Part shown: piece after piece, positions 1 through 13,926 of the stretch
Position numbering within the stretch: position 1 is the first letter of the stretch
Layout of the letters: every line of letters begins with the position of its first letter
Source: a virus
Taxonomy: Duplodnaviria > Heunggongvirae > Uroviricota > Caudoviricetes
Length of the DNA: 13,926 nucleotides
IMG/VR virus record: IMGVR_UViG_2529292830_000019
Strand: one strand, 5' to 3'
The notes under the pieces: model-generated
Database searches by the model: none
What the model saw: the letters and a program-made list of their open reading frames with translations, nothing else
What the model was told of the DNA's origin: nothing
Program-made: the position numbers and the translations under genes

Positions 1-30
1 ACACCCACTCTATTTAAATACCGTCTTTTT

Positions 31-75
31 GTCACTGTGTGTCACTGGTTGTCACTCTCCGTCACGGTATGTCAC
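31..75. repeat. Five direct GTCAC repeats at exactly 10-bp spacing (31, 41, 51, 61, 71)
   Basis: Read directly: tGTCACtgtg / tGTCACtggt / tGTCACtctc / cGTCACggta / tGTCACcaca. Lies just downstream of the last minus-strand gene. Confidence 0.6.
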
Positions 76-81
76 CACAAG

Positions 82-375
82 TTAACGTCGTAACCGCTCC
101 GGCTTCTTCCAGTGGTAAGTAATTTTTTCTTTCTCCTGGTACATCTCCACGCGGCGACGATATGACAACAACTCCAGAACTCTGGTGCGTATATTGCGTA
201 TATCCACGCCGTTAAGCTCGATACCGTCACGGCGCATCACCTCAGCCACCACACGCGCGTAATTTTCGGCTATCACGCTGTCCGGCTGCGTGGCCTCCTG
301 TTTGCCTGCTTCCTGGCTGATTCCGGTAACGCGACGGATTATTTTTAGTAGTTCGGTTTCGCTCATTCTCGTCAT
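82..375 (-). CDS. Hypothetical protein, 97 aa, last gene of the packaging operon
   Basis: ATG at 375..373 overlaps the terL stop (ATGA). No family recognised; residues 5-25 are weakly helix-turn-helix-like. Confidence 0.5.
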   Translation of the reverse strand: MTRMSETELLKIIRRVTGISQEAGKQEATQPDSVIAENYARVVAEVMRRDGIELNGVDIRNIRTRVLELLSYRRRVEMYQEKEKITYHWKKPERLRR

Positions 376-2033
376 ACCCCATCAAACGCCGAAAGCCGCT
401 CTTTGTGGCTGTCGCTTATATCAAATGCAAATTCCTCATGTTCTGCCTGGAATGTGCCAAACGCCATCAGAGCCGCAACGCTCGGGTCTATCTTGTTGGA
501 TGATTTTTTCTTGTTCGGCTTGATATTGGCGTTCGCGTCACTCTGCATCACAACATTACTCATTGACCAGGCCAGCACCGGATCGCCACGATGCACAATC
601 ACCTTCCGGTTAACAAAAACTTCGAACGATTTCGCCGCCGGACTGAAACGAAGGTATGTTTGCGGGAACGGCTCCACCTCAAATCCTGCCCCCTGTAGCT
701 GCGTCCTCAGGTGCGTGGCGTTCCATGTATCGAAGCCCACCAGCCTGATATTGAAATTCTCTGCATCCGCCATGATGTCATCACGGATACGGTCATAATC
801 AATGCAGTCACCCGGTGTTGTGCGTATCCAGCCCGCCTTTACCCACTGGCGATAGATGGCGCGGTTTTTATTGGCGGGGTTCTGTAGCTGAAATTCAGGC
901 AGATAGTGACGGGAAACCAGCATAATCTTTTTACCGACCGGAAAGGCATAGCACACGCTGGAAATATCGCTGGTTGATGATAAGTCCAGCCCCGCGTAGC
1001 ACTCCTGCCCGTATAAATCCGCCTCCGCGAACGTTCCGGCGCACTCCGCCCATGCACCGTTACCCATCCACGGCGTAGCCCCCTGACACCAGATATTGAA
1101 TCGCTTGGTGAGCATTTCCACCCACTGCGACGGAATACCCCGCGCTTTCTGGATGGTTGAGGCCAGTTTTTCACGATCGACGGAAACATCGATATTGGGA
1201 TTCGCCTTTATCCACATCGCCGGATCGTCAACCTCGCTTTCATCATCCAGCTCGTAAATCAGCACGAACATGGATTCGTTCACCTCTTCACCATCCAGTA
1301 TCTGGCAGCAATAGTCATAGTGTTGTTTACAGGCTGAAACAACGTTGCTCCCCGATGTGGTGATGGCAAATAACAGCCCCTCCGGACGCGCCCCCATTCC
1401 CAGTTCAAGCGCGGAATAAACCCCGTTGTCAGGGTGCAGGTGATATTCATCCACAATGGCAAGACTCGGGTTTGTACCTTCAATGGTTGCCGCTTTTGCT
1501 GCCAGTGGCTTTAACAGGCTGTTGGTTTTCGGGTGTATCACCTTGTGTGCCTGAATATTTACCCGCTTTCGTAACGGTCGGGATAAAAGGCACATCTGAC
1601 GCGCATCATCAAACACGATCCGCGCCTGATCACGACTCACGGCGGCGGTGTAAATATCCTGCTGCCCGTTTTCCATAACCAGAAACCAGTTAGCCAGGAT
1701 AGCGGCGACCGTGGATTTGGCATTTTTTCGCGGCACTTCAATGAATGCGCTGGTGTATTTGCGCCGTCCGGTGGCCTTAACCTTAAAGCCCAGGATGCAC
1801 GCAAAGGCGAACTGCTGCCACGGCTCCAGCTCAATGGGGCTACCGCGCATTGCGCCTTTTACGTGCGGACACACCCTGGAAAAGGCAATAAACCGCTCCA
1901 CGACCTCCGGATCGAACGTGTAAAGGGGGTTTTCAAGGTCAGAAAAATCCCGTTTAACGGCCTGTTTCAGTCGTTTACAGGCCGTAATTTTGCCGTTTTT
2001 TACGCCTTCTGCGTACTCATGCCAGGCGGTCAA
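372..2033 (-). CDS. Phage terminase large subunit (HK97/Terminase_1-like), 553 aa
   Basis: Length and N-terminus (MTAWHEYAEGVKNGKITACKRLKQAVKRDF...) are typical of this family. First in-frame start is TTG at 2033..2031, preceded by GAGGA; it overlaps the terS stop by 17 nt. Confidence 0.88.
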   Translation of the reverse strand: MTAWHEYAEGVKNGKITACKRLKQAVKRDFSDLENPLYTFDPEVVERFIAFSRVCPHVKGAMRGSPIELEPWQQFAFACILGFKVKATGRRKYTSAFIEVPRKNAKSTVAAILANWFLVMENGQQDIYTAAVSRDQARIVFDDARQMCLLSRPLRKRVNIQAHKVIHPKTNSLLKPLAAKAATIEGTNPSLAIVDEYHLHPDNGVYSALELGMGARPEGLLFAITTSGSNVVSACKQHYDYCCQILDGEEVNESMFVLIYELDDESEVDDPAMWIKANPNIDVSVDREKLASTIQKARGIPSQWVEMLTKRFNIWCQGATPWMGNGAWAECAGTFAEADLYGQECYAGLDLSSTSDISSVCYAFPVGKKIMLVSRHYLPEFQLQNPANKNRAIYRQWVKAGWIRTTPGDCIDYDRIRDDIMADAENFNIRLVGFDTWNATHLRTQLQGAGFEVEPFPQTYLRFSPAAKSFEVFVNRKVIVHRGDPVLAWSMSNVVMQSDANANIKPNKKKSSNKIDPSVAALMAFGTFQAEHEEFAFDISDSHKERLSAFDGV

Positions 2034-2373
2034 GCTCGTCCTCTTCCTCTGTTTCCGGTGGATTTCTGCGGCGACTTACCGGGTCAAAACCCAGCAAAGA
2101 AGCCATTTTGATCATTATTCTTTCAGCGTCAGCCTTTGCGCTCAGGGCGGGGTTTCTGCTCTCGCTGCCCTGACTGTTAACAATGCTGAACCCGCGCGTG
2201 GCAAGGTCTTCGACGGCTTTGCGGTATATGGAGTAGTTAACGCAATACAGCTCCAGATTGCTCCAGTCGGCGGGGGTAAGGTCTTCCCGTCCGGAAAGCT
2301 GGCGCGATTTTTCCTTCCACTGCCTGACCGCGATTTCATCCAGGTAAGCGGGGGCTTTTGGTGGTCTTGCCAT
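2017..2373 (-). CDS. Phage terminase small subunit, P27 family, about 118 aa
   Basis: MARPPKAPAYLDEIAVRQWKEK... and the C-terminal region match the P27 terS pattern. I chose ATG at 2373; the ORF track's upstream start at 2514 adds a hydrophobic, non-terS-like extension. Confidence 0.72.
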   Translation of the reverse strand: MARPPKAPAYLDEIAVRQWKEKSRQLSGREDLTPADWSNLELYCVNYSIYRKAVEDLATRGFSIVNSQGSESRNPALSAKADAERIMIKMASLLGFDPVSRRRNPPETEEEDELDRLA

Positions 2374-2661
2374 GTTCTTTTTTCGCCCAATTATTTTCAA
2401 AAAAATTCCCGTGCACAAAAATTTGAGGAGGCGGTCGGTGTCCGGCAGGGACGGTTTCGTCCTGAAAACCACCCCCACCCCCTCTGACGGCCTCACCAGC
2501 GATTGCGAAAACATTCCATGACCTCGCGGTCACGGTCGGTTAATTGCTTCGCTGTGGTGCGTTCTGTGCGCCCTGTCCTGTTGGCTTTGTGCCCTGTCTC
2601 CTGTGTCTTCCATAAGTCACGCTGCCTTATCAGTCCACGTATCAGCCTGGTTTGCTCCTGT
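2374..2661. other. Non-coding HNH-terS intergenic region; candidate cos / terminase recognition region
   Basis: 288 bp with no convincing ORF. Contains the tract CCACCCCCACCCCCTC (2469-2484), a direct repeat tgtgc(g)ccctgtc (2565-2577 and 2588-2599), a hairpin GGACG-gttt-CGTCC (2446-2459) and an A/T-rich stretch next to the terS start. In HK97-type cos phages the site lies between HNH and terS. Confidence 0.3.
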
Positions 2662-3102
2662 TCAGTCATCATCGCCATACATCCAGTCGTTACGGTGTGC
2701 TGCCCGTTCTTCCTGCTCGCGATACATGCCCGCCTTACGGTTCGCTTTCGTGGCTGGATCTTCCCGTGTCGTCTTACGGTTGTGGCACGTCTGGCACAAT
2801 GCCTGGTGGTTCCACTCAGGCCAGAAGAGAACATCACCGCCGCCATTGATGGGGATGATGTGATCCACCACAAGAGCTGGCGTATAAATCCCCTTAGCCA
2901 GACAACGCACGCATAACGGGTTTTTGCTCAGGTACAGGGCGCGGTATTTGTCCCACTGTCGGGAATACCCGCGCGCGCGGCGGTGTCCCCGTCTGGCATC
3001 CTCTGCACGCCATACAGCCCGTCTGTGCTCTTCACACTTGCCGGACTTCACGCGCTTATTACAGCCCGGCTCAGTGCATCGCCTTAATGGTTGCCACGGC
3101 AT
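2662..3102 (-). CDS. HNH endonuclease (phage terminase-associated), 146 aa
   Basis: Cys-rich CxxC pairs plus the HNH core (VVDHIIPINGGGD...WNHQALCQTCHNRKT). ATG at 3102 overlaps the upstream stop (TGATG). Confidence 0.85.
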   Translation of the reverse strand: MPWQPLRRCTEPGCNKRVKSGKCEEHRRAVWRAEDARRGHRRARGYSRQWDKYRALYLSKNPLCVRCLAKGIYTPALVVDHIIPINGGGDVLFWPEWNHQALCQTCHNRKTTREDPATKANRKAGMYREQEERAAHRNDWMYGDDD

Positions 3103-3404
3103 CAGTACACCCCCACATCACGATAAACCGACCAGAGCGCAGAAATAGCCATAGGCAGTTCAGACTGCTCCACTGGTGAAACTGCTTCCCTGTTCTCGTA
3201 CAGGAAAGCGATGTACATCAGGCAACCAACACGCATTGCCGGGGTAAATTCCAGCCCGTCTTCAAAACGTTTCCCGATATGCTTCTGGCAGGCTTCCAGC
3301 GCCGCATCGGTATACATTTTCAGAAGTTCGCCTTCACCGGATAAATCATCATCAAGTCGAAGATGTGCCCTGACTTCATCAGGTGTAATTCTGGCTTCAC
3401 TCAT
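3102..3404 (-). CDS. gp6-like head-tail connector / head completion protein, about 100 aa
   Basis: MSEARITPDEVRAHLRLDDD...EGELLKMYTDAALEACQKHIGK resembles the Phage_connect_1 (gp6-like) N-terminus. Start ATG at 3404 with GGGAGA upstream; it overlaps the portal stop by 8 nt. Confidence 0.7.
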   Translation of the reverse strand: MSEARITPDEVRAHLRLDDDLSGEGELLKMYTDAALEACQKHIGKRFEDGLEFTPAMRVGCLMYIAFLYENREAVSPVEQSELPMAISALWSVYRDVGVY

Positions 3405-4611
3405 CTTTTCTCCCTTTAATTTCCACAGTCTGTTTCCATGCCTGGCTGAACTCATCACCACCTTCACGCGGCGGCATACCCTCGCGTTCGCGAGCTTCGT
3501 TCGGATTCATGATCCCGCTCTTAATCCCTTTCTCATACGTGGCATAACGTTCGGTGGGTGTGGCGCGCAGTAAATCGGCTGAATCAAACTCAACCAGATA
3601 ACGGGTACCAGGTACGGGAGAAGTCACCAGCAAAGCGGCCTTGATTTGCTGTTCGAAGTTCGCCAGCCACGGGCGCATTGTCATGGTCAGAAATGCGCGG
3701 CTCGCCTCACTGAAATTGCTGTAGGTGCTGTTGCTGTATTCCTGAAGAAAAATCGGCGACACGTTGAACATCCTGGCGATGTCTTCAATGGAGAAGCGAC
3801 GGGAGGCCAGCCATTCCGCATCCTGGTTACTCATCCCCAGCTGCCTGTAATCCATGCCCCCTTCAAGGATTGGCGTTTTTCCGGCATTTTTCGCCCCCTT
3901 GTAGCGTTCCAGTGCGTCTAATGCCTGTTTACCTTTCACGCCGTCCAGCCATTCACCTGACGTGATAATCCCTGCCGCCATCATGCCATCTTTCATAATG
4001 CTGGCTCCGTGACGCTGTTGAGCAAGGCCAAGCCCCAGCGCCTCACGGCAAATCGTGACGGGGGAACGCCCCAGAAAGCCATCATCCGAGGCATAGCGGA
4101 GATGCAGAACTTCTTCCTGTAAATACGTGCGCACCGTTCCTGTACAGGGTTCGGTGATGGTATAGCGGTATTTGTGTGTGCCTGTGCGTTCCGGTACAAC
4201 ACACCCCGGCGCATAAGGATGAAGTGATTTTGGCTGCCCGTCCCGCCCCCACTCAATAACCGCATAGGCGTTACCGTTCAGCAGGCAGTGACGCATCATT
4301 GTGCGTTTAAACTGGTAAGGTGTCAGGCACGAATTAGGCTGCTCATTCAGCAGAATATCTACCGGGTGACTGTCCAGCCATTCCCGCGCCTCTCTGCCCT
4401 TATCATTGCGTACCAGATACAGGTAACACGGCATCGTGGCCACCGCCTCAGCGATGACAGAAACCGCGTTCATCACAGCAGGCAATGATTCAGCCGTCCC
4501 GGCAGAAACATATTCTCCGGATCCGGTATTTGGTACACCAGACAACGCCAGAAAATCATCAATGGACAGGTTACGCAGATCGCTTTTTTTACGACTAAAA
4601 GGCCACCACAT
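3397..4611 (-). CDS. HK97-family portal protein, about 404 aa
   Basis: Size and sequence are portal-like. I chose ATG at 4611 (MWWPFSRKK...), one nucleotide after the protease stop; the ORF-track start at 4701 would overlap the protease gene. Confidence 0.85.
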   Translation of the reverse strand: MWWPFSRKKSDLRNLSIDDFLALSGVPNTGSGEYVSAGTAESLPAVMNAVSVIAEAVATMPCYLYLVRNDKGREAREWLDSHPVDILLNEQPNSCLTPYQFKRTMMRHCLLNGNAYAVIEWGRDGQPKSLHPYAPGCVVPERTGTHKYRYTITEPCTGTVRTYLQEEVLHLRYASDDGFLGRSPVTICREALGLGLAQQRHGASIMKDGMMAAGIITSGEWLDGVKGKQALDALERYKGAKNAGKTPILEGGMDYRQLGMSNQDAEWLASRRFSIEDIARMFNVSPIFLQEYSNSTYSNFSEASRAFLTMTMRPWLANFEQQIKAALLVTSPVPGTRYLVEFDSADLLRATPTERYATYEKGIKSGIMNPNEAREREGMPPREGGDEFSQAWKQTVEIKGRKDE

Positions 4612-4612
4612 A

Positions 4613-5173
4613 TCACAACCCCGCCAGTTCAGCCCAGCGATGACGATTATTTCCTGCCGGGCGTAATTCAGGGTACTGTGCAAACAACGAACGGTGGGCA
4701 ATCTCCACGCCGGATTCGGGATAAGCAGGCATCGATGTTATCGTGATTTCACGGAGTTCTGCTGCGGTTACAGTACGCAGATACGGTTTTTGCGCGATAT
4801 TCCACTCCTCGCATAATGCGCGAAAGCCAAAGCTCATTCCTGTAATATCGCCACGTTCCACCAGCGTAAGCACATCTTTTCCAAGCTGGGTATTTGGCGG
4901 TGTCAGTTCAAAACGTAGCCCGGTGTTATCCTCAGTCAGTACCAGTGAGCCGGATTTGGTACGCCCCAGCAGTTGGGTATAGTCATGCTCATACAGACAG
5001 CGCACATCATTACCTGCCGCCAGATAGTCAGCAAAAGCCCCCGGCGTGAACTGTTCGCGAAACTCGTCCCAGATAATTTCTGAAAGGCTGTTCCAGCGAA
5101 CGGCATAACCCACCAGTTTTTTATCGCTGGCGGTCAGTTCAGATGTACGGATTTCAAAATCGGTGTTTTTCAT
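4613..5173 (-). CDS. HK97-family prohead protease (S78/U35), about 186 aa
   Basis: MKNTDFEIRTSE...GYAVRWNSL...GMSFGFRA...ITSMPAYPESG matches the prohead-protease pattern. ATG at 5173 with GGAG 7 nt upstream; the ORF-track start at 5398 lies inside the capsid gene. Confidence 0.85.
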   Translation of the reverse strand: MKNTDFEIRTSELTASDKKLVGYAVRWNSLSEIIWDEFREQFTPGAFADYLAAGNDVRCLYEHDYTQLLGRTKSGSLVLTEDNTGLRFELTPPNTQLGKDVLTLVERGDITGMSFGFRALCEEWNIAQKPYLRTVTAAELREITITSMPAYPESGVEIAHRSLFAQYPELRPAGNNRHRWAELAGL

Positions 5174-5191
5174 CGGTGTACTCCATAAAGC

Positions 5192-5216
5192 TGAAAAAGG
5201 AGGCCGAAGCCCCCTT
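5192..5216 (-). terminator. Intrinsic terminator/attenuator between the capsid and protease genes
   Basis: On the minus-strand RNA: GGGGGC-UUCG-GCCUCC (six base pairs including one G-U, UUCG tetraloop) followed by UUUUU, then the protease RBS and ATG. Confidence 0.45.
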
Positions 5217-5222
5217 TGCTCA

Positions 5223-6368
5223 TTACTTGCCAGCCTGAATTTCCAGAATCTTGATGGCGTTCGAATCCACCACACCACCGCCCAGATATTTCTGGGTATA
5301 GATGTTAATGAATCCAGGCTCGCTGAAATCCGGACGGGTACGCGTACCGGTTTTATGGTCAACGATGAAATAACCGCGCTTAAAGTCACCGACTGCAATC
5401 ACACCGTCCGGCATAAATTCCAGATATTCAACCGGAAGCCCCAGCAGAGAATCAGGATCACCAGCCTGTAAACGATCGCGCCAGATGTAATCACCAGTGG
5501 CATTTTTCAGTTTTTGTGCGGAGGCGGCTGTATTTGAGTTCATCACCCATACAGCTTTTTTGCGGTACTTATTGCGCAGCGTAAATTTCAGGTCAATCAG
5601 CATATCGGCGCTGAGACTGCCAGTCACTTTTTTCGTCTGGAGCGTACCGAAAGGACGGGTTTTGTCATTATCCGTAGTGCGCGGGAAAGTCAGGAAACCT
5701 TTGGCTTTTTTCTCGCCATCCCCGGAAACCAGATCCGTTTCTTCGGTATCAACGAAAGTGTCGCCAATTTCAGAAGATAACCAGCCCATAATATCGACTT
5801 CGGAAAAATCGATAATTTCCTGAGTGGTTTTCGGGTAAGCGTAGATCGGATACAGGCGGATACTGACTTCATTCAGTTTTGGGGTTGCCGTCTGGTTACG
5901 TGCCGCACCTTCTTCGCCGTGTCCCACGACCGCACCCCCGGCAGAAACCAGTTGCTTAAATTCATTACTGTGAATGGTTTTAACAGTACAGATTTTACGC
6001 ATCACCGACTCATCAGAAAGCTGACGCATAATTTCTCTGTTCAGTTCCGGGATAACCGTATAACCACCATCAGCCGGAACACTGCCGGACAGGTTGCGGG
6101 TTTCCCCGGTCAGAATGTAAGAGCGTAGCTCATTTTTGGTGATTTTATCTTCGACGGGAACACCAGGCTGGTTACGTTCTTCATCAGCCACAGACTCGAG
6201 GCGGGAAATTTCTGTGTCGAGGGAATCGGCTTTTGCACGCAGTTCATCAAACTGTTTGCCTTCGTCATCGGTTAGACTGCGGTTTTCACTGTCGGCTTTT
6301 TCCAGCAGGGATCGCATCTGGTTTTTCAGGGCGGTTTTTTGCTGGCGGAGTTCGATTAATTTCTTCAT
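5223..6368 (-). CDS. HK97-family major capsid protein, 381 aa
   Basis: N-terminal coiled-coil delta-like region (MKKLIELRQQKTALKNQMRSLLEKA...) followed by an HK97-fold-like body; size is typical. Confidence 0.9.
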   Translation of the reverse strand: MKKLIELRQQKTALKNQMRSLLEKADSENRSLTDDEGKQFDELRAKADSLDTEISRLESVADEERNQPGVPVEDKITKNELRSYILTGETRNLSGSVPADGGYTVIPELNREIMRQLSDESVMRKICTVKTIHSNEFKQLVSAGGAVVGHGEEGAARNQTATPKLNEVSIRLYPIYAYPKTTQEIIDFSEVDIMGWLSSEIGDTFVDTEETDLVSGDGEKKAKGFLTFPRTTDNDKTRPFGTLQTKKVTGSLSADMLIDLKFTLRNKYRKKAVWVMNSNTAASAQKLKNATGDYIWRDRLQAGDPDSLLGLPVEYLEFMPDGVIAVGDFKRGYFIVDHKTGTRTRPDFSEPGFINIYTQKYLGGGVVDSNAIKILEIQAGK

Positions 6369-6517
6369 GAAGGTTTTCTCGCATTGGTTAAGATTCAGGA
6401 CGTGAAACCAACACGGGGGGAGCGCCGCCCGACACTCTCGGCATCTCGCAGATCAACCCGGCATCGCGCAGGGGGTCAGGCGGCATTGTGGCGGCTCACG
6501 TCTGAGTGCCACACGCC

Positions 6518-6545
6518 AACATATACATAAAAATCAGTATGTAAA
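6518..6545 (-). promoter_or_regulatory. Candidate sigma70 promoter for the head/packaging operon (-35 TTTACA, 16-nt spacer, -10 TATGTT on the minus strand)
   Basis: Hexamers read by eye. Lies between the upstream terminator and the capsid ATG, giving a leader of about 140 nt. Confidence 0.25.
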
Positions 6546-6562
6546 CATCAACCAGAATCACC

Positions 6563-6590
6563 GAACAACCTGGAACAACCACGAACAAAT
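6563..6590 (-). repeat. Three 10-bp-phased repeats (minus strand ATTTGTTCgt / GGTTGTTCca / GGTTGTTCgg) upstream of the candidate capsid promoter
   Basis: Read directly; plus strand shows GAACAACC at 6563 and 6573 and GAACAAAT at 6583. The same TTGTTC/TTGTGTC motif recurs at 12350-12400 and 12614-12676. Confidence 0.55.
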
Positions 6591-6602
6591 AATTTACAAA
6601 AC

Positions 6603-6634
6603 CTGAAAAAAGACCCGGAAAAAATCCGGGCCTT
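6603..6634 (-). terminator. Rho-independent terminator separating the SSB/FinO operon from the head operon
   Basis: Minus-strand RNA: GGCCCGGA-UUUUU-UCCGGGUC stem-loop followed by UUUUUU, immediately after the stop of the 82-aa ORF at 6642. Weaker U-run on the plus strand. Confidence 0.55.
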
Positions 6635-6641
6635 TATCGCT

Positions 6642-6890
6642 TTATTGTTTCACTGGCTCCCGCATTCTGCGTCTTATTTTCCACAAATATTCGATCATCG
6701 CTTCCACCTGCTCACGGTTGGTTGCGAAAATTTCCCCGGTCAGTGAGCTACGCAGAAAATCATGATGATCCACAAAAAATAACGCATCGGAAGAAAGCAA
6801 CCGACGATATTTTTTTGCTGTCGTGGTTTCCAGATCATCAAAACCATGAAGCTTTTTATGTTGCTGAACTTCTTCAAATGTCACTGGCAT
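6642..6890 (-). CDS. Hypothetical protein, 82 aa
   Basis: ATG at 6890 overlaps the upstream gene by 10 nt (coupled). No family recognised. Confidence 0.5.
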   Translation of the reverse strand: MPVTFEEVQQHKKLHGFDDLETTTAKKYRRLLSSDALFFVDHHDFLRSSLTGEIFATNREQVEAMIEYLWKIRRRMREPVKQ

Positions 6891-7411
6891 GTATCCCCCT
6901 TTGCTGCCCGGCGCTGGCGCTTGTGCTTCTCATTCAGCACCATCAGCCGTGTTTCTGCCTCCTGCTGTTCCTGTGGTGTCACTTCCCCACATGGCTGGCC
7001 TTTCAGGTCGTAACGTGCGCCACCAGCTATCAGGGCGCGGTAATAGCGCGGAGACTGCGCATAGGATGCCAGCGTCGCACGTAATACCCCCGACCCGAAT
7101 GCCAGCCCCCTGACGGCGATATCCTGCATCAGGTCGTCGAATATCCCCACCTTAAGCGGCTTCGGTGCTTTATGGCTGAATAAGTCAGGCCACATCTCAG
7201 TGAGGCGGTTAACGCGTCGGCGGTTTTTGCGCTGCCTTTTGGTCATATGCTGCCACGGTGTCGCCCCTGTGGGCTTCTGCTGTGCGTTCTGATTGCCGGG
7301 TATCACTTTATGCGCCGATGTGGTTTTATCCTGCTCTTGCGCCGCCTGCGTCGTTTTCTGCGGCGTGCCGTAAATGCCTTTCGGCTTCCGGTTAATGGTC
7401 AGCGTTGTCAT
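6881..7411 (-). CDS. FinO/ProQ-domain RNA-binding protein (RNA chaperone-like), 176 aa
   Basis: Basic N-terminus followed by WPDLF...KPLKVGIFDDLMQDIA...LRATLASYAQSPRYYRALIAGGARYDLKGQPCGEVT, which parallels F-plasmid FinO (WPGLF...) and ProQ (KPLKIGIFQDLV...RVDLDGNPCGEL). GGGGGAAGG RBS. Confidence 0.7.
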   Translation of the reverse strand: MTTLTINRKPKGIYGTPQKTTQAAQEQDKTTSAHKVIPGNQNAQQKPTGATPWQHMTKRQRKNRRRVNRLTEMWPDLFSHKAPKPLKVGIFDDLMQDIAVRGLAFGSGVLRATLASYAQSPRYYRALIAGGARYDLKGQPCGEVTPQEQQEAETRLMVLNEKHKRQRRAAKGDTCQ

Positions 7412-7447
7412 GCCTTCCCCCGTAATTACTCTGTTCGCTGTTGTGAA

Positions 7448-7873
7448 TTAAAACGGTATGTTATCCCCGTACGGGTCATCGTGCTGGCTTGTCTGTTGTT
7501 TTGCCCTGTTCAGTGCGTCAGTGGCCTGGCCCTGTTGACCTTTTTTGCCGCCCGGTCGCGCCGTTCGCGCACTGATTACGCTGTCTGCAATAACCTGCCA
7601 GCCCTGCCGCGTTTCCCCGTTCTGGCCTGTCCACTGGCTCACCTGCATGTTACCCGCCACGCTCACCAGTTCGCCTTTGTGGTGTTTTGCCAGTGCGTCG
7701 GCCTGTCTGCCAAACACCAGGACAGATAACCACATCGTCGCCGTTCCGTCATCTGCCTGGCTGCATGGCAGGGGAACCGCCATACTCGCCATCGCCATTT
7801 GTGTCCCCTTGCTGGTGGTCTTTAACTGCGGGTCAGCCACCAGCCGCCCGTAAGCCGCTATCTGTGCTGTCAT
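7448..7873 (-). CDS. ssb: Single-stranded DNA-binding protein (SSB), 141 aa
   Basis: OB-fold-like core (WLSVLVFGRQADALAKHHKGELVSVAGNMQVSQWTGQNGETRQGW) and an acidic C-terminal tail ending DDPYGDNIPF, matching the SSB ...DDDIPF tail. ATG overlaps the upstream stop (ATGA). Confidence 0.8.
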   Translation of the reverse strand: MTAQIAAYGRLVADPQLKTTSKGTQMAMASMAVPLPCSQADDGTATMWLSVLVFGRQADALAKHHKGELVSVAGNMQVSQWTGQNGETRQGWQVIADSVISARTARPGGKKGQQGQATDALNRAKQQTSQHDDPYGDNIPF

Positions 7874-8115
7874 GCTGTCTGTTCTCCGGTTTTAACGTTG
7901 ATGGTTGTCACCTGTTCCGCTTCGGCAATCTCCCGTTCTGTCAGTGTGGCAAAGTTTGCCGCTGCCGTGGTCATGAATGCGCTTACCAGTTCGGGATGTG
8001 CTTTTGCGTACCCTTCTCCCGCGTTGCGGTCGATGATTTTTATCGCCACCCTCAGCCAGTGTTCTGTCAAATCAAGGGTGTGAGATTGTGGTTTTTTTGC
8101 GTGCTTCGTTGTCAC
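7870..8115 (-). CDS. Hypothetical protein, 81 aa, first gene of the SSB operon
   Basis: GTG start at 8115..8113 with GAGGT 7 nt upstream. No family recognised. Confidence 0.45.
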   Translation of the reverse strand: MTTKHAKKPQSHTLDLTEHWLRVAIKIIDRNAGEGYAKAHPELVSAFMTTAAANFATLTEREIAEAEQVTTINVKTGEQTA

Positions 8116-8159
8116 AGGCTTTACCTCACAGCAATAAAATAAAATTTTTGCATTTTAAC

Positions 8160-8400
8160 CCTTCACCTGTTCACCTTTTGAGATTTTCCCTTTTTATTCA
8201 TAATGTTAAGGAGTGAACAGTTTCACAAAAACTATTCACCAACTGTTCACCACTGTTCACCCTTAAAGCTCAATAAATAATCAAAAAGGTGAACAGTGAA
8301 TAGTTTGGTGAACAGTTCACAAATAACTGTTCACCCTATAATGTACTGATATAAAAGATATTTATAACAGGGTGAACAGTGGTGAACAGTTATTCCATAA
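8160..8400. repeat. Iteron-type replication origin: about ten copies of CTGTTCACC / GGTGAACAG in both orientations in AT-rich DNA, directly 3' of the primase gene
   Basis: Forward copies at 8167, 8243, 8253 and 8327; reverse copies at 8212, 8288, 8307, 8381 and 8391; variants CTATTCACC (8232) and TGAATAG (8297). Several are 10 bp apart. The motif equals the P4 type I iteron TGTTCACC as I recall it. Confidence 0.65.
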
Positions 8401-8402
8401 GT

Positions 8403-10217
8403 TTAATTTTTGCTGTCGTCATTTGTGACCGATGCACATGATGGCATCCAGTCTTCTGAATCCTCTGTCAGTGTCACATTTGAACGCAAACCGTGCTTCG
8501 TTTTCCGTTTTATATACTCCCTGCCATATTCCGCCATTGCCCCCGGCATATCTTTACCGAAGCGCGTCAGTGTTACAGGTTTACCGAATCCGTGTGCCCT
8601 CATATATGCCAGATAGGCGTGATAAAGATACCTGCGCGGACTGAACGGAATAATTTCGGCATTACCCACTAACAGACCATCACACATTACCGACGACATG
8701 AGATAGCCACAGAAGTCCACCAGCGAATCGCCCTCGCGTTTTATCACCAGAGCTTCTTCTGATTTCTGCTGCTCATACAGCAGGCGTTTAGCTTCGTCCT
8801 GGTCAGAAAAACGAGTAAGCAGATGGCGAATCACAACCGCCAGCTCTCCTTCTATTTTTTCTGCCAGCATGGGGTCGCGCTCGTTCTCCGGTACAACCTC
8901 CGAAAAATTGAATATCACCCGACGACGTGAGATCCCCCCGCTGCGGTCACTGAATGACATGGCGTTATTGTTCACCGCCAGCACGACCGCCTGAATGCGT
9001 GTTGAGTAGGGGGCTTTATGCTTCGGGTCGATTGCCACCTTGTCACCGCCTGTAATGGCCTTAATTCCTGCGCCATCACCAGCGTAGCGGGTCATATCCG
9101 GCATGATAATCAGCGAAAAGCCAACCACTAACGCGCGTTCCCTTGCATCTTCCAGCGCCTTCATGCTTGCCGATACTGTGTTGGCCTTACCCGCCAGCAT
9201 AGTGCAAATCTCCGCCATCACGCTTTTACCACTTCCCCCTGGACCTGTTACCTCAATGAATAACTGCCAGTCGTACCGGTTCGCCAGCACCATGAATAAT
9301 GCAGCCAGCACGCGATCCGTCTTGCGGTCATTCTCTGCCACCGAGCAGCGTAACCACTTCCAGAAATTCGGCGCATGTGTTGCCAGCGTTTCCCCCTCTG
9401 CTGGTGGGCTGAAAGGTAATTCACTGGCAATTAACAACCAGTCGTTTTTGTTATGCTCCCGAAAATTACCTGTTCTGGTATCAAATACCCCGTTACTGAA
9501 TCCAATCAGGTTACGGGCTGTATTCCCCATTACAGGCAAACTTAACTTCATGGTATCGACCGCCGATTTAATGGCGTTCTGCGAATAGCTGATCTCCGCA
9601 TCAATGAAAATCTGCGCCATAGCACGCTGTAACTCTTTATCCTGAATCGGCTCCCATACAACGCCGTTGTAATGGTGAACAGTGTCAGAGTCGGCATGAA
9701 TCGCCAGTTCACCGCCATAATGTGCCAGGAGAACTTCGCCGCGCTGGCTTGCTCCCATCTGGTTAAGCGCCAGTGGTGCGGCGCTGTCTTCTGTTTTTTT
9801 CTTAACAGGAAGCTGAATCACCAGACCATCAGAAAGATTCTGGCGCTCACGGGCCAGATATTCGCGCCAGTTCTGCACCTCCTGACCGTGCATACCCTCA
9901 GGATAAAAATTTGCATCCTGTACGCCTGCCGCCGCCAGCTTCTGACCAATCGCCTTTATCATTACTGGCGCAAGATATCCGGCCCTGAATATGCGCACGG
10001 ATTTTCTGCCTTCCGGCACAATTTGCAGCTTATCCAGTTCGGATAACTGCTGCTCCCCAAGCCACACAGGAGGCTCATTATCTCCGGCCATACGCGCGTC
10101 ATGTTCCTGCCATTGTTTTGCGTGTGACCAGGCATCACTACCCGCAAAAATAATGACTTCTGTTTCTTTGTGTTTTATGCCGCGTGACTGCTGTTTTACG
10201 TTCGGTGCCAGTTTCAT
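8403..10217 (-). CDS. Primase-helicase replication initiator (P4 alpha / D5-type, SF3 helicase Walker A), 604 aa
   Basis: Walker A GPGGSGKS within a D5-like helicase region, with a primase-like N-terminal half. ATG overlaps the upstream ORF stop (ATGA); the iteron origin lies immediately downstream. Confidence 0.85.
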   Translation of the reverse strand: MKLAPNVKQQSRGIKHKETEVIIFAGSDAWSHAKQWQEHDARMAGDNEPPVWLGEQQLSELDKLQIVPEGRKSVRIFRAGYLAPVMIKAIGQKLAAAGVQDANFYPEGMHGQEVQNWREYLARERQNLSDGLVIQLPVKKKTEDSAAPLALNQMGASQRGEVLLAHYGGELAIHADSDTVHHYNGVVWEPIQDKELQRAMAQIFIDAEISYSQNAIKSAVDTMKLSLPVMGNTARNLIGFSNGVFDTRTGNFREHNKNDWLLIASELPFSPPAEGETLATHAPNFWKWLRCSVAENDRKTDRVLAALFMVLANRYDWQLFIEVTGPGGSGKSVMAEICTMLAGKANTVSASMKALEDARERALVVGFSLIIMPDMTRYAGDGAGIKAITGGDKVAIDPKHKAPYSTRIQAVVLAVNNNAMSFSDRSGGISRRRVIFNFSEVVPENERDPMLAEKIEGELAVVIRHLLTRFSDQDEAKRLLYEQQKSEEALVIKREGDSLVDFCGYLMSSVMCDGLLVGNAEIIPFSPRRYLYHAYLAYMRAHGFGKPVTLTRFGKDMPGAMAEYGREYIKRKTKHGLRSNVTLTEDSEDWMPSCASVTNDDSKN

Positions 10218-10501
10218 TTTTTACCCCCTGCGACCAGCATTTCACGAATTTTGCGGATATGACTTGCTGCACGTTTCTGATTTACGGCTTTACGATGGCC
10301 CACCAGCGTGAAATCACGCCGGAACTGATAAACAGGCATCACGCAGTCATATTCGTAGCCATCACGGCGGTAAGTGATGCGCCGTTCTGCCACGCCTTTT
10401 ATCGTTCCCGTGCCGCCATAGTTATCCCGGAAAATATCGCCGGGGCGGATTTCAGGCCGAGCGGGGCCGCTGGCAGTAAAGCCAGAAATTTTCTGTTTCA
10501 T
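10214..10501 (-). CDS. Hypothetical protein, 95 aa, translationally coupled to the primase
   Basis: ORF with ATG at 10501; its stop overlaps the primase start. No family recognised. Confidence 0.5.
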   Translation of the reverse strand: MKQKISGFTASGPARPEIRPGDIFRDNYGGTGTIKGVAERRITYRRDGYEYDCVMPVYQFRRDFTLVGHRKAVNQKRAASHIRKIREMLVAGGKK

Positions 10502-10506
10502 GGTTT

Positions 10507-10734
10507 TTATTCCGCGTTTATTTTTTTATCGTGAATTTCGATCGCTTTATTTAATTCGACGATTACCGTATCGAGTAATGAAATAAACGCACCAGCAAGA
10601 TTAGACTCACGCTCATCTTCCGGCGCATCACTTAAACCATCAAGCCAGATAAGAAATATTTGCCTCAAACATTCACTGTTAGTCAGTGCGTTTTCTGCAT
10701 GGCTCATTGATTTAAAATAACGGTCATCATGCAT
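10507..10734 (-). CDS. Hypothetical acidic protein, about 75 aa (alternative start at 10779 gives 90 aa)
   Basis: ATG at 10734 overlaps the upstream stop (ATGCATGA). The longer start would overlap the upstream gene by 53 nt. Confidence 0.45.
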   Translation of the reverse strand: MHDDRYFKSMSHAENALTNSECLRQIFLIWLDGLSDAPEDERESNLAGAFISLLDTVIVELNKAIEIHDKKINAE

Positions 10735-10963
10735 GGTGCGCCCCCTGAATATCTGCGGTAAGAATTTTGCCTGCTTCATTCAGCGCCATATCAGCACTAA
10801 GTTGCATAACAGCCAGTGAGTGAGGAACGAAAGCCCCGGCATATTCTGTTTCGCTGGTGGCGCGCTTATGCGCCTTGTCTGCGATAACAGAAATATCAAT
10901 CAACGCGTGCATCAGCGTTTTGATGGCTTCGGCGGCTGCGTCCGGTGTGGTTTTATTGTGCAT
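10727..10963 (-). CDS. Hypothetical protein, 78 aa
   Basis: ORF in operon context; ATG at 10963 overlaps the upstream gene by 11 nt. No family recognised. Confidence 0.45.
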   Translation of the reverse strand: MHNKTTPDAAAEAIKTLMHALIDISVIADKAHKRATSETEYAGAFVPHSLAVMQLSADMALNEAGKILTADIQGAHHA

Positions 10964-11159
10964 AGGTTTCCCCCTGGCGAATACGGGCAGCGAATACCAT
11001 CACGCAGCCATCAGGAGATTGCTGACGCGCTTCCTGTTCGCTGGTGGCCTCAATGGTAATCACGCGCGGTTGTGCCGTGCTCAGGGCGATAAAACGCCAG
11101 ATGTATTTATTCAGGTTGTACGAGTCCCGCCCTTGCGGGTGTCTGGTATAATTTCTCAT
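10953..11159 (-). CDS. Hypothetical protein, about 68 aa, first gene of the leftward replication operon (alternative GTG start at 11219 gives 88 aa)
   Basis: ATG at 11159 preceded by GAGGT with 4-nt spacing; a GTG at 11219 is also in frame. Directly downstream of the operator/promoter region. Confidence 0.4.
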   Translation of the reverse strand: MRNYTRHPQGRDSYNLNKYIWRFIALSTAQPRVITIEATSEQEARQQSPDGCVMVFAARIRQGETYAQ

Positions 11160-11258
11160 AGCTACCTCGATACGCTTTCTATCGTTGGTGGTTAGAAGCC
11201 CTGCGAGTGGTAACGACACTTGCGGGGCTTTGTCTTTTCATCGATTACCTTAATAAAG

Positions 11259-11339
11259 GTGTCAGCCACTATACTAGTGACAGGTGTCAGCCACGTCAAT
11301 AGTGTTTTTCTATTTTCTTGTGTGTATACTGTCAGCCAC
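11259..11339. promoter_or_regulatory. Divergent operator region: three GTCAGCCAC repeats (11261, 11286, 11331), palindrome TGACAGGTGTCA (11278-11289) and two TATACT -10-like hexamers
   Basis: Read directly. Repeats overlap the -10-like elements of both the leftward promoter and the rightward promoter for the RHH gene. Confidence 0.5.
11271..11299 (-). promoter_or_regulatory. Candidate leftward promoter for the replication operon (-35 TTGACG at 11299..11294, 17-nt spacer, -10 TAGTAT at 11276..11271)
   Basis: Hexamers read on the minus strand. The spacer contains a GTCAGCCAC repeat and the palindrome TGACAGGTGTCA. Confidence 0.4.
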
Positions 11340-11360
11340 CTAATAACAAGGAAATCAGAT

Positions 11361-11540
11361 ATGGCAACGAAAGCAGTTAATGGAAAATCCAAAAAACTTG
11401 AGGCACGAGTACCCCATGCAATAGCTGACGCTGTAGAAAATTTAAAGGAAGAAGGCGAAAGCACTGGGCAATTTATCGTTTCGGCGCTTGAAGGTGAGAT
11501 CAAACGCCGCCAGCGCCGGAAGGCCAAAGAGCAGGAATAA
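11361..11540 (+). CDS. Small ribbon-helix-helix (CopG/Arc-like) DNA-binding protein, 59 aa; candidate repressor
   Basis: ATG at 11361 with AAGGA 8 nt upstream. KLEARVPHAIADAVENLKEEGES...FIVSALEGEI fits a beta-strand then two helices. The upstream part of the ORF-track frame is probably not coding. Confidence 0.55.
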   Translation: MATKAVNGKSKKLEARVPHAIADAVENLKEEGESTGQFIVSALEGEIKRRQRRKAKEQE

Positions 11541-11597
11541 CCATCACCAGCGCCGTGGTGTAAGGTATTACGGCGCATTGCTATGCAGGACAACACA

Positions 11598-11771
11598 ATG
11601 ACCGATAAAGAATTGACCAAAACATTATCACCGACACGGAAAAGACGACGCAGAAAGATAGAGCATGAATCAGAAAGATTCGCGCCATGTGCTTTTGCCC
11701 TTGAGCAATTCCTTAAAGAGTACAGGGAAAAGCGCTCATTGCAGGTATGGCAACGAACTGAACCAGACTGA
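11598..11771 (+). CDS. Hypothetical small basic protein, about 57 aa (alternative ATG at 11583)
   Basis: ORF following the RHH gene on the same strand, with AGGA 7 nt upstream of the ATG at 11598. Contains a KRRRRK tract. Weak call. Confidence 0.35.
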   Translation: MTDKELTKTLSPTRKRRRRKIEHESERFAPCAFALEQFLKEYREKRSLQVWQRTEPD

Positions 11772-11837
11772 TTGCATTGCCCACCAGCCGCAAATGTGGC
11801 ATTGTTGGTGATGCTTTTGTTTTCCCTTGTTCTCACT

Positions 11838-11867
11838 GGCGACCCTTTTGCGGTCGCCTTTGTTTTG
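11838..11867 (+). terminator. Rho-independent terminator after the RHH/small-ORF unit
   Basis: GGCGACC-cttttgc-GGTCGCC hairpin followed by TTTGTTTTG. Confidence 0.5.
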
Positions 11868-11962
11868 CCTGTTATCCGGCAATTGTGGCGCTTCGCCACA
11901 CGGTTGATATAATTCCCCTGCACTGATCCATTTTTTTCGCAGCAGGTTAATTGTTCAGAAAG

Positions 11963-11990
11963 GCGGTTCCTTATCGGGGCCGCTTTTTTT
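11963..11990 (+). terminator. Second plus-strand rho-independent terminator
   Basis: GCGGTTCC-ttatc-GGGGCCGC hairpin (with G-U pairs) followed by TTTTTTT. Confidence 0.5.
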
Positions 11991-12131
11991 ATGCCTGAAA
12001 ATACCCGATAACATGGCTTTTTAGTTTCACCAGGACGAACGAAGCCCCGCCCCTGTTCGGGCGTATATCCAGTATTCATGGTTAGATCTCTGTGTTAGTG
12101 GATGGGTGGCGGCGGTGCGCCGCCAGCCTGA

Positions 12132-12320
12132 TTAGTGAACTGCCTCGCGGCTGTCCTTCCATGCCAGAACTTCGGATAAAGACCAGCCAACGGAACGACC
12201 GCCGAGTTTACGCCGTGATGGGAATTGTCCGGTCTTTTCCAGGCGATACCGACATGAGCGGCTCAGGCCTGTAAGTTGCTGACATTCTTTTTCACGTATA
12301 AAGCGATCTGTGCTTAACAC
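12132..12320 (-). CDS. alpA: AlpA-family phage transcriptional regulator (excisionase-like winged HTH), 62 aa
   Basis: IREKECQQLTGLSRSCRYRLEKTGQFPSRRKLGGRSVGWSLSEVLAWK matches the AlpA (Phage_AlpA) pattern. GTG start at 12320 with AAGGGGG 4 nt upstream. Confidence 0.85.
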   Translation of the reverse strand: MLSTDRFIREKECQQLTGLSRSCRYRLEKTGQFPSRRKLGGRSVGWSLSEVLAWKDSREAVH

Positions 12321-12349
12321 AATTCCCCCTTTGTTGTTTCTTAAAGAGT

Positions 12350-12400
12350 CATTGGGTGGATTATTGGGTTGGGTTGTGTCGGATTGTGTCAGGGTGTTTA
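12350..12400. repeat. Phased TTGGGT / TTGTGTC repeats (about 10-bp period) immediately upstream of alpA
   Basis: cattgggtgg / attattgggtt / gggttgtgtc / ggattgtgtc / agggtgttta. A possible alpA promoter overlaps it on the minus strand (-35 TTGCCA at 12411..12406, -10 CACAAT at 12388..12383). Confidence 0.45.
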
Positions 12401-12483
12401 TGGAATGGCAAACAGTGATGTGGTGTTCGTCGCTGAAACAGGCGCAATTAGAAAAAAACTATTTTGATTCATTTGGATACAAA

Positions 12484-12513
12484 GGCGTAAAATTCTGCAT
12501 TTACGCCTTTTTT
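12484..12513 (+). terminator. Strong plus-strand rho-independent terminator in the int-alpA intergenic region, with no annotated plus-strand gene upstream
   Basis: GGCGTAAA-attctgca-TTTACGCC (8-bp stem) followed by TTTTTT. On the minus strand the trailing U-run is poor (UUUGUAUCC). Confidence 0.5.
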
Positions 12514-12613
12514 ACATATTTTTAAGATTGATTCGCCAATGTACAAAAAAACAGTAAACCACCAGAAAATCAGACTTATAGGGAGTTAATCAGAAATAAT
12601 CATAGATAATCAG

Positions 12614-12676
12614 ATTTGTTCCAGATTGTTTGCCGTTGTTCGTCGTTGTGTCTCGTTGTTCCACGTTGTGTCCGTT
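12614..12676. repeat. Six to seven tandem 10-bp-phased repeats of (c)GTTGT(T/G)(T)C just 3' of the integrase stop
   Basis: atTTGTTCc / agATTGTTTG / ccGTTGTTCgt / cGTTGTGTCtc / GTTGTTCcac / GTTGTGTCc / GTTCtg, read directly. Confidence 0.6.
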
Positions 12677-12696
12677 CTGAAAAATCACGAAAAAAA

Positions 12697-13926
12697 TTAT
12701 ATTTCTCTGGCTATTGGCAGTGTGGTTACGTTTTCGTGAGTACCCGCCAGTATCTCTAACCGCTCTGTCCACATGTCCAGCGCATTACGTTTCGCATCGA
12801 GATAACGGGAGTGGTTATAGACTCGCTGCATCCCTGGCATCTGGTGAGCGGTGAGTTGTTCGACAATATGCGGATCCACGCCTAAATCGTTCAGCATCGT
12901 GGTAAACGTGCGCCGTATATCGTGTAGTGACCAGTGCGGATGGTTTAATTTTTTGTGCGTGAATCTGCCGTATTGCGACACGCTGGCTTCCTGTTTCAGT
13001 TCCCCGAGTAATAGTCCTGTGTGTCGGTTCTGCTCCACCAGCCGTGTGACGAACGGTAAAATGCTTTCCGGTATTGGCCTGAATATGGCGACCTTCGTTT
13101 TGCTGTGCTCCTTCGGTACTGTCCAGAGCATTTCCTTAAAATCCCCCTCCCTGATCTCCGACAGCCTCAGTTCTCCGGTTCGGCAACCAAACACAATCAG
13201 GAGGCGGATTAGTGCGCTGTAGTAGGGCGGGAATATTTTTTTATCCAGCGCCTGTAATAATTCGCCCAGTTCTTTGTTACTAAGCACGCGTTCGCTTATG
13301 CCCGGCTTTTTGCCAACGTCCACCACGTTGAGATCATCCAGAACGTTACTGACTGCGTAGCGACGTTTACGGCAGAACTTAAGCGCCTGTTTACACGCCT
13401 GCATCATGTGACCAGACGTTACGGGGGATTTTTTGCGTATCCGGTCAAAACAGGCCAGCCAGTGACGTAATTCGCATTTATCCAGTGGCATGTTACCGAT
13501 GTGCTGTATGACGTGATTATTCAGGCGACTTTTCAGGCATACATAATCGACACGGTTTTCCTTTCCGTGCGTTTCCAGCCAGTAACTGATCGCATCGCCA
13601 ACCGTTACGGGTTTTAACGCTTCCTGCACAGTGTAGTTCAGTTCATGACGTGGGTTTTTCCCTTCTGCCAGCCATGCACGACACTTTGCGGCTTTTTCCC
13701 TGGCTGCTTTAAGGCTCAGATCGGGATAGTTTCCCAGCTTCAGGCGTTCCGGTGTGGTATCCCTTCCCGTTCCAGCCCTGTAGGTGAAGTACCAGGTCAA
13801 TTTACCTGATGTTAAATATTTCACGCTCAGATTACCGCCATCGCTATAGAACGTATTTTTCTCCGCTGGCTTACCATAAAGTTTTCTTAACAATGTATCG
13901 TTCAGTTTGTTAAGCGCTCTGCTCAC
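12697..13926 (-). CDS. int: Tyrosine recombinase / integrase, P4/CP4-57 type, at least 409 aa; 5' end at or beyond the window edge
   Basis: N-terminal arm-binding-like region (LNDTLLRKL...GNLSVKYLTSGKLTWYFTYR...LKLGNYPDLSLKAAREKA) and a catalytic domain with HDIRRT and the C-terminal tyrosine region. The frame is open to the last base; the codon at 13926..13924 is GTG. Confidence 0.9.
   Translation of the reverse strand: MSRALNKLNDTLLRKLYGKPAEKNTFYSDGGNLSVKYLTSGKLTWYFTYRAGTGRDTTPERLKLGNYPDLSLKAAREKAAKCRAWLAEGKNPRHELNYTVQEALKPVTVGDAISYWLETHGKENRVDYVCLKSRLNNHVIQHIGNMPLDKCELRHWLACFDRIRKKSPVTSGHMMQACKQALKFCRKRRYAVSNVLDDLNVVDVGKKPGISERVLSNKELGELLQALDKKIFPPYYSALIRLLIVFGCRTGELRLSEIREGDFKEMLWTVPKEHSKTKVAIFRPIPESILPFVTRLVEQNRHTGLLLGELKQEASVSQYGRFTHKKLNHPHWSLHDIRRTFTTMLNDLGVDPHIVEQLTAHQMPGMQRVYNHSRYLDAKRNALDMWTERLEILAGTHENVTTLPIAREI

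Follow-up and report, generated by a model that had tools for sequence, protein, structure and literature searches.

A probable capsid-forming PICI integrated in E. coli yifB that carries a single head-tail neck gene

Introduction

The prototype of the capsid-forming PICIs (cf-PICIs), EcCIEDL933 of E. coli O157:H7, builds small capsids of its own and relies on its helper for tails only, as established by genetics and electron microscopy (Alqurainy et al., bioRxiv 10.1101/2022.09.08.507074; see also He et al., bioRxiv 10.1101/2025.02.11.637232). According to the former study, induction of EcCIEDL933 needs alpA, its transfer needs helper tail genes, and its capsid, protease, portal, connector, HNH, terS and terL genes are each needed for transfer of the satellite and not of the phage; every mutant of the packaging module lost transfer except that of the hypothetical gene 1792. 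HK97 and HK97-like prophages are its helper type.

The int-alpA-rep left arm is named the "PICI module" in the literature and can be identical between PICIs and cf-PICIs. Classical Gram-negative PICIs such as EcCICFT073 use helper capsid proteins and lack a portal, TerL and a head-tail adaptor; SatelliteFinder lists the portal of cf-PICIs and their two head-tail neck genes as forbidden components for a PICI. The P4-like core in the same program is int, alpA, alpha, epsilon, sid, delta and psu. Here we compare with these systems a stretch of 13,926 nucleotides, called the window below, which a preliminary description had read as a tail-less, self-packaging satellite.

Results

The window is 100% identical to the chromosome of E. 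coli NCCP 13717, and extending it on both sides, as the preliminary description had proposed, revealed both the att repeats and the target. There is a precise 14,812-bp insertion in yifB (comM), with a 16-bp direct repeat at each end (11301-11316 and 26113-26128, locus L001 numbering); a further 684 bp of the element lie to the left of the window and 186 bp to the right, giving 14.8 kb in total. yifB is annotated in this strain as two fragments, one on each side. The empty site rebuilt in silico is 100% identical to intact yifB, which is uninterrupted in 5,397 of the 5,426 E. coli genomes. The 12 kb on each side, where tail, baseplate or lysis genes would have pointed to an ordinary prophage, hold none of these but core genes: rrn-hdfR-maoP-yifB' on one side and 'yifB and the ilvL operon on the other. 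The yifB element is a discrete mobile element, and its length between the att repeats lies within the approximately 10-18 kb given for integrated cf-PICIs in the methods of He et al. (bioRxiv 10.1101/2025.02.11.637232).

Profile searches with Pfam and PHROGs agree with all the genes named earlier (integrase, AlpA, helicase, capsid, protease, portal, gp6-like adaptor, HNH, terS and terL), the capsid, portal and terminase calls included; all integrase, AlpA, helicase, head and packaging genes lie on the minus strand and score above curated thresholds. The P4-family tyrosine integrase (409 aa; 12697-13926, minus strand; Arm-DNA-bind_3 5.6e-18, Phage_int_M, Phage_integrase 3.9e-16) is 84% identical at the amino acid level to that of EcCIEDL933 and 23% identical to P4 Int (E 9e-14). 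The AlpA/Vis-type regulator-excisionase (62 aa; 12132-12320, minus strand; PF05930 2.7e-18) shows 90% identity to EcCIEDL933 AlpA and 46% to P4 ORF88/Vis. Downstream of alpA, EcCIEDL933 has a 247-aa minus-strand ORF, whereas the yifB element has annotated small plus-strand genes in divergent transcription: one for a YlcI/YnfO-family protein (11361-11540; NF041551 4e-17, phrog_949, PGAP annotation) and one for a 57-aa hypothetical protein (11598-11771; phrog_21027; 98% identical to a stretch of EcCIEDL933), with a terminator-like hairpin 3' of the latter at 11838-11858 (terminator scan). Three copies of (G/C)TGTCAGCCAC in this divergent control region (11258-11339, plus strand) are candidate operators. 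On the minus strand follow genes for an Icd-like small protein (10953-11159; NF033153 1e-19, phrog_6196), hypothetical proteins of 78 aa (10727-10963; phrog_5146) and 75 aa (10507-10734; phrog_2196, PGAP start), and a DUF4222 protein (10214-10501; PF13973 5e-24; 57% identity to its EcCIEDL933 counterpart).

The replication gene (8403-10217, minus strand; D5_N, DUF5906, Pox_D5) encodes a Rep protein with a P4-alpha/D5-type SF3 helicase and an origin-binding domain. Its residues 137-594 are 49% identical to residues 313-776 of P4 alpha (E 4e-150), and residues 496-592 match PDB 1ka8, deposited as "putative P4-specific DNA primase" (E 3e-24), a chain that we take to be the origin-binding domain. 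The N-terminal domain differs from that of P4 alpha: residues 1-145 share 88% identity with the N-terminus of the DUF927 Rep of EcCIEDL933, the only part that the two Rep proteins have in common. Since no primase domain is detectable with Pfam or NCBIfam, the equivalent of P4 alpha residues 1-312 being absent, the "primase-helicase" of the preliminary description is borne out in its helicase half only. Its iteron cluster is real. The octamer TGTTCACC occurs 10 times in the window, where 0.48 copies are expected, and none of 200 shuffles reached 10 copies; eight exact iterons, in both orientations and with AT-rich spacers, are packed into 221 bp (8168-8388) directly downstream of the helicase gene. 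This is the same octamer as the annotated type-1 repeats of P4 ori/crr, and crr is likewise placed just downstream of alpha. The replicon is thus of the P4-alpha type in its helicase, origin-binding domain and iterons, without the P4 primase domain.

Beyond the origin lie, all on the minus strand, genes for an 81-aa hypothetical protein (7870-8115; phrog_1231; 73% identity to its EcCIEDL933 counterpart), a single-strand DNA-binding protein, SSB (7448-7873; PF00436 2e-16; 68% identity to that of EcCIEDL933), a ProQ/FinO-domain protein in an accessory variable region (6881-7411; PF04352 4.6e-24), and an 82-aa hypothetical protein (6642-6890; phrog_1957; 40% identity to its counterpart). The ProQ/FinO protein has no counterpart in EcCIEDL933, where the accessory gene is PerC, and no match in PADLOC.

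The head and packaging operon, also on the minus strand, is preceded about 195 bp upstream of the capsid gene by three TTGTTC motifs with 10-bp spacing (6563-6588, minus strand); they sit in a block invariant across four elements, EcCIEDL933 among them, and are a candidate control site for the operon. The HK97-fold major capsid protein (381 aa; 5223-6368; PF05065, Phage_capsid, 8e-61) is 74% identical to that of EcCIEDL933 and 23% identical to HK97 gp5, relative to which it retains an insertion at the position of the published "connector loop"; it matches the solved chain PDB 9gyi (E 4e-184). Next come an HK97-family S78 prohead serine protease (4613-5173; PF04586 1e-44, phrog_80), the portal protein (404 aa; 3397-4611; PF04860 2e-91), 80% identical to the EcCIEDL933 portal and 32% to its equivalent in an HK97-like prophage of strain APEC17, and a gp6-like head-tail adaptor, Ad1 (100 aa; 3102-3404; Phage_connect_1 4e-05, phrog_40 5e-29, TIGR01560 2e-20), 56% identical to the EcCIEDL933 connector. 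They are followed by the HNH endonuclease, a packaging cofactor (2662-3102; PF01844 9e-10, phrog_144 7e-45; 84% identity to EcCIEDL933), a conserved hypothetical protein of 61 aa (2493-2678; phrog_3173; 78%), the P27-family small terminase TerS (118 aa; 2017-2373; PF05119 4e-23, phrog_83; 88%), the large terminase TerL with ATPase and nuclease domains (372-2033; PF03354, PF20441; 93%), and, as the last gene, a conserved hypothetical protein of 94 aa (82-366; phrog_1561; 77%).

We predict a cos site in the intergenic region 2374-2492, which is highly conserved, EcCIEDL933 included, and lies where HK97-type genomes have cos, immediately 5' of terS. A G-rich box, GGGGGTGGGGGTGGTTTTCAGGAC, is found within it (minus strand, about 2481-2459). 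The induced-prophage record LR881103 ends at a homologous box, a weak indication of cos, given how often records are re-oriented.

No tail or lysis genes were found in the window, the rest of the element or the 12-kb flank on each side, as had been claimed for the window alone. The 19 window proteins compared with PHROGs all fell outside its tail and lysis categories; for the integrase, AlpA and SSB the scan was with Pfam only. P4 Sid, Psu and Delta, said earlier to be unrecognisable here, gave no tblastn match in the element, nor did Epsilon or cI. Rfam at E up to 0.1 returned no family besides one spurious microRNA match, and therefore no P4-immunity-type RNA was detected.

Compared as a whole, 18 of the 22 proteins of the yifB element are homologous to proteins of EcCIEDL933 (40-98% identity; 56-93% for the packaging proteins), in the same order: int, alpA, icd-like, DUF4222, rep and SSB in the integration and replication part, and capsid, protease, portal, adaptor, HNH, small ORF, terS, terL and small ORF in the packaging part. 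The two are similar in size (14.8 versus 15.4 kb), and both are without tail or lysis genes. They differ in insertion site, yifB versus the phoQ|roxA interval, in the type of Rep, a P4-alpha/D5 helicase versus a DUF927 protein, and in the head-closure gene, which EcCIEDL933 has between portal and adaptor and the yifB element has not.

Discussion

Based on our findings, the window is very probably the body of a cf-PICI integrated in E. coli yifB/comM: gene-for-gene synteny and homology with an experimentally validated member of the family lead us to accept the cf-PICI layout recognised in the preliminary description. Besides an integrase, AlpA as the regulator (AlpA, MerR or Stl in cf-PICIs) and a replication module, the element has its own capsid, prohead protease, portal, HNH, TerS and TerL. 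With classical PICIs it shares the int-alpA-rep left arm and presumably the logic of AlpA-dependent induction, but it carries the portal, TerL and adaptor genes that they lack.

The head set was nevertheless called complete too readily, because the prototype's gp7-like head-closure gene is missing. Published work speaks of two cf-PICI neck genes, adaptor and connector (the gp6-like Ad1 and the gp7-like Hc1); of these, only Ad1 is present. The EcCIEDL933 Hc protein as a tblastn query finds nothing in the element or flanks, and five Hc proteins searched as a set (HK97 gp7 and four satellite proteins) give no match at E 1e-4. Since an element that has 10 of the 11 components still counts in SatelliteFinder as cfPICI "Type B", a class that takes in 459 of 969 elements, membership stands under the published operational definition. 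The absence raises the possibility that the yifB element is a cf-PICI in ancestry that has become a transfer-defective dead end, whose filled capsids without Hc cannot hold DNA or join tails. With the packaging mutants of the prototype dead for transfer, apart from gene 1792, this copy could transfer poorly unless the loss is compensated; a related Hc-less copy in DSM 103263 is clearly decayed, and such elements can therefore degenerate in place. We consider a dead end unlikely, however. The adaptor gene overlaps the portal stop in a clean junction, not a scar, and all other genes of the element are intact. About 143 complete E. coli genomes share the single-neck-gene layout, which occurs at no fewer than three att sites and with different integrases; Hc is likewise missing from all 46 IMG/VR loci with the adaptor allele of the yifB element (88% identity or more) and from six loci that are more divergent, and the layout is also found in Erwinia and Gilliamella. 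Such spread to new sites and hosts would be unexpected for a dead end. The texts searched contained no description of a cf-PICI layout with a single neck gene.

That the element is instead a degraded HK97-like prophage, its tail and lysis genes lost, is very improbable. Its HK97-fold capsid, S78 protease, portal and gp6-type adaptor, together with a predicted cos packaging dependent on HNH, TerS and TerL, are indeed of HK97 type. However, gp7, the gp8-gp10 neck and tail genes, and the tail, lysis and immunity modules that a temperate HK97-like prophage carries contiguous with its head genes are absent; the att sites lie immediately outside the 14.8-kb unit with core genes beyond; the order from capsid to terL is that of cf-PICIs and not of HK97; capsid and portal are far closer to the cf-PICI prototype than to HK97 gp5 or the APEC17 prophage portal; and the compact architecture is conserved across hundreds of genomes. 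The earlier conclusion, a satellite rather than a degraded prophage, is thus upheld. A P4-like satellite, with remodelling of the capsids of a P2-type helper, can practically be dismissed: the integrase family, AlpA/Vis, the alpha-type helicase with its origin-binding part and the iterons recall P4, but the element lacks the sid-delta-psu operon as well as epsilon, cI, gop, beta and cII homologues and any P4-immunity-type RNA detectable with Rfam, and has a protease gene of its own as well as capsid, portal and terminase genes, none of which P4 has.

Taking the yifB element as a cf-PICI, we propose a life cycle by homology to EcCIEDL933. A helper phage would trigger AlpA expression, and AlpA and the P4-family integrase would excise the 14.8-kb element at the 16-bp att core. 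The P4-alpha-type helicase would then bind the iterons that directly follow its gene and replicate the circle, assisted by the element's SSB. Capsid protein, S78 protease and portal, all encoded in the element's packaging operon, would assemble into small HK97-fold procapsids; HNH, TerS and TerL would cut cos upstream of terS and load these capsids with satellite DNA only. The gp6-like adaptor may cap the portal, after which helper-made tails would be attached, with the head-closure (gp7/Hc1) step either left to the helper or dispensable. Inducibility, a T=4 capsid size, the position and ends of cos, the source of tails and the identity of the helper are likewise predicted from the prototype.

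The cf-PICI family was already described in 2022-23 and is known from hundreds of E. coli genomes; the yifB element is an ordinary member of it except for the one missing neck gene. About 976 of the 5,426 complete E. coli genomes have a matching packaging module, 69 genomes contain 80% or more of the window (the best 20 at 96.7-100% identity), and related elements occupy other att sites with other integrases. This wide spread and variety of att sites are signs of a living lineage.

Results

Comparison with E. coli NCCP 13717, whose chromosome matches the window at 100% identity, shows that the element interrupts yifB (comM), which is annotated there as two gene fragments, one on each side. In an additional 12 kb per side, these fragments are followed by nothing but core genes (rrn, hdfR and maoP to one side, the ilv operon to the other). 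The inserted unit measures 14,812 bp (11301-26112 of the NCCP 13717 locus) and is flanked by a 16-bp direct repeat, ATCCGCTATT(T/G)ATAAT. The flanks joined in silico are 100% identical to intact yifB, and the site is uninterrupted in 5,397 of 5,426 complete E. coli genomes. Because the unit is bounded by these repeats, the element extends past both window edges, by 684 bp on the left and 186 bp on the right. The 13.9 kb considered in the preliminary description is therefore part of an element of 14.8 kb, and the att repeats and integration target that it proposed to seek by extending the contig are the 16-bp repeats and yifB. Tail and lysis genes, which an ordinary HK97-like prophage would have beside such a module, are absent from the 12 kb on either side.

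Just inside each att end, outside the window edges, lies one copy of an imperfect 76-nt direct repeat (78% identity; 11380-11455 and 25959-26034 of the same locus) with tandem GACTACACC motifs; these repeats probably serve as arm-type sites for the integrase. The two end regions share 84-95% identity with those of EcCIEDL933, the prototype capsid-forming satellite (cf-PICI) of E. coli O157:H7 strain EDL933, though the chromosomal targets differ. At 11675-11833 of the locus, in the left end and again outside the window, there are three tandem copies of GCGGGTTA(T), with two to three copies of the reverse complement ATAACCCGC about 100 bp away. The repeats coincide in part with a "hypothetical protein" of 83 aa (11749-12000), for which PHROGs gave no match and which looks non-coding. 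A short stretch at about 11600-11640 resembles a tRNA 3' end.

All credible genes of the window are on the minus strand. Profile searches upheld the gene calls made earlier from the sequence: integrase (P4-family tyrosine integrase with an arm-binding domain), AlpA, helicase (D5/P4-type), HK97-family capsid protein, S78 prohead protease, portal, connector (a gp6-like head-tail adaptor), HNH endonuclease, P27-family small terminase (TerS) and large terminase (TerL). They also identified a DUF4222 protein, an SSB and a ProQ/FinO-domain protein. No tail or lysis family was matched among the 19 window proteins scanned with PHROGs; for the integrase, AlpA and SSB the scan was with Pfam alone. PADLOC found no defence families among ten small or accessory proteins, and promoter-scan matches were not enriched relative to shuffles. 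The ProQ/FinO-domain RNA-binding protein (6881-7411) fills a variable slot upstream of the packaging operon, where defence genes would be expected from the literature; it has no PADLOC match, and no partner RNA was detected by Rfam. The region downstream of alpA is another variable gene slot, with two candidate coding strands. Its longest ORF, a Cys-rich minus-strand frame of 295 aa (11192-12079), has no family match and clashes with small plus-strand genes placed there by PGAP, and we rejected it as a gene. In EcCIEDL933, a 247-aa minus-strand ORF is annotated across a region that includes DNA encoding a counterpart, 98% identical, of the 57-aa plus-strand ORF.

EcCIEDL933 was located through a spread listing of the BLAST hits to the packaging half of the element. 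The two share a common gene order, and 18 of the 22 element proteins have homologues in EcCIEDL933, with identities of 93% for TerL, 90% for AlpA, 88% for TerS, 84% for both HNH and integrase, 80% for portal, 74% for capsid, 61% for protease and 56% for adaptor. The capsid protein (5223-6368) has a close solved match in 9gyi (E 4e-184), a chain of 385 residues named "major head protein" and presumably the cf-PICI capsid. The next solved relatives of the capsid protein are chains 6tb9 and 6tba of the Rhodobacter capsulatus gene transfer agent (E ~2e-47), and the HK97 gp5 structure is not among the matches at E 1e-3 or better. Compared with HK97 gp5, the protein retains the insertion termed the connector loop by He et al. 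(bioRxiv 10.1101/2025.02.11.637232). In EcCIEDL933, induction needs alpA, transfer requires helper tail genes, and each packaging-module mutation abolished satellite transfer and left the helper phage unaffected, except for one hypothetical gene whose loss only cut transfer severely (bioRxiv 10.1101/2022.09.08.507074). From this homology and synteny and the published genetics, the reading of the element as a cf-PICI, already put forward as a self-packaging satellite, is well supported. The element adds a new, uncharacterised member to a family already known and common, and it is not a new kind of system.

A further cf-PICI, in strain APEC17 (NZ_CP178203.1), has a packaging module about 96% identical to that of the window and sits inside the terL of an HK97-like prophage, which is split into two annotated fragments (8754-9497 and 24934-25962 of that locus). 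This satellite is lodged in a potential helper and inactivates that helper's packaging.

The proposed iteron origin is real: the octamer TGTTCACC occurs 10 times in the window (0.48 expected), and eight of these copies, in both orientations, fall within 8168-8388, an intergenic stretch directly downstream of the helicase gene. The same octamer is exactly that of the annotated ori/crr type-1 repeats of P4, which has 11 exact copies, and the P4 crr likewise lies just downstream of alpha. Residues 137-594 of the element's Rep are 49% identical to residues 313-776 of P4 alpha (E 4e-150), and residues 496-592 correspond to 1ka8, a solved fragment of P4 alpha that is its origin-binding domain. "P4-type" is thus the right term for the replicon in a specific sense. 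What had been called a primase-helicase is a helicase and origin binder of the P4-alpha type, with no primase domain detected in Rep: the first 145 residues (9783-10217) are not the P4 primase domain and have no match in Pfam or NCBIfam. Their counterpart, at 88% identity, is the N-terminus of the EcCIEDL933 Rep, an otherwise unrelated DUF927 protein. One N-terminal module is thus fused to two unrelated helicase/origin-binding bodies. As described before for sid, psu and delta, the element has no homologues of Sid, Psu or Delta, nor of Epsilon or cI. A permissive Rfam scan of the whole element gave a single match, a spurious microRNA in the iteron region, and detected no P4-immunity-type RNA.

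Several candidate sites were found between genes. The 119-bp gap between a 61-aa ORF and terS (2374-2492) is conserved even relative to EcCIEDL933 and has the position of cos in HK97-type genomes; it is likely to be the cos region. The homologous G-rich box is where a 16.5-kb record from an induced prophage ends; this evidence is weak, since records are frequently re-oriented so that terS comes first. On the minus strand, three copies of TTGTTC at 10-bp spacing (6563-6588) closely follow a terminator-like hairpin, some 195 bp upstream of the capsid gene. They lie within a block that does not vary among four cf-PICIs, one of which is the 80%-diverged EcCIEDL933; this array is a candidate control site of the packaging operon. 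Between the divergent icd-like operon and YlcI/YnfO-family gene (11195-11339), a hairpin with a 15-bp stem (11195-11231) precedes three copies of (G/C)TGTCAGCCAC (11258, 11283 and 11328), an arrangement that would suit an operator. Immediately downstream of the last packaging-operon gene, (T)GTCAC occurs five times at about 10-bp spacing (30-75; four TGTCAC and one CGTCAC). This phased cluster resembles an array of protein-binding sites; over the window as a whole, TGTCAC shows no enrichment (11 copies, 7 expected).

The head gene set, previously described as complete, contains every head gene then named and lacks the head-closure gene. In EcCIEDL933, portal and HNH are separated by two genes, which encode a 112-aa head-closure protein (Hc), 47% identical to HK97 gp7, and the gp6-like adaptor, whereas the element has the adaptor only, its start overlapped by the portal stop. 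No Hc homologue was found in the element or its flanks. The 61-aa and 94-aa ORFs of the packaging operon were rejected as replacements, since both coexist with Hc in EcCIEDL933.

The absence of Hc is not a private deletion of this element. About 143 complete E. coli genomes match a 701-bp probe of the Hc-less junction without a break at 90% identity or higher, and about 390 have a junction roughly 340 bp longer, which bears Hc. Hc-less elements occur at yifB, thiM|rcnR and fis|yhdJ with different integrases, and also in a second, more divergent packaging lineage. Among species-representative genomes, Hc-less versions are found in Erwinia psidii and one Gilliamella, with sister Gilliamella loci that have Hc. 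In IMG/VR, 22 loci have Hc; it is missing from all 46 loci with the element's adaptor allele (at least 88% identical) and from six others that are more divergent. A search of the phage collection for virion-derived records recovered the Hc-bearing relatives vB_KppS-Ant and Pmp8 and none of the Hc-less type. The near-identical APEC17 module (about 96%) has Hc and a different adaptor, in agreement with the neck genes being a swappable cassette that sets tail specificity (He et al., bioRxiv 10.1101/2025.02.11.637232). A decayed Hc-less cf-PICI at fis|yhdJ in E. coli DSM 103263 has lost capsid and rep and has a truncated protease; its portal-to-terL genes are still intact.

Discussion

The cf-PICI nature of the element was recognisable from the raw sequence without tools, and the family is already established and common in E. 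coli. The element is a clear documented case of a P4-alpha-type replicon with iterons joined to a cf-PICI packaging module, an example of module exchange among satellite families.

We tentatively suggest, as a possibility that we hold to be somewhat short of probable, that cf-PICIs include a recurrent sub-class, not described so far, that dispenses with Hc, and that this element is one of its members. The plug that retains the DNA would then come, like the tail, from the helper, whose own head-closure protein would serve in trans, or else the adaptor alone may suffice to close the portal. Supply in trans is plausible on three grounds. Satellite Hc is unusually near HK97-type gp7 (47-63% identity), unlike portal and capsid, which are 23-32% identical to their phage counterparts. 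Hc-less and Hc-bearing elements cannot be told apart by the sequences of their adaptors; the adaptor of the Hc-less KFu015, for instance, is 84% identical to that of the Hc-bearing vB_KppS-Ant. Finally, Hc has been lost repeatedly, in several lineages and genera. The main rival to an Hc-dispensing sub-class is that an Hc-less element is a transfer-defective dead end. Against a dead end, the Hc-less form has spread to new sites and hosts.

We found no description of the Hc-less variant in the searchable texts, where "head closure" together with PICI gave nothing relevant. The SatelliteFinder "Type B" comprises 459 of 969 cfPICIs, with 10 of 11 components; the text does not name the missing component, and this type would include the Hc-less variant.

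If our suggestion is correct, Hc-less satellites depend on their helper differently, whether the plug is borrowed or the adaptor acts alone, and they may fail to form stable tail-less capsids of the kind shown to acquire tails from other species (He et al., bioRxiv 10.1101/2025.02.11.637232). A sizeable, mobile subgroup of cf-PICIs is without one of the two neck genes published as determinants of tail compatibility, so which neck components a satellite must own becomes directly testable. This subgroup is the only part of the present findings that might repay experiments.

Follow-up and report, generated by a model that had tools for sequence, protein, structure and literature searches.

Capsid-first, terminase-last gene order in an Escherichia coli island: the conserved layout of capsid-forming PICIs, with a predicted cos site between HNH and terS

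Introduction

Is a packaging module that begins with the capsid gene and ends with the terminase an oddly rearranged phage, or the ordinary layout of another kind of element? The question is raised by a stretch of DNA of 13,926 nucleotides, hereafter called the window, in which the original prediction noted a head-gene order inverted relative to HK97-type modules. With a probability of about 0.9, we consider the region to be the packaging operon of a capsid-forming phage-inducible chromosomal island (cf-PICI), inserted in yifB/comM of E. coli. Such islands occur in approximately 13% of Enterobacteriaceae genomes (PMC10085698). Helper-dependent induction, small self-made capsids (T=4), and the use of helper tails have been reported for two of them only, EcCIEDL933 and KpCIDSM30104. 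The former is the prototype, from E. coli O157:H7 EDL933 (NZ_CP008957.1, 1680329-1694760; Alqurainy et al. 2022/2023), and the latter, from Klebsiella pneumoniae DSM 30104, is also known as the 'phage' vB_KppS-Ant (LR881103.1).

Gene Content and Order of the Packaging Region

All packaging genes are encoded by the minus strand. Read along it, major capsid comes first, followed by prohead protease, portal, head-tail connector, HNH, terS, and terL (Table 1). Behind each of the seven assignments stands a strong Pfam and PHROG match from family profile searches. These matches confirm the protein identities proposed from sequence alone, including that of the 381-aa major capsid protein, whose N-terminal delta/scaffold region comprises about 100 aa, and the gene coordinates confirm that capsid comes first and terminase last on the coding strand. 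Two starts follow the RefSeq annotation: that of the protease (the mechanical open reading frame spans 4613-5398) and that of terS, which is M48 of a frame open up to 2514 and agrees with a phrog_83 match beginning at residue 46.

Table 1. Features of the window, with amino-acid identity to the EcCIEDL933 counterpart.
Feature	Position	Strand	Basis	Identity (%)
Conserved 94-aa protein after terL	82-366	-	phrog_1561 9e-50	77
Large terminase subunit (terL), ATPase and nuclease domains	372-2033	-	PF20441 2e-52; PF03354 4e-26; phrog_9 5e-181	93
Small terminase subunit (terS), P27 family	2017-2373	-	PF05119 4e-23; phrog_83 1e-38	88
Predicted cos core, GACACCGACCGCCTCCTCAAATTTTTGTGCACGGGAATTTTTTTGAAAATAA	2393-2442	-	conservation; alignment to phiP27 cos-site and HK97 genome ends	
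G-run GGGGGTGGGGGTGG, upstream conserved element of the predicted cos region, then TTTTCAGGAC at 2459-2468	2469-2482	-		
Conserved 61-aa arginine-rich ORF, overlapping the HNH stop	2493-2678	-	phrog_3173 9e-28	78
HNH endonuclease of the packaging machinery	2662-3102	-	PF01844 9e-10; phrog_144 7e-45	84
Head-tail connector, gp6-like, Ad1	3102-3404	-	PF05135 4e-5; phrog_40 5e-29	56
Portal protein	3397-4611	-	PF04860 2e-91; phrog_12 2e-117	80
Prohead serine protease, S78	4613-5173	-	PF04586 1e-44; phrog_80 2e-59	61
Major capsid protein, HK97 fold	5223-6368	-	PF05065 8e-61 (residues 101-376); phrog_10 1e-85	74
D5-type primase/replicase	8403-10217	-	PF08706, PF19263, PF03288 (D5_N, DUF5906, Pox_D5 domains)	
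AlpA-type regulator	12132-12320	-	PF05930 2.7e-18	90
Tyrosine integrase, opposite island end	12697-13926	-	PF13356, PF00589	84

The HNH-terS Interval and Its Predicted cos Site

Between the HNH stop and the terS ATG (at 2373) lie 288 nt (2374-2661), exactly the length of the gap that had been noted earlier. The gap is not empty, since 169 nt of it belong to the 61-aa ORF, which is intact (at least 50 aa) in 151 of 158 distinct relatives. Judging from its substitution pattern, with dN/dS of 0.34-0.44 versus 1.4-1.7 in two shifted frames, this ORF is under purifying selection, and we therefore rejected the idea that the whole interval is non-coding. Its EcCIEDL933 counterpart at the equivalent place is probably, by gene counting, 'hypothetical gene 1792' of that island. 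The true non-coding DNA amounts to 119 nt (2374-2492). A repeat search of the HNH-terS gap returned only short repeats at chance level.

As the original prediction had guessed, HNH and terS very probably flank a cos site, and three kinds of evidence support this placement: conservation, homology to the cos sites of phages phiP27 and HK97, and two assemblies from particle preparations. The cos core is the most conserved stretch of the region, with values of 0.85-0.96 versus 0.63-0.76 for the 3' coding sequence of HNH, and it was found across Enterobacterales, Orbales, and Pasteurellales. The cos block recurs in nearly all of 60 distinct gap sequences, drawn from genome loci selected by capsid protein together with the window and EcCIEDL933. 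Upstream of the core, the G-run element reaches a column conservation of about 0.85 among 24 relatives selected by capsid protein only, and phiP27 and HK97 have a G-run at the corresponding position.

The core aligns to the phiP27 cos-site annotated in GenBank, CGCCCGCCCC/GTCAAATTTTT, and to the genome ends of HK97. The annotated site, which lies between HNH and terS, reads GGGAC[CGCCCGCCCC]GTCAAATTTTTAC, and its counterpart in the window reads CCGA[CCGCCTCCTC]AAATTTTTGT, at a distance to terS of 48 nt versus 44-49 nt. A 10-nt cohesive end, CGACCGCCTC, is predicted at 2428-2437. The setting is that of HNH-dependent cos packaging, with the HNH gene directly upstream of the putative cos and a terS of the P27 family. 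The homology thus points to a specific, testable site in the island (window 2393-2482); in the cf-PICI texts that we searched, no sequence-level map of cos was found.

For related Klebsiella elements, as distinct from the island described here, two assemblies of particle-preparation DNA break in the HNH-terS interval. The linear contig of vB_KppS-Ant, assembled with SPAdes from Nextera XT libraries of DNase-protected particle DNA, runs from 22 nt ahead of terS to just past the G-run; integrated copies of KpCIDSM30104 carry 69 nt more between these contig ends, centred on the cos core. In PQ569648.1, a phage-preparation assembly, the cf-PICI begins at the terS start, finishes where the small ORF ends, and lacks the cos stretch. 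Such contig ends are indirect evidence for cos, and the G-run might itself cause loss of coverage, yet about 250 chromosomal assemblies span it. We also tried to read the ends of particle DNA from those of IMG/VR metagenome contigs, and rejected this approach. In contigs of 15-16.7 kb, the cos motif occurs at many internal positions, with a single contig ending close by, 21 nt past the motif; because these contigs (~15-16 kb) are broken at many other places, they give no support to cos.

Packaging could instead proceed by the headful (pac) mechanism from a site in or near terS, in which case the non-coding block would be a promoter or regulatory region. The block is indeed A/T-rich where it adjoins terS, but consensus scans of positions 1-7000 gave promoter and terminator counts at or below the shuffled expectation, and in the HNH-terS gap the coding strand showed nothing resembling a promoter. 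An HNH protein with a P27-family terS is, moreover, what HK97 and phiP27 use for cos-type packaging, and the block can be matched base for base to the annotated phiP27 cos and the HK97 termini. Cohesive cos ends have been reported on packaged cf-PICI DNA by He et al. (10.1101/2025.02.11.637232), and the particle-derived contigs of related elements are non-permuted and end in the HNH-terS block. We thus regard headful packaging as highly improbable.

With cos in the 119-nt non-coding stretch, packaged DNA would therefore have terS-terL at its front, and the head genes, HNH, and the small ORF would come last. Apart from the small ORF, this is the layout proposed originally. In this way, the gene order, which puts cos between the small post-HNH ORF and terS, would also set the ends of the packaged DNA.

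A Capsid-Forming PICI in yifB/comM

The window is 100% identical to the chromosome of E. coli NCCP 13717, where it is flanked by the two halves of a split yifB. A direct repeat of 17 nt (exact; 26 nt imperfect) marks the island borders, 14.6 kb apart. The island, of about 14.6 kb with the integrase at one end, falls within the 10-18 kb expected of a cf-PICI. It carries an AlpA-type regulator with a primase/replicase module, its own capsid protein, protease, and portal (PF05065, PF04586, PF04860), a gp6-like head-tail connector (PF05135; phrog_40), and its own HNH, terS, and terL (PF01844, PF05119, PF03354, PF20441), in the proteobacterial order capsid-protease-portal-connectors-HNH-terS-terL.

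No annotated ORF of the island matched a tail or lysis/holin family in Pfam, PHROGs, or both (for the primase, SSB, DUF4222, and integrase, the search covered Pfam). A complete HK97-like temperate phage was rejected on these grounds and on the gene order, which is unlike that of HK97, phiP27, and SfII. The element is thus a satellite rather than an odd HK97-like phage module. Classical Gram-negative PICIs (EcCICFT073 type) and helper-embedded PICIs share with it the int-alpA-primase left arm and AlpA-type control; however, classical PICIs lack capsid, portal, and terL genes and re-use helper capsids, whereas the island has its own.

EcCIEDL933 has the same layout from the integrase to the post-terL protein and the same order, capsid-protease-portal-connector-HNH-small ORF-terS-terL, with 56-93% amino-acid identity in the packaging genes and matching sequence blocks in the cos region. 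The two islands differ in insertion site (yifB/comM versus next to roxA/phoQ in EDL933) and in primase (D5-type versus DUF927-type, with about 145 aa in common), and a ProQ/FinO protein stands where EcCIEDL933 has PerC. KpCIDSM30104 likewise shares the gene order, the G-run, and the cos core, and its capsid protein is 67% identical. Its particle-derived linear contig, with terS first and the end after the small ORF, matches the predicted packaged layout. It differs in its length (16.5 kb) and in a 2.3-kb gene after terL, a tape-measure protein according to the record annotation.

Conservation of the Gene Order

The order is indeed unlike that of HK97-type phages, as the original prediction had stated. 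In all three phage genomes checked (HK97, phiP27, and SfII), the canonical arrangement (HNH)-terS-terL-portal-protease-capsid-Ad1-Hc1 was found, followed by tail and lysis genes in genomes of about 40 kb. These phages use the same protein families as the island for all eight functions and place HNH immediately upstream of a homologous cos, at the same spacing to terS. The capsid proteins of phiP27 and SfII show 33-37% full-length identity to that of the island. Among capsid-related true phages, full-length identity did not exceed 37%, and some Pseudomonas and Klebsiella phages reach about 40-42% over three quarters of the length.

As an anomaly, however, the order does not stand. The synteny comparison after homology searches, which the original prediction had named as its own test, returned the refuting outcome, because the order was already published as conserved and is the same at all module-bearing loci. 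Alqurainy et al. (10.1101/2022.09.08.507074, section 9) described it as conserved in Proteobacteria, including hnh-terS-terL, and noted that genetic organisations differ between phage and PICI modules. Our own counts agree: every module-holding locus among about 200 IMG/VR loci has this order (0 exceptions), as do 80 of 80 genome loci from approximately 25 genera of Enterobacterales, Orbales, and Pasteurellales. Capsid-first, terminase-last is the inherited layout of a satellite lineage and not a local rearrangement; it was already known as the signature of a satellite family described in 2022-2023, of which the E. coli island is an ordinary member. Together with the missing tail genes, the order separates cf-PICIs from prophage remnants in annotation.

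It could still be argued that the island itself is such a remnant, a decayed or rearranged HK97/phiP27-like prophage in which local recombination shuffled the head genes and the tail and lysis genes were lost. Its proteins belong to Pfam and PHROG families of HK97-type phages, and it lacks a head-closure gene. On the other hand, none of the packaging ORFs is truncated compared with functional EcCIEDL933, the small ORF is under selection, and the left half is a PICI-type int-alpA-primase module; the layout is identical at every module-bearing locus among about 280 from three bacterial orders, and island sizes are uniform (14-16 kb). A remnant origin therefore has hardly any probability left. 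That the inversion is only apparent, a circular permutation of the phage order in an element opened at att rather than at cos, has a negligible probability and is refuted by the gene maps: HNH-cos-terS-terL is contiguous and ordered as in circular HK97 and phiP27, but no rotation interconverts terL-portal-protease-capsid-Ad1-Hc1 of the phages and capsid-protease-portal-(Hc1)-Ad1-HNH-terS-terL of the satellite. The difference between the satellite lineage and the phages is a true rearrangement, because the head block capsid-protease-portal reverses portal-protease-capsid with orientation kept.

Proposed Life Cycle

By homology with EcCIEDL933, from which the helper, induction, and particle formation are assumed, a helper phage would induce the island through AlpA, after which the island would excise and replicate. 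A single operon, presumably transcribed from upstream of the capsid gene, would yield a small capsid of the island's own (capsid protein, protease, portal, and connector) and its own HNH-dependent terminase (HNH, terS, and terL). This terminase would cut concatemers at cos, in the 119-nt stretch between the small ORF and terS, producing DNA with terS-terL at the start and the head genes, HNH, and the small ORF at the end. Filled heads would then be joined to tails made by the helper.

A Neck without the Head-Closure Gene

In the cf-PICI papers, the head-closure gene is one of two neck genes in the module. Both EcCIEDL933, where it lies between portal and connector, and KpCIDSM30104 carry it, whereas the island has no head-closure protein (Phage_HCP) as head-tail adaptor. 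Its connector gene begins 8 nt ahead of the portal stop; the two genes thus overlap and leave no room for a head-closure gene. A displaced copy elsewhere was considered and rejected: tblastn with the EcCIEDL933 protein (PF05521) found no match in the island and its flanks. The island is not alone in this, as the portal-to-Ad1 spacing is about 0 nt in it and in 67 related loci, versus about 300-350 nt in 172 loci; the subclass without the gene makes up about a quarter of the loci sampled. In SatelliteFinder terms, this is 'Type B', with 10 of 11 core components, which is still classed as cfPICI. Compared with the prototype, the island could have less autonomy, or it could be defective.

A tentative and rather unlikely suggestion is that this subclass does not close its heads unaided but takes the head-closure protein along with the tail from its helper, and that its natural helpers are phiP27/SfII-like phages with contractile tails, not the siphoviruses employed to date. 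Cross-talk at cos might then also occur. Such helpers are proposed because the satellite cos is homologous to that of phiP27 and because near-identical packaging modules are located inside terL of SfII/phiP27-like myovirus prophages. Helper-embedded PICIs sit in helper late genes (PMC10111431), and near relatives of the island are likewise found in a late gene, terL, of an SfII-like prophage.

The packaging module and its gene order

Every long open reading frame (ORF) of the window lies on the minus strand, and Pfam and PHROG matches (see table) bear out both the protein assignments and the capsid-to-terL gene order of the original prediction. Its claim that this order departs from that of HK97-type phages also holds, as the records of HK97, phiP27, and SfII all show the canonical order terS-terL-portal-protease-capsid-Ad1-Hc1, where Ad1 is the gp6-like head-tail connector and Hc1 the head-closure protein. 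In HK97 and phiP27, the HNH gene is located just upstream of cos and terS, while the SfII stretch examined begins just upstream of terS. Rotation of a canonical phage circle is ruled out as the source of the window order: the head genes are reversed in sequence with their orientation kept, and the gene-order observation is therefore correct.

Features of the island (window positions, unless marked L001, the window plus its flanks)
Feature	Position	Strand	Match or remark
Large terminase (terL)	372-2033	-	
Small terminase (terS), P27 family	2017-2373	-	PF05119, 4e-23
Conserved block (candidate cos core)	2393-2442		Conservation maximum of the whole interval
G-run	2469-2482		Within 2374-2492
61-aa arginine-rich ORF	2493-2678	-	phrog_3173; overlaps HNH stop
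HNH endonuclease	2662-3102	-	
gp6-like head-tail connector	3102-3404	-	PF05135; phrog_40, 5e-29
Portal	3397-4611	-	PF04860, 2e-91
S78 prohead protease	4613-5173	-	PF04586, 1e-44
Major capsid protein	5223-6368	-	PF05065, 8e-61
ProQ/FinO-domain protein	6881-7411	-	PF04352, 5e-24
Single-stranded DNA-binding protein (SSB)	7448-7873	-	
Putative att repeats	L001 5380-5405 and 19959-19984		AAAATGACTACACCAGT plus imperfect extension; just outside both window ends

The order is, however, no anomaly. Among approximately 200 viral-contig loci, recruited either through a similar terL or through a motif of the cos region, capsid-protease-portal-(Hc1)-Ad1-HNH-(small ORF)-terS-terL was found in every locus holding the module. 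In 80 loci from one-genome-per-species contigs, the genes that each contig covers stand in this order as well; these loci were chosen via capsid-protein alignment and represent about 25 genera, including Escherichia, Serratia, Xenorhabdus, Proteus, Gilliamella, Mannheimia, and Rodentibacter. This gene order is thus the norm for the family, which the original prediction had named as an outcome counting against it. SatelliteFinder had likewise recovered 969 phage-inducible chromosomal islands of the capsid-forming type (cf-PICIs), with a core-component organization described as "very conserved" (PMC10085698). When the capsid protein was compared with databases, the top "phage" matches (57-68% identity) proved to be records that are chimeric or of cf-PICI size; in true phages, identity over the full length is at most 37%, although certain Pseudomonas and Klebsiella phages show about 40-42% across three quarters of the protein.

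The island and its prototype

The window matches a stretch of the Escherichia coli NCCP 13717 chromosome at 100% identity; there, the island interrupts yifB (comM), with one half of the split gene on each side, and is flanked by a direct repeat (17 nt exact, 26 nt imperfect) whose copies lie 14.6 kb apart. Upstream of the head genes are encoded a tyrosine integrase, an AlpA regulator (PF05930, 2.7e-18), an Icd-like protein, a DUF4222 protein, a D5-type primase, SSB, and a ProQ/FinO protein, and scans against Pfam, PHROGs, or both matched none of the annotated island ORFs to tail, holin, or lysis families. The ProQ/FinO and SSB genes sit between the primase gene and the capsid operon. Next after terL comes a 94-aa ORF, and the space from there to the att repeat contains an 83-aa ORF of no annotated function (L001 5749-6000, plus strand).

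This architecture is that of cf-PICIs. The tested prototype, EcCIEDL933, was located within the EDL933 chromosome and has the same layout, with packaging proteins 56-93% identical to those of the window (capsid 74%, protease 61%, portal 80%, connector 56%, HNH 84%, terS 88%, terL 93%), an integrase 84% identical, and an AlpA 90% identical. It differs in carrying a head-closure gene (Phage_HCP, PF05521) between portal and connector, and a PerC-family regulator at the position of the ProQ/FinO gene, which is thus a variable accessory slot. Portal-to-connector spacing is bimodal in the relatives, with one group of 67 loci at about 0 nt and another of 172 at about 300-350 nt. The window junction (3397-3404), with no head-closure gene, has the layout common to 67 of approximately 240 related loci; this common variant corresponds to "Type B" of SatelliteFinder, whose elements have 10 of 11 core components (PMC10085698). 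The island is an ordinary cf-PICI of the variant lacking the head-closure gene, with the order typical of a published, widespread, and already known family.

A small gene and the probable cos site

The distance between the HNH stop and the terS ATG was measured as 288 nt, as predicted, but the interval is not wholly non-coding: a 61-aa ORF takes up its first 169 nt, and 119 nt (2374-2492) remain. This ORF is intact (at least 50 aa) in 151 of 158 distinct relatives, and its dN/dS is 0.34-0.44, versus 1.4-1.7 in shifted frames; by these sequence measures it is therefore a real gene under purifying selection. Its product has a conserved C-terminal motif, DRDRE..ECFRNR, and the ORF is absent from short-gap lineages (Xenorhabdus, Gilliamella, and some Pasteurellaceae). 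Transfer of EcCIEDL933 was severely reduced by mutating "hypothetical gene 1792" (2025 preprint; the capsid gene is 1786), and counting genes from the latter suggests that the 61-aa ORF is probably this gene.

The original prediction placed cos in the HNH-terS gap, and several lines of evidence support this. In 24 relatives selected by capsid protein only, column conservation was 0.85-0.96 in the block at 2393-2442, versus 0.63-0.76 in 3' HNH and 0.82-0.86 in 5' terS coding sequence. Even lineages without the small ORF, in which the gap spans just 62-125 nt, retain the block. It aligns to the annotated cos site of phiP27 (phiP27, GGGAC[CGCCCGCCCC]GTCAAATTTTTAC; window, CCGA[CCGCCTCCTC]AAATTTTTGT) and to the physical ends of the HK97 record (...GACCGCCGCCAAA / GTTTGAATTT...), and in all three the spacing between block and terS ATG is equal (44-49 nt), with a G-run upstream.

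Independent though indirect evidence for the same place comes from relatives, in assemblies made from particle-derived DNA. vB_KppS-Ant (LR881103.1; reads, PRJEB40148), which is the cf-PICI KpCIDSM30104, was assembled with SPAdes from Nextera XT sequencing of DNase-protected DNA from a Klebsiella pneumoniae DSM 30104 lysate, and its report mentions no reordering (PMC8006926). The linear contig begins 22 nt before terS and stops just after the G-run, and integrated copies have 69 extra nt between the contig ends, centered on the cos core. A molecule with its end at this point would be expected to leave such a gap, given that tagmentation drops the last few tens of bases. In PQ569648.1, the cf-PICI begins at the start of terS and stops where the small ORF ends, and the cos stretch is again missing. 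Cohesive cos ends have also been reported for packaged cf-PICI DNA (He et al., 10.1101/2025.02.11.637232). Together, these observations make it likely (probability of about 0.8) that cos lies within 2393-2482. The alignment would put the cohesive end around 2428-2437, a placement with roughly even odds.

In the terS frame, the translated cos region (2392-2514, minus strand; residues 1-41 of a 165-aa ORF) matches phrog_32378, of "unknown function", which is probably an artefact, conserved cos DNA having been called as protein.

Proposed life cycle

By homology with EcCIEDL933, a helper phage would activate alpA, upon which the island would excise and replicate. An operon that begins upstream of the capsid gene would provide the island with a small capsid of its own and with a self-specific HNH-terS-terL terminase, which would cut the island's own cos, and the filled heads would then take helper tails. 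The need for a helper, the size of the capsid, and transcription as a single operon are likewise inferred; scans for promoters and terminators found nothing beyond chance level. The packaged genome would run cos, terS, terL, the 94-aa protein, att, int, alpA, replication genes, capsid, protease, portal, connector, HNH, small ORF, cos, which agrees with the order foreseen earlier (terS-terL first, head genes and HNH last), with the small ORF added before cos.

Prophage-embedded copies and related records

Very close relatives of the module (terS 100%, terL 98.5-99%) interrupt terL in myovirus prophages of the SfII/phiP27-like kind, at loci L043/L137 (IMGVR_UViG_2579778529_000004), L006, L033, L157, L192, and L124. 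The layout is phage HNH and terL N-part, int...cf-PICI...terL, then phage terL C-part, portal, protease, and capsid, so that satellite and canonical phage orders are adjacent on one contig. The neighboring phage portal is 99% identical to that of SfII, and the integrase of the embedded modules is only 39% identical to the window's. These modules resemble helper-embedded PICIs (PMC10111431).

PQ569648.1, "Klebsiella phage P12620-1" (106.5 kb), holds its cf-PICI at 90644-106503; these last 15.9 kb are a complete element, whose junction with unrelated sequence falls at the second base of the terS start codon, and the record looks like a chimeric assembly. The vB_KppS-Ant paper (PMC8006926) described a filamentous ssDNA prophage, which is in fact KpCIDSM30104, and the 2.3-kb gene after its terL carries a tape-measure annotation in the record.

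Follow-up and report, generated by a model that had tools for sequence, protein, structure and literature searches.

The window analysed here, the whole stretch of 13,926 nucleotides, is a capsid-forming PICI (cf-PICI), a phage satellite of E. coli, in yifB, with att cores ~14.8 kb apart. Islands of this kind have been defined by int, alpA, primase and the genes from capsid to TerL for packaging, by the lack of tail and lysis genes and by a length of ~10-18 kb (10.1101/2025.02.11.637232). In the window, int, alpA and primase are accompanied by a full set of these packaging genes, and genes for tail and lysis are absent; family matches gave the packaging operon the order capsid, protease, portal, connector, HNH, TerS, TerL. 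Loci used for comparison carry L numbers, and a scan of IMG/VR supplied the comparison set; the capsid protein, as a query against species-representative genomes, returned one close relative only. The region in front of the capsid gene contains the following features.

5223-6368, minus strand: major capsid gene, first in the packaging operon (PF05065, E = 8e-61)
6518-6545, minus strand: capsid-operon promoter, predicted as sigma-70 type by a promoter scan: TTTACA (6545-6540), 16 nt, TATGTT (6523-6518)
6562-6589, minus strand: capsid-promoter array of three phased 8-mers, the proposed AlpA operator array
6590-6599, minus strand: conserved TTGTAAATTA box, adjoining the array on its 5′ side, with 11 bp between box and unit 1 positions
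6609-6635, minus strand: terminator-like hairpin followed by a T run (-19.4 kcal/mol, z = -3.9), closing the upstream operon (alpA to an 82-aa ORF)

Read on the minus strand, the array consists of TTTGTTCG (6582-6589), GTTGTTCC (6572-6579) and GTTGTTCG (6562-6569), with start-to-start distances of exactly 10 bp, and Tandem Repeats Finder reported a period of 10 at 6562-6588. Since TTTACA-16-TATGTT was the sole sigma-70-like site that the promoter scan found in 6300-6700, the units span 17-44 bp upstream of the -35 hexamer, leaving a gap of 16 nt between the last unit and TTTACA. This agrees with the original prediction of three GTTGTTC copies, spaced by 10 bp, about 20-45 bp upstream of the -35. 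Counted from the start predicted through the same promoter, the unit centres fall at about -54.5, -64.5 and -74.5 (units about -51 to -78); for class I activators, sites are expected around -61.5, -71.5 and so forth, always on one face of the helix, with an intact -35 downstream of them. What stands out is the phasing and not the count of the bare 7-mer: GTTGTTC, with 5 matches against 2.35 expected, showed no enrichment of its own, whereas the pair pattern TTGTTCN4TTGTTC with up to two mismatches gave 12 matches against 1.78 expected, a number reached in none of 200 shuffles. The hairpin at 6609-6635 was absent from the listing of the pattern scan and came from folding energy; as a terminator it would shield the capsid promoter from read-through.

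The same phased motif had been predicted in two clusters between int and alpA, and both were recovered in the region laid out below.

12132-12320, minus strand: alpA, 62 aa, winged-helix excisionase/regulator (PF05930, E = 2.7e-18)
12351-12400, plus strand: cluster A, a weaker array with four or five degenerate units in phase, placed over the predicted alpA promoter
12383-12411, minus strand: predicted alpA promoter, TTGCCA (12411-12406), 17 nt, CACAAT (12388-12383), from the promoter scan
12615-12672, plus strand: cluster B, six phased units of alternating TTGTTC and TTGTGT types at exact 10-bp spacing
12697-13926, minus strand: gene for a tyrosine integrase with an Arm-DNA-bind_3 domain (domain search)

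Cluster B reads, in order, TTTGTTCC, ATTGTTTG, GTTGTTCG, GTTGTGTC, GTTGTTCC and GTTGTGTC; 25 bp separate the int stop codon from its start, and it is conserved in L001, L002, L016, L040 and EcCICFT073. It lies ~240-300 bp upstream of the predicted alpA -10/start region, beyond a hairpin at 12481-12510. A search of the plus strand for an antisense promoter that cluster B could serve gave only a weak candidate, TTCTGA-17-TATATT (~12676-12704), which was read by hand and is absent from the scan listing. Cluster A comprises ATTGGGTG, ATTGGGTT, GTTGTGTC, ATTGTGTC and GGGTGTTT, and that of EcCICFT073 is identical; the alpA -35, TTTGCCATTC, is conserved in L001, L010, L040 and EcCICFT073. Because cluster A extends over the predicted -10 and start site of alpA, its placement is of the repressor type rather than the activator type and predicts repression, yet autoactivation was measured in EcCICFT073 (PMC6092414). 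Both clusters are inverted relative to the capsid array (inverted-repeat search). This opposite orientation had been overlooked in the original prediction, as had further copies of the motif on the att arms.

Those copies emerged from a motif search over the element and its relatives. Each att arm, a short way beyond the window, carries phased TTGTTC units, in arrays of 3 and of 4; in L073, the element with its flanks, they are at 16490-16527 and 1921-1948. These arrays lie 86-132 bp from the core ATCCGCTATT, each adjoining a doubled ACTACACC motif, the sites falling 70-150 bp from the core, and the capsid-promoter array, ~7.5 kb from either arm, carries the same motif. Runs in which TTGT recurs three or more times at a strict 10-bp interval number 4 in the 18.9 kb of L073, whereas 300 dinucleotide shuffles averaged 0.007. 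The arrays also recur in independent islands, the same four or five positions being occupied in L001, in L002 and in EcCICFT073.

Repeats on both att arms could be arm-type sites of the integrase, and lambda P′1-3 are three consecutive direct repeats. Comparison between islands suggests another sequence for that role, since the doubled motif changes with Int (GGTGTAGT twice here, GTGTGGTCAG twice in L035, GTGTATTGCA twice in L020), while the TTGTTCG triplets are unaltered in L035 and L056, and the units stay constant at Int identities of 68-74%. The arm-type sites are thus probably the doubled ACTACACC motif outside the window, which matches the annotation of P4, where the attP arm repeats flank the core on either side as adjacent doublets. 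The TTGTTC units are not confined to att, the capsid-promoter block persists alongside a 40%-identical Int, and we know of no precedent for Int arm sites within a late promoter. With co-variation failing in this way we rejected integrase arm sites as the identity of the repeats, a reading that we regard as very improbable.

Replication iterons were rejected as well. The units are phased, share a TGTTC core with the P4 iteron TGTTCACC and occupy two distant loci, as do P4 ori and crr, so that they might be a second P4-like bipartite origin bound by the primase-helicase. Against this, at least nine exact or near-exact copies of TGTTCACC, a unit identical to the P4 "ori type 1 repeats", form a separate cluster directly downstream of the primase gene (8160-8395), which is likely, from its sequence, to be the origin. 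The capsid-promoter block moreover persists with primases of another type (D5-like, DUF927) and at primase identities of 41-100%, and is independent of primase type. An iteron role for the TTGTTC units is therefore hardly credible. A full-text literature search with TGTTCACC returned unrelated primer sequences only.

The arrangement of the arrays points to a different class of protein. At least three direct repeats in the same orientation follow one another at 10 bp, the att-arm arrays sit beside a motif that co-varies with Int, and att arms and a far promoter, that of the capsid operon, share the motif. Recombination directionality factors (RDFs) occupy tandem repeats head-to-tail, with one helical turn from repeat to repeat, and Apl, Cox and Vis use the same kind of site at att and at distant promoters; Apl requires three adjacent operators (PMC7498355). 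By analogy, the TTGTTC layout appears typical of excisionases that bind head-to-tail to one-turn repeats and also regulate distant promoters, such as Apl, Cox, Vis and TorI, for which this double use of an excisionase as a transcription factor is already established.

Profile, PHROG and structure searches found a single protein of excisionase fold in the element, AlpA. Its PHROG match is annotated "excisionase and transcriptional regulator", it matched PDB 8c3t with E = 5e-7, and its model (pLDDT 88) aligned with the GIsul2 excisionase (TM 0.80), RdfS (0.66) and TorI (0.64). Published genetics concern close relatives. The EcCICFT073 AlpA, identical to that of the window at 60 of 62 positions, is an activator of its own promoter region and, when overexpressed, sets off excision and replication (PMC6092414). 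Vis, the P4 homologue, is needed for excision (PMC6092414), EcCIEDL933 induction requires alpA (10.1101/2022.09.08.507074), and purification of EcCIEDL933 particles relies on an alpA-overexpressing strain to promote reproduction (10.1101/2025.02.11.637232). The original prediction drew on activation of int and satellite operons by AlpA-family proteins; in EcCICFT073, int was not under AlpA control (PMC6092414). In the literature searched we found no AlpA operator or footprint in PICIs, no operator sequence for EcCICFT073 AlpA or P4 Vis, and no description of the DNA target of AlpA or of its route to late genes.

The best explanation of these observations, and one that we think more likely than not, is that the TTGTTC(G/C) units are operator sites of AlpA. 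The idea that a single element-encoded protein, most likely AlpA, serves all the arrays gains support from the att-arm copies, the sole excisionase fold, the recurrence in other islands and the alpA genetics. AlpA monomers would bind head-to-tail on tandem repeats one helical turn apart, and arrays of at least three units would be occupied cooperatively once AlpA builds up after helper-phage induction. Beside the integrase arm-type sites, the att-arm arrays would direct excision. At the capsid promoter, the units, at about -55, -65 and -75, precede a promoter whose -10 is weak and follow a putative terminator, by which read-through would be blocked; there an AlpA filament would activate transcription as a class I or DNA-bending activator. 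Cluster B (after int) and cluster A (over the alpA promoter) would provide autoregulation. AlpA binding, the direction of its effect at each site and the transcription start are what we infer here from sequence, phasing, distribution, conservation, fold and predicted promoters, which are what the analysis shows.

Other proteins of the element were weighed as binders. An RHH protein had been named as the alternative to AlpA, and this found no support, as no small ORF in the window matched an RHH family. The 82-aa ORF (6642-6890) is 93-100% identical in most islands with the block or a close variant of it, an association explained by linkage because the ORF physically adjoins the block; the block also occurs with a 40% allele of the ORF in L001 and without any in L002, and profile and PHROG searches matched no DNA-binding domain in it. 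The 88-aa Icd-like ORF matches phrog_6196, "transcriptional repressor", and its identity ranges from 40 to 100% among block carriers. Neither these two nor the YlcI/YnfO protein accounts for the att-arm arrays, and EcCICFT073 carries att-arm, A and B arrays. We consider any of them, or an RHH protein, highly unlikely as the binder. Packaging proteins were rejected too: in L045 and L047, TerS, TerL and portal are 98-100% identical to those of the window, yet the unit set is different.

The distribution of the capsid-promoter block bears on whether the binder belongs to the element at all. The block was found in L001, L002 and ~40 IMG/VR cf-PICI loci. EcCICFT073, with a near-identical AlpA and the same att-arm, A and B arrays, has no TTGTTC block before its lambda-type late genes, and on present sequence comparison the capsid-promoter array is specific to capsid-forming PICIs. 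Conservation is selective: 484 E. coli genomes gave a match of some kind, and many of them contain the 57-bp stretch 6563-6619, but only 132 match 80% or more of the 521-bp query that surrounds it. An identical block occurs in the L018 group, L019, L023, L035, L043 and L056, although AlpA identity there is only 53-66% and the int-alpA regions are unrelated; the block is the same across four AlpA types, so that no co-variation signal with AlpA is to be had and co-variation of unit and AlpA allele was discarded as a means of identifying the binder. The TTACC-type lineages L003, L028, L032 and L044, with quite different units, had no alpA in the sequence compared and fell outside this test. Islands of the L018 type keep the block, have only a degenerate TTGTTC array at attL and encode two AlpA-like paralogues. 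The helix motif R-x-x-R-[YWF] occurs in all cf-PICI AlpA alleles from block-carrying islands, and alleles of the W and V types have the wing GGRSVGW in common; these recurring motifs fit a shared specificity.

The TTGTTC arrays might instead be recognised by a host or helper-phage protein, with AlpA acting elsewhere or indirectly; a conserved host factor would explain the invariance of the block despite different AlpA, Int, primase and accessory genes equally well. IHF, Fis and similar host factors also bind att arms. To our knowledge, no E. coli factor has the specificity of the TTGTTC arrays; the tor box of TorR, CTGTTCATAT, has TGTTC in common with the units. Phased head-to-tail triplets beside Int arm sites are the signature of an RDF (PMC7498355), which speaks against a host factor, and the different phased units that other cf-PICI lineages carry in the same promoter scaffold fit an element-encoded binder better. 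Expression of alpA alone, with no helper phage, suffices for excision and replication of EcCICFT073 (PMC6092414), and EcCIEDL933 particles were obtained with an alpA-overexpressing strain (10.1101/2025.02.11.637232); therefore a helper protein is not required. Taken as a whole, a binder from host or helper is unlikely.

AlpA might also bind the array in another capacity than that of a class I activator, as an antiterminator loader, a purely architectural protein or a repressor of the capsid promoter. The first of these draws on Pseudomonas aeruginosa AlpA, likewise a small winged-helix regulator, a processive antiterminator that loads onto RNA polymerase and switches on lysis or late-type operons with terminators in the target leaders (PMC7969949). 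A structured leader of ~150 nt is conserved in all lineages compared, L001 (EcCIEDL933-type) has a terminator-like hairpin and T8 run just 5′ of the capsid ATG, other alleles have a hairpin and T run just before alpA, and long AlpA paralogues, extended at the N terminus, are found in some islands. The P. aeruginosa element, GGGACG-N5-GGTA, lies between -35 and -10 and forms no phased array (PMC7969949), while the units here occupy positions of about -51 to -78, upstream of the -35, and the promoter spacer is free of repeats. A pattern scan detected no intrinsic terminator in the window's own capsid leader, and the window's AlpA is the short, 62-aa form that lacks the N-terminal segment. We hold such alternative modes of AlpA action at the capsid promoter to be quite unlikely.

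Phage 186 Apl and P2/HP1 Cox, small HTH proteins, bind cooperatively and head-to-tail to direct repeats 10-11 bp apart and, as proposed for AlpA, recognise both att and remote promoters through sites of one kind. They repress the switch promoters of their own phage, whereas activation of a late (capsid) operon is proposed here, and AlpA differs from them in its Phage_AlpA domain (PF05930) and MerR-like winged-helix fold. A parallel in a satellite is offered by P4, where three tandem 10-bp repeats containing TTAAAG (CACTTAAAGT, CATTTAAAGC and CACTTAAAGC; 9176-9205) lie upstream of vis. P2 Cox activates P4 PLL through Cox boxes, and these repeats are presumably those boxes; Cox binding and activation there were reportedly described by Saha et al. 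in 1989, a study cited in PMC7498355. As here, three tandem 10-bp repeats precede a satellite promoter. In P4, however, the helper phage supplies the activator and the target is the early/late-left operon; here the satellite's own AlpA is proposed to act on a capsid and packaging operon, which P4 does not have.

TorI, the excisionase of KplE1/CPS-53 acting at attL/PintS, offers a resemblance in sequence. Its sites cAGTTCG, tGGTTCG and cAGATCG stand at exact 10-bp spacing beside the PintS -35, with two more 20 bp apart (PMC2951348). Their cores GTTCG, GTTCG and GATCG resemble TTGTTCG, and the two proteins share the winged helix (TM 0.64). Their kinship is remote, with 26% identity over 42 aa and E = 0.12 for TorI against Pfam AlpA, and the action of TorI on intS is repression. 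The common GTTCG core could be a coincidence. We know of no TorI site at a late operon.

Switch-on of Gram-negative PICIs is only partly understood, AlpA being known as necessary and sufficient for induction. If the arrays are AlpA operators, its regulon would comprise both att arms and alpA and, in capsid-forming PICIs, the capsid and packaging promoter, and one small protein would couple excision to the production of satellite capsids. The repeats would then be a signature for AlpA-controlled promoters elsewhere and a handle on cross-activation of co-resident satellites. Since AlpAs of 53-66% identity have the putative operator in common, and it occurs in capsid-forming as well as classical PICIs, the AlpA of one island could excise another, co-resident island and turn on its capsid operon. 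That such cross-induction operates together with a second layer of control at the capsid-operon region is a joint reading that we offer tentatively and hold to be less likely than not.

The second part of this reading comes from the conserved layout around the array. The capsid-operon control region forms a scaffold of TTGTAAATTA box, three exchangeable phased units, core promoter and invariant leader hairpin, and this fixed scaffold suggests, from conservation, a further control by an RNA-level attenuator or a box-binding factor. Rfam matched no family in the promoter/leader region (best E = 0.16, far below gathering scores). The promoter position was kept without indels across 26 variants; the equivalent promoter of L001, read by eye, is TTTACC-16-TATTCT. 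The TTGTAAATTA box stayed at a fixed distance from the -35 in the 26 unique promoter variants, including those whose three units vary; it could represent either a fourth unit or an independent site.

Nearly all genes of the window lie on the minus strand (listed below), and its gene content is that of a capsid-forming PICI (cf-PICI; 10.1101/2022.09.08.507074, 10.1101/2025.02.11.637232). In E. coli NCCP 13717 (NZ_CP115984.1), where the window is found at 100% identity, yifB is interrupted by this ~14.8-kb island, with the att core ATCCGCTATT just beyond the window at both ends.

Genes of the island, in gene order
13926-12697, minus strand: tyrosine integrase (int), first in gene order
12320-12132, minus strand: alpA (PF05930, E = 2.7e-18)
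After alpA: small ORFs, then a DUF4222 protein
10217-8403, minus strand: D5-type primase-helicase
After the primase-helicase: SSB, ProQ/FinO protein and an 82-aa ORF, in this order
After the 82-aa ORF: capsid, prohead protease, portal, connector, HNH, TerS and TerL, in this order

The original prediction placed a phased three-repeat array ahead of the capsid promoter. Its presence was confirmed: from 6599 down to 6562 the minus strand reads TTGTAAATTA TTTGTTCG tg GTTGTTCC ag GTTGTTCG, and the 8-mers TTTGTTCG, GTTGTTCC and GTTGTTCG start exactly 10 bp apart. The sole sigma-70-like site predicted within 6300-6700 is TTTACA-16-TATGTT (6545-6518, minus strand). Its -35 begins 16 nt past the last array unit, which places the unit centres near -54.5, -64.5 and -74.5 if the start site is assumed to be ~7 nt beyond the predicted -10. 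The operon upstream closes with a strong hairpin and T run (6635-6609; -19.4 kcal/mol, z = -3.9), so a promoter of its own is probably required for the capsid operon.

The phased clusters claimed between int and alpA also proved real, and both are opposite in orientation to the capsid array. Cluster B comprises six units (12615-12672), the first 25 bp beyond the int stop codon, and cluster A is a weaker array (12351-12400). Pairs of TTGTTCN4TTGTTC with up to two mismatches occurred 12 times versus 1.78 expected; the single 7-mer was not enriched. Searching the whole element and related islands upheld the observation and extended it to both att arms, outside the window, in L073 (the island plus flanks). 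Stretches with three or more TTGT at exact 10-bp spacing numbered four in the 18.9 kb of L073, versus a mean of 0.007 in 300 dinucleotide shuffles: one on each att arm, one in cluster B and one at the capsid promoter. Both att-arm arrays adjoin a doubled motif.

Repeats on the att arms, outside the window (L073 coordinates)
16490-16527, upstream of int: GTACAAC gtg GAACAAG ctg GAACAAG
1921-1948, far end of the island: GAAACAAC gtg GAACAAA ta GACACAA
1886-1906 and 16466-16486, both att arms: doubled ACTACACC motif

Both the predicted alpA start site and its -10 (CACAAT, 12388-12383) lie under cluster A. Such a placement is repressor-like, even though AlpA of EcCICFT073 was measured to autoactivate. 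Cluster B lies ~240-300 bp upstream, past a hairpin (12481-12510). Three TAATCA units at 10-bp spacing (12587-12614) adjoin cluster B in register, giving nine consecutive phased units; this TAATCA array is absent from EcCICFT073 and leaves only a trace in one other compared locus (L040).

Such arrangements are familiar from recombination directionality factors (RDFs), which bind in head-to-tail fashion to tandem repeats spaced by one DNA turn; for Apl, Cox and Vis, the same sequence and arrangement of sites also regulates promoters distant from att, and Apl binding requires three adjacent operators (PMC7498355). TorI recognises KplE1 attL through sites with a GTTCG core, variants being GATCG and GTCCG (PMC2951348). 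The proximal TorI block of K-12 (cAGTTCG tca tGGTTCG ctt cAGATCG, exact 10-bp spacing) lies directly ahead of the PintS -35 and matches the island's TTGTTCG tgg TTGTTCC agg TTGTTCG in core and geometry; given that TorI and AlpA are only remotely related, we treat this likeness as an analogy. Phage P4 carries three tandem 10-bp repeats with TTAAAG upstream of vis; these are the Cox boxes that allow the RDF of the helper to activate P4 PLL.

AlpA is the sole excisionase-like protein in the window. Its predicted structure is a MerR-like winged helix (pLDDT 88), closest among solved structures to GIsul2 excisionase (TM 0.80), RdfS (0.66) and TorI (0.64). EcCICFT073 AlpA switches on its own promoter region and, when overexpressed, causes the island to excise and replicate (PMC6092414). 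Induction of EcCIEDL933 requires AlpA (10.1101/2022.09.08.507074), and an alpA-overexpressing strain serves to propagate this island for particle purification (10.1101/2025.02.11.637232). On balance, we consider it fairly probable that the capsid array is an AlpA operator. The operon for capsid and packaging would then be controlled by the excisionase/regulator that would also act at the att arms and alpA. Since int expression did not respond to AlpA in EcCICFT073 (PMC6092414), an architectural role is more likely than a regulatory one for the attL array. The capsid array does not suit a P. aeruginosa-type AlpA antiterminator, whose site is found between the -35 and the -10 (PMC7969949). An AlpA operator here belongs to a well-known type of system and is unsurprising in principle, but is useful for the PICI field.

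Independent islands carried the same arrays. L001 is an O157:H7 cf-PICI located at roxA/phoQ; its primase is a different one (DUF927), and a PerC gene takes the place of ProQ. L002, a further E. coli cf-PICI, differs again. A PWM scan found arrays at the same four positions as in L073 in both islands, and an additional array over the alpA promoter was seen by eye. In the classical PICI EcCICFT073, whose AlpA matches that of the window at 60/62 residues, the attL array and cluster B are present, cluster A is identical, and an attR triplet was seen in the sequence. No TTGTTC block precedes its lambda-type late genes, which assigns the capsid-promoter array to the packaging module of cf-PICIs and the remaining arrays to the int-alpA module.

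The capsid block is identical in the L018 group (14 loci), L019, L023, L035, L043 and L056, despite AlpA only 53-66% identical and unrelated int-alpA regions, and it did not co-vary with AlpA allele. This constancy would suit a conserved host factor recognising the block in place of AlpA, a less probable alternative. However, AlpA alleles of block-carrying islands keep the helix motif R-x-x-R-[YWF], the wing GGRSVGW is kept in W- and V-type alleles, and L035 and L056 have TTGTTCG at their own att arms, making a shared AlpA specificity plausible. L018-type islands have two AlpA-like genes, the second with an N-terminal extension and a terminator-like hairpin ahead, and may divide excision and activation between them. 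Two or three successive AlpA-like genes occur in L018, L020, L037 and L049 (IMG/VR cf-PICI), one per island being longer by a ~35-aa N-terminal extension that recalls the domain layout of the P. aeruginosa AlpA antiterminator.

Other island proteins appeared unlikely binders. Where Int identity is 68-74% (L035 and L056), the doubled att-arm motif becomes GTGTGGTCAG x2; where it is 40% (L020), the motif is GTGTATTGCA x2. TTGTTCG triplets are kept in L035 and L056 and degenerate in L020 and L021. The doubled motif thus changes with the integrase while the triplets of L035 and L056 stay, which argues against integrase as the TTGTTC binder and indicates that the doubled motif behaves as an Int arm-type site. 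The ACTACACC doublets are probably such sites: the annotated attP arm repeats of P4 are likewise adjacent 12-bp doublets flanking the core, and related PICIs also have a reported doubled motif surrounding attP (PMC10111431). Primase is unlikely, as a separate TGTTCACC cluster lies downstream of its gene and the block co-occurs with differing primase types; so are the packaging proteins, since TerS, TerL and portal are nearly identical in L045 and L047 while the promoter units differ. The 82-aa ORF is linked to the block by adjoining it, but in L001 the block occurs beside an allele of 40% identity, and in L002 without the ORF.

The TGTTCACC cluster, at least nine copies in both orientations, occupies an AT-rich gap (8160-8395) directly downstream of the primase-helicase gene. 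Its unit is that of the annotated 'ori type 1 repeats' of P4 (e.g., GGGTGAACAGTGGTGAACAG in both), and PICI origins sit directly downstream of the primase gene (PMC6092414, PMC10111431). The cluster is probably the island's replication origin.

We aligned 26 unique cf-PICI promoter variants, anchored on the TGTAAAT box. Box, -35, -10 and leader hairpin showed zero indels, and the TTGTAAATTA box (6590-6599, minus strand) kept a fixed distance to the -35 even where the phased units were replaced. The 30 bp from box to core promoter hold three lineage-specific phased units, TTGTTC-like in most lineages and TTACC-like in L003, L028, L032 and L044. Judged from these alignments, the capsid promoter looks like an exchangeable operator cassette within a fixed frame.

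Downstream, a ~150-nt leader ahead of the capsid gene (6366-6514, minus strand) is conserved across cf-PICI lineages; an Rfam search of it matched no family. Its 5' hairpin, GUGGCACUCAGACGUGAGCCGCCAC (~6513-6487), is invariant in ten aligned variants and replaced by a different hairpin in L001 and L002; the arms of a central hairpin co-change between lineages, and a 3' hairpin adjoins the ribosome-binding region. UCACGUC, ~35 nt ahead of the ATG, complements the hairpin segment GACGUGA. The leader may be an attenuator or translational control element. In L001, which is of the EcCIEDL933 type, changes in the 5' hairpin are matched by changes in its downstream complement. This complement is the left arm of a terminator-like hairpin (GTCCTGG-N16-CCAGGAC-T8) within the 50 nt immediately before the capsid ATG, so that a second, RNA-level control is possible. 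A terminator-like GCTCTCGAAC...CGAACGAGGGC-T7 lies right before the alpA start in the upstream regions of L031, L035, L045, L047 and L018. These features hint at antitermination or attenuation.

Two further repeat sets were seen towards the far end of the island. Five TGTCAC units phased at 10 bp (29-75) lie downstream of a 97-aa ORF in an accessory region and were found in none of nine other islands checked. Outside the window, in the stretch separating its start from the att core, six copies of (T)AACCCGC / GCGGGTTA (L073 2170-2345), three per strand, are grouped around the point where a small ORF on the plus strand begins, three upstream and three within it.

Follow-up and report, generated by a model that had tools for sequence, protein, structure and literature searches.

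A predicted RNA-binding protein of the FinO/ProQ family encoded downstream of the replication origin of a putative capsid-forming phage satellite of Escherichia coli

RESULTS

Gene content of the element

The viral DNA analyzed here (the window, 13,926 nucleotides; IMG/VR record IMGVR_UViG_2529292830_000019) carries on its minus strand a gene for a 176-amino-acid FinO/ProQ-domain protein at positions 6881 to 7411. The chromosome of E. coli NCCP 13717 is 100% identical to window positions 6600 to 8200, and protein mapping placed all window proteins at the same NCCP 13717 locus at 99 to 100%. In the RefSeq annotation of this identical locus, an element of ∼14.5 kb interrupts yifB. The gene order on the minus strand is integrase (int, 12697 to 13926), an AlpA-like regulator (alpA, 12132 to 12320), Icd-like and DUF4222 small genes, a D5-type primase/helicase (the replicase, 8403 to 10217; Pfam D5_N, DUF5906, and Pox_D5), orf81, a single-stranded DNA-binding protein gene (SSB), the FinO open reading frame (ORF), and orf82. 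On the 3′ side of orf82, the same strand continues with capsid (gene start at 6368), protease, portal, connector, HNH, TerS, and TerL genes.

Capsid-forming PICIs (phage-inducible chromosomal islands), a class described for EcCIEDL933 (bioRxiv 10.1101/2025.02.11.637232), were taken as islands of ∼10 to 15 kb with their own capsid, protease, portal, connector, HNH, TerS, and TerL genes. The window holds int, alpA, a replicase with an origin, and its own head and packaging genes, and it has no tail and no lysis genes. By its gene content, with head and packaging genes of its own and none for a tail, the element fits the EcCIEDL933-type class of E. coli phage satellites. Two further features were set aside. 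A 295-amino-acid ORF at 11192 to 12079 on the minus strand was judged spurious, as it lies antisense to two annotated genes, is itself missing from the RefSeq annotation, and has no family match. The repeat GTTGTTC recurs near int and again upstream of the capsid gene, but its 5 occurrences, compared to 2.35 expected, are not above chance.

The transcription unit containing the FinO gene

Between the replicase and orf81 lies the replication origin (8167 to 8389), recognized from a clustered repeat count. The window contains 17 matches to GGTGAACAG compared to 3.07 expected, and ten of them, in both orientations, cluster here as iterons. The FinO gene is thus located, as first proposed, in a capsid-forming satellite with the iteron origin on one side and the head module on the other. 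Orf81 (81 amino acids; 7870 to 8115, minus strand) overlaps the SSB start by 4 nt. The SSB gene (141 amino acids; 7448 to 7873, minus strand) was assigned through PF00436 (60.3 bits; cut-off, 26), TIGR00621 (63.9 bits; cut-off, 53.95), and phrog_44, and the C terminus of its product is an acidic tip ending in IPF (...DDPYGDNIPF), so its earlier identification as SSB holds. Orf82 (82 amino acids; 6642 to 6890, minus strand) overlaps the FinO stop by 10 nt. The two small flanking ORFs, listed as unknown in the original prediction, have unassigned functions here as well. Orf81 belongs to phrog_1231 and had no match in Pfam, NCBIfam, or PADLOC; orf82 belongs to phrog_1957 and has only 18 homologues, and its AlphaFold2 (AF2) model, built from a shallow alignment, is unreliable (pLDDT, 49.9). 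PADLOC returned no defense-system match for FinO, SSB, orf81, or orf82.

The FinO and SSB genes had been described as translationally linked. They are indeed co-directional and tightly spaced, but they are not translationally coupled, since the 36-nt spacer between them carries its own GGGGGAAGG Shine-Dalgarno sequence. No recognizable promoter specific to the FinO gene was found. The orf81-SSB-FinO-orf82 unit is closed on the minus strand by a predicted intrinsic terminator at 6606 to 6634, a GGCCCGG/CCGGGUC hairpin followed by U6 (−22.3 kcal/mol; z, −5.1). Terminator-like hairpins antisense to the FinO ORF (7218 to 7236) were discarded, as they are explained by the Lys/Arg-rich coding sequence.

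Identity of the 176-residue protein

The protein matched the PF04352 ProQ/FinO profile with an E value of 4.6e-24 and 84.9 bits (cut-off, 27), with residues 64 to 168 covering profile positions 5 to 108 of 109. All three hallmark motifs named originally are present: WPDLF at residues 74 to 78, KPLKVGIFDDL at 84 to 94, and RYDLKGQPCGEV at 133 to 144. Searches of PDB sequences with phmmer and the family profile found FinO-domain entries only, namely, the ProQ N-terminal domain, FinO, RocC, Lpp1663, and NMB1681. The identification itself is routine and is already in RefSeq, where WP_001735910.1 is named “ProQ/FINO family protein” and adjoins a “single-stranded DNA-binding protein.”

A model of the protein was predicted by AF2 from 39 homologues. 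In this predicted structure, residues 1 to 55 (7247 to 7411, minus strand) are disordered (pLDDT <50), and residues 56 to 172 (6896 to 7246, minus strand) form a FinO domain whose N- and C-terminal helices are long (pLDDT, 75 to 96). The predicted helices span residues 58 to 73, 90 to 101, 107 to 118, 121 to 129, and 146 to 172, and a beta-hairpin spans 132 to 143. The basic N-terminal extension of the original prediction is borne out, the first ∼57 residues being basic and predicted to be disordered; among its homologues, the start LTINRKPKGIY is kept. When the model was compared to the PDB with Foldseek, the first 27 matches were all FinO-domain structures, with FinO itself leading; the fold matches include 1DVO and 7RGT and cover FinO, RocC, and NMB1681, and for RocC the TM-score normalized to the target was 0.69 to 0.84. 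Both of the checks suggested at the outset, an HMM search against the ProQ/FinO family and structure prediction, therefore led to FinO-domain proteins only. Judged by sequence and predicted fold, the 176-residue protein is a genuine FinO/ProQ-type protein, which would be expected to bind RNA.

It is, by its profile scores, neither FinO proper nor ProQ proper, since it falls under both subfamily cut-offs and has no ProQ C-terminal domain. FinO of F-like plasmids (1DVO) is the best structural match (root mean square deviation, 1.9 Å over 102 columns; 30% identity), and the two share long basic N-terminal and C-terminal helices around the core, a small single-domain build, and a location on mobile elements. 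However, the FinO model NF010317 gives 66.6 bits compared to a cut-off of 136, the window has no tra genes or FinP/traJ pair, the clade is island-borne and never on plasmids, and the island protein has an extra disordered basic tail of ∼55 residues. The best sequence match is ProQ of E. coli and Salmonella (5NB9, N-terminal domain; profile E value, 1e-19), and the counterparts of the ProQ pocket residues Y70 and R80 are retained. In contrast to ProQ, the island protein scores 59.2 bits with the NF003434 equivalog (cut-off, 127) and has no linker and no C-terminal Tudor-like domain, ending at residue 176 after the FinO-domain helix. In addition, its gene is accessory and mobile, whereas ProQ is a core chromosomal gene.

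RNA-contact residues

In the RocC-RocR crystal structure, RocC residues G52, R75, Y87, and R97 make up the beta-turn, the contact at the N-cap helix, and the pocket that accommodates the terminator’s 3′ nucleotide (PMC9674577). In the profile alignment, these four, which in RocC bind the hairpin and 3′ end of the terminator, correspond to G89, R111, Y123, and R133 of the island protein, which are invariant or nearly so across the 39 homologues. The conserved features of the family, a 3′-nucleotide pocket made of Tyr and Arg, the beta-turn Gly, and the N-cap helix Arg, are therefore all found in the aligned sequence. RocC of Legionella (7RGU, bound to the RocR terminator) thus shares both the fold (TM-score normalized to the target, 0.71 to 0.81) and the contact residues with the island protein. 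However, the two are only ∼25% identical, the N-cap Ser of other FinO domains (Ser70 in RocC) is Gly106 here, RocC K71 and K73 are not kept, and no RocR-like partner is known. Given the Gly at the N-cap position and the loss of the two lysines, the binding specificity may differ from that of other FinO domains.

The FinO gene is an optional occupant of a post-origin slot

Window proteins were mapped onto 80 FinO loci from IMG/VR and onto satellites found through DUF4222 and hyp57 (a 57-amino-acid gene). All of these loci were collected by homology and lack phylogenetic independence. In every PICI locus examined, across three replicase types, the FinO gene was downstream of the replicase and origin. 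Its immediate upstream neighbor, among 73 informative loci, was the replicase/origin in 38, SSB in 31, and orf81 in 3. The association with SSB that was noted in the window is thus found at many other loci but is not a defining one. Where SSB was directly upstream, a constant 39-nt SSB-FinO junction was found in 26 of the 31 loci. The immediate downstream neighbor was PerC in 56 and orf82 in 16 of 72 informative loci. PerC often starts just 5 to 14 nt 3′ of FinO; the window itself has no PerC. Orf82 followed FinO with the same overlap in 16 out of 16 loci, with the capsid module coming next in 15 and the contig ending in one.

A different picture of SSB emerged when 75 dereplicated satellites were sampled irrespective of FinO. 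Of these, 72 had SSB and only 3 had FinO, and 69 of the 72 satellites without FinO had SSB; conversely, 30 of 45 dereplicated loci selected for FinO had no SSB. This independent distribution means that neither gene requires the other. FinO is an optional gene of the satellite post-origin slot, and SSB is the usual occupant of that slot.

Distribution of the clade and selection on the gene

Of 5426 complete E. coli genomes, 1095 carried DNA relatives. A single genome had as many as 9 such places, and 0 of 1565 places were on plasmids. Plasmid FinO-family genes were <50% identical to the protein except for three records at 60 to 84%, in which there was no annotated gene beneath the match. The phage collection yielded only five weak relatives (<41% identity). 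In a representative library clustered at 50% identity, the broad family made up 2117 clusters, of which 9 matched at an E value of <1e-30. By these counts of sequence relatives, the protein belongs to a compact clade that is specific to chromosomal islands. The exact orf81-SSB-FinO-orf82 block occurred in 43 of the 5426 genomes. A scan of one genome per species gave only 6 loci, too few for statistics.

The median dN/dS against 42 distinct alleles was 0.25, with 0.14 for the tail and 0.25 for the domain; both the disordered tail and the domain are under purifying selection. More distant copies were seen in non-PICI islands of the YfjI/YfjJ type, also with inovirus Gp2-family genes, and some of these copies were frameshifted.

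Candidate partner RNAs

Two terminator-bounded regions of the window, at 12484 to 12513 and 11883 to 11990, had been put forward as sources of partner RNAs. Non-coding segments were compared with the presence of FinO over 125 dereplicated satellite loci, 52 with FinO and 73 without, and neither region tracked the gene, both being, if anything, more frequent in loci without it. The segment at 12440 to 12520, which contains the 12484-to-12513 hairpin, was present in 7 of 52 FinO-positive loci compared to 26 of 73 FinO-negative loci. The hairpin lies between int and alpA, 184 nt downstream of the int stop, and folds on both strands; most simply, therefore, this bidirectional terminator hairpin is probably the int terminator.

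The 11883-to-11990 region was present in 14 of 52 FinO-positive and 27 of 73 FinO-negative loci. Among the latter is an O157 satellite (locus L012) with SSB-PerC, in which no FinO gene was seen within the stretch examined. The region nevertheless has features of a conserved small-RNA gene (11905 to 11990, plus strand): an extended −10 element, a predicted transcript of ∼70 nt, and a terminator hairpin at 11963 to 11983 followed by U7. The TATAA of the extended −10, TGATATAAT at 11905 to 11913, was kept in 27 of 27 sequence variants; all nine bases were intact in 26 of them, and the remaining variant reads TGATATAAC. The ∼70-nt segment after the −10 holds a conserved single-stranded stretch, GGUUAAUUGUUCAGAAAG, and the terminator folded in 14 out of 14 variants, with compensatory changes in its stem (GCGGUUCC/GGGGCCGC, GCGCUCCG/CGGGGCGC, and GCGCUCAG/CUGGGCGC). 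The alpA and ylcI-hyp57 units converge on the region from either side, so that such an sRNA would be antisense to any alpA read-through. A satellite sRNA that is not specific to FinO is therefore plausible at 11905 to 11990.

Searches for relatives and targets of this candidate gave little. With E values of up to 1 accepted, Rfam matched no family anywhere in the window; the only hits were spurious plant microRNA matches on the iteron inverted repeats. When the candidate sRNA was paired by RNAduplex with every translation-initiation region and with the window as a whole, no convincing trans target stood out apart from its own antisense locus (best z, −2.5), and no 21-nt complement of its conserved single-stranded stretch was found.

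A third segment, at 11775 to 11866, was rejected as a partner. It was present in 35 of 52 FinO-positive and 8 of 73 FinO-negative loci, but homologous hairpin/terminator variants occur downstream of hyp57 in FinO-negative loci too, so the enrichment reflects lineage linkage. Once lineage was considered, none of the non-coding elements tested co-varied with FinO. The end of the FinO unit itself showed a different trend. A terminator motif, GGCC[C/G]GGA-U4-7-CC[C/G]GG followed by a U-run, ends the unit after orf82 or PerC and was found in 18 of 52 FinO-positive and 0 of 73 FinO-negative loci; in FinO-positive classical PICIs, PerC is followed by a near-identical terminator with stem bases flipped. 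This association is compatible with the protein binding the 3′ end of its own mRNA and equally with simple linkage; it may only mean that the FinO module moves as one block.

DISCUSSION

Proposed function and alternatives

We consider it fairly probable that this optional gene of enterobacterial PICIs encodes an RNA-binding FinO-domain protein specialized as a terminator-hairpin chaperone for one or a few RNAs. The gene occupies a variable slot that comes just after the replicase and iteron origin, here within a capsid-forming PICI. It probably shares a transcript with orf81, SSB, and orf82, the last part of the replication operon, so that the protein would be made upon island induction. By analogy with FinO, FopA, and RocC, it would most likely bind one or a few RNAs at an intrinsic terminator, gripping the hairpin together with the U-tail at its 3′ side, and this would shield the RNA from 3′ exonucleases, speed its pairing with a complementary transcript, or both. 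Within the island, candidate targets are the terminator at 6606 to 6634 and the sRNA-like unit at 11905 to 11990 on the plus strand. The RNA binding, the co-transcription, and the narrow target range are what we infer for the FinO protein, and an RNA-based regulatory layer in the satellite, as originally suggested, is by analogy a reasonable inference.

The closest functional analogy for such a replicon-adjacent gene is FopA (YafB) of the IncI plasmid pCol1B9, going by its published description as a FinO-domain protein in the replicon’s own control through the antisense RNA Inc/repZ (PMC7491321, PMC9977716). However, no antisense RNA against the replicase was found in the island.

Alternatively, the gene may be host-directed cargo, in effect a second ProQ that binds many host RNAs or competes with host ProQ and alters physiology or virulence alongside PerC, with no part in the life cycle of the island itself. 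The placement of PerC immediately downstream in 56 of 72 informative loci, often within 5 to 14 nt, would suit this explanation, as PICI PerC-like genes are treated as accessory regulators (PMC11773190), and so would the accessory distribution of FinO (3 of 75 satellites sampled without regard to it) and the related copies that non-PICI islands carry together with YfjI/YfjJ and inovirus Gp2-family genes. Global binders also exist among FinO domains whose extensions are short (PMC7272453). Against this, the window lacks PerC, and the location of the gene within a replication and packaging string, with no recognizable promoter of its own, argues for induction-only expression; host cargo is thus an unlikely explanation, though one to keep in mind. 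A direct role in replication with SSB at the origin, in the handling of primer RNA, RNA-DNA hybrids, or structured single-stranded DNA, appears highly improbable. The gene is always just after the replicase and origin, the 39-nt SSB-FinO junction is constant in 26 of 31 loci, and FinO/ProQ proteins are recurrently tied to DNA metabolism (PMC9977716), but SSB is missing in 30 of 45 FinO-selected loci and present in 69 of 72 loci without FinO. Moreover, the conserved pocket residues read an RNA 3′ end with its 2′/3′ hydroxyls (PMC9674577), and PerC, another occupant of the slot, has no relation to replication.

Satellites such as PICIs commonly carry genes that manipulate their helpers, and the protein might accordingly be directed at a helper phage, binding its antisense or terminator-bearing RNA and biasing helper development or hindering reproduction. 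Circumstantially, the clade occurs almost exclusively on satellites and islands, not in phages or plasmids, and no island-internal partner co-varies with FinO; the idea is purely speculative, and we hold it to be very doubtful. A broader version casts the island FinO clade as a satellite weapon or tool that, on induction, captures a terminator-bearing antisense RNA, either the 11905-to-11990 sRNA beside alpA or one of the helper’s, and thereby switches the island master regulator or the helper’s developmental program. We view this as a long shot; if true, it would be the first RNA-chaperone-based layer of satellite-helper conflict. It is extremely improbable that a FinO gene from a plasmid or phage survives here only as a decaying remnant without function. 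Some copies in non-PICI islands are frameshifted, but the ORF in the window is intact, the dN/dS of ∼0.25 places both tail and domain under selection, the functional residues are invariant over 39 homologues, and the junctions and Shine-Dalgarno sequence are conserved.

Significance

FinO-domain proteins studied so far are either plasmid specialists (FinO and FopA) or chromosomal regulators (ProQ and RocC). The clade described here lies on phage satellites and related islands and is present in about one-fifth of complete E. coli genomes; to our knowledge, it is absent from K-12-type laboratory knowledge, and we know of no RNA partner for it. Its ligand, once found, would tell whether RNA chaperones serve satellites in controlling replication, in induction, or in manipulating the helper. 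The same finding would place, in many pathogenic strains, a third FinO-domain protein that competes for terminators beside ProQ and plasmid FinO/FopA. In the literature searched, no functional study of satellite-borne FinO-family genes was found, only mentions in annotation. “ProQ/FinO-like” genes are annotated in the Enterobacter PICI AVS0889 and in Vibrio episomal elements resembling capsid-forming PICIs (PMC13612085, PMC13230959), and these, likened to the present gene by annotation alone, place FinO-family genes in PICI or capsid-forming PICI-like elements of other genera.

Gene content of the post-origin slot

Across the IMG/VR satellites compared (loci L013 to L243), three unrelated replicase types, a D5 primase, a DUF927 primase, and a RepA-like helicase, were interchanged ahead of one post-origin slot, the variable gene position just downstream of the replicase and iteron origin. 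The slot was filled by varying combinations of orf81, SSB, FinO, PerC, and orf82. SSB was found in 72 of 75 satellites, sampled independently of FinO. The orf82 gene (6642-6890, minus strand) overlapped the stop of FinO by 10 nt in all 16 loci that had orf82 downstream, and in 15 of these the capsid module came next. This is a very narrow family, with 18 homologues. Searches of Pfam and PADLOC gave no match to orf82, and its predicted structure was unreliable (pLDDT, 49.9). At the other end of the SSB-FinO pair, orf81 (7870-8115, minus strand; 11271-11516 in L001, the E. coli NCCP 13717 counterpart) is named "DNA alkylation repair protein" by RefSeq in NCCP 13717 and "hypothetical protein" in the remaining 14 listed genomes; family searches gave no support for the former name.

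The FinO tail and remoter FinO-clade copies

The basic N-terminal tail of FinO (amino acids 1 to 55; 7247-7411, minus strand) is predicted to be disordered. Nonetheless, purifying selection on the tail was at least as strong as that on the folded domain (median dN/dS, 0.14 versus 0.25). Conservation of the LTINRKPKGIY start suggests that the tail holds a functional linear motif. Remoter FinO-clade copies (64 to 67% amino acid identity) were found in non-PICI islands at three loci, L003 to L005, one of the copies carrying a frameshift. Here, the copies are convergent with a conserved hypothetical gene of ∼180 amino acids, the two genes overlapping by 7 nt in L004, an arrangement that would yield natural antisense 3′ ends.

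Candidate RNA and control elements

A conserved promoter-plus-terminator unit at 11905-11990 (plus strand) looks like a small-RNA gene of ∼70 nt, judging from its sequence and variation. The TATAA of its extended −10 element was retained in 27 of 27 variants, a single-stranded stretch was conserved, and the terminator showed compensatory changes among variants. The unit lies between the mutually convergent alpA and ylcI-hyp57 units and occurs in FinO-positive and FinO-negative satellites alike; an Rfam scan of the window assigned it to no family. Immediately 3′ of hyp57, a 57-aa gene, lies a tandem pair of hairpins (11775-11866, plus strand; z, −4.4), each with a U-run after it. The pair could be a 3′-UTR-derived RNA or merely tandem terminators. 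The first hairpin varied in sequence by lineage, and a few substitutions appeared, by eye, to preserve the stem.

Where the icd-primase operon and the YlcI/YnfO-family gene diverge, the control region separating them carries three copies of GTGTCAGCCAC (11259-11339, plus strand) in an operator-like arrangement. The window holds five matches to this sequence, versus 0.2 expected by chance, and the copies are possibly repressor or activator sites of the island. The Icd-like gene region has a GC-rich 15-bp hairpin at its 5′ end (11195-11231), which transcription from the promoter-like site at 11299-11271 (minus strand) would place in the 5′ UTR. A Cys-rich 295-aa open reading frame (11192-12079, minus strand), antisense to two annotated genes, is almost certainly spurious, since family searches returned no match and RefSeq does not annotate it. 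In the homologous stretch of other genomes, RefSeq places "Icd-like" genes or pseudogenes.

Follow-up and report, generated by a model that had tools for sequence, protein, structure and literature searches.

Short repeats lie directly 3' of a gene annotated as a DNA primase in the window, by which we mean the whole stretch of 13,926 nucleotides that was analysed. The question raised by this locus is whether the repeats form the replication origin of the element that carries them, and to which known replicon such an origin would be related. A preliminary description had proposed a P4-type iteron origin directly 3' of the initiator gene. We consider it very probable, from comparison of sequences, that a capsid-forming satellite of the PICI type (cf-PICI type), integrated in the E. 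coli chromosome, has its vegetative replication origin in the intergenic region at 8116-8402. The core of the earlier proposal is well supported by four lines of evidence given below: the identity of the iteron, the alignment with P4 ori1 and crr, the origin-binding domain of the initiator, and conservation and covariation among relatives.

The sequence of the window matches E. coli NCCP 13717 (NZ_CP115984.1) at 100% identity. The island, about 14 kb long, interrupts yifB/comM and is flanked on both sides by parts of that gene. By RefSeq annotation and Pfam, it encodes an integrase, an HTH regulator, an Icd-like protein, a DUF4222 protein, the 'DNA primase family protein', SSB and a ProQ/FinO protein, and further the major capsid protein, prohead protease, portal, connector, HNH, TerS and TerL; these annotations revealed no tail genes in the island. 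The open reading frames (ORFs) for int, regulator, initiator, SSB, capsid, portal and terminase are intact. In this the island is like the cf-PICIs, which measure about 14-15 kb and carry int, an alpA-like regulator, rep and their own capsid, protease, portal, connector, HNH, TerS and TerL genes without tail genes; the layout has been described for EcCIEDL933 (bioRxiv 10.1101/2022.09.08.507074). Unlike P4-like satellites, it lacks sid, psu and delta and has its own capsid, portal and terminase genes. Judged by its predicted genes, the island is of the capsid-forming PICI layout and is not a P4-like satellite.

The iteron array and its dyad layout

The genes around the putative origin are all on the minus strand. 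Past the origin, the initiator gene is followed by an 81-aa ORF (7870-8115), the SSB gene (7448-7873) and a ProQ/FinO-family gene. The features of the intergenic region are as follows.

8116-8402, no strand: entire intergenic region with the putative origin, 287 bp, flanked by the initiator gene on one side and the 81-aa ORF and SSB genes on the other
8160-8261, no strand: crr-like module, mirror image of the ori1-like module; 8161-8217 aligns with both 120-bp repeats of P4 crr
8262-8287, no strand: AT-rich centre of the array, 81% AT, separating the two modules and situated on the dyad axis
8288-8389, no strand: ori1-like module, colinear with the P4 ori1 core (9310-9413 in P4) and with a P4-like ori
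8336-8370, no strand: AT-rich spacer, predicted DNA-unwinding element, 80% AT, at the same position as the AT spacer in P4 ori1
8167-8175, 8243-8251, 8253-8261 and 8327-8335, plus strand: exact iterons
8288-8296, 8307-8315, 8371-8379 and 8381-8389, minus strand: exact iterons
8212-8220 (minus) and 8232-8240 (plus): one-mismatch iterons
about 8295-8303 (minus) and about 8160-8167 (plus): degenerate iterons

With at most one mismatch allowed, CTGTTCACC had 17 matches in the window against 3.1 +/- 1.7 expected, and none of 200 shuffles reached 17. Ten of the 17 matches fall within 8167-8389, where chance would supply about 0.05 matches per 240 bp (Poisson P ~5e-20). The array consists of eight exact and two one-mismatch copies of CTGTTCACC/GGTGAACAG, plus degenerate ones. 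The ten strong iterons are balanced between the strands (five plus, five minus), and start-to-start spacings of 10-11 bp are found at 8233/8244/8254, 8296/8307 and 8371/8381. About ten repeats in both orientations, often 10 bp apart, in AT-rich DNA right after the stop codon had been described before, and this description agrees with our counts: the GC content is 32.8% in the intergenic region 8116-8402 versus 50.7% in the whole window, and the minus-strand ORF 8403-10217 has its stop codon (8403-8405) 13 nt from the end of the nearest iteron.

Chance, low-complexity sequence and a packaging site were rejected as causes of the repeats, on the enrichment statistics, the homology to P4 ori and the distance of the array from the terminase genes. 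Rfam returned no RNA family in the whole window. DnaA boxes gave 10 matches against 11.7 expected, none of them meaningful in the origin. The window has no second iteron cluster; outside the array there are only two lone exact copies of the octamer TGTTCACC. Both are inside the initiator coding sequence, at 8969-8976 (plus) and 9674-9681 (minus). About 0.4 such octamers are expected by chance in the window, and the two copies could be chance occurrences or extra binding sites.

The array is dyad-symmetric and reads [2]-44-[1 inverted]-21-[3]-34-[3]-21-[1]-43-[2]. Its ori1-like half begins with three tandem GGTGAACAG sites (8288, the degenerate one at about 8295, and 8307) and an inverted CTGTTCACC (8327-8335), continues with the 35-bp AT spacer and ends with two tandem GGTGAACAG sites (8371 and 8381). 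The crr-like half has two CTGTTCACC-type sites (the degenerate one at 8160 and 8167-8175), a 36-bp spacer, the inverted site 8212-8220 and three tandem sites at 8232, 8243 and 8253. The least stable 25-mer of the 13.9-kb window is 8343-8367 (-23.4 kcal/mol versus a mean of -34.4, sd 3.0). Because this minimum of duplex stability sits in the 35-bp spacer of the ori1-like unit, the spacer is the predicted opening site.

Comparison with the P4 replicon

The annotated P4 genome record NC_001609, with its crr, origin and 'ori type 1 repeat' features, served as reference for the P4 iteron. The annotated 'ori type 1 repeat' is TGTTCACC, identical to the octamer of the window, so the preliminary description had given the P4 alpha type I iteron correctly. 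Exact TGTTCACC occurs 11 times in P4, and 11 of 11 copies lie within crr or ori. A full-text literature search for TGTTCACC found only unrelated primer sequences. The two P4 regions are these.

4291-4590 in P4: crr, just past the alpha stop codon and its terminator
9310-9413 in P4: ori, carrying exact TGTTCACC copies

A comparison with P4 ori1 and crr had been suggested, and it showed that the two halves of the array have different P4 counterparts. Local alignment of window 8288-8389 with the P4 ori1 core gave z=16.3 against dinucleotide shuffles. Window 8161-8217 aligned with the two P4 crr repeats at z=8.7 and 8.4, non-iteron spacer included. The cross-comparisons were weak, with z=2.9 for the left half versus ori1 and 3.9 for the right half versus crr. 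By blastn, the ori1-like stretch also matched the ori of a P4-like element (H50).

The likeness to P4 extends beyond the octamer and its occurrence in both orientations. As in the P4 ori1 core, three tandem sites and one inverted site are followed by an AT spacer of about 35 bp and two tandem sites, the middle site of the triplet being degenerate in the window. The crr-like unit has a similar spacer sequence, and here too the array follows the initiator gene at its 3' side, on the same strand. The two replicons differ in arrangement. P4 keeps its ori1 at a distance of 4.7 kb from crr, and its crr, which follows a terminator, consists of a 120-bp unit in duplicate, whereas the window has a single ori1-like and a single crr-like unit, adjacent within 230 bp, inverted and without a terminator. 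The P4 type 2 repeats (CACTTAAAGY, three copies beside ori1) are at the chance level in the window, with 17 matches at two or fewer mismatches versus 18.5 expected; a single copy with one mismatch lies at 8260-8269. The outer edge of P4 crr carries a perfect DnaA-box-like TTATCCACA at 4281-4289, with no counterpart in the window origin.

The initiator and its relatives

The protein encoded next to the array belongs to the same family as P4 alpha in its C-terminal part. Its domains and the island SSB are as follows.

8403-10217, minus strand: initiator, 604 aa, with Pfam D5_N, DUF5906 (SF3 helicase P-loop) and a Pox_D5 C-terminal region
8442-8732, minus strand: C-terminal winged-helix origin-binding domain, predicted iteron reader, aa 496-592 (PDB 1KA8, E=3.3e-24)
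9810-10217, minus strand: N-terminal 136-aa domain, predicted TOPRIM-like fold, without canonical catalytic Glu/DxD and without Zn ribbon
7448-7873, minus strand: island SSB (Pfam SSB, E=2e-16), a likely replication accessory

Residues 137-599 of the initiator are 49% identical to P4 alpha 313-776 (E=6e-161), and as in alpha an SF3 helicase is joined to a winged-helix origin-binding domain. PDB 1KA8 is a C-terminal fragment of P4 alpha, which we take to be its winged-helix origin-binding domain; this fragment is reported to have such a fold and function. The origin-binding domains of the initiator and alpha share 48.5% identity.

The N-terminal part is different. The similarity to alpha begins only at alpha residue 313. 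P4 alpha has a Zn-ribbon/TOPRIM primase domain, in contrast to the 136-aa TOPRIM-like domain without catalytic residues of the window protein. Pfam detected no match on the initiator N-terminus, whereas the N-terminus of P4 alpha gave Zn_Ribbon_Prim and Toprim_3, and hhalign of the domain against the alpha primase gave a probability of 0.5%. Strand 1 is followed by the invariant motif TEVIIFAGSDAW, in which Ala takes the position of the TOPRIM catalytic Glu. The DxD after strand 3 (VRIFRAG) is absent in every family member, Arg/Phe-type residues being present instead. A MAFFT match of the domain to the EGYATA and DxD motifs of alpha was dropped, as profile-profile comparison gave it no backing; the TOPRIM relationship is supported only by the predicted fold. 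From the motif positions, the domain is probably a vestigial, inactive TOPRIM, and the RefSeq name 'DNA primase family protein' is probably wrong for the primase part. The iterons had been taken to support the primase call. This holds as far as an alpha-family initiator with helicase and origin-binding parts is concerned and fails for the primase, since the Zn ribbon and the catalytic residues are missing.

The short N-terminal domain was also found fused to RepA/AAA_25-type helicases (P0051 and P0055, 'helicase RepA family protein', PF13481), and it thus behaves as a portable module across helicase classes. At least three N-terminal types accompany one and the same helicase and origin-binding core among the 80 loci of the relative set (L009-L088): the short TOPRIM-like domain in proteins of about 600 aa; an unrelated 'MSDALFSC..WVNG' type of about 585 aa in Pectobacterium, Serratia, Rahnella and Lelliottia; and the full Zn-ribbon and TOPRIM of P4 alpha in proteins of 773-832 aa.

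These 80 loci come from Enterobacterales, Zobellella and Oceanisphaera and represent at least 12 genera. In most of them the array starts 3-100 bp past the initiator stop codon and uses TGTTCACC iterons. Some close relatives, with 71-85% core identity, use TGTCTACC, and TCTCCACC, ACTGTCCGC and CTATACAC also occur as iterons among the relatives. The dyad layout is common to short PICI-type relatives and to long relatives with Zn ribbon and TOPRIM (Xenorhabdus, Photorhabdus and Zobellella). Of the loci examined, P4 alone departs from it, having a pair of crr units behind alpha and its ori1 at a distance of 4.7 kb.

The choice of iteron covaries with a segment of the origin-binding domain. Wherever this domain has the 8-residue segment [RK][KRH][TS]K.G[ILV][RQ], the locus has at least four copies of GTTCAC (54 of 54 loci); with the 13-residue segment xTxGPDKGRxI, the loci have 8-9 copies of GTCTAC and zero GTTCAC (four of four). 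At this site the window protein has 'RKTKHGLR', and the alternative form of the segment is 'KQCTRGPDKGRTI'. In the C-terminal segment of the domain, a candidate determinant of iteron specificity, the TGTCTACC users L017, L018, L020 and L025 carry a 5-residue insertion (GPDKG) together with Cys/Thr changes. The covariation, which rests on about three to four independent switching lineages, supports the reading of iterons by the initiator.

Iterons are also better conserved than the DNA between them. In six versions of the origin (74-100% identical), columns were invariant at 74% of iteron positions versus 45% of spacer positions (Fisher P=3e-5); the degenerate iteron positions recur in relatives and the strong sites are invariant. 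Of 5426 complete E. coli genomes, 671 (12%) carry the origin region, with up to six copies per genome.

The closest functional precedent is EcCICFT073, whose pri-rep-ori segment sustains plasmid maintenance in a rep- and ori-dependent manner (PMC6092414; Fillol-Salom et al. 2018). In Gram-negative PICIs the origin is immediately 3' of rep and iteron sets flank AT-rich DNA (PMC6092414), and the window origin has the same position and arrangement. The window shares with EcCICFT073 the dyad architecture and spacings directly after the initiator gene and the neighbourhood of DUF4222, initiator, small ORF and SSB. The iteron of EcCICFT073 is TGTCTACC, whereas that of the window is TGTTCACC; the window thus has a different specificity allele, the one matching P4. 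This tested relative has only about 45% identity to the window in the helicase/origin-binding part. The initiator (8403-10217) is a mosaic when compared with EcCICFT073 Pri-Rep (L089 4493-6247): aa 1-137 are 98% identical and the rest about 45%, and the breakpoint is the domain linker. The helicase, the origin-binding domain and the origin appear to have been swapped as one cassette behind a constant N-terminal domain. In the O157:H7 island, the helicase/origin-binding part is 97-98% identical and the origin is the same.

The Gram-positive SaPIs reportedly have a comparable arrangement, in which a D5-type rep is directly followed by an AT-rich region with iteron sets on its flanks, and they have Rep-ori specificity alleles. 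They differ from the window in their unrelated iterons, their hosts and a separate or fused AEP-type primase.

Function of the region

The position of the array is ambiguous by itself because the region after alpha in P4 is crr, an auxiliary cis element and not the start site, with ori1 4.7 kb off. The array could then be only a crr-like auxiliary element, acting as an enhancer or by looping, while replication starts elsewhere in the island, and the resemblance of the left half (8161-8217) to crr would fit. This is very improbable, as the P4 ori1 core, AT spacer included, aligns colinearly with the right half (8288-8389), no second iteron cluster exists in the window, and contiguous ori1-like and crr-like units are the rule in the relatives. 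A decayed, non-functional remnant in a defective island, to which the two mismatched and two degenerate sites might point, is the most remote of the readings that we weighed. The ORFs of the island are intact from int to terminase, the degenerate positions recur in relatives with the strong sites invariant, and the region is found in 12% of complete E. coli genomes.

The repeats might also be mainly operators controlling the downstream SSB, ProQ and capsid genes, replication being secondary or absent. No terminator separates the initiator gene from the next genes on its strand, the array occupies the gap between them, a bound protein could block or modulate read-through, and a weak TAAAAT -10-like element is found about 37 nt before the GTG at 8115. 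The region had indeed been said to hold of necessity the promoter of the SSB operon. This claim found no support: in a consensus scan of 7800-8700 the gene strand showed no sigma-70-like promoter, no terminator followed the initiator gene, and the one promoter-like site (8111-8140, plus) is on the wrong strand, versus 1.5 sites expected. Read-through from upstream is the simpler reading for expression of the downstream genes, although a weak promoter is possible; it fits the unidirectional transcription reported for Gram-negative PICIs (PMC6092414). We regard a mainly regulatory role as very unlikely, since the array is homologous to a characterised origin and adjoins the gene region for a homolog of the origin-binding domain, and no DNA in the window is less stable than its AT spacer. 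A regulatory side effect would be compatible with the origin model.

Under the origin model, we infer the binding, the site of melting, the assembly of the helicase and the source of primers as follows. After induction, the 604-aa protein would bind about 11 TGTTCACC iterons through its C-terminal winged-helix domain, and the SF3 (D5-type) helicase would form from the bound protomers around the AT spacer. Two helicase rings facing in opposite directions would be in keeping with the dyad symmetry, as at the papillomavirus and SV40 origins. Melting would take place at the 35-bp, 80% AT spacer (8336-8370), followed by unwinding, and the island SSB would coat the single strands. Because the initiator has no recognisable active primase, the host probably supplies priming; one candidate is DnaG, possibly recruited through the SSB tail. 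The C-terminus of the island SSB (...DDPYGDNIPF) resembles the acidic IPF tip of E. coli SSB, a tip that recruits host replication proteins. Helper-phage-induced excision, replication and transfer have been described for EcCICFT073 and EcCIEDL933 (PMC6092414; bioRxiv 10.1101/2022.09.08.507074).

For SaPIs and Gram-negative PICIs, iterons flanking AT-rich DNA 3' of rep have been described as the normal arrangement, and the P4 iterons have long been known. What is added here is a refinement, namely a PICI/cf-PICI allele with the P4 iteron and fused ori1 and crr units, which is not stated in PMC6092414 or bioRxiv 10.1101/2022.09.08.507074. The former describes the organisation of PICIs as unique and says of the Pri-Rep proteins that they are 'different in sequence' from alpha, and the text of the latter contains neither 'iteron' nor 'ori site'. 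Since such origins were already described for P4, SaPIs and Gram-negative PICIs, the conceptual gain is modest. In practical terms, the origin of a widespread E. coli satellite family is placed on a precise 287-bp fragment and the predicted reader domain is named, which may be of use for annotation, satellite-derived vectors and induction studies. The PICI/cf-PICI and P4 replicons become linked at the DNA level, and this suggests cross-talk between co-resident satellites.

A wider proposal joins several of these points: that the PICI/cf-PICI allele is a direct homolog of the P4 replicon that has kept its iteron specificity despite about 50% protein divergence, that the compact dyad origin is the common form and the split arrangement of P4 derived, that co-resident satellites cross-fire, and that these initiators have no primase of their own, the TOPRIM-like domain being dead. 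We put it forward tentatively and find it rather doubtful that all of its parts hold together. If it were true, P4-like satellites, PICIs and cf-PICIs sharing TGTTCACC in one cell could cross-fire or compete for origins, with trans-replication or incompatibility between satellite families, and an SF3 helicase with a dead TOPRIM-like domain would need to recruit host priming.

Two minor observations concern annotation. The 81-aa ORF 7870-8115 (minus) is named 'DNA alkylation repair protein' here, and its near-identical homologs are named 'hypothetical protein'. It has no Pfam match, and its sole match is PHROG 1231, for which no function is given; the name looks unreliable. Divergent versions of the origin, with 74-76% identity, were found in classical PICI-like islands (initiator, SSB, ProQ and PerC), in a capsid-encoding island of O157:H7 and in the 16.5-kb record 'Escherichia phage vB_KppS-Ant'. 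The last (LR881103.1, 16,548 bp) was deposited as an induced prophage and carries the same initiator and origin together with capsid and portal genes; its appearance is that of a satellite of the cf-PICI type and not of a complete phage.

Follow-up and report, generated by a model that had tools for sequence, protein, structure and literature searches.

The DNA analysed here, a stretch of 13,926 nucleotides (hereafter, the window), carries on its minus strand a chain of four small genes and a primase-helicase gene that is probably best explained as the promoter-proximal part of an early operon, for replication, in a capsid-forming PICI (cf-PICI), with five cistrons that would be translated as a coupled chain and a first cistron that would be guarded in three ways. 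Two genes of the chain belong to known families, Icd and RgdR/DUF4222, and two, ORF2 and ORF3, are still uncharacterised.

Identity of the element

The element is an Escherichia coli cf-PICI and not a P4-like satellite, as had been proposed in an earlier note on this DNA. An island of about 14.8 kb that splits the yifB gene of E. coli NCCP 13717 is 99.9 % identical to it; the capsid/terminase gene set of the window is taken from the PGAP annotation of this island. Besides integrase, AlpA, primase, SSB and ProQ/FinO, PGAP annotates there the genes for the major capsid protein, prohead protease, portal, connector, HNH, TerS and TerL, that is, an HK97-type capsid and terminase module of the element's own, and no tail genes; sid, psu, delta and epsilon/ash are also unannotated. 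In the window, int, alpA and the primase gene are arranged in the PICI order, all on the minus strand. The tyrosine integrase gene (12697..13926, minus strand; from the list of open reading frames and the PGAP annotation of the identical island) has its GTG start codon at the very end of the window, and alpA (12132..12320, minus strand) encodes a 62-aa protein matching Pfam Phage_AlpA at 2.7e-18. The element further encodes a ProQ/FinO-family RNA chaperone (6881..7411, minus strand; Pfam PF04352, 4.6e-24, in agreement with the PGAP name).

The earlier note had placed helper derepression and early control functions among the small genes, and we regard it as highly improbable that these are P4-type early control genes providing epsilon-like derepression of a helper prophage and satellite immunity. 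Their position does resemble that of the P4 left operon, and the C-terminal region of the primase is of the P4 family, albeit with a score under the cut-off. Against this stand the capsid and terminase genes of the cf-PICI and the missing annotations of sid, psu and delta. Moreover, no Rfam family, those of C4- and CI-type RNAs included, reached its threshold anywhere in the window, and none of the four small proteins matched a P4-like early-gene or antirepressor family in Pfam, NCBIfam or PHROG. The antirepressor-type genes of related elements (BRO, AntA/AntB, Rha, Ash) sit outside the chain, in a separate slot between alpA and the operon promoter. Helper derepression is thus unsupported, the more so as, for Gram-negative PICIs, it is the satellite that is induced by the helper, via AlpA, and not vice versa (PMC6092414). 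Mutation of alpA abolishes induction of the cf-PICI (cf-PICI preprint); packaging into small capsids, joining to helper tails and AlpA induction by the helper have been demonstrated for EcCIEDL933 only (cf-PICI preprint).

Architecture and conservation of the operon

Four head-to-tail small ORFs (68, 78, 75 and 95 aa) had been noticed previously and are borne out by our analysis: on the minus strand they lead into the fifth cistron, a 604-aa primase-helicase (Pri-Rep; 8403..10217, minus strand) with the Pfam domains D5_N, DUF5906 and Pox_D5, which matches the DNA primase family phrog_864 at 5e-193 and TIGR01613 under the cut-off of that family. The PGAP annotation of the 99.9 % identical E. 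coli island has the very same four CDS. From ORF1 through the primase gene, the junctions measure -11, -8, +5 and -4 nt: ORF1 and ORF2 overlap by 11 nt (ATGCACAATAA), ORF2 and ORF3 by 8 nt (ATGCATGA), ORF3 and ORF4 are separated by a 5-nt spacer, and ORF4 overlaps the primase gene by 4 nt (ATGA). G-rich Shine-Dalgarno (SD) sequences, GGGGG, lie within the final codons of ORF1, ORF2 and ORF4. The overlapping stop and start codons argue for the translational coupling to the primase that the earlier note had proposed, a proposal that we judge correct, and its placement of the operon directly downstream of a promoter/operator region agrees with the predicted promoter and boxes described below. Two details changed. 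The start at 11219 is a GTG without an SD that would give a protein of 88 aa, is unused by PGAP and is not conserved in relatives; and the possible fifth small ORF is absent from the window, with relatives having two to seven small ORFs before the primase gene.

The same chain is present in 91 related loci, with the recurrent junction types -4, -8, -11 and +5/+6 and a constant layout: an Icd-like gene, one to six small cassettes in fixed order, a DUF4222 gene (86 of the 91 loci) and the primase gene. The median pairwise dN/dS values of ORF1 to ORF4 are 0.28, 0.41, 0.47 and 0.43, respectively, and all four ORFs match profile families (Pfam, NCBIfam, PHROG). Because the chain and its junction types recur in 91 loci, the dN/dS values are below 1 and the products belong to profile families, this arrangement goes beyond chance.

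Products of the small genes

None of the small proteins had been assigned to a recognisable family. This view no longer holds for ORF1, which is Icd-like, or for ORF4, a DUF4222 protein, and it stands for ORF2 and ORF3 to the extent that their only matches are PHROGs of unknown function.

ORF1 (10953..11159, minus strand; 68 aa, pI 9.5), the first cistron, begins with an ATG preceded by the SD GAGG (11168-11165). The protein matches the Icd-like family NF033153 of NCBIfam over residues 19-62 (1e-19; 70.3 bits, with a cut-off of 25), as does Icd of phage P1 itself (52.6 bits), and the PGAP name is 'host cell division inhibitor Icd-like protein'. Plain tblastn seeded with ORF1 did not reach P1 at E <= 1e-3; hhalign comparison with P1 Icd yielded a probability of 96.9 % (E 1.9e-10) and 38 % identity over 47 columns. 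Judged by these profile comparisons, ORF1 is a true homologue of P1 Icd, and its product most likely arrests host cell division. ORF1 also has the short-first-cistron feature of the Icd family, given its 11-nt overlap with ORF2: the icd gene of P1 likewise comes first in its operon, shares an ATGA overlap with ant1 and is needed for ant expression, and its ribosome-binding site (RBS) is the target of C4 RNA (AF234172 annotation).

The Icd-like gene also brings to mind an abortive-infection or superinfection-exclusion module, in which a protein of an incoming phage would act as the trigger and the Icd-like protein would stop or kill the cell. The precedent is a prophage-encoded six-gene locus of ECOR61, where expression of the phage gene orf24 leads to programmed cell death and removal of the Icd-like gene abolishes this effect (Silas et al., bioRxiv 10.1101/2023.04.06.535777). 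In some relatives of the window, an extended Icd-like gene (153-155 aa) is the second cistron of the chain, and the cassettes between the Icd-like and DUF4222 genes turn over fast, as defence and counter-defence genes do. However, the window carries the short Icd form only, and the likeness to ECOR61 is drawn from its description; no protein of the chain matched a defence model of PADLOC-DB 2.0, apart from a chance-level match of ORF4 to PglX (E 0.006, 12.6 bits); and the cf-PICI prototype leaves its helper without interference (cf-PICI preprint). A defence role of the chain, which the earlier note had considered, is suggested by the analogy with ECOR61 only, and we consider such a module unlikely, although it would be compatible with the early-operon explanation rather than exclusive of it.

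ORF2 (10727..10963, minus strand; 78 aa, pI 6.0) matches phrog_5146 and phrog_2512, both of unknown function, and ORF3 (10507..10734, minus strand; 75 aa, acidic, pI 4.6) matches phrog_2196, again of unknown function; neither has a match in Pfam, NCBIfam, PADLOC or PDB. The AF2 model of ORF2 is a single long helix (residues 8-77; pLDDT 75, pTM 0.35) that gives no functional hint. ORF2 is found in 51 of the 91 loci and in 217 protein clusters, and the named matches among the 120 listed are all from Escherichia, namely E. coli with the exception of one E. albertii. ORF3 is found in 65 of the 91 loci, always immediately 5' of the DUF4222 gene, and is represented by 8 clusters at 90 % identity and by about five representatives among 1.84 billion in a collection of small-protein clusters. 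The PHROG families of both are confined to enterobacterial satellites. Being short and poorly conserved (the ORF3 relatives are just 19-38 % identical to the ORF3 of the window), and varying in number from one to six between the Icd-like and primase genes, such cassettes might be mere translated spacers that pass ribosomes on to the primase gene, with functionless products. We find this very unlikely: the dN/dS values of 0.41 and 0.47 point to purifying selection on the amino acid sequence, the families recur in fixed order across different primase types, and conserved helical patterns can be seen. The helical ORF2 and acidic ORF3 proteins are probably interchangeable accessory cassettes that would bind host or helper proteins.

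ORF4 (10214..10501, minus strand; 95 aa, basic, pI 10.5) matches Pfam DUF4222 (PF13973) over residues 16-67 with 84 bits (gathering cut-off, 27). RgdR, a regulator that has been studied by experiment, belongs to this family; it acts as an activator of LEE1 and a repressor of motility, and its DNA binding is non-specific (PMC3378721); the LEE1/type III secretion, motility and DNA-binding phenotypes pertain to ECs1581 and C1493 only (PMC3378721). An RGD tripeptide at residues 20-22 was reported to influence LEE activation (PMC3378721). At this site, ORF4 reads P20-G21-D22; RGD is found in the O157 protein, and CGD, IGD or HGD occur in further variants. The motif is a mark of the EHEC variant and not of the Pfam family as such. 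The location of ORF4, with its ATGA overlap, is that of the family, which provides the last cistron before the primase gene in 86 of the 91 loci; in the O157 cf-PICI OI-51 (roxA-phoQ), the corresponding 99-aa DUF4222 gene, whose product is 57 % identical to ORF4, directly precedes the primase gene. Structure modelling predicts a KOW/Tudor-like barrel plus a basic helix, and ORF4 is likely to be an RgdR-like modulator associated with nucleic acid or RNA polymerase.

Promoter, putative operators and the divergent YlcI/YnfO gene

Upstream of ORF1, a consensus scan identified a predicted sigma-70-like promoter (11271..11299, minus strand) with 9 of 12 consensus matches, consisting of the -35 element TTGACG (11299-11294), a 17-nt spacer and the -10 element TAGTAT (11276-11271). 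Transcription would start at about 11264, so that about 105 nt of the mRNA would form the 5'UTR. Three exact copies of GTGGCTGACA (minus-strand reading; 11269-11260, 11294-11285 and 11339-11330), without mismatch-free copies elsewhere in the window, are putative operators: the first box spans the start site of the operon, the second abuts the -35 element and the third lies at the -10/start of a divergent ylcI-like gene. The latter (11361..11540, plus strand) encodes a basic 59-aa protein (pI 9.5) of the YlcI/YnfO family (NCBIfam NF041551, 4e-17; phrog_949), and in nearly all related loci such a gene is located, divergently, about 190-205 nt upstream. In about 90 loci the box sequence co-varies with the YlcI/YnfO variant and not with the AlpA variant, a pattern that could come from physical linkage alone because the boxes are only about 100 bp from ylcI. 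The YlcI/YnfO protein is probably the cognate repressor binding the GTGGCTGACA boxes. It might adopt a ribbon-helix-helix fold, although the protein has no match in Pfam or PDB.

A putative antisense RNA over the first ribosome-binding site

The strongest terminator-like site of the region is a hairpin on the plus strand, opposite the 5'UTR of the operon. It would form the 3' part of a putative cis-antisense RNA of about 82 nt (11158..11242, plus strand) complementary to the start codon, SD and 5'UTR of ORF1, with a predicted free energy of -40.1 kcal/mol (z -6.0). The RNA would consist of a stem-loop, SL1 (11159-11194, plus strand; inner stem 11168-11172/11180-11184, loop 11173-11179), and the terminator hairpin (11195-11231, plus strand) followed by the tail GTCTTTTCAT. 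Homology between elements ends at 11239. In an alignment of 21 sequences, including those from Shigella, Klebsiella and Tenebrionibacter, compensatory changes occur at 9 of the 14 stem pairs, and the hairpin is strand-specific: 41 cells form G-U pairs when read as plus-strand RNA and none when read as mRNA, and 95.9 % of cells are paired in the former reading vs 81.8 % in the latter. The 7-nt loop of SL1 has 10 variants among 84 loci and lies within 72 nt that are otherwise near-invariant. A candidate promoter, the extended -10 element TGgTATAAT (11144..11152, plus strand), lies within codons 3-6 of ORF1 and has no -35 element. It is present as TGGTATGAT in close relatives and as GGTATATGAT or GGTATGCT in distant ones, at an equal distance from the start codon, but its conservation could reflect protein constraint because it is inside coding sequence. 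The Rfam search gave no match for this region, FinP and C4 included. Taken together, the strand-selected terminator-like hairpin, the extended -10 element and the hypervariable loop suggest an antisense RNA over the RBS of ORF1.

Alternatively, the hairpin and stem-loop might act in the sense mRNA, as a stabiliser, a processing site or by sequestering the SD, with no antisense RNA involved. SL1 can indeed form in the mRNA, where it takes in the first G of the SD, and the location of the -10 element in coding sequence, with no -35 element, fits this possibility as well. We think it unlikely because, besides the one-sided distribution of G-U pairs, two internal stem pairs would each become a C-A mismatch in 8 of the 21 sequences when read as mRNA, 18 % of the pair positions would be left unpaired in that reading, the sense-strand fold is less stable by 5-12 kcal/mol in nearly all of 49 variants, the U-rich tail exists on the plus strand only, and there are no upstream plus-strand genes in need of a terminator. 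Returning to the antisense RNA, its partner could possibly be the ProQ/FinO protein, by analogy with FinP/FinO; the island of O157 retains the hairpin but has PerC in place of ProQ/FinO, so that the chaperone would not be obligatory.

Proposed control of the operon

We infer all biochemical activities, and the existence of the antisense RNA as a transcript, from the features described above. A single mRNA starting at about 11264 would encode the Icd-like protein, ORF2, ORF3, the DUF4222/RgdR-like protein and the primase-helicase, and ribosomes would read the five cistrons as a coupled chain. Every start codon of the chain after the first is at most a few bases away from the stop of the gene before it, or lies within that gene, which also contains the SD; the rate at which ribosomes initiate on the first cistron would therefore set the output of the whole chain, primase included. 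The placement of icd ahead of ant in P1 follows the same logic. As the first guard, the YlcI/YnfO protein would occupy the three GTGGCTGACA boxes, at the -35 element, the start site and its own promoter, and thereby repress transcription. As the second, the plus-strand RNA of about 82 nt would block translation of ORF1 at the SD and start codon, perhaps assisted by the island's own ProQ/FinO protein. As the third, helper-induced AlpA, as demonstrated in related PICIs, would turn the island on, and the primase-helicase would then replicate it.

It is conceivable, if tentative, that the YlcI/YnfO repressor with its boxes and a FinP-like cis-antisense RNA form a hidden and as yet undescribed, lineage-specific immunity layer before the replication operon of Gram-negative PICIs and cf-PICIs. 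If so, the hypervariable 7-nt loop would provide each island lineage with a private specificity, the antisense RNA would shut off the Icd-like cistron and, via coupling, the primase, and the variable cassettes behind Icd (ORF2 and ORF3 in the window) would act as novel effectors against the host or the helper that are set free upon induction only.

Comparison with known systems

Among the closest known systems are the early region of the prototypical cf-PICI of O157:H7 (O-island 51/CP-933C/Sp7, at roxA-phoQ), which encodes RgdR (ECs1581), and the classical PICIs EcCICFT073 (C1493) and EcCIED1a (ECED1_1787). The O157 island and the window share the gene order int, alpA, an Icd-like gene, small ORFs, a DUF4222 gene overlapping the primase gene, SSB and the capsid/terminase genes. 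They differ in the integration site (roxA-phoQ vs yifB for the element of the window), the primase (a 710-aa DUF927 type vs 604 aa), the middle cassettes (three, unrelated, vs two), the presence of a co-directional 247-aa gene vs the divergent YlcI/YnfO gene, the presence of PerC vs ProQ/FinO and residues 20-22 of the DUF4222 protein (RGD vs PGD). AlpA-dependent induction has been demonstrated for the O157 cf-PICI and classical PICIs rather than for the element of the window.

Other parallels exist. The P4 left (early) operon, comprising kil, eta, cI RNA, epsilon, orf151 and alpha, likewise has small early genes ahead of a primase-helicase gene and leader control at the RNA level, but no homology was detected between the small genes, and the element analysed here belongs to another family of satellites, one that has capsid genes of its own and is switched by AlpA. 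The ECOR61 locus also combines an Icd-like gene with several small genes and a gene for a DNA primase, and the Icd-like product is the proposed effector; going by the description of the locus, that protein has a long N-terminal extension, which ORF1 lacks.

FinP is an antisense RNA of about 80 nt with two stem-loops, the second being a terminator with a U tail; it can pair with the 5'UTR, including the RBS, of traJ, the gene that heads its target operon, and F-like plasmids encode FinO. The putative RNA of the window would have two stem-loops and a U-tailed terminator as well, and would likewise cover the 5'UTR and RBS of a first cistron; the element encodes a ProQ/FinO-family protein. There is, however, no sequence or Rfam similarity, the predicted target is a satellite replication operon instead of traJ, and some relatives of the window are without a ProQ/FinO gene. 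The immI operon of P1 (c4 - icd - ant1/ant2) also begins with a short Icd gene, its stop codon overlapping the start that follows, and in P1 the icd RBS is blocked by an antisense RNA that thereby blocks the gene further down as well (AF234172 annotation), the same logic that we propose here. C4 RNA is processed out of the same transcript and acts in trans by pairing at short sites, whereas the RNA of the window would be encoded in cis, by the opposite strand. The cargo also differs: downstream of icd, P1 has an antirepressor, and the window has a primase-helicase.

Identity of the element and layout of the operon

The four small minus-strand genes that precede the primase-helicase gene (ORF1 to ORF4) are a genuine operon rather than a chance arrangement, and the island that carries them belongs to the capsid-forming PICIs (cf-PICIs). 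Over a 1.3-kb region, the window shares 99.9% identity with a section of an approximately 14.8-kb island that splits yifB in Escherichia coli NCCP 13717. The PGAP annotation of that island comprises control and replication genes (integrase, AlpA-type regulator, divergent YlcI/YnfO, Icd-like, two hypotheticals, DUF4222 and DNA primase) together with SSB, ProQ/FinO, major capsid, HK97 prohead protease, portal, connector, HNH, TerS and TerL. Because this gene set matches that described for cf-PICIs (preprint 10.1101/2022.09.08.507074), we assign the island to this group; it does not fit a P4-like satellite, as which the element had been described in the earlier note. Nor is the helper derepression suggested there for genes in this position supported, since in related elements, the Gram-negative PICIs, the helper phage triggers expression of an activator, AlpA (PMC6092414).

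The operon consists of ORF1 (11159..10953, 68 aa, with an ATG start and a GAGG Shine-Dalgarno sequence), ORF2 (10963..10727, 78 aa), ORF3 (10734..10507, 75 aa), ORF4 (10501..10214, 95 aa) and, downstream, the primase-helicase (10217..8403, 604 aa), all on the minus strand. The successive junctions are an 11-nt overlap between ORF1 and ORF2, an 8-nt overlap between ORF2 and ORF3 (ATGCATGA), a 5-nt spacer between ORF3 and ORF4, and a 4-nt overlap (ATGA) between ORF4 and the primase; a run of GGGGG precedes ORF2, ORF3 and the primase, in each case within the final codons of the ORF before it. The ORF sizes and overlap motifs reported from the first reading were correct, and so was the proposed translational coupling of the operon to the primase. 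The outer coordinate of 11219 corresponds to a GTG that would give an 88-aa ORF1 but lacks a ribosome-binding site, the conserved start being the ATG at 11159. A longer, 90-aa version of ORF3 starting at an upstream ATG was likewise dropped; the choice of the 68-aa and 75-aa versions rests on the positions of the Shine-Dalgarno sequences, the PGAP calls and the types of junction that recur. A 295-aa minus-strand ORF (11192-12079) was considered spurious, as it would extend over the promoter as well as the two divergent genes and has no PGAP call. What the analysis shows is confined to the architecture of the operon, the gene identities, the selection on the proteins and the signatures of the RNA and the operators; all activities are inferred.

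Conservation across related loci

A scan of genome contigs with ORF1 as the single query protein retrieved only 4 loci, and a scan of viral contigs gave 80. The compared set of 91 loci consists of the window, 6 E. coli chromosomal regions, 4 loci from other species and 80 IMG/VR contigs; at each locus, the chain of ORFs downstream of the Icd-like gene was walked and the products were then clustered. The resulting comparative map, which this analysis adds, reveals a constant order: the Icd-like gene, one to six small cassettes, DUF4222 and the primase. The cassettes are interchangeable and come from about ten families, the relative order of which never varies. Of the 91 loci, 51 contain a member of the ORF2 family and 65 one of the ORF3 family, which always adjoins DUF4222. 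The DUF4222 gene itself (86 of the 91 loci) follows its neighbour after a spacer of 5-6 nt and shares 4 or 19 nt with the primase gene, and junctions of the -4, -8 and -11 types recur throughout the set. The primase, always last in the chain, is of one of three types of about 470, 600 and 710 aa (the last of these being DUF927), which have in common only the first ~140 residues, corresponding to phrog_2850 of unknown function. The position of DUF4222 directly upstream of such different primases in 86 of the 91 loci hints at a functional link with this shared N-terminal domain. Median pairwise dN/dS values are 0.28 for ORF1, 0.41 for ORF2, 0.47 for ORF3 and 0.43 for ORF4, and all four ORFs are therefore under purifying, if rather relaxed, selection as proteins.

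The four small proteins

The earlier note found no recognizable family for any of the four products, which holds for ORF2 and ORF3 (matches limited to PHROG families of unknown function) but not for ORF1 and ORF4, so that two of the four small proteins can now be named. ORF1 matches the NCBIfam family NF033153 (host cell division inhibitor Icd-like) with 70.3 bits against a cut-off of 25. The Icd protein of phage P1 (AF234172) matches the same family, and its comparison with a profile of ORF1 relatives using hhalign gave a probability of 96.9% (E = 1.9e-10). The ORF1 product probably arrests division. [quoted passage not shown] A PADLOC search of the proteins of the chain yielded no match to a defence model. 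In loci L021, L039, L044, L085 and L087 of the comparison, the second cistron encodes a protein of 153-155 aa that resembles the extended Icd-like protein of ECOR61.

ORF4 belongs to the Pfam family DUF4222 (84 bits against a cut-off of 27), the only studied member of which is RgdR (ECs1581) of O-island 51 of E. coli O157:H7, a protein with non-sequence-specific DNA binding that acts as an activator of the LEE1 promoter and a repressor of motility (PMC3378721). The O157 island, located between roxA and phoQ, is itself a cf-PICI, in which the primase is immediately preceded by a gene for a 99-aa DUF4222 protein carrying RGD at residues 20-22. ORF4 is 57% identical to this protein and differs from it in having PGD in place of RGD. 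The AlphaFold model of ORF4 (mean pLDDT 72.6, core 87-89) is a five-stranded SH3-like barrel followed by a basic helix. Because a Foldseek search of the PDB produced no match at E <= 0.001, with weak KOW-domain matches only, the structure assigns ORF4 to a fold class and not to a family. ORF4 is probably an RgdR-type modulator, whose effect may be exerted via nucleic acid or RNA polymerase; help for the primase, its constant coupling partner, is a further possible role. The analysis reveals the virulence regulator of the RgdR type as a constant partner of the satellite primase.

No relatives of ORF2 and ORF3 were detected in Pfam, NCBIfam, PADLOC or the PDB, and sequence-profile searches of the PDB with all four ORF families and the YlcI-like protein gave chance-level matches only. 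The AlphaFold2 model of ORF2 is one long helix (pTM 0.35), too poor for a fold search. ORF3 is acidic (pI 4.6) and belongs to a very small family, to which an exhaustive HMMER search assigned about five small-protein representatives out of 1.84 billion; additional matches to long repeat proteins, each made up of many short matches, were regarded as spurious. The two proteins are not diverged duplicates of each other, the hhalign probability between this pair of families being 0.9%. In a tblastn search of 50,697 GenBank phage records, ORF2 and ORF4 had no match, and the sole match of ORF1 and ORF3 was to the 'Escherichia phage vB_KppS-Ant' (LR881103.1), described as an 'induced prophage'. Judged from its length (16,548 bp, as in a cf-PICI) and its content (Icd-like and ORF3-like genes that overlap a primase), this record probably represents a satellite that was submitted as a phage. 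Given that nothing beyond this record was matched, ORF1 to ORF4 are not ordinary phage housekeeping proteins. ORF2 and ORF3 are probably exchangeable accessory proteins and, being satellite-specific, are candidates for new host- or phage-directed activities.

A putative repressor and its operators

Upstream of ORF1 lies a predicted sigma-70-like promoter on the minus strand (-35 TTGACG, 11299-11294; -10 TAGTAT, 11276-11271), beside which the divergent YlcI/YnfO gene (11361-11540, plus strand) encodes a 59-aa protein. Between 11260 and 11339, the two promoters contain three exact GTGGCTGACA boxes, putative operators, one abutting the -35 element of the operon, one over its expected start site and one at the -10 element of the YlcI/YnfO gene. 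Among about 90 related loci, the sequence of the repeated box is predicted by the YlcI/YnfO variant: the GTGGCTGAC box is found only where the YlcI/YnfO gene is 98-100% identical to that of the window, and GTGGGCCAC, GTGTTCAAC, GTGTGTTTC and GCGCACACA accompany variants of 64-66%, 61-63%, 47-49% and 32% identity, respectively, with other boxes behaving likewise. The AlpA variants are shuffled independently of the box sequence. Because the boxes co-vary with YlcI/YnfO and not with AlpA, we infer that the YlcI/YnfO protein is an operator-binding repressor of the operon and of its own gene, although physical linkage could add to the correlation. A ribbon-helix-helix reading of this protein received no support in Pfam or PDB searches, and a literature search on YlcI/YnfO function and on follow-up work to RgdR returned nothing further. 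The co-variation suggests that Gram-negative PICIs have a repressor/operator module that has so far escaped notice.

A short palindrome, ACCTT-N4-AAGGT (11245-11262), immediately follows the predicted operon start, ahead of the terminator-like hairpin described below; in many relatives, it reads CACCTTG-N6-CAAGGTG, and it keeps its position while the flanking boxes vary. A protein such as AlpA could use it as a second binding site. The YlcI/YnfO gene is followed by a plus-strand gene (11598-11771) for a 57-aa protein of phrog_21027 with a very basic N-terminal half; this gene is convergent with alpA, and a good plus-strand terminator lies beyond it (11838-11858).

A probable antisense RNA

The strongest terminator-like hairpin of the region (11195-11231, plus strand) is located inside the 5'UTR of the operon and has no plus-strand gene upstream of it. 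Homology among most related islands spans ORF1 and its leader and does not extend past the point where the T-rich tail ends (11239). The hairpin is present in all 49 distinct variants, with differing upper-stem sequences, and an alignment of 21 sequences, including those from Shigella, Klebsiella and Tenebrionibacter, contains compensatory double changes at 9 of the 14 stem pairs. Two readings of this stem can be compared. As a plus-strand RNA, 95.9% of the alignment cells are paired, with 41 G-U cells; as part of the mRNA, 81.8% are paired and there are no G-U cells, the lower value arising because the wobble pairs turn into C-A mismatches. Judged from this alignment, the covariation and the G-U pairs fit the plus strand only.

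A perfect extended -10 element, TGgTATAAT (11144-11152, plus strand), lies 6-8 nt ahead of the bases complementary to the ORF1 start codon; its counterpart in close relatives is TGGTATGAT, and distant ones retain GGTAT(A/G) at the same distance. The 85 nt from 11158 to 11242 fold into two stem-loops (MFE -40.1 kcal/mol, z = -6.0). In the first of these, the 5-bp stem CGAUA/UAUCG is invariant and the 7-nt loop (11173-11179) occurs in ten variants over 84 loci, inside an otherwise almost invariant stretch of 72 nt. Collectively, these signatures point to a probable cis-antisense RNA of about 82 nt (11144-11242 including the extended -10, plus strand) that would cover the Shine-Dalgarno sequence and start codon of ORF1. 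Rfam searches of the whole window at gathering thresholds, and of 10100-12700 at E <= 5, detected no C4, FinP or other antisense family, and a literature search for small RNAs in OI-51 found no report of such an RNA. The island also encodes a ProQ/FinO-family RNA chaperone (6881-7411, minus strand; Pfam 4.6e-24), whose gene has that for SSB (7448-7873) upstream of it; by analogy, this chaperone is a possible partner of the putative RNA.

Proposed control of the operon and comparison with known systems

In the mechanism that we propose, one mRNA would carry five coupled cistrons, so that the start of translation at the Icd-like cistron would gate the whole chain, the replication protein included. 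A repressor would hold off the promoter, the antisense RNA would block the ribosome-binding site of ORF1, and induction of AlpA by the helper phage would release the operon. Two hypotheses on regulation emerge from the analysis, one of a repressor and cognate operators, the other of an antisense RNA. As vehicles of gene transfer, cf-PICIs are widespread in the Enterobacteriaceae, and the silencing and release of their replication are known only as far as activation by AlpA. Whether Gram-negative PICIs have any repressor has been called unclear (PMC6092414), and the interest of the repressor and antisense layer, if true, is all the greater because repression has been left open in publications. 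Of the 5426 complete genomes of E. coli, 1788 contain parts of the 1.3-kb region, in up to 8 places per genome, which indicates that co-resident related islands are common; in their presence, selection would have a reason to favour operators and antisense loops specific to a lineage.

The predicted RNA control of ORF1 resembles the RNA control of icd in phage P1. Because the island encodes a ProQ/FinO protein, the predicted arrangement also resembles FinP/FinO of F-like plasmids; in the O157 relative, the slot held here by ProQ/FinO is occupied by a PerC regulator.

Follow-up and report, generated by a model that had tools for sequence, protein, structure and literature searches.

Is there a repressor that governs the replication operon of a Gram-negative PICI and, if so, which protein is it and which DNA does it read? 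Gram-negative PICIs and capsid-forming PICIs (cf-PICIs) are widespread and mobilize virulence and defence genes. The question is raised here by a 200-bp gap that separates a leftward Icd-like gene from the first rightward (plus strand) gene in a stretch of 13,926 nucleotides (IMG/VR record IMGVR_UViG_2529292830_000019), which is referred to below as the window and whose coordinates are used throughout. The founding paper on Gram-negative PICIs left it uncertain whether they have a global repressor, the published control being the activator AlpA (PMC6092414), and a later survey described Bro-N proteins and C4/IsrK RNAs in the alpA-adjacent zone, with no mention of a ribbon-helix-helix (RHH) protein (PMC10111431).

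The element and its relatives

An element of ~14.6 kb in E. coli NCCP 13717, which interrupts yifB, matches the window at 100% identity. For the regulatory end of the window, the model island EcCICFT073 aligns with 96% of the query at 87.7% DNA identity. Gram-negative PICIs are recognized by int and alpA at one end, a primase/replicase module and the lack of lysis and tail genes (PMC6092414; 10.1101/2022.09.08.507074), and cf-PICIs by capsid, protease, portal, connector, HNH, TerS and TerL genes of their own (10.1101/2022.09.08.507074). The gene content of the window, assessed from the annotation of the identical record, Pfam matches and DNA identity to EcCICFT073, agrees with both descriptions, and we class the window as an E. 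coli phage satellite of capsid-forming PICI type. Helper-phage induction and transfer are established for the model relatives alone (PMC6092414; 10.1101/2022.09.08.507074). The genes that bear on the argument are as follows.

12697-13926, minus strand: tyrosine integrase (annotation of the identical record)
12132-12320, minus strand: alpA, the published activator of Gram-negative PICIs (PF05930, E = 2.7e-18; role from PMC6092414)
11583-11771, plus strand: small basic 62-residue open reading frame, 3' of the putative RHH gene (ORF list; phrog_21027)
11361-11540, plus strand: 59-residue YlcI/YnfO-family protein, predicted RHH repressor, ATG at 11361
10953-11159, minus strand: Icd-like first gene of the leftward operon (NF033153, 70.3 bits; Pfam; PGAP)

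Downstream of the Icd-like gene the leftward operon continues with three small open reading frames, a DUF4222 gene, a D5-type primase (8403-10217), SSB and a ProQ/FinO-family protein (6881-7411), followed by major capsid, prohead protease, portal, connector, HNH, TerS and TerL genes, and a field of CTGTTCACC repeats of iteron type lies next to the primase (8166-8394). The two small plus-strand genes are located between alpA and this operon; alpA has the same orientation as the icd operon and is convergent with the putative RHH gene. The icd/ylcI region was matched in 1466 of 5426 complete E. coli genomes, with at least 80% of the region present in 824.

For comparative analysis we used 30 homologous loci from 16 genera, comprising 12 E. 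coli genomes spread over 65-93% identity, 8 loci from other species found by genome scan, and 10 obtained by exact-protein look-up (Xenorhabdus, Proteus, Pectobacterium, Salmonella, Yersinia, Enterobacter, Serratia and metagenome assemblies).

Back-to-back promoters and three 11-bp sites

The gap and its borders contain the following predicted elements.

11271-11299, minus strand: leftward promoter PL of the icd/replication operon (-35 TTGACG at 11299-11294, 17-nt spacer, -10 TAGTAT at 11276-11271)
11302-11330, plus strand: rightward promoter PR of the putative RHH gene (-10 TATACT at 11325-11330, weak -35 GTGTTT at 11302-11307)
11838-11858, plus strand: terminator that would end the PR transcript (terminator scan)
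11259-11269: operator O1, GTGTCAGCCAC, an exact 11-mer over the predicted PL start
11284-11294: operator O2, GTGTCAGCCAC, in the 17-nt PL spacer, its last base shared with the -35
11329-11339: operator O3, CTGTCAGCCAC, overlapping the final 2 nt of the PR -10 and the predicted start
11278-11289: palindrome TGACAGGTGTCA
11247-11260: inverted repeat ACCTT-AATA-AAGGT, adjoining O1, which would form a 5' hairpin of the PL transcript

The initial annotation, made from the letters of the window, had proposed two divergent promoters, the leftward one with a repeat in its spacer and another at its start. An independent consensus scan recovered the same PL (TTGACG-17-TAGTAT, from 11299 to 11271), for which we infer a start near 11264, and the pattern TTGA[CA]N, 17-18 nt, TAnnnT is present in 26 of 30 distinct relatives. 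On the other side, TATACT or a one-off variant of it is found at -36 from the ATG in all relatives and, in the window, directly adjoins the third repeat, as had been noted. The back-to-back arrangement is thus retained in its positions, which are conserved across the 30 relatives, but its rightward -35 is weak, and the corresponding sequence is poor and T-rich in every relative.

Three exact copies of the common 10-mer TGTCAGCCAC are present at 11260, 11285 and 11330, with spacings of 25 and 45, which confirms the three repeats originally noted; a direct repeat of 23 nt encloses the first two. In 400 first-order Markov simulations of the window, there was no case of a 10-mer present three times within 80 nt. 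The shorter unit GTCAGCCAC is exact at 11261, 11286 and 11331; when up to one mismatch is allowed it has 10 matches in the window against 3.05 expected, a number reached in none of 200 shuffles. Its fourth exact copy, at 7832 within ssb (context GGGTCAGCCAC), is devoid of the GTG end and was treated as a chance occurrence. The repeats are therefore real, but the unit is an 11-bp site of the form GTG-N5-CAC rather than the 9-mer first described.

This form is apparent from the relatives, in which the sites read [G/C]TG-N5-CA[C/G] over 11 bp, and in which the three-site layout and both promoters are kept across the 30 loci. All three sites are present in 29 of them; locus L025 has two, O1 being the one that is missing, and O2 of L029 is reduced to 10 bp. 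The O1 homologue lies approximately -98 to -113 from the ylcI ATG, at the PL start or just past it, and is inverted in some relatives. In every locus O2 occupies -77 (+/-1) relative to the ATG, and in most its neighbour is GTCAA or TTCAA, the complement of a TTGAC or TTGAA -35; L019, L028 and L031 have CTCAA or ATCAA instead. Nearly all loci have O3 at -32 relative to the ATG, the exception being the class with a TTGAA core (E. coli, Edwardsiella), where it is at -61, over the rightward -35. Since the sites can be inverted relative to each other, as in L005 (GTGTATTTCAC and GTGAAATACAC), they are better described as 11-bp pseudo-palindromic operators than as 9-bp direct repeats, and, because the O1-O2 spacing ranges from 22 to 36 bp among relatives, any cooperative binding would not be simply phased. 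Sites of a non-cognate type are exemplified by GTGTGGCCCAC and GTGTTGAACAC.

The central N5 core varies between elements and is common to all three sites within one element. Fourteen core classes are distinguished: TCAGC, TGGCC, TCGGA, TATTT, TTGAA, AATCG, GAATC, TGCTC, ACTCC, TAAGA, CTTAG, GACTC, AACAC and GCACC.

Two further symmetrical elements can be recognized. The palindrome TGACAGGTGTCA, to which a role in the switch had been ascribed, is indeed present at 11278-11289, but the closest relative, L003, has a disrupted version (TAACAGGTGTCA) and all other operator classes lack it; we rejected it as a functional part because it is not conserved, and it is probably incidental. At the position of the inverted repeat beside O1 the relatives carry CCTTG-N6-8-CAAGG, whatever their operator type.

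With sites in the PL spacer, at the PL start and directly after the PR -10, the layout is the one anticipated for repression of the leftward operon combined with autoregulation.

A predicted antisense RNA over the icd leader

Immediately beyond the interval considered in the initial annotation, the plus strand probably encodes a second layer of control, an RNA of about 84 nt antisense to the icd leader and start codon.

11158-11241, plus strand: predicted ~84-nt cis-antisense RNA (fold, covariation, terminator scan)
11144-11152, plus strand: candidate extended -10, TGgTATAAT, within icd codons 3-6
11159-11194, plus strand: stem-loop SL1, antisense to the icd start codon and Shine-Dalgarno sequence
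11195-11231, plus strand: stem-loop SL2, a plus-strand terminator stem, with a U-rich tail at 11232-11241

The segment 11158-11242 folds into two stem-loops with a minimum free energy of -40.1 kcal/mol (z = -6.0). Its second hairpin (11195-11231) has 15 pairs, 8 of them G-C, followed by GTCTTTTCAT, and scores as an intrinsic terminator on the plus strand only, the minus strand at the same position having no U-run. All of the 16 distinct hairpin variants fold better on the plus strand (mean -23.4 versus -16.9 kcal/mol), where each contains 2-3 G.U pairs, as opposed to 0-1 on the minus strand. The RNAalifold consensus of 28 sequences has 22 pairs at -25.6 kcal/mol on the plus strand and 3 pairs at -1.3 kcal/mol on the minus strand. 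Within the consensus structure, 94.6% of cells are paired and 14 pairs show compensatory change; none of 500 shuffled controls reached any of these measures, and controls in which the structure was slid along the alignment fell to 35-53%. When the structure is read on the minus strand, pairing drops to 77.9% and G.U cells decrease from 105 to 2.

Of 25 distinct sequences, 23 have a TAnnnT hexamer at a distance of exactly 14 nt upstream of the first base of the stem, and the hexamer persists across unrelated N-terminal peptides encoded by Icd-like and Ash-like first genes. The A at its second position falls on the third base of a codon, at a synonymous site where the coding strand has T in every case. 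Since the hexamer overlaps a conserved x-Thr coding motif, its conservation may be partly at the protein level.

Alternatively, the hairpins at 11159-11231 could act in the leader of the leftward mRNA without any antisense RNA, or SL2 could insulate PR. The region would be transcribed leftward from PL, structured leaders are common, and the candidate -10 of the antisense RNA is part of a coding region in which a Thr codon is conserved, all of which is compatible with such a role. We nevertheless regard it as unlikely, given the strand bias in folding energy, consensus structure and G.U pairs, the presence of the U-rich tail on the plus strand only, the fixed distance of TAnnnT from the stem together with conservation at a synonymous position, and the lack, over 11 kb upstream, of any plus-strand gene for which a terminator would be required.

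Searches against Rfam matched the predicted RNA to no family, among them C4 (RF01695) and IsrK (RF01394), at E <= 1 for the whole window and at E <= 10 over 11100-11380, and the known immunity RNAs (C4, IsrK, FinP) were accordingly rejected as the identity of the predicted antisense RNA. Two miRNA matches at 8217-8417 are artefacts of the inverted repeats in the iterons.

The 59-residue YlcI/YnfO protein

The product of the first rightward gene is a member of the YlcI/YnfO family (NF041551), whose HMM it matches over residues 9-50 with 61.9 bits (E = 4.2e-17), above the curated cutoff of 30, and PGAP gives the same name to the gene in the identical record. Its designation as a small RHH protein in the initial annotation can be upheld at the level of structure but not of sequence profiles. 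The predicted monomer consists of an N-terminal strand followed by two helices and can be superposed on solved RHH domains. The window protein has no Pfam match, including to Arc/Mnt, and a Pfam search with 36 homologues returned subthreshold matches alone, to RHH_1, CB_ParB_C and PSK_trans_fac, in 1-6 of the 36 (RHH_1 in one). No sequence relative was found in the PDB, and a Foldseek search with the protein found nothing (E > 4). An hhalign comparison with Arc gave a probability of 21% and placed positions 12, 14 and R16 on Arc Q9, N11 and R13. On the basis of the structure model, we assign the protein to the ribbon-helix-helix fold with moderate confidence.

Among relatives the protein is conserved except at residues 11-14, around which the frame N7-x-K9-S10-xxxx-A-R16-x-P18-H19 is invariant. 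The variable block is part of the predicted strand (approximately residues 9-17), which includes the putative specificity positions 12 and 14 and the invariant R16.

Which protein reads the sites

The tetrapeptide of the strand and the core of the sites are associated among the relatives, the observed association being reached in none of 100,000 permutations, a test that overstates significance because the loci are not phylogenetically independent. Among 52 protein columns, positions 14 and 12 are the best predictors of the core: neither varies within any class, and pairs from different classes are unlike at these positions in 95% and 87% of cases, respectively. Positions 24, 27 and 44 on the helix surface are equally variable and do not predict the class.

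A prediction made in advance, that KKLE proteins from distant genera would be accompanied by TCAGC sites, was borne out. The Xenorhabdus and Proteus proteins (KKLE) and the Pectobacterium protein (RKLE), which are 71-76% identical to that of the window, are all encoded next to GTGTCAGCCAC sites, and a five-way alignment shows no change in the three sites or the promoter hexamers, with diverged DNA between them. Similar tetrapeptides share a core in other classes as well, KRFD from Salmonella pairing with KRID from E. coli (TCGGA) and QTLA from Yersinia with QTVA (TTGAA). Proteins of the QALK type, which have A12 and K14 in place of the K12 and E14 of the window protein, belong to the TGGCC class.

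Closely related islands provide a natural exchange of alleles. Locus L006 encodes AlpA (WP_001409403), Icd (WP_001247061) and DUF4222 proteins identical to those of the window, and its RHH allele and its sites are different. Conversely, L003 has the RHH protein and sites of the window together with a different AlpA, Icd and primase. Sliding identity between the window and L006 is ~100% on both flanks and 42-78% across 11200-11520, and the comparison with L003 gives the converse pattern, so that the mosaic boundaries fall at 11200 and 11520. As part of the overall explanation favoured below, and at the same strength, the operators and the N-terminal 50 codons would constitute a cassette of ~320 bp that is exchanged between satellites, creating "immunity" types.

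Such a cassette also suggests a different account, in which the association between protein and core is simply hitch-hiking and the repeats either have no dedicated reader or are sites for a host factor. With 20-100 bp between the gene and its sites, co-inheritance would by itself account for a link between them, the two move as one tightly linked unit, and the non-independence of the loci inflates the permutation test. The support for the protein as reader comes instead from which residues co-vary and from the selective conservation of the sites. The best-predicting columns are the alternate strand positions that would face the DNA in an RHH protein and not the helix-surface positions; the 11-mers and promoter hexamers remain invariant between E. 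coli, Xenorhabdus, Proteus and Pectobacterium while the intervening DNA has diverged; and a host factor cannot explain 14 different cores, each present three times in its own element. We therefore consider hitch-hiking improbable.

Other proteins of the element could in principle bind the repeats, leaving the small protein with some other role. AlpA is a DNA-binding regulator required for PICI gene expression (PMC6092414), the Icd-like protein matches phrog_6196, annotated as "transcriptional repressor", and replication initiators bind repeated sites. The allele patterns across relatives led us to reject all three as readers: different sites accompany identical AlpA and Icd proteins in the window and L006, and a common AlpA and Int in CFT073 (TGGCC type) and the O157:H7 element L007 (AATCG type), and the sites of the window recur in L003 with a different AlpA, Icd and primase. 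Likewise, we rejected the repeats as iterons of a replication origin, as the initiator has its own field of CTGTTCACC repeats by the primase and the same switch layout is kept in relatives that have a RepA helicase in place of the primase. A reader other than the 59-residue protein is very improbable on these grounds.

The weakest alternative, that the protein is the antitoxin or autoregulator of a type II toxin-antitoxin or addiction pair with the basic 62-residue open reading frame and the repeats are purely autoregulatory, is likewise very improbable, since that frame matches no toxin family and is missing from many relatives that possess the full switch, and two of the three sites overlap the divergent PL rather than PR.

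Taken together, the comparative data support the view that the repeats behave as operators of the 59-residue protein, with a core that co-varies with residues 12 and 14. Apart from the size of the unit and the role of the palindrome, the initial proposal of an autoregulating repressor that silences the replication operon was upheld in silico in each element open to such a check. The conservation of the layout in at least 14 matched versions of protein and sites makes this protein a good candidate for the repressor that had been presumed absent from these satellites.

A model for control of the replication operon

The best explanation for these observations, which we would put at about three chances in four from sequence comparison and structure modelling, is that an RHH repressor, three operators and an antisense RNA control the replication operon. 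The two-stranded sheet of an RHH dimer would read the 11-bp GTG-N5-CAC sites, its invariant K9, S10 and R16 recognizing the GTG/CAC ends, which are conserved, and its residues 12 and 14 the core, which varies. Occupying O2 in the PL spacer and O1 on the PL start, the protein would exclude RNA polymerase and keep the replication and packaging operon silent, and at O3, directly past the PR -10, it would limit its own synthesis. The ~84-nt RNA would be produced constitutively, rightward from the extended -10 in the first icd codons to a terminator 28 nt before O1; its full complementarity to the icd leader, Shine-Dalgarno sequence and AUG would allow it to stop any leaky or read-through transcript from being translated.

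How such a lock might be opened is more speculative. Induction of EcCICFT073 has been explained by the AlpA activator alone, and AlpA overexpression is sufficient (PMC6092414), so any repressor must be overridden by AlpA. Because alpA points the same way as the icd operon and towards the putative RHH gene, AlpA-driven transcription through that gene into the icd operon might bring about induction.

A broader and considerably more tentative proposal, possible rather than probable in our estimation, is that the YlcI/YnfO RHH proteins are the so far missing master repressor in Gram-negative PICIs as well as in related satellites of enterobacteria, with at least 14 specificities and an antisense RNA backup. 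Two strand residues and a 5-bp core would then set at least 14 interchangeable immunity specificities, which would let several satellites coexist in one cell without cross-repression. The backup RNA, of an unclassified type, might be served by the ProQ/FinO protein of the element itself, and read-through from the alpA promoter would at once silence the repressor and bypass the operators.

Comparison with known regulatory systems

Combinations of RHH repression with antisense RNA have precedents. The immI region of phage P22 contains the RHH repressors Mnt and Arc, the divergent promoters Pant and Pmnt, and the sar antisense RNA; the logic is similar to that proposed here, but P22 employs two RHH proteins, a single 21-bp operator bound by a tetramer and an antirepressor as target, whereas the window has one putative RHH protein, three separate 11-bp sites, a satellite replication/packaging operon as target and an RNA over the leader of its first gene. 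Plasmid pMV158 likewise combines the RHH repressor CopG with antisense RNA II, which acts on repB. CopG is co-transcribed with repB and has a 13-bp pseudo-palindrome, in contrast to the divergent gene and three sites of the window, which is derived from an integrated, helper-dependent satellite and encodes a protein of another sequence family, YlcI/YnfO (NF041551).

At the level of RNA, FinP is an antisense RNA of F-like plasmids that acts with the chaperone FinO. The predicted RNA resembles it as a two-stem-loop molecule complementary to the 5' untranslated region and ribosome-binding site of a first regulatory gene, and the element encodes a ProQ/FinO-family protein (6881-7411); the two RNAs are nevertheless unrelated by sequence or in Rfam, and the ProQ/FinO gene is not confirmed in all relatives that have the RNA. 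The P4 CI RNA and the P1 c4-icd-ant RNAs (C4 and IsrK in Rfam) have been reported in some Gram-negative PICIs (PMC10111431). They too form an RNA-level lock on an operon that starts with an icd-like gene, but are processed from the sense leader and act on targets in the same transcript, whereas the RNA predicted here is on the opposite strand and has its own predicted promoter and terminator.

Among satellites, the closest parallel in organization is provided by the repressors Stl and Rpr, which are much larger and have helix-turn-helix DNA-binding domains. Their genes, in SaPIs and Gram-positive PICIs, are divergent from the xis/replication/packaging operon and have high allelic diversity, and repression is lifted when they form a complex with a helper phage protein (PMC6092414). 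The candidate in the window is by comparison a 59-residue RHH protein, and published induction of Gram-negative PICIs is via AlpA (PMC6092414). By sequence, the candidate belongs neither to the Stl/Rpr families nor to those of Mnt/Arc and CopG. A tblastn search among 50,697 phage records gave no match to a helper-phage homologue that might poison the dimer. In the literature covered, outside which many subscription papers lie, no paper links AlpA-type satellites to RHH proteins or gives a function for YlcI/YnfO. The kind of switch is known, and the YlcI/YnfO family and its role in Gram-negative PICIs appear to be undescribed.

Implications

Assuming that the model is correct, a 59-residue repressor with a readable specificity code would offer a handle on the quiescence and immunity of satellites, and it would assign a function to a "y-gene" family, YlcI/YnfO. 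It would also explain the mosaic cassette found between otherwise identical islands and supply at least 14 candidate orthogonal repressor/operator pairs. As two model islands appear to share Int and AlpA and to differ in RHH/operator type, cross-regulation between them can be directly tested, and the question of how such satellites are controlled becomes an experimental one.

Results and discussion

Comparison of the window with two related loci delimits a cassette of about 320 bp, at 11200-11520, whose boundaries are sharp in both comparisons. Relative to the window, L006, a locus with the same AlpA, Icd and DUF4222 proteins but a different allele of the predicted ribbon-helix-helix (RHH) repressor and different sites, shows approximately 100% identity on both flanks and 42-78% inside, whereas L003, with the same RHH protein and sites and different AlpA, Icd and primase, displays the converse pattern. 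The recombination joints lie within the conserved GGTTAGAAGCCC stem base and the conserved C-terminal coding sequence for GEIKRRQRRKAKE.

Within this cassette, the predicted operator O1, over the predicted start site of the leftward promoter PL, is abutted by a short inverted repeat:

11247-11260: ACCTT-AATA-AAGGT inverted repeat

At the same position beside O1, a CCTTG-N6-8-CAAGG inverted repeat is found in the homologous loci L002, L006, L024, L026, L027 and L029, so that the window and these relatives all have an inverted repeat here, regardless of operator class. In the PL transcript, this repeat would fold into a hairpin at the extreme 5' end. A fourth copy of GTCAGCCAC lies within the ssb coding sequence (7830-7840), in the context GGGTCAGCCAC, which differs from the operator by one base; about 0.1 such matches per window are expected by chance.

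Other repeats and accessory genes

Three further repeat arrays and one accessory gene were located in the window:

6881-7411, minus strand: ProQ/FinO-family RNA-chaperone gene
8166-8394, both orientations: at least 12 densely packed CTGTTCACC/GGTGAACAG iterons, directly 3' of the primase gene
12363-12397: GTTGTGTC-like repeats with 10-bp phasing, covering the predicted alpA promoter (-10 at 12383-12388)
12615-12669: GTTGTGTC-like repeats with 10-bp phasing, at the 3' end of int

The iteron field is the probable origin of replication of the satellite and resembles the P4 ori/crr iterons, TGTTCACC; it also gave rise to two spurious plant-miRNA matches in Rfam. Both GTTGTGTC-like clusters may represent binding sites for AlpA or arm-type sites for the integrase. 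Since the satellite carries the ProQ/FinO gene together with a predicted two-stem-loop antisense RNA (11158-11241), a FinP/FinO-like pair is suggested. For the Icd-like protein (10953-11159, minus strand), the PHROG matches carry the label "transcriptional repressor" (phrog_6196, E 2e-41), at odds with its NCBIfam label of cell-division inhibitor. A longer YlcI/YnfO-family gene follows the first on the same island in a further homologous locus:

L008 4458-4763: second YlcI/YnfO-family gene, 101 aa

The window protein also matches phrog_6522 (profile length 101), over the first 57 positions.

Insertion sites and a natural allele pair

In L001, the record containing the window's element, yifB (Mg-chelatase-like ATPase) is interrupted by the element and annotated as two pseudogene fragments (53-1417 and 16212-16385); relatives with the same switch are inserted at roxA, yljB/cspD, allE and other sites. 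The islands of CFT073 (L002) and O157:H7 strain 2571 (L007), both inserted at roxA, have the same Int protein (WP_000085269) and the same AlpA protein (WP_000953274); their RHH allele and operator core are QALK/TGGCC in CFT073 versus QQLN/AATCG in strain 2571, making them a natural pair suited to cross-regulation tests.

Follow-up and report, generated by a model that had tools for sequence, protein, structure and literature searches.

The 13,926-nucleotide viral sequence analyzed here (IMG/VR record IMGVR_UViG_2529292830_000019, hereafter the window) is a capsid-forming PICI satellite of E. coli, integrated in yifB/comM. Short direct repeats with a TTGT core, spaced 10 bp apart, formed five arrays per element: one on each of the two att arms, two in the spacer between int and alpA (clusters A and B) and, in cf-PICIs, one at the capsid promoter. 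These arrays are probably operator boxes for AlpA, a 62-amino acid winged-helix protein of the excisionase family. AlpA is the master switch of Gram-negative PICIs, and the literature examined does not define its DNA targets. The features of the window on which the analysis is based are the following:

12613..12675, + strand: cluster B, six 10-bp units in head-to-tail order, each with a TTGT core (repeat search, phased-run test)
12676..12696, no strand assigned: A-rich block tCTGAAAAAtCACGAAAAAAA, conserved, in the interval from cluster B to the int stop codon
12351..12400, + strand: cluster A, two exact TTGTGTC units and three degenerate in-phase units (repeat search, alignment)
12383..12411, − strand: predicted alpA promoter, −35 TTGCCA at 12411-12406, 17-bp spacer, −10 CACAAT at 12388-12383, TG before the −10
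12481..12513, + strand: hairpin GGCGTAAA / TTTACGCC with a T6 run behind it (inverted repeat), between clusters A and B
12132..12320, − strand: alpA, 62-aa winged-helix protein, proposed array binder (Pfam PF05930 Phage_AlpA, E 2.7e-18)
12697..13926, − strand: int, P4-type tyrosine integrase (Pfam Arm-DNA-bind_3, E 5.6e-18, N-terminal, and Phage_integrase)
6559..6602, − strand (the capsid-gene strand): third array, TTGT at 6599, 6588, 6578 and 6568 (repeat search, phased-run test)

A near-identical copy of the element (99.96%) is integrated in yifB/comM in E. coli NCCP 13717. The island lies in yifB between two repeats of the att core (ATCCGCTATT...), contains its own capsid and terminase genes and has no tail genes. 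The features by which PICIs and cf-PICIs are recognized were all found, namely int and alpA in the same direction at one end, together with a primase gene and a replication origin (annotations, Pfam). In the integrated copy, the att core is located 187 bp upstream of the int start codon, which is also the end of the window, and is repeated at the far end of the island. The attachment site is thus not downstream of int, as the arm-site option raised from the sequence alone would have implied, nor did we find signs of the excised or circular form that the same option allowed for. The window looks like a piece cut from the integrated island, because its termini do not overlap and its ends coincide with annotated gene ends.

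Cluster B consists of six units in exact 10-bp spacing, in which the TTGT starts at positions 12616, 12626, 12636, 12646, 12656 and 12666 on the + strand, opposite to the strand of int and alpA. The units are, in order, gatTTGTtcc, agaTTGTttg, ccgTTGTtcg, tcgTTGTgtc, tcgTTGTtcc and acgTTGTgtc, which gives the consensus cnTTGTtnC; the conserved part is TTGT plus the C located six bases past the first T. A possible seventh unit (TTCT, 12675) is off phase and was not counted, so that of the six to seven units originally proposed, six are exact. Tandem Repeats Finder placed the cluster at 12616-12669, with a period of 10 and 5.4 copies. Several other 10-bp repeat sets were also identified in the window by this program. 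The last unit of cluster B is separated by 21 nt from the int stop codon (12697-12699), and the A-rich block in this interval is near-invariant despite being non-coding (alignment A1, columns about 392-410).

The motif TTGTKTC, by which the sequence-only reading had defined the repeats, was too narrow: it had 8 matches in the whole window versus 5.4 expected, which is not significant. It was therefore replaced by a test for phased TTGT runs, defined as at least three TTGT at 10-bp spacing. In 500 dinucleotide-preserving shuffles of the whole window, such runs occurred on average 0.002 times and never with four or more members, whereas the window itself contained one run of six and one run of three. 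The presence of the 10-bp-phased clusters is confirmed, cluster A being the weaker of the two.

The two exact units of cluster A start at 12374 (gggTTGTgtc) and 12384 (ggaTTGTgtc), in the same orientation as those of cluster B, and the degenerate in-phase units start at 12354, 12364 and 12394. Tandem Repeats Finder assigned 2.8 copies with 77% matches to 12363-12390. As anticipated from the sequence alone, cluster A lies over the probable alpA promoter: it overlaps the −10 and the beginning of the transcribed region of the predicted promoter, which was the sole sigma-70-like match on the alpA strand in a consensus scan. The complement of the predicted −35, TGGCAAA, was invariant in a seven-sequence alignment and present in all 53 distinct related sequences, and in 48 of the 53 variants it was located 22 bp from the last exact TTGT of cluster A.

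The int-alpA spacer is AT-rich, with a GC content of 0.33 to 0.37 compared to 0.51 for the window. Between the 2 clusters, the hairpin forms a canonical terminator in the + direction only, and its conservation would predict a + strand transcript. Among 24 variants, one stem position varied: the window has G-C, the L002 group A-T and L003 an A.C mismatch. All 24 kept the T-run on the + strand, and 4 had lost the minus-sense U-tract. A consensus scan for a + strand promoter that would make cluster A or B upstream activator sites, in the manner of the array at the capsid promoter, gave no convincing −35/−10 pair. A hidden + strand reading frame at 12310-12525 (71 aa), which ends at the terminator, was rejected since the frame is not conserved in L003 and L006. 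An Rfam scan of the window gave no match in the int-alpA spacer and two chance miRNA-type matches elsewhere. The distance between clusters A and B among the variants was 197, 210, 221 to 224 or 232 bp, values in which gain and loss of units confounds the comparison of helical phase. In the window, cluster B lies 230 bp farther upstream of alpA than cluster A.

The third array is located on the minus strand, 190 to 230 nt upstream of the capsid start codon and directly upstream of a promoter-like site (−35 TTTACA at 6545-6540, −10 TATGTT at 6523-6518), that is, at about −45 to −95 of the predicted promoter of the capsid operon. It contains TTGT at 6588, 6578 and 6568 plus one at 6599, in agreement with the earlier suggestion that the motif is shared with repeats at the capsid promoter. 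The array was retained in the cf-PICIs L146 and L147, which have different int and alpA alleles and diverged flanking sequences. In EcCICFT073, the capsid genes are not preceded by such an array.

On both att arms, just outside the window, TTGT arrays of four and three units adjoin a doubled 12-bp motif, GGTGTAGTCACT x2 / GGTGTAGTCATT. In L063, one arm carries four TTGT units at 16527-16494 and a GGTGTAGT pair at 16484-16465, 85 to 105 bp from the core, and the opposite arm carries three TTGT units and a motif pair. The two arm modules fall within L063 16440-16540 and 1880-1960. The same layout was observed in L064, L146, L147 and L149. The arm arrays fall about 85 to 135 bp from the core and the GGTGTAGTCACT x2 pairs about 88 and 145 bp from it; these two arm pairs are the only places in the island with the exact ACTACACC motif. 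By its position and period, the doubled motif is a candidate for a P4-style integrase arm site. It was also noted that TGTAGTC and AGTCACT within the 12-bp motif are identical to lambda X2 and the lambda arm-type consensus. The distance to the core is about 1.44 kb for cluster B and 1.7 kb for cluster A, with all of int lying between, and about 7.5 kb for the capsid array.

To study conservation, we used 53 distinct int-alpA spacers from elements with AlpA proteins of at least 89% identity (type-1); matches to the int-alpA module were obtained in 918 of the 5,426 complete E. coli genomes. All 53 spacers contained 5 to 7 in-phase units of cluster B, and the bases between the cores varied, so the repeats are conserved in related elements, as the protein-binding proposal had demanded. 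Cluster B was found only together with type-1 AlpA. However, this allele is linked to Int proteins of at least 81% identity, and the association therefore does not separate AlpA from Int.

On the att arms, the doubled motif follows the N-terminal domain of Int, with GGTGTAGTCAAT in L056 versus TGTGTGGTCAGT in L146, whereas the TTGTTCG arrays are unchanged between the two despite their different 12-bp motifs and Int N-domains. The recognition region of AlpA is nearly the same in L146 as in L042, to whose AlpA group L056 was assigned by tblastn identity rather than from a translated AlpA of its own. Since the doubled motif changes with the Int N-domain and the arrays do not, the arrays are unlikely to be Int arm sites. 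The arms still carry TTGTTCG arrays where AlpA is only 57% to 68% identical, that is, the array motif does not covary with the AlpA allele, and for this reason a conserved third protein could be the binder. The int and alpA genes are linked, and the DNA-binding regions of both proteins are conserved across all groups recovered. Covariation among these groups thus tied the 12-bp motif to Int and did not positively tie the arrays to AlpA. A scan of genome contigs for AlpA gave only 3 loci, which were too distant to inform. No comparable arrays were seen at the Geobacter and alphaproteobacterial loci.

A single-sequence AlphaFold2 model of AlpA (pLDDT 88) had its best PDB match to the GIsul2 excisionase (8c3t, TM 0.80), and also matched the RdfS excisionase, TorI and BldC, which by the predicted structure places AlpA in the excisionase fold family. 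The P4 protein Vis likewise belongs to PF05930. BldC and RdfS form head-to-tail oligomers along DNA (PMC11963761), and in PICMIs AlpA serves as an excisionase (PMC10803314). In EcCICFT073, the architecture of which is identical to that of the window element, AlpA supplied in trans activates the alpA promoter PalpA, and overexpression of AlpA alone leads to int-dependent excision (PMC6092414). The AlpA-activated PalpA-lacZ fragment, pJP2038, which is NC_004431.1 1379127-1379582, corresponds to L149 6628-7083 and holds both clusters B and A. A Pint-lacZ fusion was unaffected by AlpA (PMC6092414); judging by its forward primer in roxA, this fusion would probably span the arm array. The AlpA antiterminator of P. 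aeruginosa was considered as a model and rejected: a large, Q-like protein that uses one 6-bp site between the −35 and −10, it does not compare with a winged-helix protein of 62 aa.

The view that the repeats bind a protein agrees with their behavior as arrays, in phasing, in conserved cores and in the gain and loss of whole units; of the 2 binders originally put forward, AlpA is the better one, and the integrase arm-site version was not supported. Direct repeats one turn apart represent the shared binding mode of recombination directionality factors (RDFs), and Apl is dual-purpose, with operators at att and in a promoter region (PMC7498355). By analogy, the TTGT arrays look like the RDF operators of TorI, Apl and Cox. 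At least 3 adjacent direct repeats one helical turn apart were present, with six units in cluster B and three to four in the arm and capsid arrays; the arm arrays outside the window lie beside the putative integrase arm-type sites; and the element encodes a small winged-helix RDF, as judged from the PF05930 match, the predicted fold and the excision activity reported in the literature. The cores are conserved over 4 to 5 bp, the spacers are free, and there are 3 to 6 units per array.

We suggest that the helper phage would first trigger expression of alpA, and that AlpA monomers would then bind head-to-tail, one per helical turn, as other RDFs do. On the att arms, AlpA may assist Int in assembling the excisive complex; by binding clusters A and B, it may act on its own promoter, which would account for the published positive autoregulation; and at the capsid promoter, it may turn on the packaging operon. 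Both the assignment of AlpA to the boxes and the sign and mechanism of its control at each site are inferred. Several observations do not sit easily with this proposal. Cluster A covers the −10 and the transcription start, a position expected for repression rather than activation; cluster B is located 240 to 300 bp upstream of the predicted start and is inverted relative to the arm and capsid arrays; and arrays are present on both arms, whereas classical RDF sites occupy one. The constancy of the array motif over different AlpA alleles, the unaffected Pint-lacZ fusion and the lack of a capsid array in EcCICFT073 also count against it.

It is unlikely, though worth considering, that the boxes are used by another protein, for example a helper-phage excisionase, a Cox-like inducer or a host factor, which would turn on alpA and assist excision, with AlpA perhaps sharing the sites. 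In favor of such a protein, the array motif is constant over AlpA alleles of 57% to 100% identity, the unit core GTTGTGT equals the core of the lambda Xis site X1, and there is a precedent in P4, where three 10-bp-phased copies of TTAAAGNCA (L065 9176-9205) lie upstream of vis, the alpA homolog. P2 Cox reportedly activates the satellite P4 at these Cox boxes, which follow the Cox-box consensus reported by Saha et al. 1989. Moreover, alpA transcription is induced by helper phages through a phage product (PMC6092414), and cross-talk between a PICI AlpA-family protein and a helper phage Xis has been demonstrated (PMC11773190). However, AlpA alone is sufficient for activation of PalpA and for excision in a non-lysogen (PMC6092414). 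Hence, no phage factor is needed for either process, and some AlpA-responsive site must lie in the fragment that holds the clusters. Nor did we find a candidate host factor with a TTGT(T/G)nC direct-repeat site. A combined possibility, which we regard as quite unlikely, is that the boxes are a landing pad shared by excisionase-fold proteins. A helper protein of the Xis/Cox type, produced soon after induction of the prophage, would then bind clusters A and B and the arm arrays as the sought inducer of Gram-negative PICIs, and AlpA would follow on the same boxes, in parallel to the activation of P4 by P2 Cox at phased Cox boxes that precede vis. If so, the identities of GTTGTGT to X1 and of TGTAGTC and AGTCACT to lambda sites would be molecular mimicry and not chance.

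The proposal that the boxes are arm-type sites for the N-terminal domain of Int, with clusters A and B as extra Int sites that regulate int or alpA, accounts for several observations: Int has an Arm-DNA-bind_3 domain that is well conserved in all groups that keep the arrays, both att arms do carry TTGT arrays at about 85 to 135 bp from the core, and the lambda sites P'1-P'3 are also in tandem at about 10 bp. It is nevertheless very unlikely, given that the separate doubled motif fills the P4-type positions with four sites for an Int tetramer and is the one that covaries with the Int N-domain, and that specificity for two motifs would be unusual for one small domain. The arrays, with a 10-bp period and 3 to 6 units, are also unlike the 12-bp tandem pairs of P4, which the GGTGTAGT pairs match. 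Furthermore, the arm copies fall within about 200 bp of the core, as arm sites should, but clusters A and B, at 1.4 to 1.7 kb, do not, and the capsid array is separated from the core by about 7.5 kb, a distance at which we know of no role for Int. We consider it extremely unlikely that the arrays are not specific protein sites at all but iterons, packaging signals or curved or slippage-generated DNA, as the AT-rich spacer (GC 0.33 to 0.37 versus 0.51) and the other 10-bp repeat sets might suggest. The origin is already explained by eight copies of TGTTCACC, known in P4 as the "ori type 1 repeat", which lie at 8168-8390, immediately 3' of the primase gene, and the TTGT boxes were rejected as replication iterons since they have a different motif and are found in other places. 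Five places that differ in function share one core, with cores kept and spacers free in at least 53 sequence variants, a pattern that slippage or curvature alone would not predict.

If the arrays are operators for AlpA, one box (cnTTGTtnC in 10-bp phase) at five places would tie excision and autoinduction to one small protein and join the late-gene expression of capsid-forming PICIs to it, and precise mutations and probes would be available for studies of induction and helper cross-talk. The arrays provide a concrete handle on how such satellites are switched on. At the PICI att sites, two classes of sites can be told apart, the doubled 12-bp motif that tracks Int and the 10-bp arrays, which helps to annotate the attP architecture of elements with P4-family integrases.

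Among known systems, P4 shares with the window element a P4-family integrase and an att site upstream of int. In the GenBank record of P4, 12-bp tandem pairs carry the label "attP arm sequence repeat" and are placed in the same way with respect to int and the core, and a 10-bp-phased TCCG triple lies between the arm pair and the core. Vis is reportedly needed for P4 excision and is also said to regulate promoters (Cali et al. 2004). P4 differs in its TGGGGGCAT pairs and TCCG units, in having no array directly 3' of int, and in gene order and regulatory circuit (CI RNA, Cox-activated PLL). In helper-embedded PICIs (HE-PICIs), an analogous motif, tgTGTATTGCa, is doubled at a period of 12 bp, and its two copies, which have the same orientation, lie about −81 and +132 from the attP center; this motif was reported to be unique to HE-PICIs, its binder was left open, and neither an adjacent 10-bp array nor internal copies were described (PMC10111431).

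Closer to the proposal are Apl of phage 186 and Cox of P2, small winged-helix excisionases that bind direct repeats one turn apart, with 5 to 7 repeats per array, at att and over or between promoters, so that a single protein links excision with the control of transcription (PMC7498355). Apl and Cox act mostly as repressors of face-to-face promoters, while AlpA, the proposed binder of the present arrays, is a reported activator and belongs to a different sequence family, PF05930; also in contrast to those of Apl and Cox, the arrays here are found on both att arms and, in cf-PICIs, at the late (capsid) promoter. In the TorI/IntS system of the KplE1 (CPS-53) prophage, TorI sites are known on attL only, TorI represses intS, and the description consulted mentions no arrays away from att (PMC2951348). 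Over 42 residues, TorI is only 26% identical to AlpA, and it falls short of a match to Pfam PF05930; the AlpA model superimposes on TorI with a TM of 0.64. The experimentally mapped TorI sites have the cores GTTCG, GATCG and GTCCG, and separate Int arm-type sites are present alongside them. Three of the TorI sites, with a period of exactly 10 bp, are located between the core and int and abut the −35 of intS (PMC2951348). The units here are often TTGTTCG, and the TorI sites thus resemble them closely in motif, in period and in position.

The genes for the integrase, AlpA, the primase and the head and packaging module all lie on the minus strand of the window, and this gene set is that of a capsid-forming phage-inducible chromosomal island (cf-PICI), according to the descriptions by Alqurainy et al. 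and Fillol-Salom et al.

12697-13926, minus strand: P4-family tyrosine integrase, int (Pfam Arm-DNA-bind_3 and Phage_integrase)
12132-12320, minus strand: AlpA, 62 amino acids (PF05930, E 2.7e-18)
8403-10217, minus strand: D5-type primase
5223-6368, minus strand: capsid, first gene of a full head/packaging module
after the capsid gene, minus strand: protease, portal, connector, HNH, small terminase and large terminase (372-2033)

A near-identical copy (L063; 6 of 13,926 bases mismatched, with L063 positions 2500 higher than those of the window) interrupts the chromosomal yifB/comM gene of E. coli NCCP 13717. The sequence-only reading had argued that arm-type sites here would imply an attachment site downstream of int and that the window could come from an excised or circular form, and had suggested a search for att direct repeats in extended sequence. 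A short core repeat (ATCCGCTATT...) is present at L063 1801 and again at 16613; with the int start codon at 16426, the attachment core is thus located 187 bp upstream of int, and the downstream placement is wrong. Nor is the window a circle: both ends coincide with gene ends, there is no terminal overlap, and the sequence is an excerpt of the integrated island. TGTTCACC is found eight times, four times on each strand, at 8168-8390, just 3' of the primase gene. The 'ori type 1 repeat' of P4 is the same octamer, so the satellite origin is P4-like. It was also noted that TGTCAGCCAC occurs three times as a 25-bp repeat (11260, 11285 and 11330, plus strand) in the divergent promoter region of an Icd-like gene and a YlcI/YnfO-family gene, and is probably the operator of some other regulator.

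The window contained the following TTGT arrays with a 10-bp period.

12613-12675, plus strand: cluster B, 21 nt 3' of the int stop codon, six units starting at 12616, 12626, 12636, 12646, 12656 and 12666
12351-12400, plus strand: cluster A, over the predicted alpA promoter, exact units at 12374 and 12384 plus three degenerate units in phase
upstream of the capsid gene, minus strand: 6588, 6578 and 6568, with an additional TTGT at 6599; the sole other run of at least three

In 500 dinucleotide-preserving shuffles of the window, runs of at least three TTGT at exact 10-bp spacing occurred at 0.002 per shuffle and runs of at least four never. The clusters first noticed from the sequence alone are real, and the motif is indeed shared with the repeats at the capsid promoter. 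The proposed unit TTGTKTC showed no enrichment in the window in its literal form; the conserved bases are TTGT and, six bases on from its first T, a C. Information content is about 1.4 to 2 bits per position within TTGT and 1.1 bits for the C, against less than 0.5 bits elsewhere.

The int-alpA module had matches in 918 of 5,426 complete E. coli genomes. Collected across E. coli genomes and IMG/VR contigs, 134 loci in which int and alpA are both present yielded 82 distinct spacers. Cluster B was retained in all 53 distinct spacers associated with type-1 AlpA, the allele group of the window (at least 89% identical; Int 81% to 100%), and was absent from the 29 spacers with AlpA at most 68% identical (Int 33% to 76%), an association that is confounded by linkage to int. 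With one mismatch allowed per core, six units were counted in 45 of the 53 spacers, seven in 7 and five in 1, the variants differing by whole units. Cluster A was found at a fixed distance (22 bp in 48/53 spacers) from TGGCAAA, the complement of the predicted alpA -35 TTGCCA, which was present in 53/53 spacers and invariant in a seven-sequence alignment. A promoter-like -35 (TTTACA, 6545-6540) follows the end of the capsid-upstream array at a distance of about 23 bp, and the array was retained in cf-PICIs with other int/alpA alleles although the flanks diverge.

Other repeats were also observed. AATCAGA is present at 12568, 12588 and 12608 (plus strand, 20-bp spacing), adjoining cluster B, with a single copy kept in the L002 group of related loci. 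TTGT at 11817 and 11827, with another at 11804 (11804-11830, plus strand), downstream of small plus-strand ORFs, may be a weak additional array or chance. Five GTCAC units in exact 10-bp phase (31-75, plus strand; tTTGTCACtg tGTGTCACtg gTTGTCACtc tCCGTCACgg tATGTCACca) occupy a short spacer past the last packaging-side gene; they have G, T and C positions in common with the TTGT box, and were found in L001 and L063 but were missing in L146, L147, L149 and L064.

The hairpin between the two clusters (12481-12513) is a canonical intrinsic terminator on the plus strand only, antisense to int and alpA. Its plus-strand T-run was kept in 24/24 distinct variants and its stem shows a compensatory change from G-C to A-T, while the minus-sense U-tract was destroyed in four variants. 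This suggests a putative unannotated plus-strand transcript through cluster A, for which no promoter, conserved ORF or Rfam family was found. In alpA codons 7 to 12 (12285-12302; TTT ATA CGT GAA AAA GAA), the synonymous sites, including the rare ATA codon, were invariant in 11/11 distinct type-1 alpA 5' ends, and the adjoining codons vary. On the opposite strand the sequence is TTCTTTTTCACGTATAAA, in which a -10-like TATAAA faces the predicted alpA promoter.

A direct duplication of 76 nt (78% identical) was identified at both ends of the island in L063; on the int strand, each copy has first a TTGT array and then a doubled 12-bp motif.

L063 16465-16527, 38-101 bp past the right end of the window: int-proximal arm, TTGTtccagc TTGTtccacg TTGTaccccc TTGTgca (four units), then GGTGTAGTCACT GGTGTAGTCATT, ending 38 bp before the int start
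L063 1886-1948, about 550-615 bp before the left end: distal arm, TTGTgtctat TTGTtccacg TTGTttc (three units), then GGTGTAGTTACT GGTGTAGTCATT

Within the island, exact ACTACACC was found in these two arm pairs only. The two-arm layout was also present in EcCICFT073, an O157 PICI between phoQ and roxA, a cf-PICI in tqsA, and L146, an O157:H7 cf-PICI taken to be of the EcCIEDL933 type. The doubled motif is GGTGTAGTCAAT/GGTGTAGTTAAT in the element L056 and TGTGTGGTCAGT twice in L146, and the Int N-terminal domains of the two are unlike in their predicted DNA-contacting strands. The AlpA recognition region of L146 differs by one residue from that of L042, to whose AlpA group L056 is assigned by tblastn identity. 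Despite the unlike doubled motifs, the TTGT arrays of L056 and L146 are the same. Because the doubled motif follows Int and the arrays do not change with it, we regard the 12-bp pairs as putative binding sites for the arm-binding domain of Int, which would give a tetramer four sites, and the arrays as a candidate second site class.

The TTGT arrays are putative operators of a dual-purpose recombination directionality factor (RDF), with AlpA as the candidate binder. AlpA would polymerise on the TTGT boxes. On the att arms, with Int on the neighbouring 12-bp pairs, it would direct excision; clusters A and B would let it act on the alpA promoter, and in cf-PICIs it would turn on the capsid operon from the capsid-upstream array. 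AlpA shares PF05930 with P4 Vis, and its single PDB sequence match is 8c3t. A single-sequence AlphaFold2 model (pLDDT 88) superposed on the GIsul2 excisionase 8c3t with a TM score of 0.80, on the RdfS excisionase with 0.66, TorI with 0.64 and BldC with 0.58; BldC and RdfS are reported to oligomerise head to tail along DNA (PMC11963761). In EcCICFT073 (L149), which has an AlpA 97% identical to that of the window and a spacer with the same clusters, AlpA in trans activated a PalpA-lacZ fusion and left a Pint fusion unchanged, and its overexpression by itself led to int-dependent excision and replication (Fillol-Salom et al., PMC6092414). We mapped the PalpA fragment from the primer table in their supplement to L149 6628-7083; it spans the last 33 nt of int to alpA codon 20 and therefore holds cluster B (6682-6741), the hairpin and cluster A. 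In marine PICMIs, AlpA is an excisionase without transcriptional effects (PMC10803314).

Several observations count against this proposal. Cluster A covers the -10 and the transcription start, a position expected for repression rather than activation, cluster B lies a long way upstream and in reverse orientation to the other arrays, and the arrays occur on both arms, unlike classical RDF sites. Furthermore, the array motif is the same even where AlpA is only 57% to 68% identical, so a conserved third protein is a possible binder.

The main rival, which we consider unlikely, is that the boxes are used by a helper-phage excisionase, a Cox-like inducer or a host factor. Helper phages induce alpA transcription through a phage product (PMC6092414), and excisionase cross-talk between PICI and helper has been demonstrated (PMC11773190). 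The unit core GTTGTGT (12646-12672) equals the core of the Xis site X1 in lambda attP, and the 12-bp arm motif (L063 16465-16484) contains TGTAGTC of lambda X2 and AGTCACT of the lambda Int arm-type consensus, matches that could reflect chance or helper cross-talk. There is also a precedent in P2 Cox, which reportedly acts on P4 in just this manner. Against this, AlpA by itself is enough for activation and excision. The other option of the sequence-only reading, integrase arm-type sites, shared the stage with AlpA there but now appears improbable, AlpA being the better candidate: it is the separate doubled motif that follows Int, and clusters A and B are distant from the core. That the arrays are iterons, packaging signals or curved DNA is very improbable, given that P4-type repeats already mark the origin and that core-only conservation points to sequence-specific recognition. 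If AlpA is the binder, its action and helper induction become directly testable through these boxes.

We found no account of such RDF operators in PICIs in the accessible literature, but the parts have counterparts elsewhere. The 'attP arm sequence repeat' features in the P4 GenBank record are 12-bp tandem pairs (ATTGGGGGCATA ATTGGGGGCATC), the first 16-39 bp upstream of int and the second 54-77 bp past the core, and the GGTGTAGT pairs of the present element have the same layout. Helper-embedded PICIs carry an analogous doubled motif, tgTGTATTGCa twice, at -81 and +132 of the attP centre (PMC10111431), and by analogy the 12-bp motif would be the counterpart of both. P4 also has a 10-bp-phased TCCG triple between arm pair and core. 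Upstream of vis it has three 10-bp-phased TTAAAGNCA boxes, which we take to be Cox boxes.

PICIs with another AlpA allele differ around alpA. In type-2 elements (coordinates of L042), AATATC is repeated three times in 10-bp phase at 1292-1320, just 3' of int in the place of cluster B, and a TorI-like triple, ACGAGCttct ACGAACctta GCGAACaaag, is located at about 1488-1517, about 120 bp upstream of alpA, the opposite strand reading GTTCG at 10-bp phase. In L146 (15026-15118) and L136 (3400-3470), an additional ORF separates int and alpA, and directly in front of the alpA start codon the Shine-Dalgarno is sequestered by a GC-rich hairpin with a T-run after it, apparently a different control design for the alpA switch gene.

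According to Cutts et al. 2020 (PMC7498355), RDFs bind cooperatively and head to tail to tandem repeats one DNA turn apart; Apl of phage 186 has five sites of this type at att and a further seven at the pR-pL promoters. For TorI, the RDF of the KplE1 prophage, the mapped site cores are GTTCG, GATCG and GTCCG, and three of the sites, spaced exactly 10 bp apart, directly precede the intS -35 (PMC2951348). This region reads caGTTCGtcatgGTTCGcttcaGATCGTTGACA in the K-12 sequence, and the TorI core GTTCG compares with TTGTTCG, the form of many units in the present element.
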